Shown: one piece after another, positions 1 through 64,000 of the stretch
How the letters are laid out: each line of letters opens with the position of its first letter
How positions within the stretch are numbered: the first letter of the stretch is position 1
Assembly (NCBI GenBank): GCA_039985375.1
Contig: JBDWSS010000055.1
Span: 15,286-79,285 of the forward strand
Length of the DNA: 64,000 nucleotides
Reading direction: 5' to 3'
From: Flavobacteriaceae bacterium
GTDB lineage: Bacteria; Bacteroidota; Bacteroidia; Flavobacteriales; Flavobacteriaceae
Position numbers and translations under genes: made by a program
The notes under the pieces: model-generated
The model's database searches: none
Told to the model about the DNA's origin: nothing
The model's input: the letters and a program-made list of their open reading frames with translations, nothing else

Positions 1-102
1 ATGTATGGCTTTTTTGTCATTATATTCTTGCATCATCCTTTTTTGCACTAATTTTTCATCATTTTTTTTGATTATTTTTGTCCGGACTTCAACATATCTT
101 CA

Positions 103-810
103 ATGCAATACAAAAGAATTTTATTAAAGTTAAGTGGAGAAGCCCTAATGGGGGAACAGCAATATGGAATTGATGCACAACGTCTTTCCGAATATGCAGA
201 GGACATAAAGGCGGTCATTGCAAAAGGTATTGAGGTAGCCATTGTGATTGGTGGTGGAAATATTTTTAGGGGACTTGCAGGTGCAAGCCAAGGTATGGAT
301 CGTGTTCAAGGTGATCATATGGGAATGCTTGCAACGGTAATCAATGGCCTTGCACTACAAAGTGCCTTGGAACTCCAAGGCGTTGAAACCCGACTTCAAT
401 CTGCTATAAAAATAAATGAGGTGGCAGAACCTTTCATTAGAAGAAGGGCCATGCGGCATTTGGAAAAAGGTAGAGTCGTTATTTTTGGTGGTGGAACTGG
501 AAACCCTTATTTCACTACAGATTCGGCTGCAGTTTTAAGAGCTATTGAAATAAAGGCCGATGTAATCCTAAAGGGAACAAGAGTGGATGGCATATATACA
601 TCGGATCCCGAAAAAGATAAAAATGCCACCAAATTCGATAGTATATCCTTTACCGATGTCTTGGCAAAAGGCCTGAAGGTAATGGATACAACTGCATTTA
701 CTCTAAGCCAAGAAAATGAGCTTCCTATTGTGGTCTTTGATATGAACACAAGAGGAAACCTAATGAAAATAGTTTCGGGTGAAAATATAGGAACTGTAGT
801 CAATGTCTAA
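103..810 (+). CDS. pyrH: UMP kinase
   Basis: 235-aa ORF with amino-acid-kinase motifs [12 protein letters not shown] and [10 protein letters not shown]. Followed by frr, the usual pyrH-frr synteny. Confidence 0.95.
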
Positions 811-851
811 ATTGGCATACGCTTTGATTCCGTTATTAAAATTTTACAATT

Positions 852-1406
852 ATGAATGAAGAAGTAACATTTGTACTGGAAAGCACCAAAGAAAGCATGG
901 ATGGTAGTATTTCCCATTTAGAAAAAGCTTTGATAAAGATACGTGCCGGAAAAGCAAGTCCCGTAATGTTATCAACGGTTATGGTAGAGTATTATGGTTC
1001 CGTAACACCTCTTTCGCAGGTATCGAACATTAACACCCCAGATGCAAGGACTATTTCCGTGCAACCTTGGGAAAAAAGCATCCTTTCCGATATTGAAACC
1101 GCCATTACCAATTCAAATTTAGGTTTTAACCCCATGAATAATGGTGAAATGATCATTATCAATGTTCCACCACTTACAGAAGAACGTAGGGTTCAGTTGG
1201 TAAAACAGGCAAAAGCTGAGGCCGAAGATGCAAAAGTAAGTATCCGAAGTGCGAGGCAGGATGCCAATAAAGAACTTAAAACTTTGGAAATATCGGAAGA
1301 CCTCCAAAAAAATGCAGAGGTAGATATTCAGGAGCTTACCGATGCTTATAGCAAAAAAGTGGACAGCATTCTTTCCGTTAAGGAAGTCGAAATAATGAAA
1401 GTTTAA
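852..1406 (+). CDS. frr: ribosome recycling factor
   Basis: 184-aa ORF of full RRF length and character (VQPWEKS, PPLTEERRVQLVK). Lies directly after pyrH. Confidence 0.95.
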   Translation: MNEEVTFVLESTKESMDGSISHLEKALIKIRAGKASPVMLSTVMVEYYGSVTPLSQVSNINTPDARTISVQPWEKSILSDIETAITNSNLGFNPMNNGEMIIINVPPLTEERRVQLVKQAKAEAEDAKVSIRSARQDANKELKTLEISEDLQKNAEVDIQELTDAYSKKVDSILSVKEVEIMKV

Positions 1407-1483
1407 TTTCATCGCTATTTACCTTTGGCTTTCTTTAGGAACACCGCCTATCATTCTATACCTTTGCCTCCAATAAAACCCAT

Positions 1484-3880
1484 ATGGTAGCAAAGCTCAC
1501 TAAAGGATTTTGGCCAAAGGTCGCCAGTATTATTCTAAGGAATAGAATTCTTATTCTTTTAGGCGTAGCCGCTTTTACCGTTTTTTTGGGGCTTCAATGG
1601 AAAAACATGCAGTTTTCCAATACCGAAGCAAACATTCTTCCCGATGACCATCCTGCTACAATTCAATACAATGCTTTTAAAAGTGTTTTTGGGGAGGAGG
1701 GGAATGCGATAGTACTGGCCATTAGGGATTCATTACTTTTTACTCCTAGCAACTTTAATCGCTGGAATAAGTTAAGCAAACAACTAGAAGCCTTTCCAGA
1801 AATCGATTTTGTAGTATCTACAGATAACCTTAAGGTTTTGACCAAGGACAATGACAAACAAGAATTTGTCATGAAACCCTTTATTGAAGATCAGCCGGAA
1901 ACCAAGGAGGAGGTTAATACGCTCAAAAACCATCTTTTCAAGGAACTTCCTTTTTACGAAAATATTATTTACAATCCCAATAGTGGCACAATACAGACCA
2001 TTGCCTATTTGGATAAGGATATTATGAATACCGCCGTGAGGAATGAGTTTATCCTTAACGACCTTGCCGACCTTGTCGATGGCTTTGAGGAGGAGACCAA
2101 TCTTGACATAAGGGTATCCGGCATGCCCTACATTCGTACTTGGAACACCAAATCCATTGTTGATGAAATTGGAATCTTTATTGTTGCGGCCTTATTGGTT
2201 ACCTCCCTTATTTTCTTTTTCTTTTTTAGAAGTTTCAGGGCCACTATAATTTCCATGTGTGTCGTAATCATTGGTGTTATGTGGGCCTTTGGAATCTTGG
2301 GTCTTTTGCGTTATGAAATTACAATTCTAACCGCGCTTATCCCTCCGTTGATTATTGTCATTGGGATTCCCAATTGTATATTTTTGATCAATAAATATCA
2401 ACAAGAGGTTAAAAAGCATGGAAATCAGGCACTATCACTTCAACGTGTCATTTCCAAAATCGGCAATGCCACCTTAATGACCAACATCACCACAGCTTCG
2501 GGCTTTGCTACATTTATCATTTTAGATAGTGACCTTTTGAAGGAGTTTGGCATTGTGGCCTCCATAAATATCATTGGCATTTTTATTCTATCCTTGCTGA
2601 TTATCCCTATTGTCTACAGTTTTATGCCGCTTCCAAAAACGAAGCACTTAAAACACCTGAACAAGAAATGGATCGACATTTTTGTAAATTGGATGGAGCG
2701 CATGGTTAGGCATTATCGTATAGGAGTTTATATCACCGCTGTAATTGTTTTGGTATTGAGCATTGTTGGGATTTATCAGATTGAGATTACCGGGAGTAGA
2801 ATCGAGGATTTACCCAAAGACACCCATTATTTTAAGGATATTCGCTTTTTCGAGGAAGAATTCGATGGGATTATGCCCATGGAAATTGTAGTGGATACAA
2901 AAAGAAAAAACGGGGCCATAAAACCAGCTACTTTGAGGCGGATGAATCAGCTAGGAACCGTTATTGAAGAAACACCGGAACTTTCCAAACCCATATCCCT
3001 TGTCAATTTAATCAAGTATTCAAAACAGGCATTTTACAACGGGATCCCCAAGTATTACCAATTGCCAACATCCCAAGAAAATACATTTATAATGGATGTG
3101 GCCAGAAAATCCTCCAATGATGGAAACCTTCTGGAAAGTTTTGTTGATAGCACCGGACAAACGGCCCGTATAACCTCCTTTATGCGCGATGTTAAAATTG
3201 ACCGTATGGAAGAAATTGAACAGGACATGCTCCAATCCATTGCCAAATTTTTTCCTACAGAACGGTACAATGTTTTTATGACAGGTAAAGCATTATTATT
3301 TTTAAAAGGCACCAAGTATCTTGTAAAAAACCTTTTGCTTTCCTTGGCCCTTGCTATTGGATTGATTTCTTTGTTTATGGCCTACCTGTTTCGTTCCTTC
3401 AGAATGATTATAATTTCATTGGTCCCTAACCTACTCCCGTTGGTTATTACCGCAGGACTTATGGGCTATTTGGGTGTTCCCATTAAACCATCTACCATAC
3501 TGGTATTTAGCATTGCATTTGGTATTTCTGTAGACGATACTATTCATTTTCTGGCCAAGTACAGACAAGAACTGGCCGCAAACCGCTGGCAAATAAAAAA
3601 ATCTGTTTATGCCGCCTTAAGAGAAACGGGCGTGAGTATGTTCTATACTTCCATTGTGTTGTTTTTTGGGTTTTCCGTATTCATCATATCCAATTTTGGG
3701 GGAACCAAAGCTTTAGGGGGATTGGTATCCGCGACCTTACTTTTTGCCATGCTTGCCAATCTAGTTTTACTTCCTTCACTACTACTTTCGTTGGAAAGAA
3801 GTATAGCCAACAAGGAAGTACTCAAAAAACCACAGATAGATATCTTACCAAAAGACGAGGTTAACCTTAAAGATAAATAG
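1484..3880 (+). CDS. MMPL/RND-superfamily membrane transporter (sterol-sensing-domain-like)
   Basis: 798-aa ORF with two repeated halves. Each half has a large soluble loop followed by a block of about 5-6 TM helices. Confidence 0.8.
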   Translation: MVAKLTKGFWPKVASIILRNRILILLGVAAFTVFLGLQWKNMQFSNTEANILPDDHPATIQYNAFKSVFGEEGNAIVLAIRDSLLFTPSNFNRWNKLSKQLEAFPEIDFVVSTDNLKVLTKDNDKQEFVMKPFIEDQPETKEEVNTLKNHLFKELPFYENIIYNPNSGTIQTIAYLDKDIMNTAVRNEFILNDLADLVDGFEEETNLDIRVSGMPYIRTWNTKSIVDEIGIFIVAALLVTSLIFFFFFRSFRATIISMCVVIIGVMWAFGILGLLRYEITILTALIPPLIIVIGIPNCIFLINKYQQEVKKHGNQALSLQRVISKIGNATLMTNITTASGFATFIILDSDLLKEFGIVASINIIGIFILSLLIIPIVYSFMPLPKTKHLKHLNKKWIDIFVNWMERMVRHYRIGVYITAVIVLVLSIVGIYQIEITGSRIEDLPKDTHYFKDIRFFEEEFDGIMPMEIVVDTKRKNGAIKPATLRRMNQLGTVIEETPELSKPISLVNLIKYSKQAFYNGIPKYYQLPTSQENTFIMDVARKSSNDGNLLESFVDSTGQTARITSFMRDVKIDRMEEIEQDMLQSIAKFFPTERYNVFMTGKALLFLKGTKYLVKNLLLSLALAIGLISLFMAYLFRSFRMIIISLVPNLLPLVITAGLMGYLGVPIKPSTILVFSIAFGISVDDTIHFLAKYRQELAANRWQIKKSVYAALRETGVSMFYTSIVLFFGFSVFIISNFGGTKALGGLVSATLLFAMLANLVLLPSLLLSLERSIANKEVLKKPQIDILPKDEVNLKDK

Positions 3881-3973
3881 CAGTTCTTGACACTCCAATA
3901 ATTAAGCGGATTCCATTGCTATCATTTTTCATCAAAAACCTATCTTTACCGCTTAATTTACGATAGCCTGGAA

Positions 3974-5407
3974 ATGAACTCTTATTCTATTAAAGAATTG
4001 CTTAACAAGCAACCTATTGGGGATTCTGTTGAAATAAACGGATGGGTAAAAACATTTAGAAGCAACCGATTTATTGCTTTGAACGATGGCTCAACAATAC
4101 ACAATTTACAGTGTGTTGTTGATTTTGAAAATTTTGATGAAAATTTACTTAAACAAATTTCCACAGGTGCGGCCTTAAAAATTTCCGGAACCCTTGTGGA
4201 AAGCCAGGGAAGAGGACAAACTGTTGAAATCCAAGCTACGGATGTCTTTGTCCATGGAACTGCAGACCCAGAAACCTATCCGATACAGCCAAAGAAACAT
4301 TCCCTGGAATTTTTAAGGGAAAAAGCCCACCTTAGGGTACGCACCAACACCTTTTCTGCGATTATGCGTGTTCGATCTACGTTGTCTTTTGCCATTCATA
4401 GCTATTTCCAGCAAAACGGATTTTATTATATGCATGCACCTATTGTTACAGGTTCTGATGCCGAAGGAGCTGGAGAAATGTTTCGGGTTACTACCTTGGA
4501 ACCAAAAAACCCTTCCTTAAATGAAAACGGCGGTGTAGACTATACCAAGGATTTCTTTGGAAAAGAGACCAATCTCACCGTTTCCGGACAATTGGAAGCA
4601 GAGACCTACGCTATGGGATTAGGCAAGGTATATACTTTTGGCCCCACGTTTAGGGCCGAAAATTCCAACACATCCAGACACCTTTCCGAGTTTTGGATGA
4701 TTGAACCCGAAATGGCATTTTATGATTTGGATGCCAATATGGATCTGACCGAAGATTTCATAAAGTGGGTACTCCAATATATTTTGGACAATTGCCAGGA
4801 TGACCTCGAGTTTTTGGAAAAGCGGCTTTTGGATGAGGAAAAGTCAAAACCTCAAAATGAACGCTCTGAAATGGCACTTTTGGAAAAACTCAAATTTGTT
4901 GTAGACAACAAGTTCAAAAGGGTAAGCTATACCGAGGCGATTGATATTTTAAAGAACAGCAAACCAAATAAAAAGAAGAAATTTCAATTTCCGATTGATG
5001 CATGGGGAGCAGACCTTCAAAGCGAACATGAGCGCTTTTTGGTTGAGAAGCATTTTAAATGCCCCGTAATTCTTTTTGATTATCCAGCCAACATTAAGGC
5101 ATTTTATATGCGATTAAACGAAGATGGAAAAACCGTTCGGGCCATGGACGTTCTTTTCCCGGGCATTGGCGAAATTGTTGGGGGTTCGCAACGGGAAGAA
5201 CGCTTGGAAGTACTTCAACAGAAAATAAAGGACTTGGATATCGATGAAAAGGAACTCTGGTGGTATTTGGACCTTAGGAGATTTGGCACGGCGGTACATA
5301 GTGGTTTTGGGCTTGGCTTTGAGCGCTTGGTTCAATTTACCACGGGAATGGGGAATATTCGGGATGTAATTCCCTACCCTCGAACTCCTCAGAATGCGGA
5401 GTTTTAA
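3974..5407 (+). CDS. asnS: asparagine--tRNA ligase
   Basis: 477-aa ORF with an N-terminal OB anticodon-binding region and class II aaRS core motifs ([30 protein letters not shown]). Confidence 0.95.
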
Positions 5408-5451
5408 ATTGAATGCTTAAATTTATATAGAAAGGAAGATTATACATCTTT

Positions 5452-6909
5452 ATGTTAAAACAACATCTACAGTTTAAGCTTTCCCAAAAGTTGTCTCCAC
5501 AGCAGATACAGCTCATGAAGCTAATTCAGCTGCCAACCCAGGCTTTTGAGCAACGTTTAAAGCAGGAACTTGAGGAAAATCCAGCCCTGGAAAGCGGAAA
5601 AGCCGAAAGTGAATCAATGGATGAGGGTTTCGAGGACAGTTATGACGACACCTCGGATAGCGAAACCATTCCTGCCGAAGAAATTAACATAGATGATTAT
5701 TTGAGTGATGATGAGATTCCCGATTATAGGACCCAGACCAGCAATTATAGCCCTGATGATGATGAAAAAAGCATTCCTTATGCAGCAGGAACGTCCTTTA
5801 ACCAATATTTACTCAATCAGCTTAATACCGTTTATCTAGATGATGAAGAATGGGCCATCGCCGAATTTTTGGTCGGTAGTGTAGATGAAAGTGGTTATAT
5901 ACGGAGACCGCTCTCCGACATTATGGATGACCTTGCCTTTACCCAGAATATTTATACTGAGGAGCATAAAATTGAAAGTGTACTGCATACTGTTCAGGAG
6001 CTCGACCCGCCAGGTGTGGCAGCTAGGTCCTTGGATGAGTGCCTTATCATTCAATTAAAGCGAAAAGAGAAAAATACCGCCGTTGTCTTGGCTATCTCAA
6101 TTTTAGAAAAGTCCTTTGAGCAATTCACCAAAAAGCACTATTCCAAGCTGATCCAAAAATTTCATGTCTCCGAGGAAGGACTTAAAAGTGCTATTTCTGA
6201 AATTGAAAAACTAAACCCAAAACCTGGTGGTTCTTATTCGGGCAATACCAGAATTATTGAGCACATCGTTCCTGATTTCTCCATTAAAATCGTTGAAGGG
6301 GAACTGGAACTGACCTTAAATGGCAGAAATGCACCGGAGCTTCATGTTTCCAGAGATTACAACAATATGTTGGAAGGGTATAAAAATTCAAAGGAAAAAT
6401 CCAAATCTCAAAAAGACACTGTACTTTTCATAAAGCAAAAGCTGGATGCAGCCAAATGGTTTATAGATGCCATCAAACAAAGGCAACAGACGTTATATGT
6501 TACCATGAGTACAATTATGAATTATCAAAGAGAGTATTTTTTAAGTGGTGATGAACGTAAATTACGCCCCATGATCCTAAAAGATATTGCTGACCAAATT
6601 CATATGGACGTTTCTACAGTTTCGAGAGTGGCCAACAGCAAATATGTAGATACTCCCTATGGAACAAAATTGATCAAGGAATACTTTTCCGAAGCCATGA
6701 AAAATGAACAGGGAGAGGACGTATCAACAAAAGAAATAAAAAAGATACTGGAAACCGTCATAGGAGAAGAGGAAAAAAAGAAACCATTGACGGATGATAA
6801 ACTAGCGAAAATACTTAAGGAACGCGGATACCCTATCGCAAGAAGAACAGTGGCCAAGTATAGGGAACAATTGGGCATCTCCGTGGCAAGATTAAGAAAA
6901 CAAATTTAA
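5452..6909 (+). CDS. rpoN: RNA polymerase sigma-54 factor
   Basis: 485-aa ORF with a Gln/Leu-rich N-terminus, an acidic region II and the C-terminal RpoN box ARRTVAKYRE. Confidence 0.95.
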   Translation: MLKQHLQFKLSQKLSPQQIQLMKLIQLPTQAFEQRLKQELEENPALESGKAESESMDEGFEDSYDDTSDSETIPAEEINIDDYLSDDEIPDYRTQTSNYSPDDDEKSIPYAAGTSFNQYLLNQLNTVYLDDEEWAIAEFLVGSVDESGYIRRPLSDIMDDLAFTQNIYTEEHKIESVLHTVQELDPPGVAARSLDECLIIQLKRKEKNTAVVLAISILEKSFEQFTKKHYSKLIQKFHVSEEGLKSAISEIEKLNPKPGGSYSGNTRIIEHIVPDFSIKIVEGELELTLNGRNAPELHVSRDYNNMLEGYKNSKEKSKSQKDTVLFIKQKLDAAKWFIDAIKQRQQTLYVTMSTIMNYQREYFLSGDERKLRPMILKDIADQIHMDVSTVSRVANSKYVDTPYGTKLIKEYFSEAMKNEQGEDVSTKEIKKILETVIGEEEKKKPLTDDKLAKILKERGYPIARRTVAKYREQLGISVARLRKQI

Positions 6910-7511
6910 TGCGCCATTTTCTAAACATAGTTTCCTATGTTTTCCACCCTTTGTTTGTTCCCATTGGAGGAACGGTCCTTTACTTTTTCCTAACCCCCTA
7001 TAGCACTCTGGAAATACAAAGCGGTAATATCCTTCCCATTTTTATTCTTACTGTCATCATTCCAATCATTTTTTTCCTGATTTTAAAGAACGTTGGGGTA
7101 ATCAGCTCAATTTTTTTATCAACACTTCAAGAACGCAAATATCCTCTTTACATTATTTGCATATTACTGTTGATGATTCTTTATAAGGTAATACCAAATA
7201 ATTATGTTCCCGAACTGTTTTATTTTTTTACGGGCCTGTTAACAGCTATTGGTACTTCCATCATATTGTTGTTTTTAAAGTTTAAAACAAGTATTCATCT
7301 TTTAGGCATGGGAAGTATTCTAATGTTCATGATTGGTCTAAGCATTCACTTTGAAAAAAACATTACTTTGGTCATAAGTATATTCACATTGCTAACCGGC
7401 CTTGTTGCCTCATCAAGATTATATCTAAAGGCGCATAGCAAAACTGAATTGTTTATAGGGTTTCTTGTTGGCGTTGGTTCTCAACTTATTATTCTAAAGT
7501 ACTGGCTATAA
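6909..7511 (+). CDS. polytopic membrane protein, weak PAP2-like signature
   Basis: 200-aa ORF with about 6 TM segments. Its start overlaps the rpoN stop (TAATG). C-terminal SRLYLKAHSKTE resembles the PAP2 SR-x5-H-x3-D/E motif; the product call is tentative. Confidence 0.5.
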   Translation: MRHFLNIVSYVFHPLFVPIGGTVLYFFLTPYSTLEIQSGNILPIFILTVIIPIIFFLILKNVGVISSIFLSTLQERKYPLYIICILLLMILYKVIPNNYVPELFYFFTGLLTAIGTSIILLFLKFKTSIHLLGMGSILMFMIGLSIHFEKNITLVISIFTLLTGLVASSRLYLKAHSKTELFIGFLVGVGSQLIILKYWL

Positions 7512-8201
7512 AATATAGAAAATAACACCGATTCTAAGCACCCTCATATCGATTGTTTCCCCGTTTTCTAGATTAACTCCGTCTTCCAATAAAGGATTTA
7601 GGCCGTAATAAGCATGGACATTCCAAGTGTTGTACCCAAAATTAAGCATTAATCCATATTGTAAATTTTGGATATCACTATTTGAAAATCCTGTAGTTTC
7701 AGATGTTGTCACCAATTTTGACCTACCAGAAAACACATACCCCAACTTCATCCCAGCATAAATTCTCCAAAACTTATACTCGTCCACTGTTGAAGTCCTC
7801 CATCTGAGCTCCAATGGAACCTCAATGGCATGGGTTTCAAACTTACTTCTCCTAAAGCCCGCAGAGGTTACAACTTGATAAACTATTTCATTGCCCGTGA
7901 CGCTAGCAACCATATCGCTATAATAGGAGTTAGCAGCATACCCCAACCCCAGCCCCAATCCAAAATTTCTTTTTTGGTTAAAGGGGATATCCTTTATGAA
8001 ACCTGTCTGTAAATTATACGATAAGCTTTTCTGGACAACATCGGTTGGCCTTTCCAAAAGGATATTGAAGCCTAATCCAATATAAAATTGGTCCTCTAGA
8101 TATTTACTGTAACTCAATGTGTTTGTTGAATCTTCCTGTGCTTTAATACCATGGCAAGAAATTAAACAAAGAAATAAAACCAAACCGTTTCTCATGTACA
8201 T
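7506..8201 (-). CDS. outer-membrane beta-barrel (porin/PorT-like) protein
   Basis: 231-aa ORF with a signal peptide, alternating aromatic/Gly beta-strand pattern and a C-terminal aromatic residue pattern (RIGVIFYIL). Confidence 0.7.
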   Translation of the reverse strand: MYMRNGLVLFLCLISCHGIKAQEDSTNTLSYSKYLEDQFYIGLGFNILLERPTDVVQKSLSYNLQTGFIKDIPFNQKRNFGLGLGLGYAANSYYSDMVASVTGNEIVYQVVTSAGFRRSKFETHAIEVPLELRWRTSTVDEYKFWRIYAGMKLGYVFSGRSKLVTTSETTGFSNSDIQNLQYGLMLNFGYNTWNVHAYYGLNPLLEDGVNLENGETIDMRVLRIGVIFYIL

Positions 8202-8213
8202 TGATCTAAAGCT

Positions 8214-8250
8214 AAAAACAATCCAAATTAATCATTTGGATTGTTTTTTT
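8214..8250 (-). terminator. hairpin terminator after the distal ExbD pair
   Basis: Perfect 11-bp stem ACAATCCAAAT / ATTTGGATTGT with loop TAATC, flanked by an A-tract and a T-tract. Lies between the exbD stop (8267) and the porin start (8201). Confidence 0.5.
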
Positions 8251-8266
8251 GGTCTCTGTTTTACAC

Positions 8267-8755
8267 TTATTTCATATTCGTAAATGCATCTCCTTCATAG
8301 GTAGTATAATTTACCTTCAATACGTTTACCTTTCTCAACTCCTGTTTAATATCGGATACTATACCTACATTTACATCTTTATCAACTTTAAGTGAAACCG
8401 TAACTAAATTTCTAATGGCTTCTGGTTTCTTTGCCAATTCAGATAGCACGTAGGGCGCAATATCAATCACATTTGCCAACTTATTGTCTAGTTGAATTTT
8501 AGGTTCAGACCCCAAAACCTCGGCCAATTCAGGAGATGGTTCTCCTACAAATATTTCAATTACCCTATCCTTTTTCGCCAATCTTTTTATCTGATCGGCG
8601 TTAGGCAAATTATTATCCACCAAAAGAGTATTGTTCTTTATTGTAGTTACGGTCATAAAGAAGAACAATAACATAAACACGATGTCTGGCAGTGATGCTG
8701 TGGAAATAGTTGGCACCCTACTCTTTGTATTCTTAAAGTTTTTCATCCTATCCAT
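8267..8755 (-). CDS. exbD: ExbD/TolR biopolymer transport protein (short type, copy 2)
   Basis: 162-aa ORF with an N-terminal TM carrying the ExbD signature SLPDIVFMLLFFFM. Paralog of 9545-10027. Confidence 0.85.
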   Translation of the reverse strand: MDRMKNFKNTKSRVPTISTASLPDIVFMLLFFFMTVTTIKNNTLLVDNNLPNADQIKRLAKKDRVIEIFVGEPSPELAEVLGSEPKIQLDNKLANVIDIAPYVLSELAKKPEAIRNLVTVSLKVDKDVNVGIVSDIKQELRKVNVLKVNYTTYEGDAFTNMK

Positions 8756-8756
8756 T

Positions 8757-9377
8757 TTATAGTTTCATATTTGTTTGTGCTTCTGACAGTTTCATGGGAT
8801 ACATATTTCGAATCCTGCTGATTTTCGCCCTGAGTTCCAATTTGGTTTCGCTAGCTGTTTTTGGGTCGAAGTATGTCCTTTCCATTTCAAGAAATTCTGT
8901 GGCATACAGCCTTCTTGATTCGCGATCTCTAAGTTCATTATAAGCCGCTGTAAGTTCATTTTGCACTAGAACATAGGCTCCATATGCCGCCGCTCTATCA
9001 CTATTAAAGGATATAATGGCCTTATTGGGATTGTCCGAGCCATTTGTATCCCGATTACCTAAACAATAATTGCAATAATTTTTATCCCCTACAACCGCAC
9101 CTCCATTATCCAAAAAGGCTATGGCGGCAGATTTTAAGTCCTGTATTTCCATTACATTATCCTCAACCATAAGCTCATTATTTTTGTTGAGACTTATCCT
9201 AAAAAGATTGCGTTCATGTATGGGTAAAGGAGGTGTTGTGTCCTTGGGAGGCAGTTTTCTATCCAGACCCACATCGGTCTGAATGGTGGCGGTAACCAGG
9301 AAAAAAATCAGTAGTAAAAAAGCAATGTCCGCCATGGACCCGGCATTCACCTCGGGCATTTCGTGTTTTCTAGCCAT
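8757..9377 (-). CDS. exbD: ExbD/TolR biopolymer transport protein (long type, copy 2)
   Basis: 206-aa ORF with N-terminal MADIAFLLLIFFLV and a periplasmic domain containing CNYC. Paralog of 10039-10644. Confidence 0.85.
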   Translation of the reverse strand: MARKHEMPEVNAGSMADIAFLLLIFFLVTATIQTDVGLDRKLPPKDTTPPLPIHERNLFRISLNKNNELMVEDNVMEIQDLKSAAIAFLDNGGAVVGDKNYCNYCLGNRDTNGSDNPNKAIISFNSDRAAAYGAYVLVQNELTAAYNELRDRESRRLYATEFLEMERTYFDPKTASETKLELRAKISRIRNMYPMKLSEAQTNMKL

Positions 9378-9485
9378 AATAAAAAGTTTTTGCTGTTAAT
9401 GATTTTGCAAATCCTTTAAGGATTAATTAACAATCACAACAATTGTTCCAAAACATTTTATCGTTGAAAGATGAAATGGCTACAT

Positions 9486-9517
9486 AAAAAAAACACTCCA
9501 AATTTTAGTATTTGGAG
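9486..9517 (-). terminator. rho-independent terminator after the proximal ExbD pair
   Basis: On the minus strand the stem is CTCCAAAT-loop-ATTTGGAG (8 bp plus a G-U pair), followed by an 8-nt T run. It starts 28 nt after the stop of 9545-10027. Confidence 0.6.
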
Positions 9518-9544
9518 CGTTCTTCACTAAATCTAAGTTGTTAC

Positions 9545-10027
9545 TTACTGTATATTATTAAAAGCATCCCCTTCATAGGTCGTGTAATTGACCTTCAAGG
9601 CGTTTACCTCTCTTAATTGTTGTTTAATATCAGCGATAAGCCCCATGTTGGCATTTTTATCAACCTTTAAGGCCGTTGTCAACACATTTTGTAGTTCTTG
9701 AGGTTTCTTAGCTCGTTCTGCTAGAATATAAGAACCTACTTCGTCTACATTGGCAAACTTATCATTCAACTGAATTTTTGGTTCAGTCCCAAAAACCTTT
9801 TGGTATTCTTGAGTTGGTGTACCCACAAAAATATAGATCACCCTGTCTTTCTTCTCCAGTTTCTTAATCTCTGTTGCGTTTGGAAGCACATTATCAACCA
9901 TTAAGGAACTATCTTTCATAGTGGTAACTGTCATAAAGAAAAACAGTAACATAAAGACAATATCGGGTAATGATGCAGTTGATACCGCAGGCAAATCCCC
10001 ATCCTTCTTTTTTGCAAACTTTGCCAT
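9545..10027 (-). CDS. exbD: ExbD/TolR biopolymer transport protein (short type, copy 1)
   Basis: 160-aa ORF with the same SLPDIVFMLLFFFMTVTT TM and C-terminal KVNYTTYEGDAF as 8267-8755. Confidence 0.85.
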   Translation of the reverse strand: MAKFAKKKDGDLPAVSTASLPDIVFMLLFFFMTVTTMKDSSLMVDNVLPNATEIKKLEKKDRVIYIFVGTPTQEYQKVFGTEPKIQLNDKFANVDEVGSYILAERAKKPQELQNVLTTALKVDKNANMGLIADIKQQLREVNALKVNYTTYEGDAFNNIQ

Positions 10028-10038
10028 TCTACTTTAAT

Positions 10039-10644
10039 TTAATTGGTTGATGTTTCCGCTTCAGAAAGTTTCTGTGGAAACATTTCCTGAATACGTTTTA
10101 CTTTGTCCTTAAGACCATCACGTTCACTCGCAGGAGTTTCCGGATTCAAGTAATCCGCTTCCATTTCAGTAAAATCTTGACCATATAAGCGTTGTGCTTC
10201 ACGATTACGTAAATCGTTGTATGCGCCAACCAGCTCATTCTGCACCGTTATATAGGTGCTATACTTGGTCTCACGATCGTTCTTTAACGAGATAATGGCT
10301 TTGGTTGGGTTATCTGATGAAGATAAATCTTTCTTCCCTTTACAGAAGTTACACGAACCATCTGCGCCATTTTCAAGAAATTCCATCGCCGATACACGCA
10401 AATCCTGTAAATCCATCAACTCATCTTCAACCAATAGTTGGCCATTTTTATTGATAGTAACCGTAAAAATATTTTTCTGTTTAATTACCACGTCCTCTTC
10501 TGGCGGTTCAATTGGCGGCAACATACGATCTAATCCCGCATCAGTCTCAATGGTTGTGGTAACCAAGAAAAAGATAAGTAATAAGAAAGCTATGTCAGCC
10601 ATAGAACCGGCATTCACTTCTGGTGCTCCATTTCTTCTAGCCAT
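10039..10644 (-). CDS. exbD: ExbD/TolR biopolymer transport protein (long type, copy 1)
   Basis: 201-aa ORF with the PEVNAGSMADIAFLLLIFFLV N-terminus and CNFC in the periplasmic domain. Confidence 0.85.
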   Translation of the reverse strand: MARRNGAPEVNAGSMADIAFLLLIFFLVTTTIETDAGLDRMLPPIEPPEEDVVIKQKNIFTVTINKNGQLLVEDELMDLQDLRVSAMEFLENGADGSCNFCKGKKDLSSSDNPTKAIISLKNDRETKYSTYITVQNELVGAYNDLRNREAQRLYGQDFTEMEADYLNPETPASERDGLKDKVKRIQEMFPQKLSEAETSTN

Positions 10645-10655
10645 AACTTTTGTTT

Positions 10656-11102
10656 TTACTTAACAAACATTTTTTTCAATCCCGGCAAAATCATTAAAGC
10701 TACGGCAACAATGGTAAGGATAAAGAAAACGTTTAATCCCATTCCTATGTTCTTAACCGTCCCTTCGGTAGTGCTAAGGTTTGGATTGTTCGCAAATGTA
10801 TCTACAACAGCATTGGCTTCATCTGAAGATGAAAGACCATATGCTATGGCAACAACTACAGCCAATCCGCCGATGCCGTACAATGCTTTTTTAATGCTTC
10901 CTGGTGTTGACAATAATTTTTTGAATCCAAAAAATACTGTTGTTACAACAGCAATTGCCAATAGCAGATACATTATAATGAACATGGCATTCATGATACC
11001 ACTGTTTATTGCACCAGGGTCATCAGCTGATGGCAAACCAAACCATAGGCCCGTGGCCAATAGTCCGATTGCAATCAGTACTATTTTTATTATTTTATTC
11101 AT
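10656..11102 (-). CDS. small 4-TM membrane protein of the ExbB-ExbD cluster
   Basis: 148-aa ORF with four hydrophobic segments, packed tightly between exbB and exbD. Function unknown. Confidence 0.6.
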   Translation of the reverse strand: MNKIIKIVLIAIGLLATGLWFGLPSADDPGAINSGIMNAMFIIMYLLLAIAVVTTVFFGFKKLLSTPGSIKKALYGIGGLAVVVAIAYGLSSSDEANAVVDTFANNPNLSTTEGTVKNIGMGLNVFFILTIVAVALMILPGLKKMFVK

Positions 11103-11129
11103 GACTCTTGATAGTTTTTAATTTCGTAA

Positions 11130-11861
11130 TTATTTTTTGTGAGCAGCCAACATATCTATTAAAGATATAGAGGAGTCTTCCATGTCATTTACGATACTAT
11201 CGATTTTAGCAATGATATAGTTGTAGAAAATCTGAAGAATAATTGCAGTAATCAAACCAAATACAGTAGTCAATAATGCTACTTGGATATCACCTGCAAT
11301 CAAAGATGCGCTCAAGTTACCAACCGCCGCAATTTTCTGGAAGGCCGCAATCATACCGATTACCGTACCCATAAATCCAAGCATTGGAGCAATAGCGATA
11401 AATAAGGACAACCAAGAAACATTTTTCTCTAATTGACCCATTTGAACACCACCATAAGCAACTACAGCTTTTTCAGCAGAATCCAATCCTTCTCCCGCTC
11501 TATCTAAACCTTGATAAAAAATAGAGGCAACAGGACCTTTTGTGTTTCTGCATACTTCTTTAGCAGCTTCAACACCACCAGAAGCTAAAGCGTCTTCTAC
11601 TTGTTGTTTAAGTTTAGCTGAGTTTGTACTAGCTAAATTCAAATAAATAATTCTTTCAATGGCAACTGCCAATCCTAAAATCAAACATAAAAGTACAATT
11701 CCCATAAAAGCAGGGCCTCCTTGGATAAACTGTTCTTTCAAAACTTGAGTAAAACCTTTGCTGGCAGCAGCAGTTTCTTCTTGCAACATTGCTGCAGATG
11801 CAGTTGTTGTTCCCAAAATAAACATTCCAGCCACAGCCAGAGTATAGGATATTCTTTTCAT
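11130..11861 (-). CDS. exbB: MotA/TolQ/ExbB proton-channel protein
   Basis: 243-aa ORF with a signal-like N-terminus plus 3 TM segments and the conserved segment LFIAIAPMLGFMGTVIGMI. Heads the exbD cluster. Confidence 0.9.
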   Translation of the reverse strand: MKRISYTLAVAGMFILGTTTASAAMLQEETAAASKGFTQVLKEQFIQGGPAFMGIVLLCLILGLAVAIERIIYLNLASTNSAKLKQQVEDALASGGVEAAKEVCRNTKGPVASIFYQGLDRAGEGLDSAEKAVVAYGGVQMGQLEKNVSWLSLFIAIAPMLGFMGTVIGMIAAFQKIAAVGNLSASLIAGDIQVALLTTVFGLITAIILQIFYNYIIAKIDSIVNDMEDSSISLIDMLAAHKK

Positions 11862-11942
11862 TTCTCTTAAACTTAAATTTAGTTAGTTATTAATAATGTT
11901 AAAGATATAAAAATTTTATAATTGAAAAATTAAAATACCTTG

Positions 11943-12030
11943 CAGAGAGGAAGGGATTCGAACCCTCGATACACTTTTGGTGTATACACACTTTCCAGGC
12001 GTGCGCCTTCGACCACTCGGCCACCTCTCT
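11943..12030 (-). tRNA. tRNA-Ser (anticodon GGA)
   Basis: Folded by hand: 7-bp acceptor AGAGAGG/CCTCTCT, anticodon stem CACGC/GTGTG with loop CTGGAAA, long variable arm ATACAC/GTGTAT and T-loop TTCGAAT. No CCA is encoded. Confidence 0.9.
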
Positions 12031-12097
12031 ATTTCTAATAGTTAGGCTGCCCAATAAACAAAAAAATAATTAGTATTGGAAATTTGAGGCGTTAATT

Positions 12098-13129
12098 TTA
12101 GTGCATTTCGCCACGAAGCGGTGTTTCAAAAATTGTCTTGAAGAGTTTTCCGGAAACATTGGTGCCCAATAGATACATAGCTTTGGTAATAGCTGCCTCG
12201 GTCGTAATGTCCTTTCCGTTAATCAATTGCATCTCTTTTAGCTTTTGACTGGTCTCATAATGTCCCATGGAAACCGCCCCTCCGGAACACTGTGTCACAT
12301 TAATAATATGCAATCCTTTATCAATGGCATCTTTTAATTCTTTTAAAAACCAATTGTCCGTTGGTGCGTTTCCGGCACCATAGGTTTCCAATATGAGCAC
12401 TTTTAAGCATGAAACGTTAACAACAGATCTTAATACAGACCTATTAAGGCCAGGAAACAGTTTTACCACTGTAATATTGTCATCCATTTTTTTGTGGACT
12501 TGTAGTGCTTTTGATTTTGAAGGTCTTGCACAAAGATTGGAATGGTGAACTTTTAAATGCACCCCTGATTCAATTAACGGGGGATGATTTAAAGATGCGA
12601 ACGCTTCAAAATGTTCCGCATTGATTTTTGTAGTTCTATTGGCCCTATACAATTTATATTCAAAATACAGCCCTACTTCTTGTACAACCGGCTTTCCTTT
12701 TTCTTTTAATGCGGCTATTTGAATTGAGGTAATGAGGTTTTCTTTTGCATCCGTACGCAAATCCCCAATAGGGAGTTGAGACCCGGTAAATATTACTGGC
12801 TTTGCCAGGTTTTCCAACATAAAACTCAAGGCTGATGCGGAATAACTCATGGTATCGCTACCATGGAGTACCACAAATCCATCATAGCTTACATAATTCT
12901 CTTCAATTAGTGAAGCAATAGTAACCCAATAATCCGGATTCATGTTCGAAGAATCAATTGGCTCATCAAAGGACACTCCTTTTAATTTACAATCCAATTG
13001 GTTTAACTCAGGAAGATTTCGAATTAACTCTTCAAAATTAAAAGCCTTTAATGCACCCGTTTGGTAATCCTTGATCATACCGATGGTACCTCCGGTATAA
13101 ATAAGAAGAATGTTGGTCTTGTTTTGCAT
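12098..13129 (-). CDS. ansA: L-asparaginase, type I
   Basis: Catalytic motif LIYTGGTIGM near the N-terminus and HGSDTM further in. Start moved to the Met at 13129 (MQNKTNILL), which removes the overlap with tatD. Confidence 0.9.
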   Translation of the reverse strand: MQNKTNILLIYTGGTIGMIKDYQTGALKAFNFEELIRNLPELNQLDCKLKGVSFDEPIDSSNMNPDYWVTIASLIEENYVSYDGFVVLHGSDTMSYSASALSFMLENLAKPVIFTGSQLPIGDLRTDAKENLITSIQIAALKEKGKPVVQEVGLYFEYKLYRANRTTKINAEHFEAFASLNHPPLIESGVHLKVHHSNLCARPSKSKALQVHKKMDDNITVVKLFPGLNRSVLRSVVNVSCLKVLILETYGAGNAPTDNWFLKELKDAIDKGLHIINVTQCSGGAVSMGHYETSQKLKEMQLINGKDITTEAAITKAMYLLGTNVSGKLFKTIFETPLRGEMH

Positions 13130-13136
13130 ACTAAAT

Positions 13137-13904
13137 CTAAATACCAAAAACCATTTTGGAATTATCAGTCGTTATTGAAGCTATATCCTCGGATGACCTA
13201 TCATATATCAAAGCCAATTTTTCCAATACCTTAATTATATATGCACTTTCATTTCGCTTTCCACGGTACGGAACTGGTGCCAAGTAAGGAGAATCCGTTT
13301 CCAAAACAATATGCTTTAAATCAATCTGATTCAAAAATTGGTCAATTTTTCCATTTTTAAATGTAGTAACTCCTCCAATACCCAATTTCATATTATATGA
13401 TATCGCTTGATGCGCCTGTTCCAAGGTTCCTGTAAAACAATGGAAAATACCGTAGAGTTCCTCTCCTTTCTCTTGTTCTAAAATTTCAAAAATCTCATCA
13501 AAAGATTCTCTACAGTGAATTACTATGGGTAACTTGTATTTTTTGGCCAAACGAATTTGATATACCAACGCATCTTGTTGCTGTTTTAAAAAGGTTTTGT
13601 CCCAATACAAATCAATTCCTATTTCACCCACCGCACAAAACTTTCTTTCGGAAAACATTTTTTCAACATGCAACAGTTCTTCCTTATAATTTTCCTTCAC
13701 ATGGGTTGGGTGCAGCCCCATCATTAAAAAAACATTGTTAGGATATTTGGCCTCTAAATCCAACATACTTTGGGTGTAGGTTGAATCAATTGCTGGAATA
13801 AAGAATCGCTCAACCCCCAATTCCATGGCATTCTTAATAACCTCATCTTGGTCTTCATCAAAAGCCTCGCTATATAAATGGGTATGTGTATCTGTAATTA
13901 TCAT
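13137..13904 (-). CDS. TatD-family metal-dependent hydrolase
   Basis: 255-aa ORF with N-terminal DTHTHL, then the HCR and ETDSPYL motifs typical of TatD DNases. Confidence 0.9.
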   Translation of the reverse strand: MIITDTHTHLYSEAFDEDQDEVIKNAMELGVERFFIPAIDSTYTQSMLDLEAKYPNNVFLMMGLHPTHVKENYKEELLHVEKMFSERKFCAVGEIGIDLYWDKTFLKQQQDALVYQIRLAKKYKLPIVIHCRESFDEIFEILEQEKGEELYGIFHCFTGTLEQAHQAISYNMKLGIGGVTTFKNGKIDQFLNQIDLKHIVLETDSPYLAPVPYRGKRNESAYIIKVLEKLALIYDRSSEDIASITTDNSKMVFGI

Positions 13905-13909
13905 TTGTT

Positions 13910-14485
13910 TTATTGAGCTTCACTTTTATTATTTTGATAAAGATCAATTGCCTTTAGGTAATTTAAAGCACCTTGCTTGCTTTGATCAATTAAAAAACCG
14001 TCCAATTCAGGGTGGTTAGCTTTTATCCAGGAAACCAAACCTGTTCTATTACCTCCCCATTTTCCATCATTGAAAACCTCATAATCCGTAATTGTAATAC
14101 TGTAAATCTTGTTGCTCTTAAACTTGACTAATTCTTTTGTAATAACCGGCTCTTCGTTCAAAAAGAGAATTCTTGCACACTCTTTGGAAACCTTCATTTC
14201 AATATCCTCTCCCTTTTGTGCTATATCAAGAATCTGATACTTTGGTGCAAAGGTAGAATCCCATTGAAACAGAATATAGTAATCTTCTTTTGAAAAAACA
14301 CTTTTGTAATCCATTTCATTTAGGCGGACACTATCCAAAAACGACCTAATTACAATACCATGATTTCCTTTATTGAGCGCTTCAATGTAATCTTCAACAA
14401 TTTGAACTTTATCAACCTTACTTTTCTTCTGATTACAAGAAACGGCAATTATTACCATACACAACAATATGAGAACCTTGTTCAT
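13910..14485 (-). CDS. lipoprotein of unknown function
   Basis: 191-aa ORF with signal peptide and lipobox (AVSC). No recognisable catalytic motif. Confidence 0.6.
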   Translation of the reverse strand: MNKVLILLCMVIIAVSCNQKKSKVDKVQIVEDYIEALNKGNHGIVIRSFLDSVRLNEMDYKSVFSKEDYYILFQWDSTFAPKYQILDIAQKGEDIEMKVSKECARILFLNEEPVITKELVKFKSNKIYSITITDYEVFNDGKWGGNRTGLVSWIKANHPELDGFLIDQSKQGALNYLKAIDLYQNNKSEAQ

Positions 14486-14534
14486 TATTCTGATAGTTTA
14501 AGCACAAAAATAGGTTTATCTTTAGGAAAAATAG

Positions 14535-14978
14535 TTGATGAAATCTCTCAAAAAAATTCTAAAATCAAAAAACCACCTAAGAATTCCATTGGTACTTACG
14601 GAAACCAATCATTTTGAGATTACCGCCAAAATAAATGGAATTTCGGGTCGATTCATTTTGGACACGGGAGCTTCCAACACCTGCGTTGGGATGGATAAAA
14701 TTGATTTTTTTAAAATGATTTCTGAAGTTTCAGATATAAAAGCAGCAGGAGCTGGTGCAACGGAAATGGAAACCTTGGTCTCTTCCAAAAACAAAATCCA
14801 AATTGGTGATTGGAAGAAAAGCAAGCAAAAAATTGTGTTATTTGATTTAGTTCATGTAAACCAAGCGCTAACCTCACATAACTCACTTCCTGTGGATGGC
14901 ATTATTGGGGCCGACGTTCTTAAAAAAGGTAAGGCCATAATTGATTATGACAAAAAAAGCCTTTACTTAAAAAAGTAA
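14535..14978 (+). CDS. retropepsin-like (clan AA) aspartic protease, single domain
   Basis: 147-aa ORF with the catalytic LDTGAS motif and a later IIGADVL flap-like motif. Confidence 0.75.
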   Translation: MMKSLKKILKSKNHLRIPLVLTETNHFEITAKINGISGRFILDTGASNTCVGMDKIDFFKMISEVSDIKAAGAGATEMETLVSSKNKIQIGDWKKSKQKIVLFDLVHVNQALTSHNSLPVDGIIGADVLKKGKAIIDYDKKSLYLKK

Positions 14979-15007
14979 AGGCCAATATTATTTAAAAAGC
15001 TTAGCTT

Positions 15008-16225
15008 TTACAGTTCCAACGCTTTTTTCACATTGCCATCCATCAATAATTCTTCCGGACTTTCCAAAGCTTCTTTTACAGCAACCAAAAAACCAACAGA
15101 TTCTTTGCCATCAATGATTCTATGGTCGTAAGAAAGCGCTACATACATAATAGGCGCGATAACTACTTGACCACCTCTGGCAATAGGGCGCTCTACAATA
15201 TTGTGCATTCCTAAAATGGCACTTTGCGGAGGGTTGATAATAGGTGTTGACAACATAGACCCAAAAACACCACCATTGGTTATGGTAAAGGTGCCTCCGG
15301 TCATTTCATCAACCGTAATTTCACCTTCGCGCGCTCTAATTGCCAATCGTTTTACCTCAGCTTCTACGCCTCTAAACGTTAAATTCTCGGCATTTCTAAT
15401 AACGGGAACCATTAATCCTTTTGGGCCAGAAACAGCTATACTGATGTCACAAAAATCATAGGACAACATTTCTTTCCCATCTATCATGGAATTTACTGCG
15501 GGATACATTTCCAATGCACGAACAACAGCTTTGGTAAAAAAGGACATAAAGCCCAAACTTACTCCATGTTTCTCCTTAAAGGTTTCCTTGTATTGTTTTC
15601 TCAATTCAAAAATGGGAGACATATCCACTTCATTAAAAGTGGTCAACATTGCCGTTTCATTCTTGGCGGACACCAAACGTTCGGCAACTTTCCTGCGTAA
15701 CATAGACAGTTTGGAACGTGATTCTCCCCTACTTCCTCCAGTTGGTGTACCCATGGAGGGAACAGCTTTTACCGCATCATCCTTAGTAATTCTACCATCT
15801 CTTCCGGTACCGGAAACTGCTGCGGCCTCAATCCCTTTTTCGTCCAAAATCTTTTTTGCTGCTGGAGATGGGCTTCCAGAGGCATAGGTTTCTTTTTTAA
15901 CCTCGGCTTTTGGCGCTTCCGCTTTTGCAGGTTCTTCTTTTACAGCTTCCTTTTCCGCCACTGGAGCAGCATCAGCATCAGGCTTTGCAGCGCTGGTATC
16001 TATAAGGCAGACTACCTCACCAACAGCAACGGCATCACCTTCCTCAGCTTTTAAAGTTACAACTCCACTTTCCTCAGCAGGAAGTTCCAAGGTCGCCTTA
16101 TCTGAATCAACCTCTGCAATTGCTTGATCTTTTTCCACATAGTCTCCATCCTGCACCAACCATTCTGCAATTTCAACCTCGGTTATGGACTCCCCCGGTG
16201 AGGGAACTTTCATTTCTAAAACCAT
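15008..16225 (-). CDS. sucB: 2-oxoglutarate dehydrogenase E2, dihydrolipoyllysine succinyltransferase
   Basis: 405-aa ORF with a lipoyl domain ([13 protein letters not shown]), an Ala/Pro/Lys linker and a catalytic domain with DHRIIDG. Adjacent to sucA. Confidence 0.93.
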
Positions 16226-16252
16226 CTTATTTTAGTTTTATTCTTTTCTAAA

Positions 16253-19048
16253 TTATCTTCTTACCATGTTGTCCTTGGTCTTATCAAAGACATATGCTAT
16301 TACTTGTGCATGTCTGCGTCGTGAACGTACCGCACTACCAGCCGCTGGCGCCCCATAAAACCTTCTAGAAGCTACCCTAAATTGTTTTGCTTCTTCAAAA
16401 TGCATTAACAAATGACCCCAAGCGCCCATATTACGTGGCTCTTCTTGTGCCCATACCACATCGTCCGCGTTTTTGTATTTTTTGATAGTGTTCTGTATTT
16501 CTTTTGTTGGCAATGGAAACAATTGTTCCAGCCGCACCAAAGCAACATCAGCTCTTTTCAACTCTTCTTTTTTATCCAACAGGTCATAATAGAACTTACC
16601 CGTGCAGAACACCAAGGTTTTAACTTTGGATGCAACAGCCTCATCATCATCAATTAAGGTCTGAAAACTTCCGTTCGCCATTTCTTCTTTTGTCGACAAG
16701 ACTTTTGGATGCCTTAAAAGACTTTTTGGTGTAAAGACAATCAAAGGTTTTCTAAAACCAGCTTTCATTTGTCTTCGTAACAAATGGAACATGTTTGCCG
16801 GAGTGGTAACATCAGCTACATACATATTGTCCTTTGCACACAATTGAAGGTATCTTTCCATTCGTGCCGATGAATGCTCCGCACCCTGACCTTCATATCC
16901 GTGAGGCAATAACAAAACCAATCCATTTTGTAGTTTCCATTTGTCTTCGGCTGATGAAAGATATTGATCAATAACTATTTGCGCTCCATTACTAAAGTCT
17001 CCAAATTGGGCTTCCCAAATAGTTAAGGTCTTTGGGCTTGCCATGGCATATCCATAATCAAACCCCATAACCGCATACTCTGAAAGTAAGGAATTATAAA
17101 TGTGGAACTTCCCGTTTTGATTTTCCCCCATCTCATTCAATAGAATGACCTCTTCTTCGTGCATTTCGGTTTTAATTACGGCATGACGGTGTGAAAACGT
17201 TCCACGTTCCACATCTTGTCCGGTCATCCTAACATCATAACCTTCCTCAATCAAGGAACCATAAGCCAAAAGTTCTCCCATGGCCCAGTCCAATTGATTG
17301 TTTTCAAAATACATTTTATTACGTGCTCCAACCAATCGTTCCAGTTTTCTAAGGAATTTCTTTCCTTTGGGGAGGCCTGTAATACTTTTTGCAACCTCAT
17401 CCAATTTCTTAAGTTGATACGAAGTATCAATTGTACTTAACATGGCGTCTTCTGCAACTTGACCAAAACCTTCCCATTCATCTTGCATGAAGGGTGTAAT
17501 TCTTGTCTTTTCAACCTTTCGAGAATCCAATAAGTTTTCTTCTAGGTTTTTCTTGTATTCAAGTTCTAGATTTTTTACAAAATCCTTATCTATTATCCCC
17601 TGTGCAATAAGCTTTTCGGCATAAATATCCCTTGGATTTGGGTGTTTTGAAATAGACTTATACAATAAAGGTTGCGTGAATTTGGGTTCATCACCTTCAT
17701 TATGCCCATATTTTCGATATCCCAACAAATCTAAAAACACATCTCTCTTGTAACGCATCCGATATTCCAATGCAAATGTTGCTGCGTGTACAACAGCTTC
17801 GGCATCATCGGCATTAACATGCAAAACAGGCGAAAGGGTAACCTTGCCCACATCTGTACAATAGGTAGATGAGCGGGCATCCAGATAGTTTGTTGTAAAT
17901 CCTATTTGGTTGTTGACCACGATATGAATTGTTCCACCGGTGCGATATCCATCCAAACGGGCCATTTGTATAATCTCGTACGCTATCCCCTGTCCGGCAA
18001 AGGCCGCATCTCCGTGCACCAAAATAGGCAGTACTTCTGATATGTTTTCTTGGTGACCCCTATCTTGTTTTGCCCTGGTAATTCCTTCAACAACGGAGCT
18101 CACGGTCTCCAAATGTGACGGGTTTGGTGCAATGTTCATATTGACCATTTTTCCCGAATCGGTTTCCCGCATAGATGTCCATCCTAAATGGTATTTTACA
18201 TCTCCATCAAAGATGGCCTCCTCATAATCCTTGCCATCAAACTCGCTAAAAATATCTTTTGGTGACTTCCCAAAAATATTGGTAAGCACACTCAACCGCC
18301 CACGGTGGGCCATTCCCATGACAAACTGCTTAACTCCTGCATCTGCAGCTTTTTCTATTATTACATCCAAAGCTGGGATAAGCGATTCTCCTCCTTCAAG
18401 CGAAAATCGTTTCTGACCCACATATTTGGTATGCAAAAAGCTTTCAAATGAGACCGCTTCGTTTAATTTTCGAAGGATACTTTTCTTTTCTTCCGGGGAA
18501 AAATTTGGGTGATTGTCATTGACATTCAACCAATCCTGAATCCATTGAATACGATCAGGAGTACGAATGTACATGTACTCAACCCCAATAGCATCGCAAT
18601 ATATACGTTCTAGATGCGCTACGATTTTCTTAAGAGAGCTTGATCCAATCCCTATAATCTTGCCTGCATCAAAAACTGTCTCCATATCTTCTTGGGACAG
18701 CCCAAAATTGGAGATTTCCAGGCTAGGAATATACTTTCTTCGTTCCCTTACCGGGTTTGTTTGGGTAAAGAGATGCCCGCGGGAACGGTACCCGTCAATT
18801 AAGCGGATTACCTGAAATTCTTTCTGTAATGACTGGGGGATTTCAATTTCTTGTCCATTGGCAAGTGTCAATGCACCATTTTCACTGGATAAATCCAACT
18901 CTTCCAAGGAACTTTCCAAACCAAAATCAAAGCCTTGAAAAAAAGCCTTCCAACTAGGCTCAAGACTATCGGGACTCTTTAGGTACTTATCATATAACTC
19001 CGCAAAAAATGAGGTATGCGCAGCATTCAAAAAAGAATATTTATCCAT
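16253..19048 (-). CDS. sucA: 2-oxoglutarate dehydrogenase E1 component
   Basis: 931-aa ORF of full E1o length with ThDP-binding region motifs (HGDAAFAGQG, LLPHGYEGQGAEHSS). Confidence 0.95.
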   Translation of the reverse strand: MDKYSFLNAAHTSFFAELYDKYLKSPDSLEPSWKAFFQGFDFGLESSLEELDLSSENGALTLANGQEIEIPQSLQKEFQVIRLIDGYRSRGHLFTQTNPVRERRKYIPSLEISNFGLSQEDMETVFDAGKIIGIGSSSLKKIVAHLERIYCDAIGVEYMYIRTPDRIQWIQDWLNVNDNHPNFSPEEKKSILRKLNEAVSFESFLHTKYVGQKRFSLEGGESLIPALDVIIEKAADAGVKQFVMGMAHRGRLSVLTNIFGKSPKDIFSEFDGKDYEEAIFDGDVKYHLGWTSMRETDSGKMVNMNIAPNPSHLETVSSVVEGITRAKQDRGHQENISEVLPILVHGDAAFAGQGIAYEIIQMARLDGYRTGGTIHIVVNNQIGFTTNYLDARSSTYCTDVGKVTLSPVLHVNADDAEAVVHAATFALEYRMRYKRDVFLDLLGYRKYGHNEGDEPKFTQPLLYKSISKHPNPRDIYAEKLIAQGIIDKDFVKNLELEYKKNLEENLLDSRKVEKTRITPFMQDEWEGFGQVAEDAMLSTIDTSYQLKKLDEVAKSITGLPKGKKFLRKLERLVGARNKMYFENNQLDWAMGELLAYGSLIEEGYDVRMTGQDVERGTFSHRHAVIKTEMHEEEVILLNEMGENQNGKFHIYNSLLSEYAVMGFDYGYAMASPKTLTIWEAQFGDFSNGAQIVIDQYLSSAEDKWKLQNGLVLLLPHGYEGQGAEHSSARMERYLQLCAKDNMYVADVTTPANMFHLLRRQMKAGFRKPLIVFTPKSLLRHPKVLSTKEEMANGSFQTLIDDDEAVASKVKTLVFCTGKFYYDLLDKKEELKRADVALVRLEQLFPLPTKEIQNTIKKYKNADDVVWAQEEPRNMGAWGHLLMHFEEAKQFRVASRRFYGAPAAGSAVRSRRRHAQVIAYVFDKTKDNMVRR

Positions 19049-19273
19049 TGATAGTTTTTAGCTAAAACTTATCTCAAAATTTAGACAAAAATACAATAAA
19101 TACCATAGGCAGATAAACAAACACAGGCATATTTCACAATATGCTATCAAGATGTAAATTTATTCTTAAACCATATTTTTTGCCACTCCTGTCTATTATA
19201 AAGATATTTTAGTAATTTGCTTGAAATTTAATTCAAAATATCAACCTCTATATAAAAATACTAGAGGATTGAT

Positions 19274-19987
19274 ATGATTTCTTTTCCGAAATGCACAAAG
19301 CCCCCTTTTAAAAAAACATGGTCCCTTTTGATTGTGGATGACCATTTAAGTACCTGTGAAGGTTACATTTCCATTCTAAAAAATACCCTGAACATCAATT
19401 CGGGATGCCAGTACCGGTTTGAAATCTCGAATACACTTTCAGAAGCCAAACAAAAAATAGAAAAGGCCAATATTACAAATTGCTTTTATGATTTAGTTTT
19501 TTTAGATATCAGGATGCCTTCTGAACCTAAAGAACATCTTTTCTCAGGAGAAGATTTGGGCAAAATCCTAAAAACTTCAAATCCTAAAACCAAAATACTG
19601 ATTCTTACCAGTCTTATGGATCCCTTCCGGATAAGTTCCATTTTACAATCTATTGATCCTGATGGATTTATACTCAAAGGCGAAATAACCAAACATACCC
19701 TGCCAACATGTATAGAAAAATTGATGAGTGAAGATGTCTATTATTCTAAAAAGGTAACTTGGGTCATTCGAAATCATTTTATTTCCAACACTATACTCAC
19801 CTTTGAAGACAAAAAATTTCTCCATCTACTTTCCATTGGAATACCATCCCATAAAATTCCAAATCATTTGCCATGGTCTGTGGCCAAAATCAACAAAAAA
19901 AAACGGCAGATTCGGGAAATACTGAGTGTTGAAGAAAAAAACACTCTGGCATTGGTACACCGGGCCAAAAAACTGGGAATCGTATGA
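19274..19987 (+). CDS. response regulator with LuxR/FixJ-type C-terminal HTH (orphan)
   Basis: 237-aa ORF with receiver residues LLIVDDH, FLDIRMP, LTS and ILKG, plus a divergent C-terminal HTH. No histidine kinase is adjacent. Confidence 0.75.
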   Translation: MISFPKCTKPPFKKTWSLLIVDDHLSTCEGYISILKNTLNINSGCQYRFEISNTLSEAKQKIEKANITNCFYDLVFLDIRMPSEPKEHLFSGEDLGKILKTSNPKTKILILTSLMDPFRISSILQSIDPDGFILKGEITKHTLPTCIEKLMSEDVYYSKKVTWVIRNHFISNTILTFEDKKFLHLLSIGIPSHKIPNHLPWSVAKINKKKRQIREILSVEEKNTLALVHRAKKLGIV

Positions 19988-20114
19988 AAACTGTTCGAAA
20001 TATACACTTTTTGCACCCCCTTAACTCAAAACAAGACCATAGTTTTGACACTGTCCTAAATTTTATGCACAACATGGACTTATTAATAATAATGTTCAAT
20101 TAAAATTTCTAAAA

Positions 20115-20327
20115 ATGAGAAGATCTTTTTGTTATCTAGTTATGCTTTTATTTTCTTCGGCCACCTTGTTTGCCGGACATTCAAATTCAAAAGTTGAAGG
20201 GTATGATTTTGATTGCAATGATGTCCAAGTAACGGTTTATGAATTAAGCAGTGCCAATGGCATATCTGAAGATACTGCAATGGCAATTGCTGAAGCCGCC
20301 TATCATGCCTGCATGGAACCGAGTTAG
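20115..20327 (+). CDS. small secreted two-Cys protein (hypothetical)
   Basis: 70-aa ORF with a plausible signal peptide (MRRSFCYLVMLLFSSATLFAG) and an acidic mature part with 2 Cys. Only ORF-level support. Confidence 0.35.
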   Translation: MRRSFCYLVMLLFSSATLFAGHSNSKVEGYDFDCNDVQVTVYELSSANGISEDTAMAIAEAAYHACMEPS

Positions 20328-20364
20328 TTATATGCCCCCTTTTGGGAGCATGAAACTACAAAGC

Positions 20365-21087
20365 ATGAAAAAGTACTTTCACATCCTACATTTTGTATGG
20401 CTGCAAACGGTATCTGGCCAAATTTCAAATGCGAAGATTGTTTACAATGTTATTCCCTATGACGAGGAAATCAAGGAAACGTTGATTAGCAGCTATTTTG
20501 AAGATGCGAAAAAGGACTTACAAGACGTTGATATACTCTTACTTTGCCACGGGAATGAGTCATTTTTTTTTACTGAAAAAAAAATGGATACCCCAAAAAG
20601 CAATTTTCCGCTTTCTCTTCAACTAGCAGGGATCAAGGGCAGGTTCTATACCAACCTTTCAAAAAAAATCACCCTTGAGGAAAGAAGTGCCTATGGAGAC
20701 GAATTTGTTATCAGGTATGAACAATCCGACTTACAATGGAAGCTAACCAACGAAAAAAAGCAAATTGGCAATTATACTTGCTATAAAGCGACTTCAATAT
20801 ATAATGTAAAGAATAGCAAAGGCGAGTTTACCTTTCCGGTCATTGCATGGTATGCACCTGATATCAACCTGAACTTTGGACCAAAAAACTACAATGGATT
20901 ACCCGGTCTTATTATGGAGTTGACCGAACGCAGCACAACCTTTTATTTCAAGAGCTTAAAATTACGATCCCTCACGGAGAAAGAATTCAAACTAATCAAA
21001 AAACCAGATGATGCAAGGGCTATTTCTAAAAAGGAGTTTGAGGATATTGGAATGGATATAGGCCGAAATATATATAATAGAAACTAG
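20365..21087 (+). CDS. GLPGLI family protein
   Basis: Contains the family-naming motif NGLPGLI. Start moved to MKKYFHILHFVWLQTVSGQ (signal peptide) at 20365, rather than the longer ORF start at 20251. Confidence 0.85.
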   Translation: MKKYFHILHFVWLQTVSGQISNAKIVYNVIPYDEEIKETLISSYFEDAKKDLQDVDILLLCHGNESFFFTEKKMDTPKSNFPLSLQLAGIKGRFYTNLSKKITLEERSAYGDEFVIRYEQSDLQWKLTNEKKQIGNYTCYKATSIYNVKNSKGEFTFPVIAWYAPDINLNFGPKNYNGLPGLIMELTERSTTFYFKSLKLRSLTEKEFKLIKKPDDARAISKKEFEDIGMDIGRNIYNRN

Positions 21088-21174
21088 CTTTTCCAATCAG
21101 CCGATATGATTTGAAGCAAAAACTCAGTTTGAAAAATCAAACATCTATTCAAAAAATCAATCCTCTTTCTTTTA

Positions 21175-23823
21175 ATGGGGTTTTCGTTTTGCTCGTTTTC
21201 GCAGGTAGCCATAACGATTTCCGGAAAAGTGCTGGACACCTTGCAAAATCCATTACAAAATACAAACATTATAGCCATACCTGATTCCAATAATCTGCAA
21301 ATCGTTTATACAACCACCAAAACAGATGGCAGTTTTAAAATAGAATTAATCAATAAAGGAGTATATGAACTTACCTTCAGTCATTTAGGCTATTTAACGA
21401 AAAAAAGTACAATTACCGCAATTAAAGGTCCGAACATAAACATTGTATTACGGGAGCGTATTGAGCAGCTAAATGAAATTATAATTGACTATACCCCACC
21501 AATACAAATAAAAAAAGATACTATTTCCTATACCACAGATGCTTTCGTAAGCGGCAAAGAAAGGAAACTACGGGAAGTACTAAAAAAACTCCCGGGAATC
21601 GAAGTAGATCATGAAGGCAATGTGACCTCCCAAGGCAAAAGTGTGACCAAAGTATTGGTGGAGGACAAGATTTTCTTCACAGGAAACAGCAAACTTGCCG
21701 TGAATAACATTCCTGCTGATGCCGTTGATAAAATTCAAGTAATTGAGGATTACAATGAAGTTGGTTTTTTAAAGGGCCTTCAAAATTCGGAAGATGTCGC
21801 GCTGAACATTAAACTAAAGGAGAATAAAAAGAAGTTTGCTTTCGGTGATATTGAAACTGGTGGTGGTGACGAAGAACGTTATCTAGCACATTCCAATCTA
21901 TTCTATTATAGCCCAAAAACCAATGTCAATTTTATTGCCGATTTGAATAATATTGACATCAAATCCTTTACTTTAAAAGATTATATTGATTTTAATGGGG
22001 GATTTGGCAAGCTTATAGGAGACATCAAGGGATATTTGACCTTGAGCAATGATGATTTTTCCCAGTTTCTTATAAACGACGACTTCAAGGCAAATATTAA
22101 TCGCTTTGGTGCCCTTAATATAAGGCAGACCCTTTCCCCCAGTGCCGAAGTGAACAGTTATTTTATACTGAACAATAGTGACACGGAGAACGAGACCCGA
22201 ACGCTGAACATTTATAACAGTGATGAGAATCAATTCAACGAGAACCGAGTGACCACCAATACCCTGAATAATTTTTTCGTGCTGGGAAAAATCACGCTGA
22301 ATTATAAGCCCAATATAAAAGAGCACCTTTCTTCAAACACATTTATAAAAATTACCAACAACAGCAACAATGGTAGCATATTGACAGAAAGCACAATCCA
22401 AGATAACACGTTTGCCGTGTTATCAGATTTGGATGCACTTGATTTTAAACAGAACTTGGAGTACAGTAAACGTTTTTCCAAGGCACAGACTTTGAGTTTG
22501 GAGACGACATTGAATTACCAAGAAAGTACCCCTACCACTAATTGGATTACCAATGAAACTTTTCTTGCGGGTCTGATTCCATTAGAAGATGATACTGTTT
22601 TTGAAACACGACAACAAAGAGAAACACGAACCACAGCATTTGATATTTTGGTTAGGGACTATTGGGTGCTGAACAATTTTAATCATGTATATACTACCAT
22701 GGGTGCCGATTTGCTGTTCCAAAATTATACTTCCCAAGAAACCCAGATTTTGGGAAATGGAATCCTAAACGAGTTTTCAGATAACGGCTTTGGTAACAAT
22801 ATGGCTTTTCGTCTTGGGGATGTTTTTATGGGCTTGGAGTATAAATTTTTAACAGGTATTTTCACAATCAAATCTAGTCTTTTTTATCATTGTTATCAGT
22901 GGGAAAACACACAGCAGAATATTCGTATAAAGGATAACACCAATGCGATTTTACCAGAATTCAACTCAACCGCAGAGTTCAATAGCAGTGAAAAACTGCG
23001 TTTTAGGTATCGTCGACAAATACGCTTTCCAGAGGGCAATCGATTCTTGAATAATTTCCTGCTCAACTCTTTTAACTCCATCTTGCTTGGCAATCCAAAT
23101 CTTTCCAACGAACGGTTCCACACCTACTCTTTGAATTATTACAAATTCAACTTGTTCCGTGGACTAAATTTAAACACCGGAATCAATTATAACCGAAAAA
23201 CCCAAAGTGCTAAAAACACAACAGATTTGGATGGAATTGACCAATTTGTGACCTACAACATGTTCAGTCGACCGGAGAATAGCATAACCGGGAATTTTAA
23301 CTTTAGCAAGACCATTGGCGATGTAAAACTAAGCGTACAGAGTTCTGCAAACTATAGTGAATTTTTTCAGTTGGTAAACGATGATATTTCAAAAAATACC
23401 TTAAAAACATTTTCTTTGACAGGTAAAGTGGAAACCTCTTTTAAAGATTGGCCCAATTTTGAACTGGGCTATACCTATGAGCCCTCAACTTTCAGTACTA
23501 GGTTGTTTGTGAATGAGTTTACCAATACTGAACTATTTGTCAATCTGAGCTACTATTTCTTTAAAGATTTTCAATTTAATGGTGATTTCAAAAGAACTAA
23601 CTATGACAATATCTCCCAAAAGATTACCAATACCTTCGACATTGTCAACGTCTCATTCTTCTATCAAAAAGAAGATAGTCCTTGGGGGTTTGAGGTTTCG
23701 TCAACCAACTTGCTGGGCACCCAATATAAAAGGCAAAATTCATTTACCAACTTCTTAATCAGTGACCAAACCACTTTTATTATCCCCAGAATAGTACTAT
23801 TTAAAATATCCTACAAACTCTGA
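21175..23823 (+). CDS. large outer-membrane beta-barrel protein with N-terminal carboxypeptidase-regulatory-like domain (TonB-dependent-receptor-like)
   Basis: 882-aa ORF. N-terminal ISGKVLD...GSFKI...Y.L.FSHLGY matches the CarboxypepD_reg pattern. It is followed by a plug-like region, a long Asn/Tyr/Phe-rich barrel and a C-terminal aromatic strand. The true start is probably upstream (see findings). Confidence 0.8.
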   Translation: MGFSFCSFSQVAITISGKVLDTLQNPLQNTNIIAIPDSNNLQIVYTTTKTDGSFKIELINKGVYELTFSHLGYLTKKSTITAIKGPNINIVLRERIEQLNEIIIDYTPPIQIKKDTISYTTDAFVSGKERKLREVLKKLPGIEVDHEGNVTSQGKSVTKVLVEDKIFFTGNSKLAVNNIPADAVDKIQVIEDYNEVGFLKGLQNSEDVALNIKLKENKKKFAFGDIETGGGDEERYLAHSNLFYYSPKTNVNFIADLNNIDIKSFTLKDYIDFNGGFGKLIGDIKGYLTLSNDDFSQFLINDDFKANINRFGALNIRQTLSPSAEVNSYFILNNSDTENETRTLNIYNSDENQFNENRVTTNTLNNFFVLGKITLNYKPNIKEHLSSNTFIKITNNSNNGSILTESTIQDNTFAVLSDLDALDFKQNLEYSKRFSKAQTLSLETTLNYQESTPTTNWITNETFLAGLIPLEDDTVFETRQQRETRTTAFDILVRDYWVLNNFNHVYTTMGADLLFQNYTSQETQILGNGILNEFSDNGFGNNMAFRLGDVFMGLEYKFLTGIFTIKSSLFYHCYQWENTQQNIRIKDNTNAILPEFNSTAEFNSSEKLRFRYRRQIRFPEGNRFLNNFLLNSFNSILLGNPNLSNERFHTYSLNYYKFNLFRGLNLNTGINYNRKTQSAKNTTDLDGIDQFVTYNMFSRPENSITGNFNFSKTIGDVKLSVQSSANYSEFFQLVNDDISKNTLKTFSLTGKVETSFKDWPNFELGYTYEPSTFSTRLFVNEFTNTELFVNLSYYFFKDFQFNGDFKRTNYDNISQKITNTFDIVNVSFFYQKEDSPWGFEVSSTNLLGTQYKRQNSFTNFLISDQTTFIIPRIVLFKISYKL

Positions 23824-23833
23824 CCTAATATTT

Positions 23834-24190
23834 TCATAAATTATGTCCCCATTTGAACCATACTTTTTGCCACTCTCTTTTTAACAATAAGAAGCATACT
23901 TCCTCAGAAACATCTACAACATCCAATGATTTTAGCTTGGTTATTTTATACTCTGGTATGTCTACAACATACAATAGGTTCTGATATTCTGGAATATTTT
24001 CCAACAGTAGCACATAAATTTTCTCCTTTAGGATGTCCTTAAATTCCTTTGGATCGGCCTCCATTGAAAAGGATAACTTAACATTGGCAAGTTCAAAGTC
24101 TTTTTTCAATTGTAACAACAGGCTTTTGTATAGCATTTCCTTTTGAGCCACTTCCAAGACTTCCATACTATTATTAAAATTGGCCAACAT
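23834..24190 (-). CDS. hypothetical protein
   Basis: 118-aa ORF convergent with the OMP gene. No recognisable motif. Confidence 0.45.
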   Translation of the reverse strand: MLANFNNSMEVLEVAQKEMLYKSLLLQLKKDFELANVKLSFSMEADPKEFKDILKEKIYVLLLENIPEYQNLLYVVDIPEYKITKLKSLDVVDVSEEVCFLLLKREWQKVWFKWGHNL

Positions 24191-24219
24191 ATTGTATGAA
24201 CGAAAAACCTCCGAGAAGC

Positions 24220-25497
24220 TTATTCAGATTTAAATATTTTTCCCTCCTTCATTACAAAAACAACATTTTCAAGGGTATTTACATGATCCAAGGGGTTTTT
24301 ATCTACGGCAATAATATCTGCCAAAAAGCCTTCTTTTATTTGCCCAAGGTTATCTCCCATACCCAAAAGGGTAGCATTAGTAATAGTAGCAGATTCCAAG
24401 GCCTTTGTTATGGGCATTCCTACTTCTACCATATAGCCAAATTCTTTTGCGTTGAGTCCATGCGGAAATACACCTGCATCGGTACCAAAAGCAATAGGCA
24501 CTCCTTTTTTATAGGCTTTTGCAAATGTATTTTGGATAAGCGGACCTATTTCACTTGCTTTTTTGGCCACAACTTCTGGAAAATAACCCGGAATTTTAGC
24601 TTTTTCCGCAACTTGTTTACCTGCCGTGATTGTGGGTACTAAATACGCATTGTACTGCACCATTAAATCCATGGTTTCCTCGCTCATCAAAGTACCGTGT
24701 TCAATGGTTTTTATGCCTCCTTTTACTGCCCGCTGCATACCCTCATCGCCATGCGCATGTGCCGCGGTAAGCATATTGTAATCCTTTGCAGTTTCAGTTA
24801 TCGCTTTAATTTCTTCAATGGTAAACTGTGGATTTTGACCGCTTTTGGCAACACTTAGCACACCTCCTGTTGCAGTTATTTTTATGACATCCGCTCCATT
24901 TTTATACCGCTGCCGCACAGCTTTCTTTCCATCTCCAGGCGAATTGACAACACCTTCTTTTGGACCAGGGTCTCCTTTCAAAATGTTTTTCATGCCATTG
25001 GTAGGGTCTGCATGTCCTCCGGTGGTAGCTATTGATTTTCCTGCAGTAAAAATTCTTGGACCAACCACCGTTCCATTATTAATTGCATCTCTAAGGGCTA
25101 TATTTACTCCTGTACCTCCTAAATCACGCACCGTTGTAAATCCTGCCATTAATGTTTTTTTCGCATATACCGTTGATTGAAATGCCACATCAGCATCATT
25201 TAGCGTATATCTTTCAACATAGGATTTTGGATTGGATTCACTTTCTATATGTACATGCATATCTATAAATCCGGGAAGTATTGTTTTATCTTTTAAATCG
25301 ACAATAACAGCCTCTGCATTTCCTGTTTGATAACCGTTTAAAATAGATTTTATGTTTTTTCCCGAGACAACTATTGTTTTTTCCGAAAGCACTTTTCCAG
25401 ATTTCACATCAACAACGTTCCCGCACTGGAGATAGGTTTCTTGTGCAAAAAGTATTGAATTGCTAAATAGAAGTAAAAATAGAATACTGTTTTTCAT
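24220..25497 (-). CDS. secreted amidohydrolase-family metallohydrolase
   Basis: HxH motif (DMHVHIE), later metal-ligand His residues (AHAHGD, EHGT) and Asp (GTDAG). Start moved to MKNSILFLLLFSNSILFAQ (signal peptide) at 25497. Confidence 0.85.
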   Translation of the reverse strand: MKNSILFLLLFSNSILFAQETYLQCGNVVDVKSGKVLSEKTIVVSGKNIKSILNGYQTGNAEAVIVDLKDKTILPGFIDMHVHIESESNPKSYVERYTLNDADVAFQSTVYAKKTLMAGFTTVRDLGGTGVNIALRDAINNGTVVGPRIFTAGKSIATTGGHADPTNGMKNILKGDPGPKEGVVNSPGDGKKAVRQRYKNGADVIKITATGGVLSVAKSGQNPQFTIEEIKAITETAKDYNMLTAAHAHGDEGMQRAVKGGIKTIEHGTLMSEETMDLMVQYNAYLVPTITAGKQVAEKAKIPGYFPEVVAKKASEIGPLIQNTFAKAYKKGVPIAFGTDAGVFPHGLNAKEFGYMVEVGMPITKALESATITNATLLGMGDNLGQIKEGFLADIIAVDKNPLDHVNTLENVVFVMKEGKIFKSE

Positions 25498-25634
25498 GTT
25501 TGAGTTAGTTGAATACGTTCTTAAAAATAAGCATACATTCCAGTATTCCAATAAAATAACCATGAATTGACTGAAGGTCAATAAAAAAGCCCATCACAAT
25601 GGACAGGCTTTCTTTGATTTTGAAAAATAGTTTT

Positions 25635-26657
25635 TCAACTTCTAATTTTTTGTTCCCAATCCCAAGCAGATTTCATGGAATCATCTAAGGTAGATTCCGC
25701 TTTCCAACCTAAAATTTCGTTTGCTTTTTTTGTATCTGCATAGGCCTGTATTACATCACCTTGTCTTCTGTCAACTATTTTGTAATTCAATTTCTTACCT
25801 GAAACATTTTCAAAACTATGTATCACCTCTAAGACAGTGCTTCCTTTTCCAGTTCCCAGATTAAAAACTTCATAATTGGCTTCATTTTTTTGATTCAATA
25901 ATCGTTGTAGCGCTACAACATGGGCCTTTGCAATGTCTACAACATGAATATAGTCCCTTACGCAAGTTCCATCTTCAGTTGGGTAATCATCTCCAAAAAC
26001 AGAAAGTTGCTCTCTTAATCCAACTCCTGTTTGGGTAATGAAAGGAACCAAATTTTGTGGAACTCCTATCGGAAGCTCACCTATTTCCACAGAGGGGTGG
26101 CTTCCAATTGGGTTAAAATATCTAAGTGCAATTGCTGAAAATTGCTGATTTACTTTACAAGTGTCCTTTATGATTTCTTCACCTACTTGTTTTGTGTTTC
26201 CGTAAGGAGATTCGGCAGGTTTTACCGGAGCGTCTTCCGTAATTGGCATTTCATCGGCTTGACCGTAGACAGTACACGAAGAGCTAAAAATAAGCCCCGC
26301 CTTTTCTTTTTTGGTGAGCTCTTGTAGTAAATAAACTAAAACCCCAAGGTTATTTTCATAATACAACAGAGGATTTTCAACACTCTCGCCTACCGCTTTG
26401 CTGGCAGCAAAATGAATGACTCCATCCAAATCAGGATACTTTCGAAAAAAATCTTCTACTTTGGCTTTTTCTCGTAAATCCATTTTCTCAAAAATGGGTT
26501 TTTTACCTGTTATCGCCTCAATGCCGACCAAGACTTCTTCTGAAGAATTGGAAAGGTTATCGATAATAACAACATCAAAACCTTCATTTTGTAGCTCAAC
26601 AACAGTGTGGGAACCTATAAACCCCAAACCTCCGGTAACAAGTATTTTCATGCTCAT
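25635..26657 (-). CDS. galE: UDP-glucose 4-epimerase
   Basis: 340-aa ORF with Rossmann motif VTGGLGFIGSH and catalytic YGNTK (YxxxK). Confidence 0.9.
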   Translation of the reverse strand: MSMKILVTGGLGFIGSHTVVELQNEGFDVVIIDNLSNSSEEVLVGIEAITGKKPIFEKMDLREKAKVEDFFRKYPDLDGVIHFAASKAVGESVENPLLYYENNLGVLVYLLQELTKKEKAGLIFSSSCTVYGQADEMPITEDAPVKPAESPYGNTKQVGEEIIKDTCKVNQQFSAIALRYFNPIGSHPSVEIGELPIGVPQNLVPFITQTGVGLREQLSVFGDDYPTEDGTCVRDYIHVVDIAKAHVVALQRLLNQKNEANYEVFNLGTGKGSTVLEVIHSFENVSGKKLNYKIVDRRQGDVIQAYADTKKANEILGWKAESTLDDSMKSAWDWEQKIRS

Positions 26658-27808
26658 TTGTTTACAAATTCAATAACCAACCTGGTAATAAATTCTATTT
26701 GCTCATCATCCAGTTCTGTATGCATGGGAAGAGAAATTACTTCCTTCACCAATTGATTGGTAACTGGAAAATCAGCTTCATTGTAGCGATCATCCAAATA
26801 AGCTTTCTGTAAATGCAAAGGAATTGGATAATACACCCCACATGGAACGCCATTTTCATTTAAATGTTGCACCAATTTGTCTCTTTTTTCGTTCAAAATC
26901 CGCAAGGTGTATTGATGAAAGACATGGCAGTTACACGAACCTCCAATATCTTCATAAGCATTATCAATTTTTGGAGTGATTATATTTGGTTGCCCTTCAA
27001 AAGCTTCGGTATACTTTTTAGCTGCCGCTCTCCGCTTCCTATTATAGGTATCCAAATTAGGAAGTTTTGCGCGCAAAACCGCTGCCTGCATAGAATCCAG
27101 TCTAGAATTTACCCCTATTACATCATGGTGGTATCGTTTATACATTCCATGGTTAACCATTCCACGAATGGTATGCGCCAATTCATCATCATTGGTAAAA
27201 ATTGCTCCGCCATCACCATAACAGCCTAAGTTCTTGGAAGGAAAAAAAGAGGTAGACGATACATGCCCCATGGTCCCCGCCATTTGCTTTTTACCATTTG
27301 GAAATATATAGGATGCTCCAATGGCTTGGGCATTATCTTCAATGACATAAAGATTGTTTTTTGTTGCCAGCTCCATAATAACATCCATGTTGGCACATTG
27401 CCCAAAAAGATGAACAGGTACAATTGCTTTTGTTTTGGGAGTAATGGCATTCTCAATGGCCTTTGGATCTATGTTAAAGGTATCGGGTTCTACATCCACT
27501 AAAACTGGGGTCAGATTCAATAATGCAATGACTTCCGCTGTGGCCGCAAATGTGAAATCCGCAGTAATCACCTCATCTCCTGGCTTTAAACCCAGACCCA
27601 TCATGCATATTTGTAGTGCATCCGTACCATTTGCGCAAGGAATTACATGCTTAATTTCCAAATAATCCTCAAGCTCTTTTTGAAAAGCATGTACATGGGG
27701 TCCATTAATGAATGCCGAAGATTCCAAGACTTCTGTAATTGAAGAATTCACCTCATTTTTAATGCCCTCATATTGACCTTTTAGATCAACCATTTGTATT
27801 TTTTTCAT
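26654..27808 (-). CDS. DegT/DnrJ/EryC1/StrS-family sugar aminotransferase
   Basis: 384-aa ORF with the PLP-lysine region SFFPSKNLG. Overlaps the galE start by 4 nt. Confidence 0.9.
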   Translation of the reverse strand: MKKIQMVDLKGQYEGIKNEVNSSITEVLESSAFINGPHVHAFQKELEDYLEIKHVIPCANGTDALQICMMGLGLKPGDEVITADFTFAATAEVIALLNLTPVLVDVEPDTFNIDPKAIENAITPKTKAIVPVHLFGQCANMDVIMELATKNNLYVIEDNAQAIGASYIFPNGKKQMAGTMGHVSSTSFFPSKNLGCYGDGGAIFTNDDELAHTIRGMVNHGMYKRYHHDVIGVNSRLDSMQAAVLRAKLPNLDTYNRKRRAAAKKYTEAFEGQPNIITPKIDNAYEDIGGSCNCHVFHQYTLRILNEKRDKLVQHLNENGVPCGVYYPIPLHLQKAYLDDRYNEADFPVTNQLVKEVISLPMHTELDDEQIEFITRLVIEFVNK

Positions 27809-27870
27809 TCCATTGAATTATGCCGCAAAATTAAGAAATTAAGATGCCATAACCACCTATTGCCGAAAGA

Positions 27871-29130
27871 ATGTATTTTAGCGGAAATATCACGTTTGTG
27901 CGTTTTCTATACCGTTTTTTGGTTTCTGTTTCTTGGAATGTTTTAAAAATCATTGCGATTTTTAGTTCCAAGATAAAATTGTTCGTCTCAGGAAGGAAAA
28001 ACACCTTTTCCATTTTAAATTCGAAAATTCTTACTGGTGATTCCACCATCTGGCTGCATGCAGCTTCACTTGGCGAGTACGAACAAGGGCTGCCAATTCT
28101 AGAAAGATTAAAACGTGAATATCCAAATTATAAAATTGTACTTACGTTTTTTTCACCGTCGGGTTACGAAGTAAAAAAAGACAAAACTCCTGCCAATTGT
28201 GTGGTTTATTTGCCATTGGACACTAAAAATAATGCGAAGCAATTTATCGAAACAGTTAACCCTAAAATAGCCATATTTATAAAGTATGAAATTTGGCCCA
28301 ATTACTTAAGGGAATTAAAACTCCGCAACATTGAAACCATTTTGGTTTCCGCAATATTTTCTAAAAGGCAAATCTTTTTTAAACCATTTGGCGGTTTTAT
28401 GCGGAAAAACCTCAACTCTTTTAACCATTTCTTTGTTCAAGATCTAAACTCCCAACAACTGCTAAACTCCATAGGGATTAAAAATGTTACTATCAGTGGA
28501 GATACACGTTTTGATAGAGTTACTGAAATCTTAGGCCAGGAAAATTCCCTGGATTTTATGGATAGTTTTAAAGGGGATGGTTTCTGTTTCGTATCGGGCA
28601 GCACATGGCCTGAGGACGAAGAAATCCTAGTTGATTTTATTAATACTTCCCAAGAATCCATTAAGTATGTGATTGCGCCCCATACGATAAAACCTGCTCA
28701 TATTGAAAAAATTGAAGGCTGTATTACCAAAAAAACCATTCGTTTTTCCAACATGGAAAATGATCTTTCGAACTATGAAGTCATCATTATAGACACTATA
28801 GGGCTGTTGACCAAAATTTATAGTTACGCCGATATCGCTTACGTTGGCGGAGCTTTTGCAACCGGACTTCATAATACCCTTGAGCCCGCAGTATTTGGAA
28901 TCCCCGTTATAATTGGCCCCAACTATGCCGGATTTAAAGAAGCTGAAGACCTTGTTGGCAAAAAAGGAGTACATCCCATTTCAAATGCCCAGGAATTTAT
29001 TGATTTGATGGCACTTTTTCTAAAAGATGACTCTTTTAAAGAAAAAACGGGCAAAACAAATTTGGAATACATTCAAGAAAATGTTGGAGCAACACAGAAG
29101 ATATTGGATTACATTAAATCGGCACATTGA
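27871..29130 (+). CDS. waaA: 3-deoxy-D-manno-octulosonic acid (Kdo) transferase
   Basis: 419-aa ORF with an N-terminal membrane anchor, the WLHAASLGE motif and a C-terminal GT-B region (GGAFATGLHNTLEPA). Confidence 0.88.
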   Translation: MYFSGNITFVRFLYRFLVSVSWNVLKIIAIFSSKIKLFVSGRKNTFSILNSKILTGDSTIWLHAASLGEYEQGLPILERLKREYPNYKIVLTFFSPSGYEVKKDKTPANCVVYLPLDTKNNAKQFIETVNPKIAIFIKYEIWPNYLRELKLRNIETILVSAIFSKRQIFFKPFGGFMRKNLNSFNHFFVQDLNSQQLLNSIGIKNVTISGDTRFDRVTEILGQENSLDFMDSFKGDGFCFVSGSTWPEDEEILVDFINTSQESIKYVIAPHTIKPAHIEKIEGCITKKTIRFSNMENDLSNYEVIIIDTIGLLTKIYSYADIAYVGGAFATGLHNTLEPAVFGIPVIIGPNYAGFKEAEDLVGKKGVHPISNAQEFIDLMALFLKDDSFKEKTGKTNLEYIQENVGATQKILDYIKSAH

Positions 29131-29293
29131 TTATTTTCTAAATAGCACCTATGCTTTACGCTGGTTGTTTTTTTCCAATTTTCACCCTTGCTTTAACAGA
29201 ACATACTAAAAAGGCATCATTTAATCGAATAACGAACTATAATTTATATTCCATAACTGAATTATTCCGTACATTGAATGAAATTACACTAAT

Positions 29294-29425
29294 ATGAGCA
29301 ATGAAATTTCTTTTGGAGACAGAATGCTGGTTGGGTTTTTACGACTGATGGTTTTTGTTCTGGTTCTTATTTTAATAGCAATCCCGGTGTTTATTTTACT
29401 GGATTTTCTGAACATTATAGGATAA
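29294..29425 (+). CDS. possible 43-aa single-TM peptide
   Basis: ATG-to-TAA ORF read by hand (MSNEISFGDRMLVGFLRLMVFVLVLILIAIPVFILLDFLNIIG). It is absent from the supplied track because of its length. No other support. Confidence 0.25.
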   Translation: MSNEISFGDRMLVGFLRLMVFVLVLILIAIPVFILLDFLNIIG

Positions 29426-29472
29426 TCACCTCCCAAGTTTCGATTTTAACCAAAAAGGGATAAGAGGAAAAT

Positions 29473-30099
29473 TTAAAAAATCACGTCTTGTTCTCCCATT
29501 TTTCCTGCTATTAGCTTAATATAGGAATCAATGGTCTTTTCCATGTTTGAAGGTTCGGCAACGTTGATATACCCCCTCCAAATCAGTTCCCTTTCCTTAT
29601 CAACACAAATACAATAGAGTGAAGTTTCCACGTTGTAAATATTAAAGGTTTCGTAATATTCTGGATTATAGTAGATATCCTGATGTTCAAGATAATCAGC
29701 GCTAAATCGGGTATATATTTCGCTAATATTATTAATTCTTTCCCTAAAGGTTCTTCTATTTTCTGTTCCAACAACCTTGGTAAAAAGAATGGCATCAAAA
29801 CCTTTGTCCAATAATTGTTGTTCAACCTCGGTAAGTTCTTCTTCAGATTTCTCCGAGGTGGTGAATGCAACATCAAAAAGATCTACACTTCGCATGGCTT
29901 CCACTCCTTTCGTGGACAAGGCTTCTTTTAACCTTGTTTCAAACAGCAATTGTACATTTTCATCCTGGCTCATTCCCACAACAAGTACCTTATAGGCATC
30001 AAACAAGACAATATCAGGATTTTTCCATGTGCTTACCAGCCTTGTTGAAGAACAACCCAACAATAGAAGCATGCAAATAACTATAATTTTTACTCTCAT
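29473..30099 (-). CDS. lipoprotein of unknown function
   Basis: 208-aa ORF with lipobox LLGCSS. Lies 36 nt downstream of hpf on the same strand. Confidence 0.6.
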   Translation of the reverse strand: MRVKIIVICMLLLLGCSSTRLVSTWKNPDIVLFDAYKVLVVGMSQDENVQLLFETRLKEALSTKGVEAMRSVDLFDVAFTTSEKSEEELTEVEQQLLDKGFDAILFTKVVGTENRRTFRERINNISEIYTRFSADYLEHQDIYYNPEYYETFNIYNVETSLYCICVDKERELIWRGYINVAEPSNMEKTIDSYIKLIAGKMGEQDVIF

Positions 30100-30135
30100 G
30101 AATTTAAATTATGGGGGTTCTATAAATTGTTCTAG

Positions 30136-30435
30136 TTAATGTCTTACAAATAATTCTTGTCTTTTCTCCAATTGTTTTTTTAACTCATCAACGGTTTTAG
30201 TCATGGCCTTTTCAAAATCACTGTTTCTCGATTTGGCAAAAAGTCGGGGACCTGGAGCACTCAGTTCTATTTCGCACACCTTGTCCATTTTGGCTTTGTC
30301 ATTTTCAATCTTGAAAAGCACATTGGCCTTTATGATCCAACTATACTTTTTGTTAAGCCTTTCCAATTTCTTTGTAAGAAGCTTGCTCATGGCTTCGCTG
30401 GTCTTCATTTTCTGATACTGAATATTTACTACCAT
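30136..30435 (-). CDS. hpf: ribosome hibernation factor, HPF/RaiA (short) family
   Basis: 99-aa ORF with the S30AE/HPF pattern (N-terminal beta-strand, LTKKLERLNK helix, basic C-terminus). Confidence 0.8.
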   Translation of the reverse strand: MVVNIQYQKMKTSEAMSKLLTKKLERLNKKYSWIIKANVLFKIENDKAKMDKVCEIELSAPGPRLFAKSRNSDFEKAMTKTVDELKKQLEKRQELFVRH

Positions 30436-30488
30436 TTTTGAATTCTTTTATCTTAATTCAAAACTATTACAGAACCCTATGAAAATAA

Positions 30489-30502
30489 ATGACAATTGTC
30501 AG
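30489..30502 (-). promoter_or_regulatory. Crp/Fnr-type box upstream of hpf
   Basis: Reads CTGACAATTGTCAT in gene orientation. The -7-like TAGTTTTG (30459-30466) starts at the 23rd nt after the box. 53 nt separate the box from the ATG. Confidence 0.7.
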
Positions 30503-30519
30503 GTTTATGGATAGCGTGA

Positions 30520-31833
30520 TTACCCCAGAAAAAGGGGTTGGCCAGTACTTTGAAGCACAGAAAACCAAAAACCACCTTCTAAATCAATTTTCTTTCTTTT
30601 GGAAACCACGGCAGAAATTGGCAGATACACAAACTTATCGTTGACCTTTCCAACCACAAACTTGGTTTTACCGCTCATTGCTCCATGTACGGCGTGATAG
30701 GCGAGACTGCTGCAAAACACGCTATCTCCTGAGTTGGCCGCCGCACTCCTTATAATATAACTGGGATCAATATATTTGATTGTAACAGGAAAGATATCGG
30801 AGAAATATTCCCCTATTTTTTGTTTCAGAAATATTCCAATATCCTTATGTTGAACATTGCCGGAAGCATCCGTTATGGTATCTTCTTTTTCAAAAAGATG
30901 CTGTCCTGCTCCTTCTGCAACCACAATTACTGCATGATGTTTATCTTCCAACCTCGTCTTTAGAACTTCCAGAAAACCATCATTTCCATAAAGTTTAAAA
31001 TCCAGTTCTGGAACAAGTACAAAATTCACCACAGGCATTGCAAGTGATGCCGAAGCTGCAATAAAACCGCTATCCCTTCCCATTAGTTTAACAATGGAAA
31101 TACCATTATAAGCTCCGGTAGCCTCATTGTGTGCATCTTTTAAAATTGGACTGGCAATATCAAAAGCGGTTTCAAAACCAAAAGATTTGTCTATGATATC
31201 AACGTCGTTATCAATAGTCTTTGGAATTCCTACAACACTAATGTCCAAATCTCTCTTCTTGATTTCCTCTCCTATGGCATTGCATCCTTTTAGGGTCCCA
31301 TCCCCTCCTATGGTAAAAAGCATTTGAATATTGTTCGAGACCAAGGTATCAACCATTACGGAAACATCCTGGGCCCCTCTGGAGGAACCCAAAATGGTAC
31401 CGCCAAATTGGTGAATGTCCTTTACTTTATCTGGAGTAAGTTCTATGAATCCATGACCCATTTCAGGATTCAACCCTTCATATCCATAAGGAATTCCCAG
31501 TATCCTTTTGGCCCCATAAAAATAATGTAACGCCATTACTATTCCACGAATTACATTGTTGATGCCAGGACAAAGCCCCCCGCAAGTAACAATTGCCGCA
31601 GTAAAGTTTTGAGGCTCAAAATGAATATTTTGCCTCGGCCCTGCTTTTTCCAAACACAAAGGTGTCTCATTATTAACAATACACTTGTTGTATTCCTCCA
31701 AAGTGGTATCAAAAACCAATTTATCGGTTTCACCTATAAAAGTGAAAATGTTATCTCCCCTCACAGTGCTTAGCTGCAGGGGAGATTTGAAGTTGGGATG
31801 TCCTAAGTTTTCTATTTGAAATCTGTCTTTCAC
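30520..31833 (-). CDS. pfkA: ATP-dependent 6-phosphofructokinase (long form)
   Basis: 437-aa ORF with CGGLCPGINNVIRG and IGGDGT (the GGDG form suggests ATP rather than PPi) and PKTIDND. Confidence 0.9.
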   Translation of the reverse strand: MKDRFQIENLGHPNFKSPLQLSTVRGDNIFTFIGETDKLVFDTTLEEYNKCIVNNETPLCLEKAGPRQNIHFEPQNFTAAIVTCGGLCPGINNVIRGIVMALHYFYGAKRILGIPYGYEGLNPEMGHGFIELTPDKVKDIHQFGGTILGSSRGAQDVSVMVDTLVSNNIQMLFTIGGDGTLKGCNAIGEEIKKRDLDISVVGIPKTIDNDVDIIDKSFGFETAFDIASPILKDAHNEATGAYNGISIVKLMGRDSGFIAASASLAMPVVNFVLVPELDFKLYGNDGFLEVLKTRLEDKHHAVIVVAEGAGQHLFEKEDTITDASGNVQHKDIGIFLKQKIGEYFSDIFPVTIKYIDPSYIIRSAAANSGDSVFCSSLAYHAVHGAMSGKTKFVVGKVNDKFVYLPISAVVSKRKKIDLEGGFWFSVLQSTGQPLFLG

Positions 31834-31839
31834 CTTATA

Positions 31840-33468
31840 TTAAAAGTGTTCGTTCAAGCTATGATGGGAATCTATCAATGGACCTCCATTCAATATTTCC
31901 TCTGAAGCCTCGCTTGCAAATTTATCAAAGTTTATGTGGAACGAATGTGCCAGTTGGATGGCTTTGCTAATATAAGCTCCTTTTTGCAGCCAAGTGTTCA
32001 TGGGATCCAATATCTCCGTGGGCACTCCAGGGCAATACTTTGGCATGTAAAGTCCAAAAACGGGATGTGCATCAAATTCCACATCATCCAATTTACCTTC
32101 CAAAGCGGCAGCAATCATTGCTCTGGTATACTTTAACTTTATCCTTGAACCCACTCCATATGGGCCACCGCTCCAACCCGTATTAACCAACCAAACATTT
32201 ACTCCGGCCTCGGTCATCTTCTTGCTCAACATTTCTGCATAAACTGTTGGGTGCAATGGCATAAAGGGTTCTCCAAAACAAGCTGAAAAAGAGGGTACAG
32301 GTTCATTTATTCCGGCTTCAGTGCCCGCAACCTTGGCGGTATATCCAGAGATAAAATGATATGCAGCCTGCCCTGGGGTTAATTTAGACATTGGAGGTAA
32401 AACACCAAAGGCATCGCAGGTTAAGAAAAAGATATTTTTAGGGTTTGACGCATGGGAAGGTACCTGAATATTATCTATGTGATCAATAGGATAACTCACC
32501 CTGGTGTTTTGGGTAATGGAACTATCAAAGTAATCTACCTCTTTTGTTCCTTCTTTAAAAACTATATTTTCCAATAAAGCTCCAGGACGTATGGCTCTAA
32601 AAATATCGGGTTCTTTCTCTTCGGTTAAGTCGATGACCTTGGCATAGCATCCTCCCTCAAAATTAAATATACTGTTCTCAGCCGTCCAACCATGCTCATC
32701 ATCTCCTATCAATTTTCTATTGGGGTCTGCCGATAAGGTCGTTTTTCCGGTACCTGACAAGCCAAAGAAAATAGCGGTATCTCCTGCTTCTCCCACATTT
32801 GCCGAACAGTGCATTGGAAGTACATTTTTCTCTACGGGTAAAATCAGATTCAATGCAGAAAAAATACCTTTTTTCATCTCACCGGTATAAGCAGAACCAC
32901 CTACCAAAGCGATTTTTTTTGTAAAATTTAGAATGGAAAAGTTACCACTGATGATTCCAAAATCTTTTGGCACGGGAGCTTCATACCCAGGAGCGCATAA
33001 TACCAGCCATTCTTCTTCAAAATTCTCCAGTTCCTCTTCGTTTAACCTGAGAAACATATTTTTAATAAAATAATTGGACCATGGATATTCAGTAATAGTC
33101 CTTACGTTCATTTTATACTTGGGGTCAGCACATACCGATGCATCACGGACAAATACTTCTTTACCACTTAAATATTCCACCATTTCGGCATAAAGCTTGT
33201 CAAAATTCAAAGGGGATAATGGTTTGTTCACCCTTCCCCACCACACTTTGTCCTTGGTATAATCATCCTTTACCAAAAACCGATCTTTAGGCGAACGTCC
33301 TGTAAATTTGCCCGTATTTATGGACAATGTTCCATTTTCAGTTTCTGTGCCCATCCCATTATCAACGGTAATACGTTGTAGGGTCTCTGCATCTAAATTC
33401 CAATGTGCCAAAATGTTCTTTAAGCCATATCTGCTTAAATCTCTAGTTTTTTCCGTGACTTCATTCAT
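31840..33468 (-). CDS. pckA: phosphoenolpyruvate carboxykinase (ATP)
   Basis: 542-aa ORF with the kinase-1a motif GLSGTGKTTLS and IGDDEHGW. Confidence 0.95.
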   Translation of the reverse strand: MNEVTEKTRDLSRYGLKNILAHWNLDAETLQRITVDNGMGTETENGTLSINTGKFTGRSPKDRFLVKDDYTKDKVWWGRVNKPLSPLNFDKLYAEMVEYLSGKEVFVRDASVCADPKYKMNVRTITEYPWSNYFIKNMFLRLNEEELENFEEEWLVLCAPGYEAPVPKDFGIISGNFSILNFTKKIALVGGSAYTGEMKKGIFSALNLILPVEKNVLPMHCSANVGEAGDTAIFFGLSGTGKTTLSADPNRKLIGDDEHGWTAENSIFNFEGGCYAKVIDLTEEKEPDIFRAIRPGALLENIVFKEGTKEVDYFDSSITQNTRVSYPIDHIDNIQVPSHASNPKNIFFLTCDAFGVLPPMSKLTPGQAAYHFISGYTAKVAGTEAGINEPVPSFSACFGEPFMPLHPTVYAEMLSKKMTEAGVNVWLVNTGWSGGPYGVGSRIKLKYTRAMIAAALEGKLDDVEFDAHPVFGLYMPKYCPGVPTEILDPMNTWLQKGAYISKAIQLAHSFHINFDKFASEASEEILNGGPLIDSHHSLNEHF

Positions 33469-33486
33469 AATTTTTGTTTTTTTAAG

Positions 33487-35325
33487 TTAAAAGTTCCATA
33501 TCCACGGAACCAGTATTAATGTTGCAACAAAAAACAGGAGCAATAATGGCCCTCCTACTTTTATATAGTCTATAAATTTGTATCCGCCAGAGGACATTAC
33601 CATAGCATTGGTGGTTGTTCCAACGGGAGTTAAAAAAGCTGTGGAAGCACTGATTGCAACGGCGATCATAAATGGTTTTGGAGACACTCCCAATGTAGTT
33701 GAGGCCATAATGGCGATGGGCGCCATTAAAACTGCCGTCGCAGAATTGTTTATGGTTTGACTGAGTGTGGTGGTCAATATAAATATTCCCCCCAAAAGCG
33801 CGACAGGATGAATACTTCCCAGTGAATCTACCAAACTATTGGCAGCTAATTGTGCTACACCTGTCTTTTGCAGGGCAAGTCCCATAGGAATCATTGCCGC
33901 TATCATTACCACACTTGTCCAACTAATTCCTTTGTATGCTTTTGAAATGGGAACACAACGAGTCAACAGCATAATTCCTGCACAAATTAAAGCGGCTATG
34001 GCCCCTGGAAGTATCTTAAATACCAATAACAATATCATAAGTACAAGTGTTCCAATGGCAACATAACTACGTGCGTTTAGTATAGCTACATTCTTTGACA
34101 TTGATTCTGGACTTCCAGAAATCAATACATTTTCATATAAAGATTTTAAGGTCTCCATATTTGTCCAGGATCCGCGAATTACAAAGGCATCTCCGGCTGC
34201 AATTTTTATTCTGCCCTTAAGGGCCCTATTGTTTCTTGAAGCTGCTAATAATTGCACTCCAGCTTGTTTTAGATAATTTCCCAGATTGATGGTCTTGCCT
34301 ACAAAAACCGAGTTTGGTGTAATCAACATTTCAGCCATCCCCACTTCTTGATTGATCAATTCATTTTTAAGGGTATCTCTTTCTGCCCTGGTTGGAACAA
34401 TGCCTAGATTATACCTTAAAACCAATTTATCTACCGCCTCTGGCTCACCTTCCACGGTAATAATATCATGATACCTCATTTCGGTATCCGGGTCTGGCAA
34501 TTCAACAAATTGAGGTGTTTTTTGTTGTAATGGACTTGGATGCCTTCGTTTTAAACGCATCACTGATATATTGTGTTCCTCTTCAAAGTTCCAGTCTCTG
34601 ATTTCGGTATTGATAAAGGGAGACATGGAGCGTATGCGCAGGCGATATAGATTGTCCCCAATACTATAATTTTCAATCCATTTGTGCATTTCAGCATCAA
34701 TATTGGCAGGTTTTTCATTAGTTTTTCGCTTAGGCAATAAGCGATAGCCAACATACCTAAAATACAGGATTGCAATAATCAACAAAGGCAATCCTATCAA
34801 ACTGAATTCAAAAAACGAGAAGCCTTCAAAGTTATTTTCAACAAGGGCATTGCTAACGATAATATTGGGTGGTGTGCCGGTAAGCGTTAAAAGCCCTCCC
34901 GTATTGGAACCAAAAGCCACTGGCATCAGTAATTTAGATGGTAAGGTCCCTGCACTCCAGGCTGCGGAAACCGTAACAGGCAACAGGGCAGCTACCGTTC
35001 CAGTGTTACTGACAAAACCCGAAAGAACGCTAGCTCCCAAAGTAACAATGACCAGTAGTTTTGGAATACTTTTACCTGCCCAGCTTACAAAGCGTTGCCC
35101 TGCCAATGCTGTCCATCCAGTTCTGGACAGCCCTTCCCCGATTATGAACAATGCGGCAATCATGATAACAGTGGAATTACTGAAACCTGACAATGTTTCC
35201 CTAACATCCAAAATACCCGTTAAATAAAGGGAGAGCATGGACATAAGCGCCACAACATCTGGAGGAAACTTTCCCCATACAAATAAGGCGATCGTAATAC
35301 AGAGTATTATCAAAAGTGTGAACAT
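33487..35325 (-). CDS. SLC13/DASS-family anion permease with central TrkA-C domains
   Basis: 612-aa ORF with two polytopic halves separated by a soluble region of about 200 aa with TrkA-C-like repeats. Confidence 0.85.
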   Translation of the reverse strand: MFTLLIILCITIALFVWGKFPPDVVALMSMLSLYLTGILDVRETLSGFSNSTVIMIAALFIIGEGLSRTGWTALAGQRFVSWAGKSIPKLLVIVTLGASVLSGFVSNTGTVAALLPVTVSAAWSAGTLPSKLLMPVAFGSNTGGLLTLTGTPPNIIVSNALVENNFEGFSFFEFSLIGLPLLIIAILYFRYVGYRLLPKRKTNEKPANIDAEMHKWIENYSIGDNLYRLRIRSMSPFINTEIRDWNFEEEHNISVMRLKRRHPSPLQQKTPQFVELPDPDTEMRYHDIITVEGEPEAVDKLVLRYNLGIVPTRAERDTLKNELINQEVGMAEMLITPNSVFVGKTINLGNYLKQAGVQLLAASRNNRALKGRIKIAAGDAFVIRGSWTNMETLKSLYENVLISGSPESMSKNVAILNARSYVAIGTLVLMILLLVFKILPGAIAALICAGIMLLTRCVPISKAYKGISWTSVVMIAAMIPMGLALQKTGVAQLAANSLVDSLGSIHPVALLGGIFILTTTLSQTINNSATAVLMAPIAIMASTTLGVSPKPFMIAVAISASTAFLTPVGTTTNAMVMSSGGYKFIDYIKVGGPLLLLFFVATLILVPWIWNF

Positions 35326-35347
35326 AGCTTCTCTGTTGGGATTGTCA

Positions 35348-36145
35348 TTAGTCCAAGGTCAATAACGGAACATCTGCATGCAGGGTCAATAGTTTGGTCA
35401 ATCGCCCTTCTGATGGAGTGCTCAATCGGGTATGGTTTCTTGGTAAAATGGCAAGAAGGTCAATGTTTTTCCTGTTGATATAATTTAAAATTCCTTCTTC
35501 AACATCCTGATTTTTATTGAATGTGTGTTCTTCATAAAAGTGTTCCAAGTAATACTCCAATAAATTTTCGGTGCTATCAACAATAGACTCCTCGGCATAA
35601 ACTGATTCTTTATAGATGGTAAGCACATGCACCTTTGAATTAAATGTTCTAGCAATATCGAGAAGGGTCTTTAGCACTTCTTTATCATCAATTTCCTCAT
35701 TGCCCAATACAAGTGCTATTTCTTTGGGCACTTTTATATCGCAACCATAAGGTACCGAGATTACAGGGCAATTGGCATTAAGAACAAGCTTTGAAGTGTT
35801 GGTTATTGCTTCATCGGTTACCTTATCTAACATGGTCCCCATCATTATTAAGTTCGCTTCATATTTCTGCTGAACCGCAAGGATTGTGTCAATAACCTCT
35901 CCAGTGACCACGGTGATTTCCGGTGCTCTTTTTACCTTTTTTGAAAAGGAATCGATTACCTTTTTAAAATTCGATTTTAAGTTTATTTCCTCAGATTCCG
36001 AAACAGGCATTGCGGAAACGTATAATGCCTGAATATCCACAACCCTATTGGGTCCCGCAAAATTGATTACATACTCCAAGGCATTAACAGATGCTTCAGA
36101 AAAATCGAATGGAATTAAAACTTTATTAATATGACTCATACCCAA
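35348..36145 (-). CDS. universal stress protein (tandem-domain)
   Basis: 265-aa ORF with two Usp halves (VLIPFDFSE...; VISVP). It ends 22 nt upstream of the permease start, on the same strand. Confidence 0.85.
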   Translation of the reverse strand: MGMSHINKVLIPFDFSEASVNALEYVINFAGPNRVVDIQALYVSAMPVSESEEINLKSNFKKVIDSFSKKVKRAPEITVVTGEVIDTILAVQQKYEANLIMMGTMLDKVTDEAITNTSKLVLNANCPVISVPYGCDIKVPKEIALVLGNEEIDDKEVLKTLLDIARTFNSKVHVLTIYKESVYAEESIVDSTENLLEYYLEHFYEEHTFNKNQDVEEGILNYINRKNIDLLAILPRNHTRLSTPSEGRLTKLLTLHADVPLLTLD

Positions 36146-36202
36146 AAAATTAAGTGATTAAAATCTTCATTTCAAAAGTATTACCAGCTTATGACCTAAA
36201 AT

Positions 36203-36216
36203 ATGACAGAGATCAG
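36203..36216 (-). promoter_or_regulatory. Crp/Fnr-type box upstream of usp-SLC13-pckA-pfkA
   Basis: Reads CTGATCTCTGTCAT in gene orientation. The -7 TACTTTTG (36173-36180) starts at the 23rd nt after the box. Confidence 0.7.
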
Positions 36217-36437
36217 GTTTTAAAATTTTATAAAAAAAGAAGTGCCAATTTCCTTTAAGATCTGCACATCCCATACATAAAGTTATAGGCACAATTGGCC
36301 TCATTATTCACCCAGTATTCAACGTATTGCTTTGAATGTAAAAGAAGGGTGAACATTTCCCTTTGAAACTGATAAGTATCATTCTTTTTCCAGTTGTAAA
36401 ACACAAAACTTTGTGTCCAATATCAAAGACCATTCGC

Positions 36438-37151
36438 ATGGGATATCCCAAACTATTGCCTTTCTGTTTTTTCCTTATTTTATTCCTTGTTGCCTCAAAC
36501 TTCTTCTCCAATGCCCAATCTTTAAAAGAAAATAAATCAGGCTCGTGGTTGGTTTTATCAGGAAACAACAAGGTGCATGATCGGTGGAGTATTCCAACAG
36601 TTGGTATTCTAAGGCACCATGATATCTTTCAACAATATGAGTTTGCTTTTGTTAGAACAGGAATATCCTATAAAATAAGCCAAGCGTCAACCTTTACTAC
36701 TGGCGTGGCCTATTTGAATTCAAAGACCTATATGGAATCTACAGCAATCAATAGGGCCTCCCAATTTTGGATTTATGAGGAATACGCTTTAAAGACAAAA
36801 CTATTTTCCCATAGATGGAGATTGGAAACGCGGTGGAAAAAAAATATTGAAAACTTACAAGTAAATAACAGGGTGAGGTATCGGATTCAATATAGTCAGT
36901 TACTTTACAAAAAAATATATCTCAAGTCATTTAATGAATTGTTTTTTAATCTTAACGGCCCATTATTTGATCAAAACAGACTTTATATGGGTCTAGGTCA
37001 AATTTTAACCCCTTCCGTTAAAATTGATATTGGGTATTTAAAAAATCACTTTAAAAGTTCTGCGCACGATGTTATTCGAATGGGCTTGACTTTTAAAACT
37101 GATCTCACAAAAAAAGAAATTGCCCAATATAGATCAATCCAAAGTCAATAG
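36438..37151 (+). CDS. putative outer-membrane protein (DUF2490-like)
   Basis: Start set to MGYPKLLPFCFFLILFLVASNFFSNAQS (signal peptide). Trp/Tyr/Arg-rich beta-strand pattern. The family assignment is tentative. Confidence 0.5.
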   Translation: MGYPKLLPFCFFLILFLVASNFFSNAQSLKENKSGSWLVLSGNNKVHDRWSIPTVGILRHHDIFQQYEFAFVRTGISYKISQASTFTTGVAYLNSKTYMESTAINRASQFWIYEEYALKTKLFSHRWRLETRWKKNIENLQVNNRVRYRIQYSQLLYKKIYLKSFNELFFNLNGPLFDQNRLYMGLGQILTPSVKIDIGYLKNHFKSSAHDVIRMGLTFKTDLTKKEIAQYRSIQSQ

Positions 37152-37181
37152 CGTATTGAATAGTGAAACTATCCACATGAC

Positions 37182-37195
37182 CTGATTATTATCAT
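37182..37195 (+). promoter_or_regulatory. Crp/Fnr-type box upstream of tonB
   Basis: CTGATTATTATCAT. The -7-like TAACTTTA (37218-37225) starts at the 23rd nt after the box. 52 nt separate the box from the ATG. Confidence 0.65.
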
Positions 37196-37247
37196 ATTTT
37201 TTGGTGCATGACCTATCTAACTTTATATCAATTAAATAGAAAATGTC

Positions 37248-37973
37248 ATGAAACCAAAAAAGAACCCAAAAGCAGATATAGGACGCAATAGCAGTCTCTA
37301 TTTTATGATAGGTCTTAATCTTGTTCTGTTAGTTGTTTGGCAATCTTTCGAGCTTAAAACCTATGAGAAAGAATTGCAGGCCCAGAACGTAGTCAATATA
37401 GTTGACGAGCTTAAAGAGGATGTTCCCTTAACGGAAAATGTAGTAACAACACCTCCTCCGCCTCCGCCTTCCGCACCGGATGTAATTGAAATTATTGAAG
37501 ATGTTGAGGATGTTGAGGAAACTGTCATTGAAAGCACTGAAAGTAGTCAAGATACTTTTATTGAAGATGCAATTGTAAATGTAGATGATTTGGAAGTTGG
37601 AGAAGTGGAAGAAGACATCACGGTACCTTTTGCTTTTATTGAAAATGTGCCTGTTTTTCCTGGGTGCGAAAATTGTTCAACTGAAAAGGAGCGGAAAATT
37701 TGTTTTAATCAAAAGATGCAAGAACATGTTAAAAATAATTTCCAATATCCCAAACCTGCACTGGACATGAATATTACGGGAAAAGTCTATGTACAATTTG
37801 TAATAGATTCCAATGGAAGAGTGAAAAACATTCAAAAAAGGGGCCCGGATAGGTTATTGGAGCAGGAAGCCGAACGAATTATTGCAGCCTTACCTATGAT
37901 AAAACCTGGCAAACAGCGCGGAAAACCTGTAAAGGTCAAATATGGCATTCCTATCAATTTTGTGATGCAATAA
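37248..37973 (+). CDS. tonB: energy transducer TonB
   Basis: 241-aa ORF with an N-terminal TM, a proline run (TTPPPPPPSAPD), an acidic linker and a C-terminal TonB_C-like domain (GKVYVQFVIDSNGRV...GIPINF). Confidence 0.85.
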   Translation: MKPKKNPKADIGRNSSLYFMIGLNLVLLVVWQSFELKTYEKELQAQNVVNIVDELKEDVPLTENVVTTPPPPPPSAPDVIEIIEDVEDVEETVIESTESSQDTFIEDAIVNVDDLEVGEVEEDITVPFAFIENVPVFPGCENCSTEKERKICFNQKMQEHVKNNFQYPKPALDMNITGKVYVQFVIDSNGRVKNIQKRGPDRLLEQEAERIIAALPMIKPGKQRGKPVKVKYGIPINFVMQ

Positions 37974-38012
37974 TATTTAATGTCAGGAACACTAAACTCA
38001 ATAGAAACACAC

Positions 38013-38026
38013 CTGATAATTATCAT
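38013..38026 (+). promoter_or_regulatory. Crp/Fnr-type box upstream of hemN-usp
   Basis: CTGATAATTATCAT. The -7 TAATTTTG (38049-38056) starts at the 23rd nt after the box. 50 nt separate the box from the ATG. Confidence 0.7.
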
Positions 38027-38053
38027 GTTTTATACAATCATCGGAGGTTAATT

Positions 38054-38067
38054 TTGATCATCATCAA
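38054..38067. promoter_or_regulatory. perfect TTGAT-N4-ATCAA palindrome overlapping the hemN -7 element
   Basis: TTGATCATCATCAA is identical to the classical FNR consensus half-sites. It overlaps the last 3 nt of the -7 box and ends 9 nt before the hemN ATG. Confidence 0.45.
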
Positions 38068-38076
38068 ATTGTAAAT

Positions 38077-39435
38077 ATGTGTCATCTCGTTCAAAAATAC
38101 AATGTTCCTGGACCCCGTTATACCAGCTATCCCACAGTACCTTACTGGGATTTGGATAATTTTTCCGGCAAGCTCTGGAAAGCAAGTGTGCTCCAAGCTT
38201 TTCAGGAAGATCCTAAAAAGGGAATCAGTCTTTATATTCATCTCCCATTTTGTGAGAGCATGTGCACTTTTTGTGGATGTCACAAACGCATCACCAAAAG
38301 ACATGAACTCGAGCTGCCTTACATAAAAACTATTCTAAAAGAATGGCAATTGTATTGTGACCTTCTAGGCACTAAACCTACCATTAAAGAAATACACCTT
38401 GGTGGAGGCACACCTACTTTTTTCTCTCCAAAGCATTTGAGAATATTAATGGAGGGCATTCTTCAAAACGGAAAGAAAGCGGAGTCCTATCAATTTAGTT
38501 TTGAAGGGCATCCAAACAATACCACTAAAGAACATTTGCACATATTATATGATTTTGGGTTTAGGAGAGTCTGCTTTGGTGTACAAGATTATAATGAAAC
38601 CGTTCAAAAAGCAATAAACAGAATTCAGCCCTTTGAAAATGTTAAAAATGTGACCGAATGGGCCAGAGAAATAGGATATACTTCCATTGGGCATGATATT
38701 ATTTATGGCTTGCCCTTTCAAACGTTGGAAAATGTAGAAGAGACCATTTTAAAGACCATTGAACTTAAACCTGAACGAATAGCTTTTTACAGTTATGCCC
38801 ATGTGCCGTGGTTAAAAGGTAGCGGGCAACGCGGTTATAAGGATGAGGATATTCCCTCGGGCACGGAGAAAAGGGTGCAGTACGAAATTGGAAAGAAGAT
38901 ATTGACAGATTCTGGATATGTCGATATTGGAATGGATCATTTTTCCCTACCATCTGATGACCTTTATGAAGCAATGGTTAGTGGCAATCTACACAGAAAT
39001 TTTATGGGATATACCCCGTCCAAAACCAAACTCATGATAGGTTTAGGAGCATCGAGTATAAGTGATAGTTGGTATGGGTTTGCCCAAAATGTTAAAGGTG
39101 TGGAAGAATATGAAAATTTGGTATCCAATGGAATTCTTCCAATTTTTAGAGGACATATCCTTACCGAAGAAGATCAAATTATACGAAAGCACATTCTTAA
39201 TCTCATGTGTCAGTTTGAAACAAATTGGGGACTTGGGGAAGCACGTATAGCCGATTTTCAAAAAATCTTTGACAAGTTATCCGAACTAGAACTGGATGGC
39301 TTGGTTGCTATTGAGACCGACAGCATAAAAATTACACAGAAAGGTAGGCCTTTTGTGCGTAATGTTAGTATGGCCTTTGACTTAAAATTACATCGAAAAA
39401 AACCTGACACCAGGTTATTTTCAATGACCGTTTAA
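38077..39435 (+). CDS. hemN: oxygen-independent coproporphyrinogen III oxidase (radical SAM)
   Basis: 452-aa ORF with N-terminal KYNVPGPRYTSYPT and the radical-SAM motif CESMCTFCGC (Cx3Cx2C). Confidence 0.93.
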   Translation: MCHLVQKYNVPGPRYTSYPTVPYWDLDNFSGKLWKASVLQAFQEDPKKGISLYIHLPFCESMCTFCGCHKRITKRHELELPYIKTILKEWQLYCDLLGTKPTIKEIHLGGGTPTFFSPKHLRILMEGILQNGKKAESYQFSFEGHPNNTTKEHLHILYDFGFRRVCFGVQDYNETVQKAINRIQPFENVKNVTEWAREIGYTSIGHDIIYGLPFQTLENVEETILKTIELKPERIAFYSYAHVPWLKGSGQRGYKDEDIPSGTEKRVQYEIGKKILTDSGYVDIGMDHFSLPSDDLYEAMVSGNLHRNFMGYTPSKTKLMIGLGASSISDSWYGFAQNVKGVEEYENLVSNGILPIFRGHILTEEDQIIRKHILNLMCQFETNWGLGEARIADFQKIFDKLSELELDGLVAIETDSIKITQKGRPFVRNVSMAFDLKLHRKKPDTRLFSMTV

Positions 39436-39452
39436 CTATAAAACCAAATCTA

Positions 39453-40274
39453 ATGAAAAGTATTATTGTACCTGTTGATTTTTCGGAACAATCAGAAAAT
39501 GCTCTAAAAGTGGCTGCATCTCTAGCAAAGAAAAATGATGCCCAATTATTGATTTTACATATGTTAGAGCTCTCACCAGCAATTATGAGCGAATCTGGTT
39601 TTATAGCTCCAGAACATGTAGTGCACCTTATAAAAACTGGAGAAAAACGTTTTAACGATTTTTTGGACAAGCCCTATTTAAAAGGTATAAATATTATACC
39701 GATCATAAAACATTACAAAGTATTCCAAGAGGTCCATGAGGTTGCCAAAGAGCACGATGCCGATTTAATTGTTATGGGATCTCATGGTACAGATGGGTTA
39801 CAAGAAATTTTCATAGGATCCAATACCGAACGGGTAGTACGCAATTCTGATATTCCTGTTTTGGTCATCAAGGGTGATATTAAAAAGTTTGCAGTAGAAC
39901 GTTTTGTTTTTGCCAGTGACTATAGAGAGGAAAGCATTCCTGCACTTAAAAGAGCTTTGGCAGTTTCTGAGTTGTTCAAATCTAAACTGCATTTGGTCTA
40001 TATCAATACCCCCGGAGATGAATTCTTGAGCACGGAAGATGCTTACGGTAGAATCTCAAAATTTCTGAACATTGCCAAGATTGGACTTGAAGTTGAAATT
40101 TACAATGACTACAGTGTAGAAAAAGGAGTTCTAAACTATAGCGAAACGGTAGCCGCCGATCTTATTGGAATACCCACCCATGGAAGAAAGGGTTTATCTC
40201 ATTTCTTCATGGGAAGCATTGGGGAGGACATAGCCAATCATTCCAATATTCCGGTAATAACCTTTAAAATTTAA
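39453..40274 (+). CDS. universal stress protein (tandem-domain)
   Basis: 273-aa ORF with two Usp halves (IIVPVDFSE...GSHG...VLVI; ...PTHGRKG...PVITF). Starts 17 nt after hemN. Confidence 0.88.
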   Translation: MKSIIVPVDFSEQSENALKVAASLAKKNDAQLLILHMLELSPAIMSESGFIAPEHVVHLIKTGEKRFNDFLDKPYLKGINIIPIIKHYKVFQEVHEVAKEHDADLIVMGSHGTDGLQEIFIGSNTERVVRNSDIPVLVIKGDIKKFAVERFVFASDYREESIPALKRALAVSELFKSKLHLVYINTPGDEFLSTEDAYGRISKFLNIAKIGLEVEIYNDYSVEKGVLNYSETVAADLIGIPTHGRKGLSHFFMGSIGEDIANHSNIPVITFKI

Positions 40275-40313
40275 TGATTGTTTTTTTGATAGGGTTTTGT
40301 ATTAATTAGATTG

Positions 40314-40346
40314 AAAAAAGGGAAGCTACACAAGTTTCCCTTTTTT
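40314..40346. terminator. bidirectional hairpin terminator between convergent usp and CoA-transferase genes
   Basis: AAAAAAGGGAA - 11-nt loop - TTCCCTTTTTT, with an A-tract and T-tract flanking a short GC core. Confidence 0.45.
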
Positions 40347-40363
40347 ATGTATCGCCCAAATAT

Positions 40364-41632
40364 TTATGGATTGAACCTTTTATTTGCCTCCTTCTCTAAA
40401 TATTCCCTATGATTGGGATGCGCAATGGATATCAATGCACGAGCGCGCTGTTTTAGGTTTTTTCCATATAGATTAACCACTCCATATTCAGTGGCAATAT
40501 AATGTACATGTGCTCTTGTAGTTGTCACGCCAGCTCCTTCCTTTAAAAACGGTACTATTTTAGAAACGCCTTTATTGGTCTCCGAAGACATGGCAAAAAT
40601 TGGTTTACCTCCTTTAGAAAGTGAAGCTCCCCTTATAAAATCCATTTGACCTCCCACTCCAGAAAACTGGCGACTACCAATGGTATCTGCACAAACCTGA
40701 CCTGTTAAATCAATTTCTATGGCGCTGTTAATTGCGGTAACTTTTGGGTTTCTTCGAATGCGCGCCGTATCATTGGTATACGCGGCTTCCCTAAAATCGC
40801 ACACTGGGTTATCATCAATAAAATCATATAATTTTCTTGAGCCTACAGCAAAGCAACTCACAATCTTTCCTTGTTTTACCGCTTTTTCTTCTCCGGTAAT
40901 AATCCCTTTTTCAATGAGGGGCAATACTCCATCGGAGAACATCTCCGTGTGAATTCCCAACCTTTTGTGATTGCCCAAATTGGACAGTACTGCATTGGGA
41001 ATGTTTCCAATACCCATTTGCAGTGTAGCACCATCATCGATCAAAGAAGCAACATGATTTCCTATTTGGTGATCTATCCTAGAAATTTCCATGGGTTCGT
41101 GTTCATGTATGGGTCTGTTTACTTCAATGGCAAAATCGATCTGGTTAATATGGATGATACCATCTCCATGGGTACGAGGTACTTGGGGGTTGATCTGTGC
41201 TACTACTTTTTTCGCAATTTCAATGGCGGGCAAGGCCACATCCACAGATACTCCTAAAGAACAATACCCGTGTTTATCTGGCGGAGATACTTGTATAAAT
41301 GCCACATCCAAGGGCAAAATATTTCTTCGGAACAACAAGCAAATCTCACTTAAGAAAATGGGTACATAATCCCCCTTATAACCATTCACAAACTTCCTCA
41401 CGTTCCCTCCCACAAAAAGACTGTTCATTGTAAAACTTTCGTTGTACGGTGCTTGGGTATACTTGGCCTCTCCTTCTGTATGGATGGATACAATCTCAAC
41501 ATCCTTAACCTCTTTATATCTGTTGCAAAGTGCATTGATGAGTTCATTTGGCGTCATGGCCGCTCCCTGAAAAAAAACACGATTCCCGGTTTTAATTACC
41601 TCTACTGCCTTTTCTGGTGATGTAATAAGCAT
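40364..41632 (-). CDS. acetyl-CoA hydrolase/transferase-family protein (4-hydroxybutyrate/acyl CoA-transferase-like)
   Basis: 422-aa ORF with the family pattern including GIGNIP and the GGQMDF-containing segment SGVGGQMDFIRGA. It is the last gene of the cco-strand gene string. Confidence 0.85.
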   Translation of the reverse strand: MLITSPEKAVEVIKTGNRVFFQGAAMTPNELINALCNRYKEVKDVEIVSIHTEGEAKYTQAPYNESFTMNSLFVGGNVRKFVNGYKGDYVPIFLSEICLLFRRNILPLDVAFIQVSPPDKHGYCSLGVSVDVALPAIEIAKKVVAQINPQVPRTHGDGIIHINQIDFAIEVNRPIHEHEPMEISRIDHQIGNHVASLIDDGATLQMGIGNIPNAVLSNLGNHKRLGIHTEMFSDGVLPLIEKGIITGEEKAVKQGKIVSCFAVGSRKLYDFIDDNPVCDFREAAYTNDTARIRRNPKVTAINSAIEIDLTGQVCADTIGSRQFSGVGGQMDFIRGASLSKGGKPIFAMSSETNKGVSKIVPFLKEGAGVTTTRAHVHYIATEYGVVNLYGKNLKQRARALISIAHPNHREYLEKEANKRFNP

Positions 41633-41642
41633 TTTTATGTTT

Positions 41643-42356
41643 TTATGGTTGATGACATTCTATAGTTGCTGTGGCCAAACCCGTTTCAACTGGTTTTGGC
41701 GACACATAAGGAATTCCGAGTCCCAAACCCCTAATGATGAACAAAACCCCAATGAGTATAACAAATACGGGGATAACTTTTTTTAGGTTTTGCCTTAAAG
41801 CACCTTTTAACAATCCTCGTGAGAAAACAACAAAGGTCATTAATGGTATGGTTCCCAGTCCAAATAAAATCATATAAGTGCCAGCTTGAAAACCATCTGC
41901 CAGACCTATAGCTCCCAAAAGTGCCATATAAACCAATCCGCAGGGTAAAAATCCGTTTAAAAACCCAATGGTCAGGAAAACGTCTGGGGTCTTTTTTTTG
42001 AGTTCTGCGCCAAGTTTTGACTTTAGTTTCCCCAATACGGTATAAATTGGCCTAGAGAGTCTGCCACTCAAAAGGTTTTTGCTGGGAATGAATACTAGAG
42101 CAATCATAACTACCCCAATCACAATGGATAATTTCTGCTGAATACCAAATAGCGATAATCCTTTTCCCATGAAACCAAAGAGCAATCCAATGATTCCGTA
42201 TGCCAGGAGCCTTCCAAAATGATAGATAAATAGTTGTGTTGTTTTCTTTGTTGTACTATTTTGATCTAAAGGCAACATAAAAGCAATTGGCCCGCACATT
42301 CCCAAGCAGTGCAAGCTTCCCAAAAATCCTAATATGGTTGCCGATAGAAATACCAT
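41643..42356 (-). CDS. DsbD_2/TauE-like membrane protein associated with cbb3 maturation
   Basis: 237-aa ORF with about 6 TM segments and N-terminal LHCLGMCGPI. Its start overlaps the fixH stop codon by 1 nt. Confidence 0.7.
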   Translation of the reverse strand: MVFLSATILGFLGSLHCLGMCGPIAFMLPLDQNSTTKKTTQLFIYHFGRLLAYGIIGLLFGFMGKGLSLFGIQQKLSIVIGVVMIALVFIPSKNLLSGRLSRPIYTVLGKLKSKLGAELKKKTPDVFLTIGFLNGFLPCGLVYMALLGAIGLADGFQAGTYMILFGLGTIPLMTFVVFSRGLLKGALRQNLKKVIPVFVILIGVLFIIRGLGLGIPYVSPKPVETGLATATIECHQP

Positions 42357-42802
42357 TAATACAAGAGTTTTTCTTTGTGTAAAAAGGTTTTGTCTTTATA
42401 GCTCCATTTGATGGAAATGTCCCAACGACCGTCCACCAAGCTATTGTCAGGTATGAGCAAATGTGCATTGGACAAACTTATAGGAAAGTTAAAATCCAAG
42501 TGCTTGTTAGACGGTCTGTAAAAGGACACTATACCACTAATATGTTCTGGATTGAATTGTTCTGGGAAATGCACCGAAATGCCTTTTTTAGATTTCACCA
42601 ACTTTAGATTTGCATTCATGGCCAAGGCAGTTTCCGCCGCATCAATTTCATTCTGGTAGGCCAATTCTTGCTTGTAGTACTCCTCGGTAACTAAATCGTG
42701 ATTGGCACTGTTATCAGTACTCATCCTTACCACAAAGTATAATATGAAACTGATGAATGCTATAAAAGCCAGTACTATACTTGTCCCCCAATTTATTTTC
42801 AT
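42356..42802 (-). CDS. FixH-family protein
   Basis: 148-aa ORF with a single N-terminal TM plus a periplasmic beta-domain. Sits in the classical position after ccoG. Confidence 0.75.
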   Translation of the reverse strand: MKINWGTSIVLAFIAFISFILYFVVRMSTDNSANHDLVTEEYYKQELAYQNEIDAAETALAMNANLKLVKSKKGISVHFPEQFNPEHISGIVSFYRPSNKHLDFNFPISLSNAHLLIPDNSLVDGRWDISIKWSYKDKTFLHKEKLLY

Positions 42803-42813
42803 AACGCTATTTT

Positions 42814-44223
42814 TTAATGATAACTTCTTGGTGCCAAAAATTGTGTTGTTGTTGTTTCAATACGTTTATTGCCGCTATAAACTCCAATTTTCAACTTATC
42901 CTTATCCCCTGTCAGAGCGGAACTGTTGATCTCTATAAACAATGTTCCTTCGGCAATTTCCTCTGCAGGAACTTTAAATCTATCCTGAGATACCATTTTA
43001 ATCTCTCCTTTATGAGACAACAATTTAAAGCCAACACTGTCTATATCTTTGGATGTTTTGTTCACTAATTTATAGGTGTATACATTGCTAATGTTGTTAT
43101 TGGCTTTTCTTTCGTATAACTGCCCGGGCAACCTTAAGATGTTTGCTTCCAATTCGTTTCTAAGAAAAAGCATGCCTATTAAAATACCGGTAAGCACAAC
43201 AAGCACCGCAGTATAGCCTTTCATTCTAGCGGTAAATTTGAACTTCGCTTTTTTGTTTATCTCATCTTCGCTTGCATAGCGAATCAAACCTTTTGGTTTT
43301 TGAATGCTCTCCATAATATGATCGCATTCATCAATACATGCTGTGCAGTTAACACATTCCAATTGGGTTCCATTTCGGATATCTATTCCAGTAGGGCAAA
43401 CATTTACACACTGAAAACAGTCTATACAATCTCCATGGCCCAAGGTATCCCTGTTTTCGTTCTTTCGGAATTTTTTACGCCCGTTATCCCCTTCTCCCCG
43501 TTTATGATCATAGGCTACCACAATGGATTTGTCATCCAAAAGCACTCCCTGTAATCTTCCATAAGGGCATGCTATGATGCACACTTGTTCACGAAACCAG
43601 GCAAATACAAAATAGAACACACCAGTAAAAATGAGCAATGGAATCATGGTTCCCATATGGGCCATTGGGCCATCAACAACATACCTGATCAGTTTATCAC
43701 TTCCAATAAGATAAGCCAAGAAAACATTAGCTATTAAAAATGAGATAATAAAAAAGATGGCCCATTTTAATACCCTTTTTCGAATTTTCATGCCATTCCA
43801 AGGGGATTTATCCAGGCGTTTTTGAGCTCCACGATCTCCATCTATCCAATACTCAATTCTTCGAAAAACCATTTCCAGGAAAATGGTCTGTGGACACATC
43901 CATCCACAGAAAATACGCCCATAGGCCACTGTAAAAAGGGCAACAAAAATAACTCCTGCAATCATGGAGACAACAACCAAATGAAAATCTTGGGGCCAAA
44001 AAGGAAAGCCAAAAATATTGAACCTTCTTTCCATTACATTGAACAGTAAAAACTGATTGCCGTTTATCCTGATAAAAGGCGATGCAATCAAGAAAAGCAA
44101 GAGTCCATAACTAACGTATTTGCGGTACTCAAAAAATAGCCCTTTAGGTTTTTTAGGATAAATCCATGCCCTTTTGCCCTCTTCGGATATCGTCCCTATG
44201 GAATCCCTAAAATTCTCTTCCAT
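42814..44223 (-). CDS. ccoG: cytochrome c oxidase accessory protein CcoG (4Fe-4S ferredoxin-type)
   Basis: 469-aa ORF with TM segments plus two ferredoxin motifs, CIDCFQCVNVCP and CVNCTACIDEC. Confidence 0.9.
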   Translation of the reverse strand: MEENFRDSIGTISEEGKRAWIYPKKPKGLFFEYRKYVSYGLLLFLIASPFIRINGNQFLLFNVMERRFNIFGFPFWPQDFHLVVVSMIAGVIFVALFTVAYGRIFCGWMCPQTIFLEMVFRRIEYWIDGDRGAQKRLDKSPWNGMKIRKRVLKWAIFFIISFLIANVFLAYLIGSDKLIRYVVDGPMAHMGTMIPLLIFTGVFYFVFAWFREQVCIIACPYGRLQGVLLDDKSIVVAYDHKRGEGDNGRKKFRKNENRDTLGHGDCIDCFQCVNVCPTGIDIRNGTQLECVNCTACIDECDHIMESIQKPKGLIRYASEDEINKKAKFKFTARMKGYTAVLVVLTGILIGMLFLRNELEANILRLPGQLYERKANNNISNVYTYKLVNKTSKDIDSVGFKLLSHKGEIKMVSQDRFKVPAEEIAEGTLFIEINSSALTGDKDKLKIGVYSGNKRIETTTTQFLAPRSYH

Positions 44224-44297
44224 TGCAATTCGTTATTAACCCTTTTTACTTCACCTTTTCTTAAGACCAAACCTAGGAAGGCCGCTAGAAAACTATA

Positions 44298-45251
44298 TTA
44301 GTTCATGGCGACATCCGTGGAGTCGGAAACCTGTTCCATGGGAGCTTCTTCCATTGTTTCTTCAGATTCAGGTGCATCTGAATCAATCCAAATTTCACCC
44401 TCCGATGCTTTTGGTTCAGCAGGTGTTGTTCCTCTCAATGTTAATATATAACTGGCCACTTGTGCCATTTCAACAGGTTTTAAACTTTGTTTCCACGCAA
44501 TCATACCTTTACCATCCCGACCTCCTTCAGAAATGGTATTAAATACATTTTTGATACCTCCGCCCAAAATCCAATATTCATCGGTTAGGTTAGGACCAAT
44601 TCCTCCCCCTCCATCAGCCATATGACATGCAATACAATTTGTAGTGAATATTTTTTCTCCTGCACTTAAATCTGCCGCTTCGGATAAAAACTCTACGGTA
44701 TTCACATCTACTAAATCCTTGGCGGTTTTCTTATATTCTTCGATAGCGATTTTAGCTGCGGCCACTTCTTGCTCGTATTCCAATTCTTGGTCATAATCAT
44801 CAGCAACATGAAAACGTATGAGATAGACTACTCCAAAAACGATAGTGGCATAAAAGAGATATACCCACCAAGGCGGCAACACATTGTCCAACTCCCTAAT
44901 ACCATCATAATTATGATCCAGGATTATTTCGCCTTCTTTTTCAATTTCCTTGGTTTTAGTAAGGCGTTTATACATATTCTTGGCCCATGTCCATTGTCTT
45001 TTCTTGGCCTTGGATTCCAGGTAACGTTCTTTGGCTTCTGGCGATAGTGTTTGGAACATGATATTTTCAATGGAACTTAAAATAAGTTCAATGGCAATCA
45101 ATATCAACAGTACCAGTAATAGAAAAAACTGCGTAATGGGATATTCGATAATGGCTGGTTTATCGCCAGAATCTATAAAGTATTCCATCAATCCGAAGAT
45201 GATAAAGAATAGTAGTGGAATTCGTATCCACCAAGGTGTTCTTGTGCTCAT
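44298..45251 (-). CDS. ccoP: cbb3-type cytochrome c oxidase subunit CcoP-like (single haem c motif)
   Basis: 317-aa ORF with N-terminal TMs, the DGIRELDNVLPPWW motif and one CxxCH (CIACH). Confidence 0.85.
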   Translation of the reverse strand: MSTRTPWWIRIPLLFFIIFGLMEYFIDSGDKPAIIEYPITQFFLLLVLLILIAIELILSSIENIMFQTLSPEAKERYLESKAKKRQWTWAKNMYKRLTKTKEIEKEGEIILDHNYDGIRELDNVLPPWWVYLFYATIVFGVVYLIRFHVADDYDQELEYEQEVAAAKIAIEEYKKTAKDLVDVNTVEFLSEAADLSAGEKIFTTNCIACHMADGGGGIGPNLTDEYWILGGGIKNVFNTISEGGRDGKGMIAWKQSLKPVEMAQVASYILTLRGTTPAEPKASEGEIWIDSDAPESEETMEEAPMEQVSDSTDVAMN

Positions 45252-45255
45252 AATA

Positions 45256-45441
45256 CTATAGTTTGTTTTGTTGATCGTTTTCCAAGGGCAGTTCTCCCAT
45301 CTCTTTTATATGTGCTTTTGTAGCTGTAAACACCCACCAAAACAACAGAACAAAAAACACGAAGAATATTAATAAGGATATCATGGGATAACTTGCAATC
45401 CCTTCTATACTTTCCATATGGTTTTTTACAAATTTCAACAT
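45256..45441 (-). CDS. ccoQ: CcoQ/FixQ-like small membrane subunit
   Basis: 61-aa single-TM ORF between ccoNO and ccoP. Confidence 0.6.
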   Translation of the reverse strand: MLKFVKNHMESIEGIASYPMISLLIFFVFFVLLFWWVFTATKAHIKEMGELPLENDQQNKL

Positions 45442-45547
45442 CGCTTTTCTAGATTTAAGATGTTAGAAATAAGGTGTCCGACAAGGGTTATTCTATATTT
45501 CACTCCTACTCCTTGCCTTACTTCTCATCGCTGCCATCTGGTTTCTT

Positions 45548-47728
45548 TTATTCTGTTTCTTTTACCCTAATATCTGTTCCTAATCGCTGTAGGTAGGCGA
45601 TCAATGAAACAATTTCCCGATTACGCATTTCAATAAATTCTTCTCCATTTTCTCTCGCATATTTTTTATCGGCTTCATAAGTTCTTTCGAATTCTGGATC
45701 CGTGTATAGGTTCTTTTCAATTTGAGTTGCTTGTTCTATCATAGACTGCTGAGCATTGGCTATATCCTCATCAGTATAAGGGACACCTAGTTTAACCATA
45801 GCTTCCATTTTATTTTGAACGGCACTTCTGTCATGTTCATTAATCACCAACCACTGATAAGCAGGCATAATGGATCCTGATGATGTACTTTGCGGATCAT
45901 ACATGTGATTTAAGTGCCAGTTGTCCGAGTACTTGCCTCCTATTCTATGTAAATCAGGGCCCGTTCGCTTACTTCCCCATAAAAATGGATGGTCGTAAAC
46001 AAATTCTCCGGCTTTTGAATACTCTCCATACCGTTCCACTTCACTTCTAAAGGGTCTGATCATTTGAGAGTGACAACCTACACAACCTTCTCGGATGTAT
46101 AAATCCCGTCCTTCCAACTCTAAAGGTGTATATGGTTTTACACTGGTAATGGTGGGAATATTGGATTTTACCAAAATTGTTGGCACAATCTGAATAATTC
46201 CTCCTATTAAAATGGCAACCGTGGCCAAAATGGTCAACTGTACCGGTTTTCTTTCCAACCAGCTATGAAAGGTTTCCCCAGCAGTTCTTCTTTTAGAAAC
46301 CCTTGTCAAGGCAGGTGCTTCTGCTTTTTCATCTTCTACAGAGCTTCCTTTTCTAATAGTGATAATTACATTGTAGACCATAATCAACATACCCACAAGG
46401 AACATGGTGCCTCCTATGGCACGCATCCAATACATTGGTATGATTTGGGTTACGGTTTCCAAGAAGTTTCCATAGACCAATGATCCATCTGGATTAAATT
46501 CTTTCCACATAAGGGCTTGGGTAAATCCGGCAACATACATAGGCAGTGCATATAGGATAATCCCCAAGGTGCCTATCCAAAAATGTAAGTTTGCCAATCC
46601 TTTTGAGTGGAGCGTTGTCTTGAACATTTTAGGAACCAACCAATAGATCATACCAAATGTCAAGAATCCATTCCATGCCAATGCTCCCACATGAACGTGG
46701 GCAATAATCCAATCGCTAAAGTGGGCAATGGCATTCACATTCTTTAGTGATAGCATTGGACCTTCAAAAGTGGCCATACCATAACCTGTAATCGCAACAA
46801 CCATAAATTTCAAAGTGGCATCACTTCGCACTTTATCCCAAACTCCTCTAAGGGTCAGTAGTCCATTGATCATACCTCCCCAGGAAGGGGCAATCAGCAT
46901 AATAGAAAAAACAACCCCTAGATTCTGGGCCCAATCCGGTAAAGAGGAATACAATAAATGGTGTGGTCCCGCCCAGATATAGATGAATATCAACGACCAA
47001 AAATGGACGATGGAAAGCCGATAGGAATATATTGGTCTATTGGCTGCTTTGGGCACAAAATAGTACATCAATCCTAAAAATGGGGTAGTCAAAAAGAAGG
47101 CTACGGCATTATGGCCATACCACCATTGCACCAAGGCATCTTGCACACCTGCATACACCGAATAACTTTTTAAAGCAGCCACAGGTAACTCCAAACTATT
47201 AAAAATATGAAGCACTGCAACGGTTACAAAAGTTGCTAGATAGAACCAAATTGCAACGTAAAGATGGCGTTGTCTTCGCTTTAAAATGGTACCGATTAAA
47301 TTCCAACCAAAAACTACCCAGACTACTGCTATGGCCAAATCTATGGGCCATTCCAATTCTGCATATTCTTTTGAGGTGGTATACCCCAAGGGCAATGTTA
47401 TAGCTGCAGCCACAATGATCAACTGCCATCCCCAAAAATTGAAGTTGCTCAAAAAATCACTGAACATTCTTGCTTTTAGCAATCTTTGGGTGGAATAATA
47501 GACCCCCGCAAAAATGGCATTTCCAACAAAGGCAAAAATAACCGCATTGGTATGCAATGGACGCAGGCGTCCAAAACTTAACCAAGAAATGCCATCGGTG
47601 ATATTGGGAAACAAAAACATAAATGCCAGTAGAAGCCCTACCAGCATCCCAACAACACCCCATAGCATAGTGGCGTATAAAAACTTCTGTACGATTTTAT
47701 TGTCGTAGCTAAATTGTTGTATTTCCAT
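45548..47728 (-). CDS. ccoN: cbb3-type cytochrome c oxidase, fused subunits I and II (CcoN-CcoO)
   Basis: Haem-copper oxidase core with many TM His, plus a C-terminal mono-haem CcoO part (CVGCHSQMIRP). Start placed at MEIQQFSYDN (47728), overlapping the ccoS end by 20 nt. Confidence 0.92.
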   Translation of the reverse strand: MEIQQFSYDNKIVQKFLYATMLWGVVGMLVGLLLAFMFLFPNITDGISWLSFGRLRPLHTNAVIFAFVGNAIFAGVYYSTQRLLKARMFSDFLSNFNFWGWQLIIVAAAITLPLGYTTSKEYAELEWPIDLAIAVVWVVFGWNLIGTILKRRQRHLYVAIWFYLATFVTVAVLHIFNSLELPVAALKSYSVYAGVQDALVQWWYGHNAVAFFLTTPFLGLMYYFVPKAANRPIYSYRLSIVHFWSLIFIYIWAGPHHLLYSSLPDWAQNLGVVFSIMLIAPSWGGMINGLLTLRGVWDKVRSDATLKFMVVAITGYGMATFEGPMLSLKNVNAIAHFSDWIIAHVHVGALAWNGFLTFGMIYWLVPKMFKTTLHSKGLANLHFWIGTLGIILYALPMYVAGFTQALMWKEFNPDGSLVYGNFLETVTQIIPMYWMRAIGGTMFLVGMLIMVYNVIITIRKGSSVEDEKAEAPALTRVSKRRTAGETFHSWLERKPVQLTILATVAILIGGIIQIVPTILVKSNIPTITSVKPYTPLELEGRDLYIREGCVGCHSQMIRPFRSEVERYGEYSKAGEFVYDHPFLWGSKRTGPDLHRIGGKYSDNWHLNHMYDPQSTSSGSIMPAYQWLVINEHDRSAVQNKMEAMVKLGVPYTDEDIANAQQSMIEQATQIEKNLYTDPEFERTYEADKKYARENGEEFIEMRNREIVSLIAYLQRLGTDIRVKETE

Positions 47729-47939
47729 AAGTATTGGTTTGATCTTTATTTTGTTTGATTTCCTTATTTTCAGTTCCACCTTTGTTTAAATCCGATAGTA
47801 TTTCATCTTCAAAAAGCATGCGAACAGAAGGCGTATAAGCATCATCGTATTGTCCTCTTTTTACGGAAAGGACAAAGGCTGCAAAAAAGACCAGCGCAAC
47901 TGTAATGCTTATGGCCAACAACACATATATAACACTCAT
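47709..47939 (-). CDS. ccoS: cbb3 oxidase maturation protein CcoS
   Basis: 76-aa ORF with a single TM followed by KRGQYDD, the CcoS/FixS hallmark. Confidence 0.8.
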   Translation of the reverse strand: MSVIYVLLAISITVALVFFAAFVLSVKRGQYDDAYTPSVRMLFEDEILSDLNKGGTENKEIKQNKDQTNTYGNTTI

Positions 47940-47988
47940 ACCTACCTGAATTCTAGTGTAAAACTACATTGACGTTCTTGTGAAAAAA

Positions 47989-48002
47989 ATGACATATATC
48001 AG
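47989..48002 (-). promoter_or_regulatory. Crp/Fnr-type box upstream of ccoS-ccoNO operon
   Basis: Reads CTGATATATGTCAT in gene orientation. The -7-like TAGTTTTA (47959-47966) starts at the 23rd nt after the box. 49 nt separate the box from the ATG. Confidence 0.7.
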
Positions 48003-48010
48003 TTTTTGAT

Positions 48011-50383
48011 TTATTTTAATCTCCTTCCAGAAAAGTTTGTGCACAAGGTTGTAAAAATCACAATGCTGATTGAGCTCAAAGGCATAAGTATTGCGGCAAC
48101 TACTGGTTCTAATTGACCCGTAACCGCGAAATACAATCCAATAACATTATAGCACAATGACAGAAGGAAACTGAGTTTTATGATTTGAACGGACTTCCTT
48201 GACAACTTCAGAAAAGCAGGAAGTTTGGTCAGGTTTGAAGCATCTAAAATGGCATCACACGCCGGTGAAAAGACGTTGATATCTTCGGAAATGGATATCC
48301 CCACATTGCTTTGGGCCAATGCACCAGCATCGTTAAGTCCGTCACCAACCATAAGTACACTATGATCTTTCTGTAGGTATTTTATATACTCCAATTTGTC
48401 TGTTGGTTTTTGATTGAACAGCAAATTGGTCTTAGCCGGCAGTATTTTTTGCAAGTGTTTTCTTTCCCCATCATTGTCCCCGGAAAGAATCCCAATATTC
48501 ATGGTCTTTCCCAAGGCTACAAAAAGGTCTTCCACCCCATCCCTATATTTATTTTTGAAAACAAACCGTCCTTTATAATCTTCATCAGAACTTACATAAA
48601 CTGCGGTAGTTGAAGCCGTTTGTTTCACGGATTCCCCAACATAGCTGGCGGAACCTGCTTTAATGGTATGCTTGTTCAGTTTTCCTTCCACTCCCCTACC
48701 TGTATGCTCCTGAAATTCATCGAGCGTTACAATATCGTTGGACTTTAATATGTCATATAATGATCGACTCAATGGATGGTTTGATGCCCGTAATGTTGTT
48801 TTCAGTAATGATATTTCTGCTTCGGTAAGTGATATTCCTTCGTACAGGATAGCCTCTTTTACCGTGGAAGTGATAGTCCCCGTTTTATCGAAAATAGTCG
48901 TGTCTATTTTAGACAAACGTTCTATTATATTAGTGTTCTTCAAATAGAATTTATGCTTTCCAAATATGCGAAGCATATTGCCCAAGGTAAATGGTGCTGC
49001 AAGGGCAATTGCACAGGGGCATGCAATGATAAGAACTGCTGTAAAAACATTAAGGGCCATACTTGGCCTATAAAACAACCAAAAAACCGTTGCCAAAGTG
49101 GCTATTCCCAAAACAGCTATCGTGAAGCGTTTTCCAATGCTATCCGTCAAGGTTTGAAAAGCAGTGATCTTATCTTTTGAAAACACCGAATTCCCCCATA
49201 ATTGGGTAAGATAACTTTGTGAAACCGAGCGAACAACCTCAATTTCCAAAACTCCCGAAAGCTGTCTTCCTCCTGCAAAAAGTTTTTCTTCAGAAGCCTT
49301 AAAAACTGCATTGGATTCTCCAGTTACAAAACTGTAATCTATTTCGGCATTGCCCTTGATCAAAATACTGTCTACAGGAATAATTTCCATGCTCCGGATC
49401 AGCAACCTGTCGCCTGTCTTTATTTTATAAATTTGAATATTCTCTTCCTTCCCGTTAACATTCAACCGTGTCACAGCTATTGGAAAGTAGGATTTATAAT
49501 CTCTTTCAAAGGAGAGAAATGAATACGTTTTTTGTTGAAAGAATTTCCCAAGTAAAAGAAAAAAAATCAAGCCTGTCAGGCTATCAAAAAAACCGGATCC
49601 TAAATCAAAAATAATATCTATAGTACTCCTTAAAAACAGGGTCAAAATTCCCAGTGCTATGGGAACATCAATGTTGAGTACTTTAGAGCGCAGTCCCTTA
49701 AAGGCTGAAATGAAATAATCCCTAGCCGCATAAAACACTACGGGCAGCGAAAAAGCAAACATTAACCAACGAAAGACCGGCTTATATTGATTCAACCAAA
49801 ATTCCTCAACCTCAAAATACTCCGGAAAAGAGAACAACATTACATTACCAAAAGCAAAACCCGCAACACCAAGTTTATAAATAAGTGAACGGTCTATCTT
49901 GGTGTTTTTCTTCGTATACTCTTCTAAGGAAATATAAGGTTCATACCCTATGGAGCTCAATAAAAGCACAAGAGCCTTCAAAGAGAAATCTTGTAATTTA
50001 TAAGTTACCCGGATGGTTTTCTTAGGAAAGTCTACCTGCGAAGTAGAAATGGATGAATGCATGCGATTCAGGTTTTCCAATACCCAAATGCAGGAGCTAC
50101 AATGAATGTTTGGAATGCTCAAATTGACAACCTGAACTCCTTCCTCATTAAACTCAACAAGCTTTTCAACAATATCCTGGTTATCTAGAAAATCATATTT
50201 GTGTTGAATTTCGTTGGGCGTTGAACCTGCTCTCGCTTCTATATCATAGAAACTGGACAAGCCATTGGAAGTGAAAATCTCGTAGACCGTTTTACAACCA
50301 TTGCAACAAAATTCCTTTTCATCGAAAAGAACTCGTGTGCGATTGCAATCATCACCACAATGATAACATCTCATGTTTGTCAT
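48011..50383 (-). CDS. ccoI: copper-translocating P1B-type ATPase CcoI/FixI
   Basis: 790-aa ORF with N-terminal Cys-rich metal sites (CYHCGDDC, CCNGC), the transmembrane CPC motif, phosphorylation site DKTGT and GDGLNDA. Confidence 0.9.
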   Translation of the reverse strand: MTNMRCYHCGDDCNRTRVLFDEKEFCCNGCKTVYEIFTSNGLSSFYDIEARAGSTPNEIQHKYDFLDNQDIVEKLVEFNEEGVQVVNLSIPNIHCSSCIWVLENLNRMHSSISTSQVDFPKKTIRVTYKLQDFSLKALVLLLSSIGYEPYISLEEYTKKNTKIDRSLIYKLGVAGFAFGNVMLFSFPEYFEVEEFWLNQYKPVFRWLMFAFSLPVVFYAARDYFISAFKGLRSKVLNIDVPIALGILTLFLRSTIDIIFDLGSGFFDSLTGLIFFLLLGKFFQQKTYSFLSFERDYKSYFPIAVTRLNVNGKEENIQIYKIKTGDRLLIRSMEIIPVDSILIKGNAEIDYSFVTGESNAVFKASEEKLFAGGRQLSGVLEIEVVRSVSQSYLTQLWGNSVFSKDKITAFQTLTDSIGKRFTIAVLGIATLATVFWLFYRPSMALNVFTAVLIIACPCAIALAAPFTLGNMLRIFGKHKFYLKNTNIIERLSKIDTTIFDKTGTITSTVKEAILYEGISLTEAEISLLKTTLRASNHPLSRSLYDILKSNDIVTLDEFQEHTGRGVEGKLNKHTIKAGSASYVGESVKQTASTTAVYVSSDEDYKGRFVFKNKYRDGVEDLFVALGKTMNIGILSGDNDGERKHLQKILPAKTNLLFNQKPTDKLEYIKYLQKDHSVLMVGDGLNDAGALAQSNVGISISEDINVFSPACDAILDASNLTKLPAFLKLSRKSVQIIKLSFLLSLCYNVIGLYFAVTGQLEPVVAAILMPLSSISIVIFTTLCTNFSGRRLK

Positions 50384-50434
50384 TTACATTTGCTTTACCC
50401 AAGACAAAATTGTGACACAATTAAATCTAAAAAC

Positions 50435-50448
50435 ATGACATTTATCAG
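50435..50448. promoter_or_regulatory. shared Crp/Fnr-type box of the divergent ccoI and crp/fnr promoters
   Basis: Reads CTGATAAATGTCAT toward ccoI, with -7-like CAATTTTG at 50405-50412. Toward the regulator gene, TAGTTTTG at 50471-50478 sits at the same offset, starting at the 23rd nt. Confidence 0.7.
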
Positions 50449-50502
50449 TTCTTGTTCAATACTTTAGGGTTAGTTTTGTCTTATCAGGTAAATCAATCAG
50501 TT

Positions 50503-51192
50503 ATGGAGAGCAGGTGTGAAAATTGTATCATTAGACAATTCAATTCGCTAAGAGCCATGAGCAAAGACGAATTGAAGAAAGTATCCGACTCTAAAACCAC
50601 AAAAACCATAAAAAAGGGAGAACCCCTTTTTGAAGAGGGAGAAAAGCTTAATGGGGTATTTTGTGTTCGCGATGGGGTTTCTAAACTTTCTAAACTTAGT
50701 GCCAATGGCAAAGATCAAATTGTAAAATTGGCCACCAAAGGGGAGGTACTTGGACAACGATCCGTAATCGCTGAAGAATGTACCAATCTTTCTGCAATAG
50801 CTGTCAATGATATGGAAGTATGTTTCATTCCTAAAGAAAGTATTAATAATACTTTACAAAGCAATCCTAATTTCACCCTTGAGGTATTGCGTCATATGGC
50901 TCATGATCTTAAGGAAGCTGATGACGTTATTGTAAACATGTCTCAAAAAACCGTAAAACAGCGTATTGCTGAAGCTTTCCTGTATTTAAAAAACAATTTT
51001 GGCGAAGATAGCGAGGGGTTTTTGGCTCTTACCCTTTCAAGAGAAGACATATCCAATGTTGTTGGTACGGCTACCGAATCTGCCATTCGAGTTATTTCAG
51101 AATTTAAGAAACAAGGACTTATTCATACCTCAGGGAAAAAAATTGGAATAAAAAATGAACATAAATTGGTTGAATTGGTAGAAGGCTTCTAA
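50503..51192 (+). CDS. Crp/Fnr-family transcriptional regulator
   Basis: cNMP-binding-type beta-roll plus a C-terminal HTH (REDISNVVGTATESAIRVISEF). Start moved to MESRCENC (50503), because the box and -7 element lie inside the longer ORF. Confidence 0.88.
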   Translation: MESRCENCIIRQFNSLRAMSKDELKKVSDSKTTKTIKKGEPLFEEGEKLNGVFCVRDGVSKLSKLSANGKDQIVKLATKGEVLGQRSVIAEECTNLSAIAVNDMEVCFIPKESINNTLQSNPNFTLEVLRHMAHDLKEADDVIVNMSQKTVKQRIAEAFLYLKNNFGEDSEGFLALTLSREDISNVVGTATESAIRVISEFKKQGLIHTSGKKIGIKNEHKLVELVEGF

Positions 51193-51213
51193 AATACCCT
51201 ACGGTTCAAAAAC

Positions 51214-51227
51214 CTGATAATTGTCAT
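51214..51227 (+). promoter_or_regulatory. Crp/Fnr-type box upstream of the third usp
   Basis: CTGATAATTGTCAT. The -7-like TAATTTTA (51250-51257) starts at the 23rd nt after the box. 52 nt separate the box from the ATG. Confidence 0.7.
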
Positions 51228-51279
51228 AGTATCCCTTTTTACTTCGCGCTAATTTTACTTCATCCTTATAATTAGCGAT

Positions 51280-52182
51280 ATGCAGAAGATTTTAATCCCT
51301 ACAGATTTTTCAGAAAATGCGTGGAATGCCATAAACTATGGTATGCAATTGTTTCGAAATAAATGCTGTACTTTTTATTTACTTAATACATACACCCCTG
51401 TTATCCCTAGTAGTCGTTTCATGGCCAAAATGATCGATGGGGTTAGTATTGTAGATGCCGTTCGAAATTCTTCTGAACAGGGTTTACAACAAACTGTAGA
51501 TCGAATAAGGACCAAGTATGGCAACACCAATCATAGTTTTGAGACCATTTCTTCTTTTAACTTATTGGTTGAAGAAGTAAAGGACATTGTAGATGCATTT
51601 GATATTAACTTGGTTATTACGGGGACCAAAGGCGCTTCTGGGATAGATGAAGTTTTTATGGGCAGTAACACCGTTCGCATTATTAAAAGTGTAAAAAAAT
51701 GCCCTGTTTTGGCAATTCCCCAACATTTTGATTTTACCACGCCAACGGAAATTGCATTTGCCACAGATTTTAATAGATTTTATACAACCTCAGAATTAAG
51801 TCCGTTGCTAGAACTGGCAAAAATGTTCAAGGCAACAATTCGAATAGTCCATGTACAATATGGTATAAAGGCACTATCGGAATTACAGCAGTTTAACTTG
51901 AACATGCTTAGACGGTATTTTGGCAAAACGGAACACTATGTGCATACGGTATCGGAACTAAATTCGGTTTCGCAAACACTAGAAATGTTTTCGGAAGAAC
52001 TGGACATTCATTTGCTCGCACTCTTAAATTACCAGCATAGCTATATGGAAAAAATGACCCGCGAGCCTATTGTAAAACGAACAGCCTTTCATACACAGAT
52101 TCCTTTATTGGTAATTCCAGAATTGGGCATGGAAGGGCTATCGGAAAAACCTGAAGAGCAGGAACAGATGCTTTCGGATTAG
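51280..52182 (+). CDS. universal stress protein (tandem-domain)
   Basis: 300-aa ORF with two Usp halves (ILIPTDFSE...GTKGASG...VLAIP; ...LLVIPE). Confidence 0.85.
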   Translation: MQKILIPTDFSENAWNAINYGMQLFRNKCCTFYLLNTYTPVIPSSRFMAKMIDGVSIVDAVRNSSEQGLQQTVDRIRTKYGNTNHSFETISSFNLLVEEVKDIVDAFDINLVITGTKGASGIDEVFMGSNTVRIIKSVKKCPVLAIPQHFDFTTPTEIAFATDFNRFYTTSELSPLLELAKMFKATIRIVHVQYGIKALSELQQFNLNMLRRYFGKTEHYVHTVSELNSVSQTLEMFSEELDIHLLALLNYQHSYMEKMTREPIVKRTAFHTQIPLLVIPELGMEGLSEKPEEQEQMLSD

Positions 52183-52293
52183 TTTTTCTTAATCATTAAA
52201 CCTTTTTTTTTAAACCATAAAACTACTCGAAACAGTGCGGCTTTGTTTTGTTTGTATTTTATGCCATTTTTCTAACTCGGCATAACCTCATCT

Positions 52294-55200
52294 TTAACTC
52301 CCTATGTGCTGAACATACTCTGAGGGGGAACACCCAAAATACTGTTTAAAACAAGTGGAAAAATATGCCGGTTGATTAAACCCAACTGTATATCCAATTT
52401 CTGAAATGTTTACGCCACCATCTTTTAAAAGTTGAGCCGCAAGTTTAAGTCTTTGAGCTCTTATGAATTCTGTTGTAGAAAACCCGGTAAGAGCTTTTAA
52501 TTTACGATGCAAGTGCATTCTACTTAACCCAATCTGATCAGAAAATACCTTTGCACTAAAGCTTGGGTCTGTCAACTGATCATCAAGTATCTGCTGTATT
52601 CTCTGAAGTAGTTGAGCATCTATAGACGTTAACTCAATTTCATGGGGTTTCAGAAATACCTGTTGGCTAAATTTTTCCTGAATAGCGGTTCTTGAAGCAA
52701 TCAACTTTTCAATGACCACTCTTAATTTTTCTTCTTTAAAAGGTTTTACCATGTAGGCATCTGCTCCTGTTTTAAGTCCTACCAATTCATCTTCTTCCGC
52801 AGATTTCGCCGTCAATAGTACAATTGGAATATGGGAAGTCCGCTCATCTGTTTTTAGTTTGTTGCTCAAGTAAATTCCGTCTTCAACAGGCATCATAATA
52901 TCAGAAACTATTAAATCTGGTATCGTTTCAAAGGCTACTTCTACTCCTTCTTTTCCATTTTCTGCCTGAAGTATACGATAATCGTTTTTTAATAATGATT
53001 TTATAAAGAGCCTGATTTCTTCGTTGTCATCTACAATAAGTAGCAAGGGCAGGGATTCATCAGTAAGCCGCTCTTCTTCATGTTGAAGTGTTATTTCTGT
53101 ATTCTGTTCCGATTTAGATTCTTCCAAAAGGTCATTTGCCAACGCTAATTCTTCATTTGTAAAGGCATTTTTTGATATTGGCAAAGTCACACTAAATCTG
53201 ACCATTCCTGAACTTAGTTTATCCGCCTTTACATCTCCATGAGACAAATGGGAGAGCTCTTTAACCAAGGACAATCCTATCCCGAATCCTTGGTTTACCG
53301 AATTGTTTTGATAGAAACGATCAAACAGCTTTGGAAGTTCTTTTTCAGTCAAGCTTGCATTTTCGTTGCTTACCCTTATACAAACCTTATTATTGACCAT
53401 TTCTGCCCTAAAATCAATGTTACCATTTTTATCGCTGTATTTAAGGGCATTTGACAAGAGGTTTCCTACTATTTTCTCCACTAAATCTCGATCAAACCAA
53501 GATTCTCCAAGAAGTTTAATATCACTTTTAAAGGTCAGTCCTTTTCTAGCAGATTGGTAGCTGAAAGGCTCGACAAGGTGTTTGAGAAACAAGTCCAGAT
53601 TCCCTTTTGATAATTTTAGCTTTCTGCGGCCTGCTTCAATCTTGGACAAATCCAAAAGTTGATCGACCAAATCCAACAATCTATTAGCATTTCGTTCAAT
53701 CAGACCCAAGTCCGTTTTATCATCTGGCGATAATTGTTCTTTTGACAATTGATGAGCGACGGGCCCAGATATAAGGGTAAGCGGAGTACGAAATTCATGG
53801 GAAATGTTTGCGAAAAACCTAGATTTGGCTGCCTCTAACTGTCTTAATTTGCTATTGGTCCTTTGTTTGTTTCTAAAAAGAATATAAAGTGCTATAACGG
53901 CAAGACCCAAAATTAAAATACCTGCGATAAAAAGGCTTTTCTCATTTTTTGATTTTTGCTTTTCCAGTTCTGCTTGTGAGGTAAGTAAGTTTATTTCCTG
54001 CTCTTTCTTTTCTGTTTGGTATTTCTTCTCCAGTTCTTCAACCACCAAATGGTTTTGAAATCTTCTGATACTATCTTCCAAAATAGCTCTTTTCTCATAA
54101 GTTGCTACGGCTGCCTCAAAATCGTTTAGCTCGGTGTAAGCATTTATCAAACCTTTATACGCTGCTAAAACTTTAAGTCCTTCTGATTTATCATTTTCAA
54201 GACCACTTCTAATTTCAATCGTTTTATTATAATGCAGTATTGCCTTTCGGTATTCTTTCTTTGTACTATAAAGATTACCTAGTGCCGTATAATTGATAGC
54301 CAAAAAAGCAATCCTTTGAGAACCTTTGGAAAGCATATTACTTTTTAAAAGATATTTTTCAGCTTCCCCAATATCTTCTTTTAGATAGCAATTGCCCAAT
54401 CTCATGTATATTTCTGCAAGCATATTGACATCCTCATACTCCTCATAAAAGTCCTTTGCCTTTAACAAGTATTCTATAGAAATCTTGCAATTGCCTTGAA
54501 TCTCATAATGAAAGCCTAAAGCCGCTTCGCCATAATGCACCCCTTCTTGATGCCCTAGTTTTTGATACACATCAATACTCTTTTCTATGTACTTGACCGC
54601 CTGCGAGTCTTTAAGTTGGGAATATATATGACCTATATTGGAGTAAGCTGCTGCTAAGGATTTATCCAAACTATTTTGAGTGGTGTAGATAGAATCCAAT
54701 TTTAGGTAATAGGATAATGCTTTAGGATATTGAGACATTTTAAAGCTTCTATTGCCAAGGGCCACATATATGGAGGATAGCAGACGCCAGTCGTCTGTAT
54801 CTTTTGCGTTCACCAAAGCTTTATTGATAAATTTTAAGGATAAAGAGTCATTTTTCCATAGGTCATAGATAATGGATATTTTTTTATAATTATCGGCCAT
54901 AAAGGCCTTGTTTTCCAAATTTTCTGCAATGTTTGCAGCGGCTTTTATATGAAAAAGCGCACTGTCCAAGTTGGATTTAGCGAAATAGAATCTACCACTC
55001 TGAGAATTATAAAAATAACTCCCTTCTTGATACGAATTTTTTGTTGAAACCTCTCCAATACGCTTGCGATAAAAGTCGGCAGAATCCAAAGAAGTATATA
55101 AATACGACTCAAAGAGTTCATTTGAAATATTAACGGTTTCTGCCGTCCCGATCTTTTGTTTTAGAAGTCTTTTTAATGAGTCTATTTGCGGAGTTTCCTG

Positions 55201-55308
55201 ACTCCAGCTCAAGGAATACATTAATAATGTAATTAACAGGCAAAGATTGGTTTTCATACTGCTTAGTGAGGTTACTCTAAAAAGATACAAAATTTGATTT
55301 TTCATCAC
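52294..55308 (-). CDS. hybrid sensor histidine kinase / response regulator with TPR sensor region and AraC-type HTH
   Basis: 1004-aa ORF: signal/TM, about 400 aa of TPR-like repeats, a coiled coil, a TM, H-box ISHEFRTPLT, HATPase (GFGIGLSLV), receiver (LLIVDDNEE...SDIMMP...LTAK) and a C-terminal AraC HTH. An alternative start is at 55257. Confidence 0.88.
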   Translation of the reverse strand: MMKNQILYLFRVTSLSSMKTNLCLLITLLMYSLSWSQETPQIDSLKRLLKQKIGTAETVNISNELFESYLYTSLDSADFYRKRIGEVSTKNSYQEGSYFYNSQSGRFYFAKSNLDSALFHIKAAANIAENLENKAFMADNYKKISIIYDLWKNDSLSLKFINKALVNAKDTDDWRLLSSIYVALGNRSFKMSQYPKALSYYLKLDSIYTTQNSLDKSLAAAYSNIGHIYSQLKDSQAVKYIEKSIDVYQKLGHQEGVHYGEAALGFHYEIQGNCKISIEYLLKAKDFYEEYEDVNMLAEIYMRLGNCYLKEDIGEAEKYLLKSNMLSKGSQRIAFLAINYTALGNLYSTKKEYRKAILHYNKTIEIRSGLENDKSEGLKVLAAYKGLINAYTELNDFEAAVATYEKRAILEDSIRRFQNHLVVEELEKKYQTEKKEQEINLLTSQAELEKQKSKNEKSLFIAGILILGLAVIALYILFRNKQRTNSKLRQLEAAKSRFFANISHEFRTPLTLISGPVAHQLSKEQLSPDDKTDLGLIERNANRLLDLVDQLLDLSKIEAGRRKLKLSKGNLDLFLKHLVEPFSYQSARKGLTFKSDIKLLGESWFDRDLVEKIVGNLLSNALKYSDKNGNIDFRAEMVNNKVCIRVSNENASLTEKELPKLFDRFYQNNSVNQGFGIGLSLVKELSHLSHGDVKADKLSSGMVRFSVTLPISKNAFTNEELALANDLLEESKSEQNTEITLQHEEERLTDESLPLLLIVDDNEEIRLFIKSLLKNDYRILQAENGKEGVEVAFETIPDLIVSDIMMPVEDGIYLSNKLKTDERTSHIPIVLLTAKSAEEDELVGLKTGADAYMVKPFKEEKLRVVIEKLIASRTAIQEKFSQQVFLKPHEIELTSIDAQLLQRIQQILDDQLTDPSFSAKVFSDQIGLSRMHLHRKLKALTGFSTTEFIRAQRLKLAAQLLKDGGVNISEIGYTVGFNQPAYFSTCFKQYFGCSPSEYVQHIGS

Positions 55309-55391
55309 GTAAATAGAAATATCTTAAAAATCCAATTTGTTTTTATATCCCTCTAAACAAGTATACTGTAAATTTTAACGTTGCCAATATA

Positions 55392-55802
55392 TCAACCCTG
55401 TGTTTTATCCAGTAAAATGATATCCCCACTAGAATCTGTTAGTGACAACTCGCTTTCGGAAATGCTATTAATAGTTGCTGAAACGGTTTCAGAACCAAAT
55501 GTAATTACGAGTGTAGAACCGTTTAAGGTGTATGTAGCCGTGACAGTATCTGCTTCACATATTCCCGAATTTTCTTCAAAGTCTTCCTGTACAATTGAAC
55601 CATCATCATTAAATTGAAGGGAACCATTTTTTTCACAAGCTGAAAAGTCATTTGGTGTTTTTGATTCTAGATACCATTTGCCCGAAGTCAGTAAATTTTC
55701 TGTTTTCTGCATTTCCGTTAAATCGTCATCATCATTATTATCACTGCACGCGAACGACAAAAATAAAAGACCTAGAACACTAATTGTTTTTATTGTTTTC
55801 AT
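55392..55802 (-). CDS. lipocalin-like lipoprotein
   Basis: 136-aa ORF with lipobox FACS and an acidic linker. The GKWYL...C...C...L.L pattern resembles the bacterial lipocalin-like (Lipocalin_4-type) domain. Confidence 0.6.
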   Translation of the reverse strand: MKTIKTISVLGLLFLSFACSDNNDDDDLTEMQKTENLLTSGKWYLESKTPNDFSACEKNGSLQFNDDGSIVQEDFEENSGICEADTVTATYTLNGSTLVITFGSETVSATINSISESELSLTDSSGDIILLDKTQG

Positions 55803-55831
55803 AATATATTTCTTAATAGTTATGTTTTGAA

Positions 55832-57418
55832 TTATCTCCTTGCTGTAAAGGTTCTTTTCTTGTCTGTAAACCTGTGCAATGTGGTCTTATCATTCCCTCT
55901 TTTATAGAAATCTCCTATAGCTTTTCCTCCTTTACGTGCTTCTATTCGTATGGCGTTAAGATTCCAATTATCCCCTCCAGAACCTCCTCTAAATGTAGTT
56001 TGTAGCACTACCTGCGAAATCTCCGACATATTGAAGATGGTATTATTAAGAATAATATCAACCGAGTTTAAACTTTTGTCTGGCCAGCGCGTTCCTTTAT
56101 TTACATTGTTTACGACTTGCTTTCTTCCATTGCTATAATGAACTACAATATTCAGGTTGTCATTACCTCCTCTTAAATCATCATCACCTGTTCGCAGCCA
56201 CAATCTCAACTTATCGATTTTCTTTCTACTAACAGGAGTTGGTTTACCTCCAGTTGCACTTGTTCTAGGGTTTGATGTAGTGCGAGAAATTGTGGGAGGA
56301 TTGGGATTGATAAGTACTCTAAAAACTTTGTCTTTCCCGGTAAAACGTTTTAACGGAGCACCTAGTTTTTCATAAATACGCCTGTTCACATTATATCCCC
56401 TAGCGTTGACTTTCAATCCATTTAGATTGAAATTATCGTTCCCGGATATGGTATTCAACTGTACTGATTTAATCTTATTTATTGCAACTGGGGTTTTAAG
56501 GGGAATTGTGATAAACTGTGAATAATTATCTATCCATTTATTTCCTTTGTTGACATTGTATACACTTTGTTGAGAAACACCATGGTAATTGATTGTAAGG
56601 TTTAAGTTATCTCTACCTCCCCGTAAATCATCTCCTCCCACGCCAAATTCAATTACAAGTTCATGTATCTTTTTGTCGTCTGGATAATCTGTAAGTGAGA
56701 TTCGCACTGGAGATTTAGTTCGATAGTTTCTATCAACAAAATAAGTTCGCCACCTTTTCTTCGGATTTTCTAGATAATAAAACGTTTCCTCTTCAAAATT
56801 TGGAACCATTGTTTTTATCTTCCCGTTAAAGTTTGGGTCGTAAACATAAATCTTCATTTTACGTTTATAACTGCCGTTCGCAATATCTTGAGCCGAACCA
56901 AAATCGTATCCAATGGCCAATATTTGATGGTTACCGGGATCTGATTCTTCCTCACCCACACTTTGCATTCCCAAAGGCACGGGAATTCCACGATCTATGT
57001 AAGATTTCAACTCGTTAATTCTGCTACCCCTTTTATTCTCAATGCCCCAATTGAAAAACTCACTGTTACGGGCACCGCCTGGGTTAAAACCAATCTCACC
57101 CCATTTATCCAAGTTTGAAGTAAGGGAGATTACCTGACGATTGTACAGATAGCTTTGCAGCGGACTCCCCTCCGCAGGTCTATAACTCGTTTTAGGAATT
57201 GATCTACCACGGGTATTGTAATAATCCAAAGCTGAGTATACCATACCTCCACATAGTCCTCCCGTTCTCCAATCTAGAGCGTCTACAAAAATGTTTTTAA
57301 AGGTATTGTTGAACTTGAATCCATGTTGGTCAGGTTTAAAAGAAGTCATTTTCTTAGTCTGACCTATGCCTTGAAATCCAAACACAATTGAGCCAAATAG
57401 TATAATGAGATTTTTCAT
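55832..57418 (-). CDS. secreted papain-fold (Cys-His-Asp) protein with two C-terminal PLAT/LH2-like modules
   Basis: 528-aa ORF with a signal peptide. Candidate triad: C56 in GGLCGGMVY, H164 in GNHQILAIGYD (compare the papain-type HAVxxVGY motif) and D194 in YVYDPN. Two repeated modules follow, carrying GDDDLRGGxDNLN and DNxNLN motifs. Confidence 0.6.
   Translation of the reverse strand: MKNLIILFGSIVFGFQGIGQTKKMTSFKPDQHGFKFNNTFKNIFVDALDWRTGGLCGGMVYSALDYYNTRGRSIPKTSYRPAEGSPLQSYLYNRQVISLTSNLDKWGEIGFNPGGARNSEFFNWGIENKRGSRINELKSYIDRGIPVPLGMQSVGEEESDPGNHQILAIGYDFGSAQDIANGSYKRKMKIYVYDPNFNGKIKTMVPNFEEETFYYLENPKKRWRTYFVDRNYRTKSPVRISLTDYPDDKKIHELVIEFGVGGDDLRGGRDNLNLTINYHGVSQQSVYNVNKGNKWIDNYSQFITIPLKTPVAINKIKSVQLNTISGNDNFNLNGLKVNARGYNVNRRIYEKLGAPLKRFTGKDKVFRVLINPNPPTISRTTSNPRTSATGGKPTPVSRKKIDKLRLWLRTGDDDLRGGNDNLNIVVHYSNGRKQVVNNVNKGTRWPDKSLNSVDIILNNTIFNMSEISQVVLQTTFRGGSGGDNWNLNAIRIEARKGGKAIGDFYKRGNDKTTLHRFTDKKRTFTARR
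55844..56215 (-). repeat. PLAT-like module 2 (aa 402-525) of the 528-aa protein
   Basis: LRTGDDDLRGGNDNLNIVVHY...NNVNKGTRW...GGDNWNLNAIRIEA aligns motif for motif with module 1. Confidence 0.6.
56315..56668 (-). repeat. PLAT-like module 1 (aa 251-368) of the 528-aa protein
   Basis: EFGVGGDDLRGGRDNLNLTINY...YNVNKGNKW...GNDNFNLNGLKVNA. A Pro/Thr/Ser linker separates it from module 2. Confidence 0.6.
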
Positions 57419-57441
57419 GATCTATTTTTTGGTTTTGGTTA

Positions 57442-58071
57442 TTAATCTGGAAGGTTGTAAAATGCTTTTACAGCTTCATAATCGTTGTAGTCCAATGCTG
57501 ATTTTCCACTTACATTTATATTGCCTGGGATTATGACATAGCGGAGTCGGTTATAGATAATGCCCTCAAACTGTCCAAAAGTATCCCTAGTTTCAAAATC
57601 TCGATCATACCTTCTAATGGTTATCCATACATCGCCGGATATACCTCTAACATTCATTGATCGTGAAATATTTAAAGCTCCAGTACTTGTACTATATGAG
57701 TTCCAAGGAACAAGAAACGTAGATCCGTTATTGGTAATCCAATAAAAGAGAATTACACCATCATCGTAATTTTCTCCAAATTCCGGGTCTGTAACAGCCA
57801 TTCGTTTAGCTCTAGGGGTGTCAAACTCATTCCATTCTGGAAAGAACCAATCTGAATAAATGACATTGGCATTGCCATCTTCCCCATCTGCACCAATTGG
57901 GCCTTGTTCTCCCTGCTCACCCTGTTCCCCCTGAATTCCTTGAGAACCATCTTCACCTGAAATGCCTTGCGGTCCTTGTGGTCCAACAGCGCCATCCTCA
58001 GAAGAACATCCACCCAAACTGATAAATAAAGTGAGGAGTAACAGTTTTGAAATTGCATTCAATTTTTTCAT
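57442..58071 (-). CDS. collagen-like-repeat lipoprotein
   Basis: 209-aa ORF with lipobox LGGC, then 14 uninterrupted Gly-X-Y triplets and a globular C-terminal domain of about 140 aa with no motif I recognise. Confidence 0.8.
   Translation of the reverse strand: MKKLNAISKLLLLTLFISLGGCSSEDGAVGPQGPQGISGEDGSQGIQGEQGEQGEQGPIGADGEDGNANVIYSDWFFPEWNEFDTPRAKRMAVTDPEFGENYDDGVILFYWITNNGSTFLVPWNSYSTSTGALNISRSMNVRGISGDVWITIRRYDRDFETRDTFGQFEGIIYNRLRYVIIPGNINVSGKSALDYNDYEAVKAFYNLPD
57868..57993 (-). repeat. Gly-X-Y collagen-like tract (14 triplets)
   Basis: GAVGPQGPQGISGEDGSQGIQGEQGEQGEQGPIGADGEDGNA, read directly from the translation (aa 27-68). Confidence 0.85.
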
Positions 58072-58200
58072 AATCCGTGTTTTATTAGTTATATATTATA
58101 GGTTAATGGGGGAGTCTTATATCCTAACTACTCCATTTGAAGACGGCGTAATTTAAGAACATGGTAAAAGTATTTTGAGGTGATTGCAGTCCCTATTCAA

Positions 58201-58231
58201 TATGTAACATATACTTTCACTTATGTAACAT
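58201..58231 (-). promoter_or_regulatory. direct repeat TATGTAACAT x2 with 21-bp period, upstream of the collagen-like operon
   Basis: Exact 10-mers at 58201-58210 and 58222-58231, about 130-160 nt upstream of the ATG at 58071. Confidence 0.4.
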
Positions 58232-58406
58232 TTATTGGTTTTAGATTGAAAAGAGCTGTTTATCTTAACCGATAATCCTTTATAAGAAAAGGAAGATTTA
58301 AAAGGAAATAAGATTTAACCTTTCTGAGGATAGCACAAAATTGGATGTACCTGGAGGTGTACTTTTACTTTATAACCGAAAAGAGATATTGATTTTGAAG
58401 CTTATT

Positions 58407-59246
58407 TTAATTCTCGAATTTTAACTCAGTATAAACTGGCAAATGATCTGATGGATAACTACAGTCTTTCGAATCGCTTAAAATTCCATTTTTTAGCACT
58501 TTAAGCTTTGCCTTATCCACAAAAATATAATCTATTCTTCGAGTTACCGGTTTAGCAAAGTGGAACCCATTGAAGGTACCGATTGGCCCATGTGAATTCT
58601 TTCCAGCCAAGGCATGCGTATCTGCCAATTCTTTTAAAATAAATTTAATTCCCGAAGCATTTTCCTCCAGGTTAAAATCTCCCATAAGAATAACGGGCAA
58701 ATCGTTATTATTAAGCGCTTCAATTTTGTTTAGGATGAGTTTGGCACTTTCTTCTCTTGCATTTTCTCCCACATGATCAAAATGGGTGTTAAAAACATAA
58801 AATTGCCTGTTATTTTTCTTTATTTTGAACAGACCATAGGTACAAATTCTGGGTAGTGCGGCATCCCATCCCTTTGAAGGTTTCTCCGGAGTTTTTGAGA
58901 GCCAAAATGTGCTTTCAGAAAGCAGTATGAACTTTTCTGTATTGTAAAAGATAGCGGTAAACTCCCCTTCCTCATTGCCATTATCTCGACCAACTCCAAA
59001 AAAAGCATAGTCTTCAAGTCCATTTTCAATATCTCTCAGTTGATGTCGTAGACCTTCTTGAGTACCAAAAACATCAGGAGTGTAAAAGTTTAATTGGGAA
59101 ATTAGAAAGTCTTTTCTATTCTCCCAACTGTTCAGGCTATCCTTAGGGTTATCATACTTTATGTTATAGGTAAGCACATCAATCGTTTGACTCATCCCTG
59201 TTTGGGTCAAGCAAATAAGAAGGTATAAAGCAATGGTTCTTTTCAT
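58407..59246 (-). CDS. secreted endonuclease/exonuclease/phosphatase (EEP) family protein
   Basis: 279-aa ORF with a signal peptide and EEP motifs (VLTYNI, GTQE, NTHFDH, GDFN, SDHLPV). Confidence 0.88.
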   Translation of the reverse strand: MKRTIALYLLICLTQTGMSQTIDVLTYNIKYDNPKDSLNSWENRKDFLISQLNFYTPDVFGTQEGLRHQLRDIENGLEDYAFFGVGRDNGNEEGEFTAIFYNTEKFILLSESTFWLSKTPEKPSKGWDAALPRICTYGLFKIKKNNRQFYVFNTHFDHVGENAREESAKLILNKIEALNNNDLPVILMGDFNLEENASGIKFILKELADTHALAGKNSHGPIGTFNGFHFAKPVTRRIDYIFVDKAKLKVLKNGILSDSKDCSYPSDHLPVYTELKFEN

Positions 59247-60865
59247 TTTATTGGTGTTCCGCGCAATCGCTTAAATGCATCATTTGCCTTGTCGATTTTT
59301 GCTTTTGGTGTGGTCTCAAACTCATTTTCAGTTACTCCATAGTATTGTTGCAAGCTATCTAATTTTTGATGCATAATCGCAATTTCCCTGCTATATTTTT
59401 TATCATTTATTGCATTGTACACTTCCTTGGGGTCCTGCTCCAAGTCATAAAATTCCCATGTATCAATATCATCATAAAAATGAATGAGTTTATATCTTTT
59501 AGTACGCACTCCATACTGTCGCTTCACCATATGAAAAGCTGGGAAATCATAATAGTGGTAATAAATGGCATCCTTAAATTCTTTTTGTGAACCATCCATC
59601 AGGTTTCGAAACGATTCGCCCTGCATGTCAAAACTATATTTAGAACCTCCGGCCAAATCCAAAAAGGTAGGGGCAAAATCAAGATTTTGAACCAAAGCTC
59701 CTATATGGATTCCCGGTTCTATGATGCCCGGCAATTGCATCAACAAGGGCATTTTCAACGATTCTTCATACATAAATCTTTTATCGAACCAACCGTGTTC
59801 TCCAAGATAAAATCCCTGATCGGAGGTATAAACGACCAAAGTATTTTCATCCAGTCCCGTCTCTTCTAAATAATCAAGTATTTGACCTACCCCTTCATCA
59901 ACCGCGGCAACGGTTGCCATATAATCCTGAAGATATCTTTGCCCTTTCCAAATGGCCAGTTCCTTCCCCGATAGGTTAGCTTTGTGCATAGCATTATTCT
60001 TTGGCAAATAGGCTTTATCCCATACTTTACGCTGCTCGTCGGTCATTCGTTCAAAATCTGTAGTCCACGGATTGTGCGCCAGTTCTGTACTACCAAATGC
60101 CTTAGACATTTTTAAATCATGACCTTCGTACATATCCTCATAAATGGTCTGCTGTTGTTCTTTTGCTGCTTGTTGATTTTTAAAATCAGGAAAATACGTG
60201 TCCGGCAATGGAAAACTAACGGAATCATATTTGTTCAGATGTCTCAAAGCTGGCATCCAGTTCCTGTGTGGTGCTTTGTGATGGACCATTAAAAAGAATG
60301 GAGCATTCACACTATCCCTTTGTTTTAACCAAGCCAAACTTTTTTTAGTGATTAGGTCAGTAGCATAGCCCGGGAAAATACTTGTATCGTTTTCCTTAAT
60401 AAATTCTGGGTTATAATAATTACCCTGATCGTTCAAAATATCCCAATGATTAAATCCAATGGGCTTCCCGTGTAAGTGCCATTTGCCTATAATTGCAGTT
60501 TCATATCCTACTTTTTGCAAATGTTTTGGTAAAGTGGCCTGATTACCATTAAACGGTTCCCCGTTCATTCTAAAACCATTTACATGGCTGTGTTTGCCCG
60601 TTAAAATAACCGCCCTACTAGGTCCACAGATAGAGTTTGTACAGAAATTATTCTGAAAAATTGCTCCATTTGTAGCTAACCGGTCTATGTTTGGTGTAGG
60701 TGCCAATTTCCCAATCTCATGCCCATACGCACTGATTGCTTGCAACGCATGATCGTCTGACATAATAAAAATAATGTTAGGGCGTAACGCTTCTTCTTCA
60801 ACATTTTTTTGCTTGCAGGCGAACAAGAACAACAAAAAGCTTAAAATAAATAGTTTACAGCTCAT
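59243..60865 (-). CDS. sulfatase (formylglycine-dependent)
   Basis: 540-aa ORF with lipobox, SDDH, the CGPSR (CxPxR) formylglycine motif and a following LTGK. Confidence 0.92.
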   Translation of the reverse strand: MSCKLFILSFLLFLFACKQKNVEEEALRPNIIFIMSDDHALQAISAYGHEIGKLAPTPNIDRLATNGAIFQNNFCTNSICGPSRAVILTGKHSHVNGFRMNGEPFNGNQATLPKHLQKVGYETAIIGKWHLHGKPIGFNHWDILNDQGNYYNPEFIKENDTSIFPGYATDLITKKSLAWLKQRDSVNAPFFLMVHHKAPHRNWMPALRHLNKYDSVSFPLPDTYFPDFKNQQAAKEQQQTIYEDMYEGHDLKMSKAFGSTELAHNPWTTDFERMTDEQRKVWDKAYLPKNNAMHKANLSGKELAIWKGQRYLQDYMATVAAVDEGVGQILDYLEETGLDENTLVVYTSDQGFYLGEHGWFDKRFMYEESLKMPLLMQLPGIIEPGIHIGALVQNLDFAPTFLDLAGGSKYSFDMQGESFRNLMDGSQKEFKDAIYYHYYDFPAFHMVKRQYGVRTKRYKLIHFYDDIDTWEFYDLEQDPKEVYNAINDKKYSREIAIMHQKLDSLQQYYGVTENEFETTPKAKIDKANDAFKRLRGTPIK

Positions 60866-60914
60866 GCTTATATTTTTAGACTTGGGTTTTAAACTGTATA
60901 TGAATGATGATAGA

Positions 60915-63188
60915 TTACTTTAAGGCAAAGGATTTTTTGAGCGATGCATTTGAATCGGTTCCTACAAAAACTTCAAATTCACCCGGTTCCGAAACAAATT
61001 CCAAATTACCATTATAGAACTTCAAATCATCAGGAGTTAATTTTAGACGTACTGTTTTGCTTTCCCCTTTTTTCAAAAACACCTTTTTAAAACCTTTTAG
61101 CTGACGTATGGGAGGCGTAATGGTACGCACCATATCCCGTAGATAAAGCTGTACGGTTTCTTCACCATCATAATTCCCTGTATTTTCAATATTAACCGTG
61201 ATATCCATAGATTCACCTTGCGCTATCTTAGTTTTATTCAAAACAAGGTTTGAATATTCAAAAGTGGTATAGCTCAATCCATGACCAAAGGGTAACAATG
61301 GTGTATTATCCACATCTAAATAGTTAGATTTGAACTTTTCGAATTTGTCTTTGGCCGCTGGCCTTCCCGTATTTTTTATACTGTGATAAATCGGGATTTG
61401 CCCCATATTTCTAGGCCATGTAGTTGTTAATTTCCCAGAAGGGTTATAATCTCCAAAAACTACATCGGCAATGGCGTTACCAGCTTCCACTCCTGGGTGC
61501 CAAACCTGCAATATGGCAACTGGAAGTTCAAATTCTTCCGGAATGGTCAATGGTCTCCCGCTCATAAGTACCAGAACCACAGGTTTGCCCGTTGCTACTA
61601 GCGCACCAATAAGTTTCTTTTGACTATCCGGAATTGAAATATCCGTGCGGCTAGCTGCCTCCCCACTCATTTCAGTAGCTTCACCCACCACGGCAACAAC
61701 TATATCCGATGTCGTTGCCACAGCTAGTGCCTCCTGTAATAGTTCTTCAGGTGAACGCTCATCAATTGTAATCCTGGATCCAAAAACATTTATTTTCTTG
61801 GCAAATTCAGGGTCATCCGATATATTGGCTCCTTTTGCATAGCTTATCGCTGTGTCTACGCTTACATTTTTAAAACCTTCCAATATAGTAACTGCCAAAT
61901 CTGGGTTCCCAGTCGGTGCCCAAGTACCCAACATATTGTTTCTGCTATCGGCCAAGGGTCCTATCAAAGCTATTTTGGCATCTTTTTTTAATGGAAGAAT
62001 GTTATCATGATTTTTAAGCAAGACAAAGGAACGCGCAGCCAATTTTCTTGCCAAAGCCCTATTTTCAGCTGTCAGGATGTCTTTTTTAGGTCTATTACTA
62101 TCCAAATACCTGAAAGGGTCTTCAAAAAGCCCAGATTTATATTTTGCTTCCAATACTTTACGACAAGCCTGGGTAATTTCATCTTCTGTTACTTTGCCCT
62201 CTTCTAAAGATTTTTTCAAGGTGGTCAAGAAACCTTCTCCTACCATGTCCATATCCAATCCAGCTTTTAAAGCAAGCGCAGATACCGCCTGCAAATCTCC
62301 AAGACCATGCGCAATCATTTCATTGACCGAGGTATAATCCGAAACCACCAAACCATTAAAACCCCATTGGTTGCGAAGTAATTCGGTCAATAGCCATTTA
62401 TTGCCCGAAGCTGGCACTCCATCAATATCATTAAAAGAAGTCATAACACTGGTAACACCTGCATCAATAGCTGCTTTATATGGTGGCAGGTATTGATTGA
62501 ACATTTTTACTTTGCTCATGTCTACGGAATGGTAATCACGCCCAGCTTCTGGGGCTCCGTAAAGTGCCAAATGTTTTACACAAGCTAGCATAGTGTTGGG
62601 AGCGGATAAATCGTTCTGTTGATATCCCTTTATCATGGCTTCCGCCACTTTAGCACCCAAATAAGGATCTTCTCCAGCTCCTTCGGCAATTCTGCCCCAA
62701 CGTGGATCACGCGCAATATCGACCATGGGTGAAAAGTTCCAATTGATTCCATCAGCGGTGGCTTCTTTTGCTGCCATGCGAGCTGCTTGTTCCATTAAAT
62801 CCATATCCCAACTACAGGAAAGTCCTAAAGGAATTGGATAGGTAGTCTTGTACCCATGAATAACGTCGGCACCAATTAACAATGGAATCTTTAAACGGGT
62901 ATTGTTAACCGCAAATTCCTGTGCTATTCGAACCTTCTCAGGACCTGAAACACCAAAAAGTCCGCCTACCTGACCGGTTTTTATTTTTGTTTCCACATTT
63001 TTGCTGACCACGGAACCGGTTGCAATACCGCCTCCTGGTGTTAGCAGATTCAATTGACCTATTTTTTCATCTAAGGTCATTTTTTCCAAGATGTCTTCCA
63101 CTTCAGGAATCAAACGCTGCCCATGCATTACGTAGCTAACCAAAAACAATAGGGCTATTGTAAATTTCATCGCTCTATATCTCATCAT
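60915..63188 (-). CDS. bglX: glycoside hydrolase family 3 beta-glucosidase
   Basis: 757-aa ORF with GH3 N- and C-domains, the nucleophile region GLVVSDY and a C-terminal Fn3-like domain. Confidence 0.93.
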   Translation of the reverse strand: MMRYRAMKFTIALLFLVSYVMHGQRLIPEVEDILEKMTLDEKIGQLNLLTPGGGIATGSVVSKNVETKIKTGQVGGLFGVSGPEKVRIAQEFAVNNTRLKIPLLIGADVIHGYKTTYPIPLGLSCSWDMDLMEQAARMAAKEATADGINWNFSPMVDIARDPRWGRIAEGAGEDPYLGAKVAEAMIKGYQQNDLSAPNTMLACVKHLALYGAPEAGRDYHSVDMSKVKMFNQYLPPYKAAIDAGVTSVMTSFNDIDGVPASGNKWLLTELLRNQWGFNGLVVSDYTSVNEMIAHGLGDLQAVSALALKAGLDMDMVGEGFLTTLKKSLEEGKVTEDEITQACRKVLEAKYKSGLFEDPFRYLDSNRPKKDILTAENRALARKLAARSFVLLKNHDNILPLKKDAKIALIGPLADSRNNMLGTWAPTGNPDLAVTILEGFKNVSVDTAISYAKGANISDDPEFAKKINVFGSRITIDERSPEELLQEALAVATTSDIVVAVVGEATEMSGEAASRTDISIPDSQKKLIGALVATGKPVVLVLMSGRPLTIPEEFELPVAILQVWHPGVEAGNAIADVVFGDYNPSGKLTTTWPRNMGQIPIYHSIKNTGRPAAKDKFEKFKSNYLDVDNTPLLPFGHGLSYTTFEYSNLVLNKTKIAQGESMDITVNIENTGNYDGEETVQLYLRDMVRTITPPIRQLKGFKKVFLKKGESKTVRLKLTPDDLKFYNGNLEFVSEPGEFEVFVGTDSNASLKKSFALK

Positions 63189-63191
63189 TTT

Positions 63192-64000
63192 TTATCTTAT
63201 TTTATCCTGTTTCATACTAACAGGCTCCAACCTTTCAGAAATACCATTCTCATTGAAGGCTTCAATGGTTACATAATAGTTTTGGTCTGTATTCAAAGAC
63301 TTTAATTCTAAACTGTTTTCTCCATAAACCAGCCAAGAACTGTACAGTTTATCAGGAGCAATACCCCACAATACATTATATCCTTTACTTCCCCTGACCT
63401 CATTCCAAGTAATTTTCACCTCTCTTTTATCCTTTTTTCTAGTCACAGTAAAATTTTTGGGTGTTTTGGGTGTTTTCCCATTACCTTTTCCAAAAACCCG
63501 AATACCAGAAATAGATAGATAAGGGGTGGGAACATGTATATTTTTAAAGCGAATAAAACGAGCTTTTTTAGGGATTTTAACCTCGTTATAATCATTGGGA
63601 ACATCTTTCTCATTCGTACTTTGGTCAATAAGCATAAACCATTTTTTTCCATCCAAGGAACCTTCTACTGTATATTGATGATGCAACCCTGGAATCTTGC
63701 CATACATATCAGATTTATAGTCGTTGTAATTGATCTGGATGGCGTGTACCATTGCCTGTTTTTCTAAATCAATTTCTACCCATTGCTCAGGATTGTTCTC
63801 TTCTGCGAGCCAAAAGGTTTGTATATTCTCATCCGTCAAGTTTTCGCCAATAAATGCTTGTGAATGGGATGATGTTTTTATGGGTTTTTTATAAGAAAGC
63901 AGCATCCAACCTCTAAAACTTCCTTTTTTTTCTTTTTCAGAAGGGGCATAGTGTGGGTAATCTCCAAAATAGGTGTCACTATAGAGCAATCCATCCGAAT
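63192..64000 (-). CDS. C-terminal part of a glycan-active protein with F5/8 type C (discoidin) and Fn3 domains; 5-prime end outside the window
   Basis: The listed Met has no signal peptide and sits 11 nt from the window edge. It has a discoidin-like segment (NLTDENIQTFWLAEE...WVEIDL) followed by an Fn3-like segment (PKNFTVT...). Confidence 0.65.
   Translation of the reverse strand, partial: SDGLLYSDTYFGDYPHYAPSEKEKKGSFRGWMLLSYKKPIKTSSHSQAFIGENLTDENIQTFWLAEENNPEQWVEIDLEKQAMVHAIQINYNDYKSDMYGKIPGLHHQYTVEGSLDGKKWFMLIDQSTNEKDVPNDYNEVKIPKKARFIRFKNIHVPTPYLSISGIRVFGKGNGKTPKTPKNFTVTRKKDKREVKITWNEVRGSKGYNVLWGIAPDKLYSSWLVYGENSLELKSLNTDQNYYVTIEAFNENGISERLEPVSMKQDKIR

Follow-up and report, generated by a model that had tools for sequence, protein, structure and literature searches.

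The window, our name for the whole 64,000-nucleotide stretch of Flavobacteriaceae DNA that was analysed, holds eight promoters, of stress genes and of genes for respiration at low oxygen, with a non-randomly placed box, CTGAY-N4-RTCAT (CTGAYNNNNRTCAT), at a fixed distance from the -7 element, and next to them a gene for a Crp/Fnr-family regulator that keeps FNR-type cysteine and recognition-helix residues. We consider it probable (roughly 0.8) that the box is the operator of this FNR-like regulator (50503-51192), which would act as a homodimeric class II activator at low oxygen. From sequence comparison we infer four things: binding of the box by the regulator, activation, oxygen as the signal, and an Fe-S cluster as the sensor. 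The box set would then be a variant, in Bacteroidota, of the low-oxygen regulon of FNR, with oxygen sensing and binding as its presumed elements: a familiar kind of oxygen switch, here in a little-studied bacterial group.

Boxes, promoters and genes in the window

A pattern search of the 64-kb window returned eight exact matches to the box against 0.48 expected, and at least eight matches were reached in 0 of 100 shuffles of the window. All eight exact copies are intergenic, which agrees with the claim that no box lies inside a coding region; the non-coding share of the window is about 7.5%. One-mismatch matches in the window number 12, all in coding DNA and none with a -7 element. Each of the seven 14-mers of the original prediction was recovered in place and on its strand, and an eighth (36369-36382(+)) had been overlooked, so that eight promoters are concerned and the pattern is stronger than first described:

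30489..30502 (-): box CTGACAATTGTCAT of the hpf promoter, exact match, intergenic; octamer TAGTTTTG at 30459-30466, 22 nt downstream
36203..36216 (-): box CTGATCTCTGTCAT of the usp-DASS/SLC13-pckA-ATP-PFK operon promoter (operon from 36145 down to 30520); octamer TACTTTTG at 36173-36180
36369..36382 (+): box CTGATAAGTATCAT of the DUF2490 gene promoter, the eighth site; octamer AAACTTTG at 36406-36413, offset 23
37182..37195 (+): box CTGATTATTATCAT of the tonB-family gene promoter; octamer TAACTTTA at 37218-37225
38013..38026 (+): box CTGATAATTATCAT of the hemN-usp promoter; octamer TAATTTTG at 38049-38056
47989..48002 (-): box CTGATATATGTCAT of the ccoS-ccoNO-ccoQ-ccoP-ccoG-fixH-DsbD_2(-CoA transferase) promoter (47939 to ~40364); octamer TAGTTTTA at 47959-47966
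50435..50448 (-): box CTGATAAATGTCAT, common to the divergent ccoI and fnr-like promoters; ccoI octamer CAATTTTG at 50405-50412
50471-50478 (+): octamer TAGTTTTG of the fnr-like promoter, at the same 22-nt spacing from the ccoI box
51214..51227 (+): box CTGATAATTGTCAT of the usp promoter directly downstream of the regulator gene; octamer TAATTTTA at 51250-51257

At seven sites an octamer matching TAnnTTTG at 5 to 6 of its 6 specified positions lies 22 nt past the box end, and this equals the spacing first described (octamer from the 23rd nt after the box) at all seven of the sites listed earlier; at the DUF2490 site alone the distance is 23 nt. With an intergenic background octamer rate of 1.6%, the chance of seven in eight at one fixed offset is P ~2e-12. 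The distance between box and start codon, formerly put at 49-57 nt, is 49-55 nt at seven sites and depends on the chosen start in the usp-SLC13-pckA-pfk operon, being 63 nt for ATG 36139 and 57 nt only for TTG 36145; the DUF2490 box lies 55 nt upstream of the gene start, ATG 36438. That the ccoI box also serves the divergent regulator gene, with 22-nt spacing, is absent from the original prediction, whose statement that the box always keeps one orientation to its gene holds for the eight target promoters and fails at the regulator's own, which uses the ccoI box reversed.

The gene identities first proposed were confirmed by Pfam and NCBIfam, which are the sources below unless another is named:

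30136-30435 (-): hpf
30520-31833 (-): ATP-PFK
31840-33468 (-): pckA
33487-35325 (-): DASS transporter
35348-36145 (-): usp
36438-37151 (+): DUF2490 gene (Pfam)
37248-37973 (+): tonB-like gene (TonB_C domain, Pfam)
38077-39435 (+): hemN (HemN above the NCBIfam equivalog cut-off)
39453-40274 (+): usp after hemN
40364..50383 (-): cbb3 oxidase and maturation cluster, comprising the next nine genes
40364-41632 (-): CoA transferase
41643-42356 (-): DsbD_2
42356-42802 (-): fixH
42814-44223 (-): ccoG
44298-45251 (-): ccoP
45256-45441 (-): ccoQ
45548-47779 (-): ccoNO
47709-47939 (-): ccoS
48011-50383 (-): ccoI
50503..51192 (+): FNR-like Crp/Fnr-family regulator, 229 aa (Pfam cNMP_binding and HTH_Crp_2)
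51280..52182 (+): usp downstream of the regulator, tandem Usp, 300 aa (Pfam)

The predicted targets are the high-affinity cbb3 oxidase with its maturation genes, the oxygen-independent HemN, and the PEP-carboxykinase / phosphofructokinase / dicarboxylate-transporter operon; the ribosome hibernation factor, several Usp, the TonB-like protein and the DUF2490 protein are likewise among them, as is the regulator's own gene via the common divergent ccoI box.

Conservation and symmetry of the site

The comparison covered 160 related Flavobacteriaceae loci. Across these the spacer varies freely, whereas box, spacing and octamer are conserved: the spacing from box to -7 element is the same in 199 of 200 unique orthologous promoter sequences, across genera, and in these 200 promoters box and octamer are conserved, with a spacer nearly devoid of information. 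The regulator-centred loci (1.5 Mb) contain 218 exact boxes against ~15 expected, and 205 of the 218 lie upstream of ccoI (68), ccoS (63) or usp (74). On the regulator side of the ccoI box a perfect or near-perfect TAnnTTTG stands exactly 22 nt away in 55 of 68 unique sequences. Among the metagenome loci, hemN promoters show the core and a -7 element at 22 nt in 78 of 79 cases, and boxes are found upstream of hpf homologues in 5 loci, of tonB homologues in 11 and of usp1-like genes in 12. Some loci also have a box before an MBL-rhodanese gene or CBS-domain genes, and in some a related box, GTGAC-N4-GTCAC, is present with the same 22-nt geometry.

With the representative P0145, family homologues at 35-39% identity to the window regulator were found in Roseivirga, Vicingus and one Cyclobacteriaceae genome; they adjoin ccoI-ccoS-hemN-ccoNO or usp, and their loci carry TGA-N6-TCA sites with TAnnTTTG at +22 nt. 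Conservation of the site is deep across the Flavobacteriaceae and extends into the Cytophagales.

Alignment of 518 unique core-plus-(-7) sites gives a 24-bp pseudo-palindrome, as is expected for a dimer. The asymmetry noticed originally is real but narrower than claimed, being confined to positions 1 and 14 (C..T 77%, A..T 16%, C..G 0) of an otherwise palindromic 24-bp site; a symmetric dimer by itself leaves C at position 1 and T at position 14 unexplained. The AAACC or ACC said to precede the box describes this flank only approximately: A predominates at positions -2 to -5 (0.83, 0.80, 0.70 and 0.54), and position -1 carries no information.

The regulator and its predicted signal

The product of 50503-51192, the sole Crp/Fnr gene in the 64-kb window, belongs to the Crp/Fnr family with FNR as its nearest solved and curated relatives, and every element of the original reading that could be checked was borne out. 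It aligns end to end with A. fischeri FNR (E ~1e-22), and among the NCBIfam models it scores highest with Fnr, whose cut-off of 228 bits it misses at 109.6. Its cysteines are the N-terminal C5-x2-C8, C54 and C107; C5, C8 and C107 correspond to Cys20, Cys23 and Cys122 of FNR, and all four are invariant in A1 and retained in 87 of 128 distant representatives at 30-64% identity. The FNR ligand Cys29 is replaced by Asn14, so that a cluster, if any, would need another fourth ligand, for which C54 is only a candidate. The recognition helix is GTATESAIRVI, with ExxIR where FNR has ExxSR; E and R, both part of the FNR-type motif, are retained. Lacking Cys29, with an ExxIR helix and a score below the NCBIfam Fnr cut-off, the protein is not an orthodox FNR.

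Fold and domain order are those of E. coli and A. fischeri FNR (PDB 5cvr, 5e44), as are the three cysteine positions and the helix E and R, whereas Asn in place of Cys29 and the new conserved C54, opposite the Ala of 'LYAIRSG', set the regulator apart. The FNR box, TTGAT-N4-ATCAA, shares with ours the TGA-N6-TCA core, A/T-rich outer flanks and the class II position -41.5; the base before TGA, however, is C or A here and T there, the partner polymerase reads -33/-7 instead of -35/-10 promoters, and fnr here appears positively autoregulated from the common divergent site. In Proteobacteria the FnrL, FixK and Anr regulons hold ccoNOQP, ccoGHIS, hemN and usp behind an FNR-type box. Our core gene set is the same, in another phylum, but box flank and asymmetry differ; the regulator reaches 75 bits with the FnrL and 55 with the FixK model of NCBIfam, far below their cut-off of 300, and FixK proteins are without the Cys cluster. 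In the same phylum, CrpPg of Porphyromonas gingivalis (PG0396, PDB 2gau) is the best-scoring solved relative (E 6e-26); its alignment begins only at residue 34, so CrpPg is without the N-terminal Cys-x2-Cys segment, and it is reported to act independently of a ligand and to be linked with virulence traits instead of respiration (PMC12040651).

At low oxygen the regulator would become active, and its most likely sensor would be an oxygen-labile iron-sulfur cluster on C5, C8, C107 and probably C54. Unlikely, though the strongest of the alternatives, is a signal other than oxygen via [4Fe-4S] (a thiol-disulfide or metal switch, NO, redox state or haem) acting on the same regulator and box. The missing Cys29 would fit it, as would the disulfide switches built on two Cys, or the haem, of other family members (PgRsp and HcpR bind haem) and the absence of a ligand in CrpPg (PMC12040651); the box-preceded MBL-rhodanese and CBS-domain genes of some loci also fit sulfide or redox signals. 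Yet the alignment matches three of the four FNR ligand positions exactly, a fourth Cys is co-conserved in the 87 of 128 distant representatives, and the predicted regulon is made up of cbb3 oxidase, CcoGHIS, HemN, Usp and hpf, with no nir, nor or hcp genes in the Pfam/NCBIfam annotation of the window. Moreover, oxygen limitation in F. psychrophilum induces the cbb3 operon, whose expression goes along with that of hemN and of a monohaem cytochrome c (PMC9723704); in this species cbb3 and hemN thus respond together to hypoxia.

It is rather improbable that the box, as a Crp/Fnr-type operator, is bound by another family member encoded elsewhere, with the adjacent regulator merely a target. Bacteroidota often have several Crp/Fnr paralogues, P. 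gingivalis three (PMC12040651), and the GTGAC-N4-GTCAC box hints at more than one specificity; our paralogue search, which covered the window and the hemN loci, found no second paralogue there. Against such a protein stand the boxes on both sides of the regulator gene in most of the 80 regulator-centred genomic loci, and the persistence of the regulator-cco-usp neighbourhood and its sites, across orders, at 35-39% protein identity.

Proposed mode of action at the promoters

Class II activators canonically sit at -41.5. In mapped start sites of F. psychrophilum TAnnTTTG occupies -12 to -5 (PMC9723704), so that the box spans -48 to -35 with its centre at -41.5, in line with the class II geometry first suggested (centre ~40-42 nt upstream of the start). 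The -33 region of the box promoters matches TTG poorly, the ccoI octamer has T as first base in 0 of 59 loci, and the usp and ccoS octamers end in a conserved A instead of G; imperfect but conserved -7 octamers with a poor -33 are typical of activator-dependent promoters. The active FNR-like regulator would bind the pseudo-palindrome AAAA-n-(C/A)TGAY-AWWT-RTCAT-n-TTTT centred at -41.5 of these sigma-A (-7 TAnnTTTG) promoters and, by class II activation, compensate for their weak -33 and imperfect -7 elements.

Crp/Fnr proteins can also repress, and the box overlaps the -33 region; an operator that keeps the genes off when the protein is bound is nevertheless very improbable, since the rigid -41.5 placement is a class II activation signature and the octamers of ccoI, usp and ccoS, with the poor TTG, bespeak activator dependence. 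Hardly any weight falls to an RNA hairpin or terminator made of palindrome and T-run, or to the upstream part of a promoter read by an alternative sigma factor: TTTT follows several boxes, and those of hpf and ccoS lie directly past the stop codon of the upstream gene, but the predicted hairpins (4 bp, -0.9 to -3.6 kcal/mol) show no gain in stability over shuffled sequences (z = +0.27 to -0.92). Moreover, three boxes (four promoters if that of the regulator is counted) are placed between divergent genes, where no transcript arrives from upstream that could be terminated, and the element downstream of the box is the -7 consensus of sigma-A. Folding no better than shuffles and the site positions effectively refute this reading; an Rfam search at the box sites gave no match.

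Like class II CRP/FNR promoters generally, those in the window combine a fixed distance from operator to downstream element, an operator over the upstream element and weak core elements; here, in contrast, the reference point of the geometry is the Bacteroidota -7 element TAnnTTTG, and one operator position pair is direction-specific.

Occurrence of the box and the genes behind it

The 14-nt box CTGAY-N4-RTCAT has 8 exact matches (CTGAYNNNNRTCAT) in the 64-kb window against 0.48 expected, a number that was reached in 0 of 100 dinucleotide-preserving shuffles. A pattern scan recovered all seven boxes of the original prediction with their coordinates and strands, and added one that had been overlooked: CTGATAAGTATCAT at 36369-36382(+), upstream of a DUF2490 gene, in a divergent intergenic region that also holds the box of the usp operon. 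All eight exact matches are intergenic (about 92.5% of the window is coding according to a crude ORF map), and all 12 one-mismatch matches are coding and have no correctly spaced -7 element; the box therefore represents a sharply bounded class of sites and not the tail of a composition effect. Two near-matches outside 30-51 kb, TTGATAATGATCAT at 1149 and TTGATTATTGTCAT at 2348, lie inside long ORFs, again without a -7 element, and were set aside as chance occurrences. An octamer that agrees with TAnnTTTG at 5 or 6 of its 6 specified positions begins exactly 22 nt past the box end at seven of the eight boxes, the exception being the DUF2490 box with 23 nt; at an intergenic octamer rate of 1.6% of positions, seven of eight at one fixed offset has P ~2e-12. 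Two lesser features had been described too strictly. The gap between a box and its start codon, given as 49-57 nt for every box, is 49-55 nt but amounts to 63 nt at the usp operon if translation begins at ATG 36139. Of the AAACC or ACC flank reported for most copies, there remains an A-run at positions -2 to -5, with an uninformative position -1.

The gene calls behind the boxes were confirmed by Pfam and NCBIfam and comprise the following putative targets:

hpf
usp, DASS/SLC13 transporter, PEP carboxykinase and ATP-phosphofructokinase genes, forming an operon
DUF2490 gene, with the additional box at 36369-36382(+)
gene for a TonB-like protein
hemN (oxygen-independent coproporphyrinogen oxidase HemN), then usp
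ccoS-ccoNO(fused)-ccoQ-ccoP-ccoG-fixH-DsbD_2, with a CoA-transferase gene 10 nt further
gene for the CcoI copper ATPase
50503-51192(+), gene for the Crp/Fnr regulator (229 aa)
a further usp

Several details of the gene map deserve mention. The ccoN and ccoO genes are one fused ORF of 726-743 aa with COX1 and FixO domains (45548-47939(-) region); its longest frame is overlapped by the ccoS ORF over about 70 nt, so that the true ccoNO start probably is the internal ATG at 47728. The CoA-transferase gene at the end of the cco cluster (40364-41632(-), acetyl-CoA hydrolase/transferase family; best NCBIfam model butyryl-CoA:acetate CoA-transferase, under cut-off) has no box of its own and may be co-transcribed with the oxidase genes. 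Likewise, a putative lipoprotein of 208 aa (29473-30099(-)), for which Pfam gave no match, is encoded just downstream of hpf and might be co-transcribed with it from the box promoter. The opposite strand directly past the box-controlled usp carries a gene for a hybrid sensor kinase of about 1000 aa with a receiver domain and a C-terminal region that is AraC-like by eye (52294-55308(-)); no box was found near it. The sole Rfam match in the window is a tRNA (11943-12030(-), 56 bits).

The Flavobacteriaceae play a major part in degrading marine organic matter and live on particles and in sediments with fluctuating oxygen, and to our knowledge their switch to low-oxygen metabolism is essentially undescribed. 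In our preferred explanation, to which we assign a probability of roughly 0.8, the box is the operator of the regulator and the genes behind it form an FNR-type low-oxygen regulon. The classic core under FNR, FnrL, Anr and FixK consists of the genes for a high-affinity oxidase and for its assembly, for haem synthesis without oxygen and for Usp proteins; such gene content is present in the window, as identified by Pfam and NCBIfam. Compared to this core, the extras here are the glycolysis-PEP carboxykinase-dicarboxylate transporter operon and the ribosome hibernation factor, which would suit a shift to fermentative or fumarate-linked metabolism and slow growth. Hypoxic induction is known from the relative F. 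psychrophilum, where oxygen limitation strongly induces the cbb3 operon, co-expressed with hemN and a monohaem cytochrome c (PMC9723704). Neither that paper nor its supplements mentions Fnr, Crp or a motif, and the literature searched yielded no described flavobacterial FNR box, nor a regulator or motif behind the hypoxic induction.

The regulator compared with FNR

The regulator has the N-terminal cNMP-binding-type beta-roll and C-terminal Crp-type HTH of the Crp/Fnr superfamily (PF00027, 66 bits; PF13545, 55 bits; PF00325, 27.8 bits; all over cut-off), matches 74 family members in the PDB, and can be aligned over its whole length with A. fischeri FNR (E ~1e-22). FNR senses oxygen by means of an oxygen-labile [4Fe-4S] cluster, on which its dimerisation and DNA binding depend. 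The ligands of this cluster are Cys20, Cys23, Cys29 and Cys122 (PMC3590769). By alignment C5, C8 and C107 of the regulator correspond to Cys20, Cys23 and Cys122, whereas the position of Cys29 holds an invariant Asn14, and the fourth invariant cysteine, C54, stands opposite the Ala of FNR 'LYAIRSG'. All four cysteines are kept in 87 of 128 representatives (full-length, from 50%-identity clusters, 30-64% identical to the regulator), in which the Cys29 column is almost never Cys; judged by these sequences, the group forms a coherent clade marked by a particular set of cysteines. In the jelly-roll fold the strand bearing C54 presumably neighbours that bearing C107, so that C54 is a plausible fourth ligand; the distinct arrangement of cysteines could tune oxygen sensitivity. 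The recognition-helix motif, ExxSR in FNR (PMC3590769), is replaced by TESAIR, with E and R kept and Ser changed to Ile. Throughout the clade the motif is, as a rule, E-[ST]-x-I-R. The Ser of ExxSR is said, by Spiro and Guest for FNR and CRP, to read the base just outside TGA, and it is exactly at this base that the box differs from the TTGAT of FNR. NCBIfam ranked Fnr (NF008365) first with 109.6 bits against a cut-off of 228; FnrL scored 75.4 bits against 300. Considering the missing Cys29, the ExxIR helix and the score under the Fnr cut-off, we describe the protein as FNR-like rather than as FNR.

The altered ligand set would also suit a signal other than oxygen, an alternative that we consider rather improbable, as both the content of the regulon and the hypoxia data favour oxygen. 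It is less probable still that the box is bound by a different Crp/Fnr paralogue encoded elsewhere: the regulator gene is conservedly flanked by boxes, and no second paralogue was found in the window or in related loci centred on hemN.

Conservation in relatives and promoter geometry

The window stems from a Flagellimonas/Muricauda species. Its regulator shares 85-96% identity with Flagellimonas proteins, and of the genomes sampled the closest has about 86% nucleotide identity to the window. A first set of related sequences consists of 80 genome loci (1.5 Mb) centred on homologues of the regulator in Flagellimonas, Croceitalea, Croceivirga, Maribacter, Zobellia, Ulvibacterium, Muriicola, Eudoraea, Saonia and Cellulophaga. 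The exact pattern occurs 218 times in these loci compared to about 15 expected, and 205 of the 218 boxes lie upstream of homologues of usp (74), ccoI (68) or ccoS (63). Per position, much information is carried by the box, the five bases after it and the octamer, and next to none by the 16-nt spacer, which is a textbook phylogenetic footprint. The second set holds 80 metagenome loci around HemN homologues (65-80% identity); here 78 of the 79 usable hemN promoters have the TGA-N6-TCA core and, 22 nt from it, a -7 element. Synteny permitting, boxes also precede homologues of tonB (11), usp1-like genes (12), ccoS (12) and hpf (5). New box-preceded candidates in this set are genes for a 614-aa CBS-domain protein, a monohaem cytochrome c, an acyl-CoA dehydrogenase and an MBL-rhodanese protein. 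The first of these, whose C terminus holds a CBS pair and whose N-terminal region is uncharacterised, is encoded divergently from hemN with its own correctly spaced box (L082:6995-8839(-), L099:7009-8853(-) and about 10 more hemN loci; absent from the window), and is a candidate for a conserved regulon member. Regulators only 35-39% identical to the window protein, from Roseivirga, Vicingus and one Cyclobacteriaceae genome, adjoin ccoI-ccoS-hemN-ccoNO or usp, and their loci carry TGA-N6-TCA sites 22 nt from TAnnTTTG; the box-regulator system thus spans at least the Flavobacteriales and Cytophagales. The locus would supply a testable regulator-operator pair, predicted from sequence, together with a core regulon conserved from Flagellimonas to Cytophagales, and the box should be directly usable to predict low-oxygen regulons in genomes and metagenomes.

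For CRP and FNR, -41.5 is the canonical class II position. Start-site mapping in F. psychrophilum has placed the sigma-A TAnnTTTG box at -12 to -5 (PMC9723704). Applied here, this placement predicts start sites at about 30454, 36168, 36418, 37230, 38061, 47954, 50400, 50483 and 51262, from which the box spans -48 to -35, with its centre at -41.5. The class II activator geometry of the original prediction was borne out on these predicted start sites: the operator lies near -41.5, over the upstream promoter element and at a fixed distance from the downstream one, the octamer starting 22 nt past the box in 199 of 200 unique orthologous promoter sequences of the first set as well. This geometry would be retained together with the unusual sigma-A promoters of the phylum (-7 TAnnTTTG, optional -33 TTG/TTTG). 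The -33 region of the target promoters matches TTG poorly (TnTT), and their octamers are conserved yet imperfect: those of usp and ccoS end in A, not G, and that on the ccoI side (50405-50412 and orthologous positions in L001-L080, the first set) never begins with T in 59 loci and reads CA, GA or AAnnTTTG. Such promoters fit dependence on an activator. These weak core elements and the class II geometry also argue against a repressor operator, which we hold to be very unlikely. The reading as hairpin or terminator can be dismissed, since predicted folds were no better than those of shuffles.

Read on the + strand, the ccoI box is ATGACATTTATCAG, followed after 22 nt by a perfect TAGTTTTG (50471-50478) and after another 24 nt by the ATG of the regulator; in 55 of 68 unique sequences this side has an octamer, perfect or nearly so, at exactly 22 nt. 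One dimer on the ccoI box would occupy the -41.5 position of two divergent promoters, which would imply positive autoregulation of the regulator. The claim that the box always points the same way relative to its gene stands for the eight target promoters and fails for the regulator's own promoter, where the ccoI box is reversed. The octamer on the regulator side usually is a perfect TAnnTTTG, in contrast to the imperfect one on the ccoI side of the same box, which points to a conserved contrast in promoter strength between the two sides of one operator.

Asymmetry of the box and a second box type

The asymmetry of the box is real, as had been noticed, but it is confined to positions 1 and 14; every other position mirrors its partner. 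Together, 518 unique sites (defined by the core and a -7 element at 22 nt, with flanks left free) yield the 24-bp pseudo-palindrome AAAA-n-N-TGAY-AWWT-RTCA-N-n-TTTT. Compared to the FNR operator TTGAT-N4-ATCAA the core TGAY-N4-RTCA is identical, and the outer T/A is replaced by C or A at the distal end and T at the proximal end (A in the half-site sense). Among 334 such cores from all loci the flanks are C..T in 226, A..T in 28, T..A in 21 and C..G in 0. At unidirectional promoters C..T makes up 77% and A..T 16%, with T at position 14 in about 96% of sites and in 78 of 78 hemN promoters; cores without a -7 element have random flanks. In distant orders position 1 varies (C, T, A) and position 14 is T, once A.

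We prefer to ascribe the asymmetry to the unequal surroundings of the two dimer subunits, at roughly even odds: the proximal end of the box would abut the -33 region, and the distal end would be free for the base that the protein prefers. In 172 box-free TAnnTTTG promoters of these genomes, a small and non-independent sample, TTG peaks at a 20-nt spacer, equivalent to box positions 14-16. That T14 is the first base of the -33 TTG is suggestive, not established; against it, T reaches only 42% there in ordinary promoters, and a GTGAC-N4-GTCAC box of the same geometry carries C at this position. A model in which the proximal T sets direction predicts enrichment of A..T at bidirectional sites and was rejected, the share being 18% versus 16% at unidirectional ones; this lack of enrichment also weakens the reading by unequal surroundings. 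More speculatively, and in our estimation doubtful, the Bacteroidota may own a widespread clade of FNR-like oxygen sensors in which C54, a cysteine of the beta-roll, replaces the N-terminal Cys29 in a re-wired iron-sulfur cluster and the operator is coded for direction. The code would then be T at -35 (promoter-proximal) and C at -48 (distal), so that a symmetric dimer would activate mainly one way, and such a system would show in what way class II activation is adapted to the phylum's unusual -33/-7 RNA polymerase.

FNR-type regulons are textbook knowledge, so that there is nothing new in the idea as such. The literature searched apparently contains no description of the flavobacterial box and its rigid class II position with respect to the -7 element specific to the phylum, of the divergent autoregulatory common box, of the clade-specific cysteine and helix signature, or of the conserved one-position asymmetry.

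The symmetric, CRP-like GTGAC-N4-GTCAC is followed by TGTACA and lies 22 nt upstream of TAATTTTA, before a gene for an MBL-fold/rhodanese (persulfide-dioxygenase-like) protein in the related loci L106, L108, L110, L115, L121, L125, L130 and L137, about 55 nt upstream of an ORF of 469-471 aa (for example L106:4142-5557(-)). It could be a site of the same regulator, with a relaxed flank, or that of a paralogue with the same class II geometry. Elsewhere the orthologous MBL-rhodanese gene has CTGACCAAAGTCAT, 22 nt and CAGTTTTG instead (compare L008:1091, L019:1120 and L088:7124).
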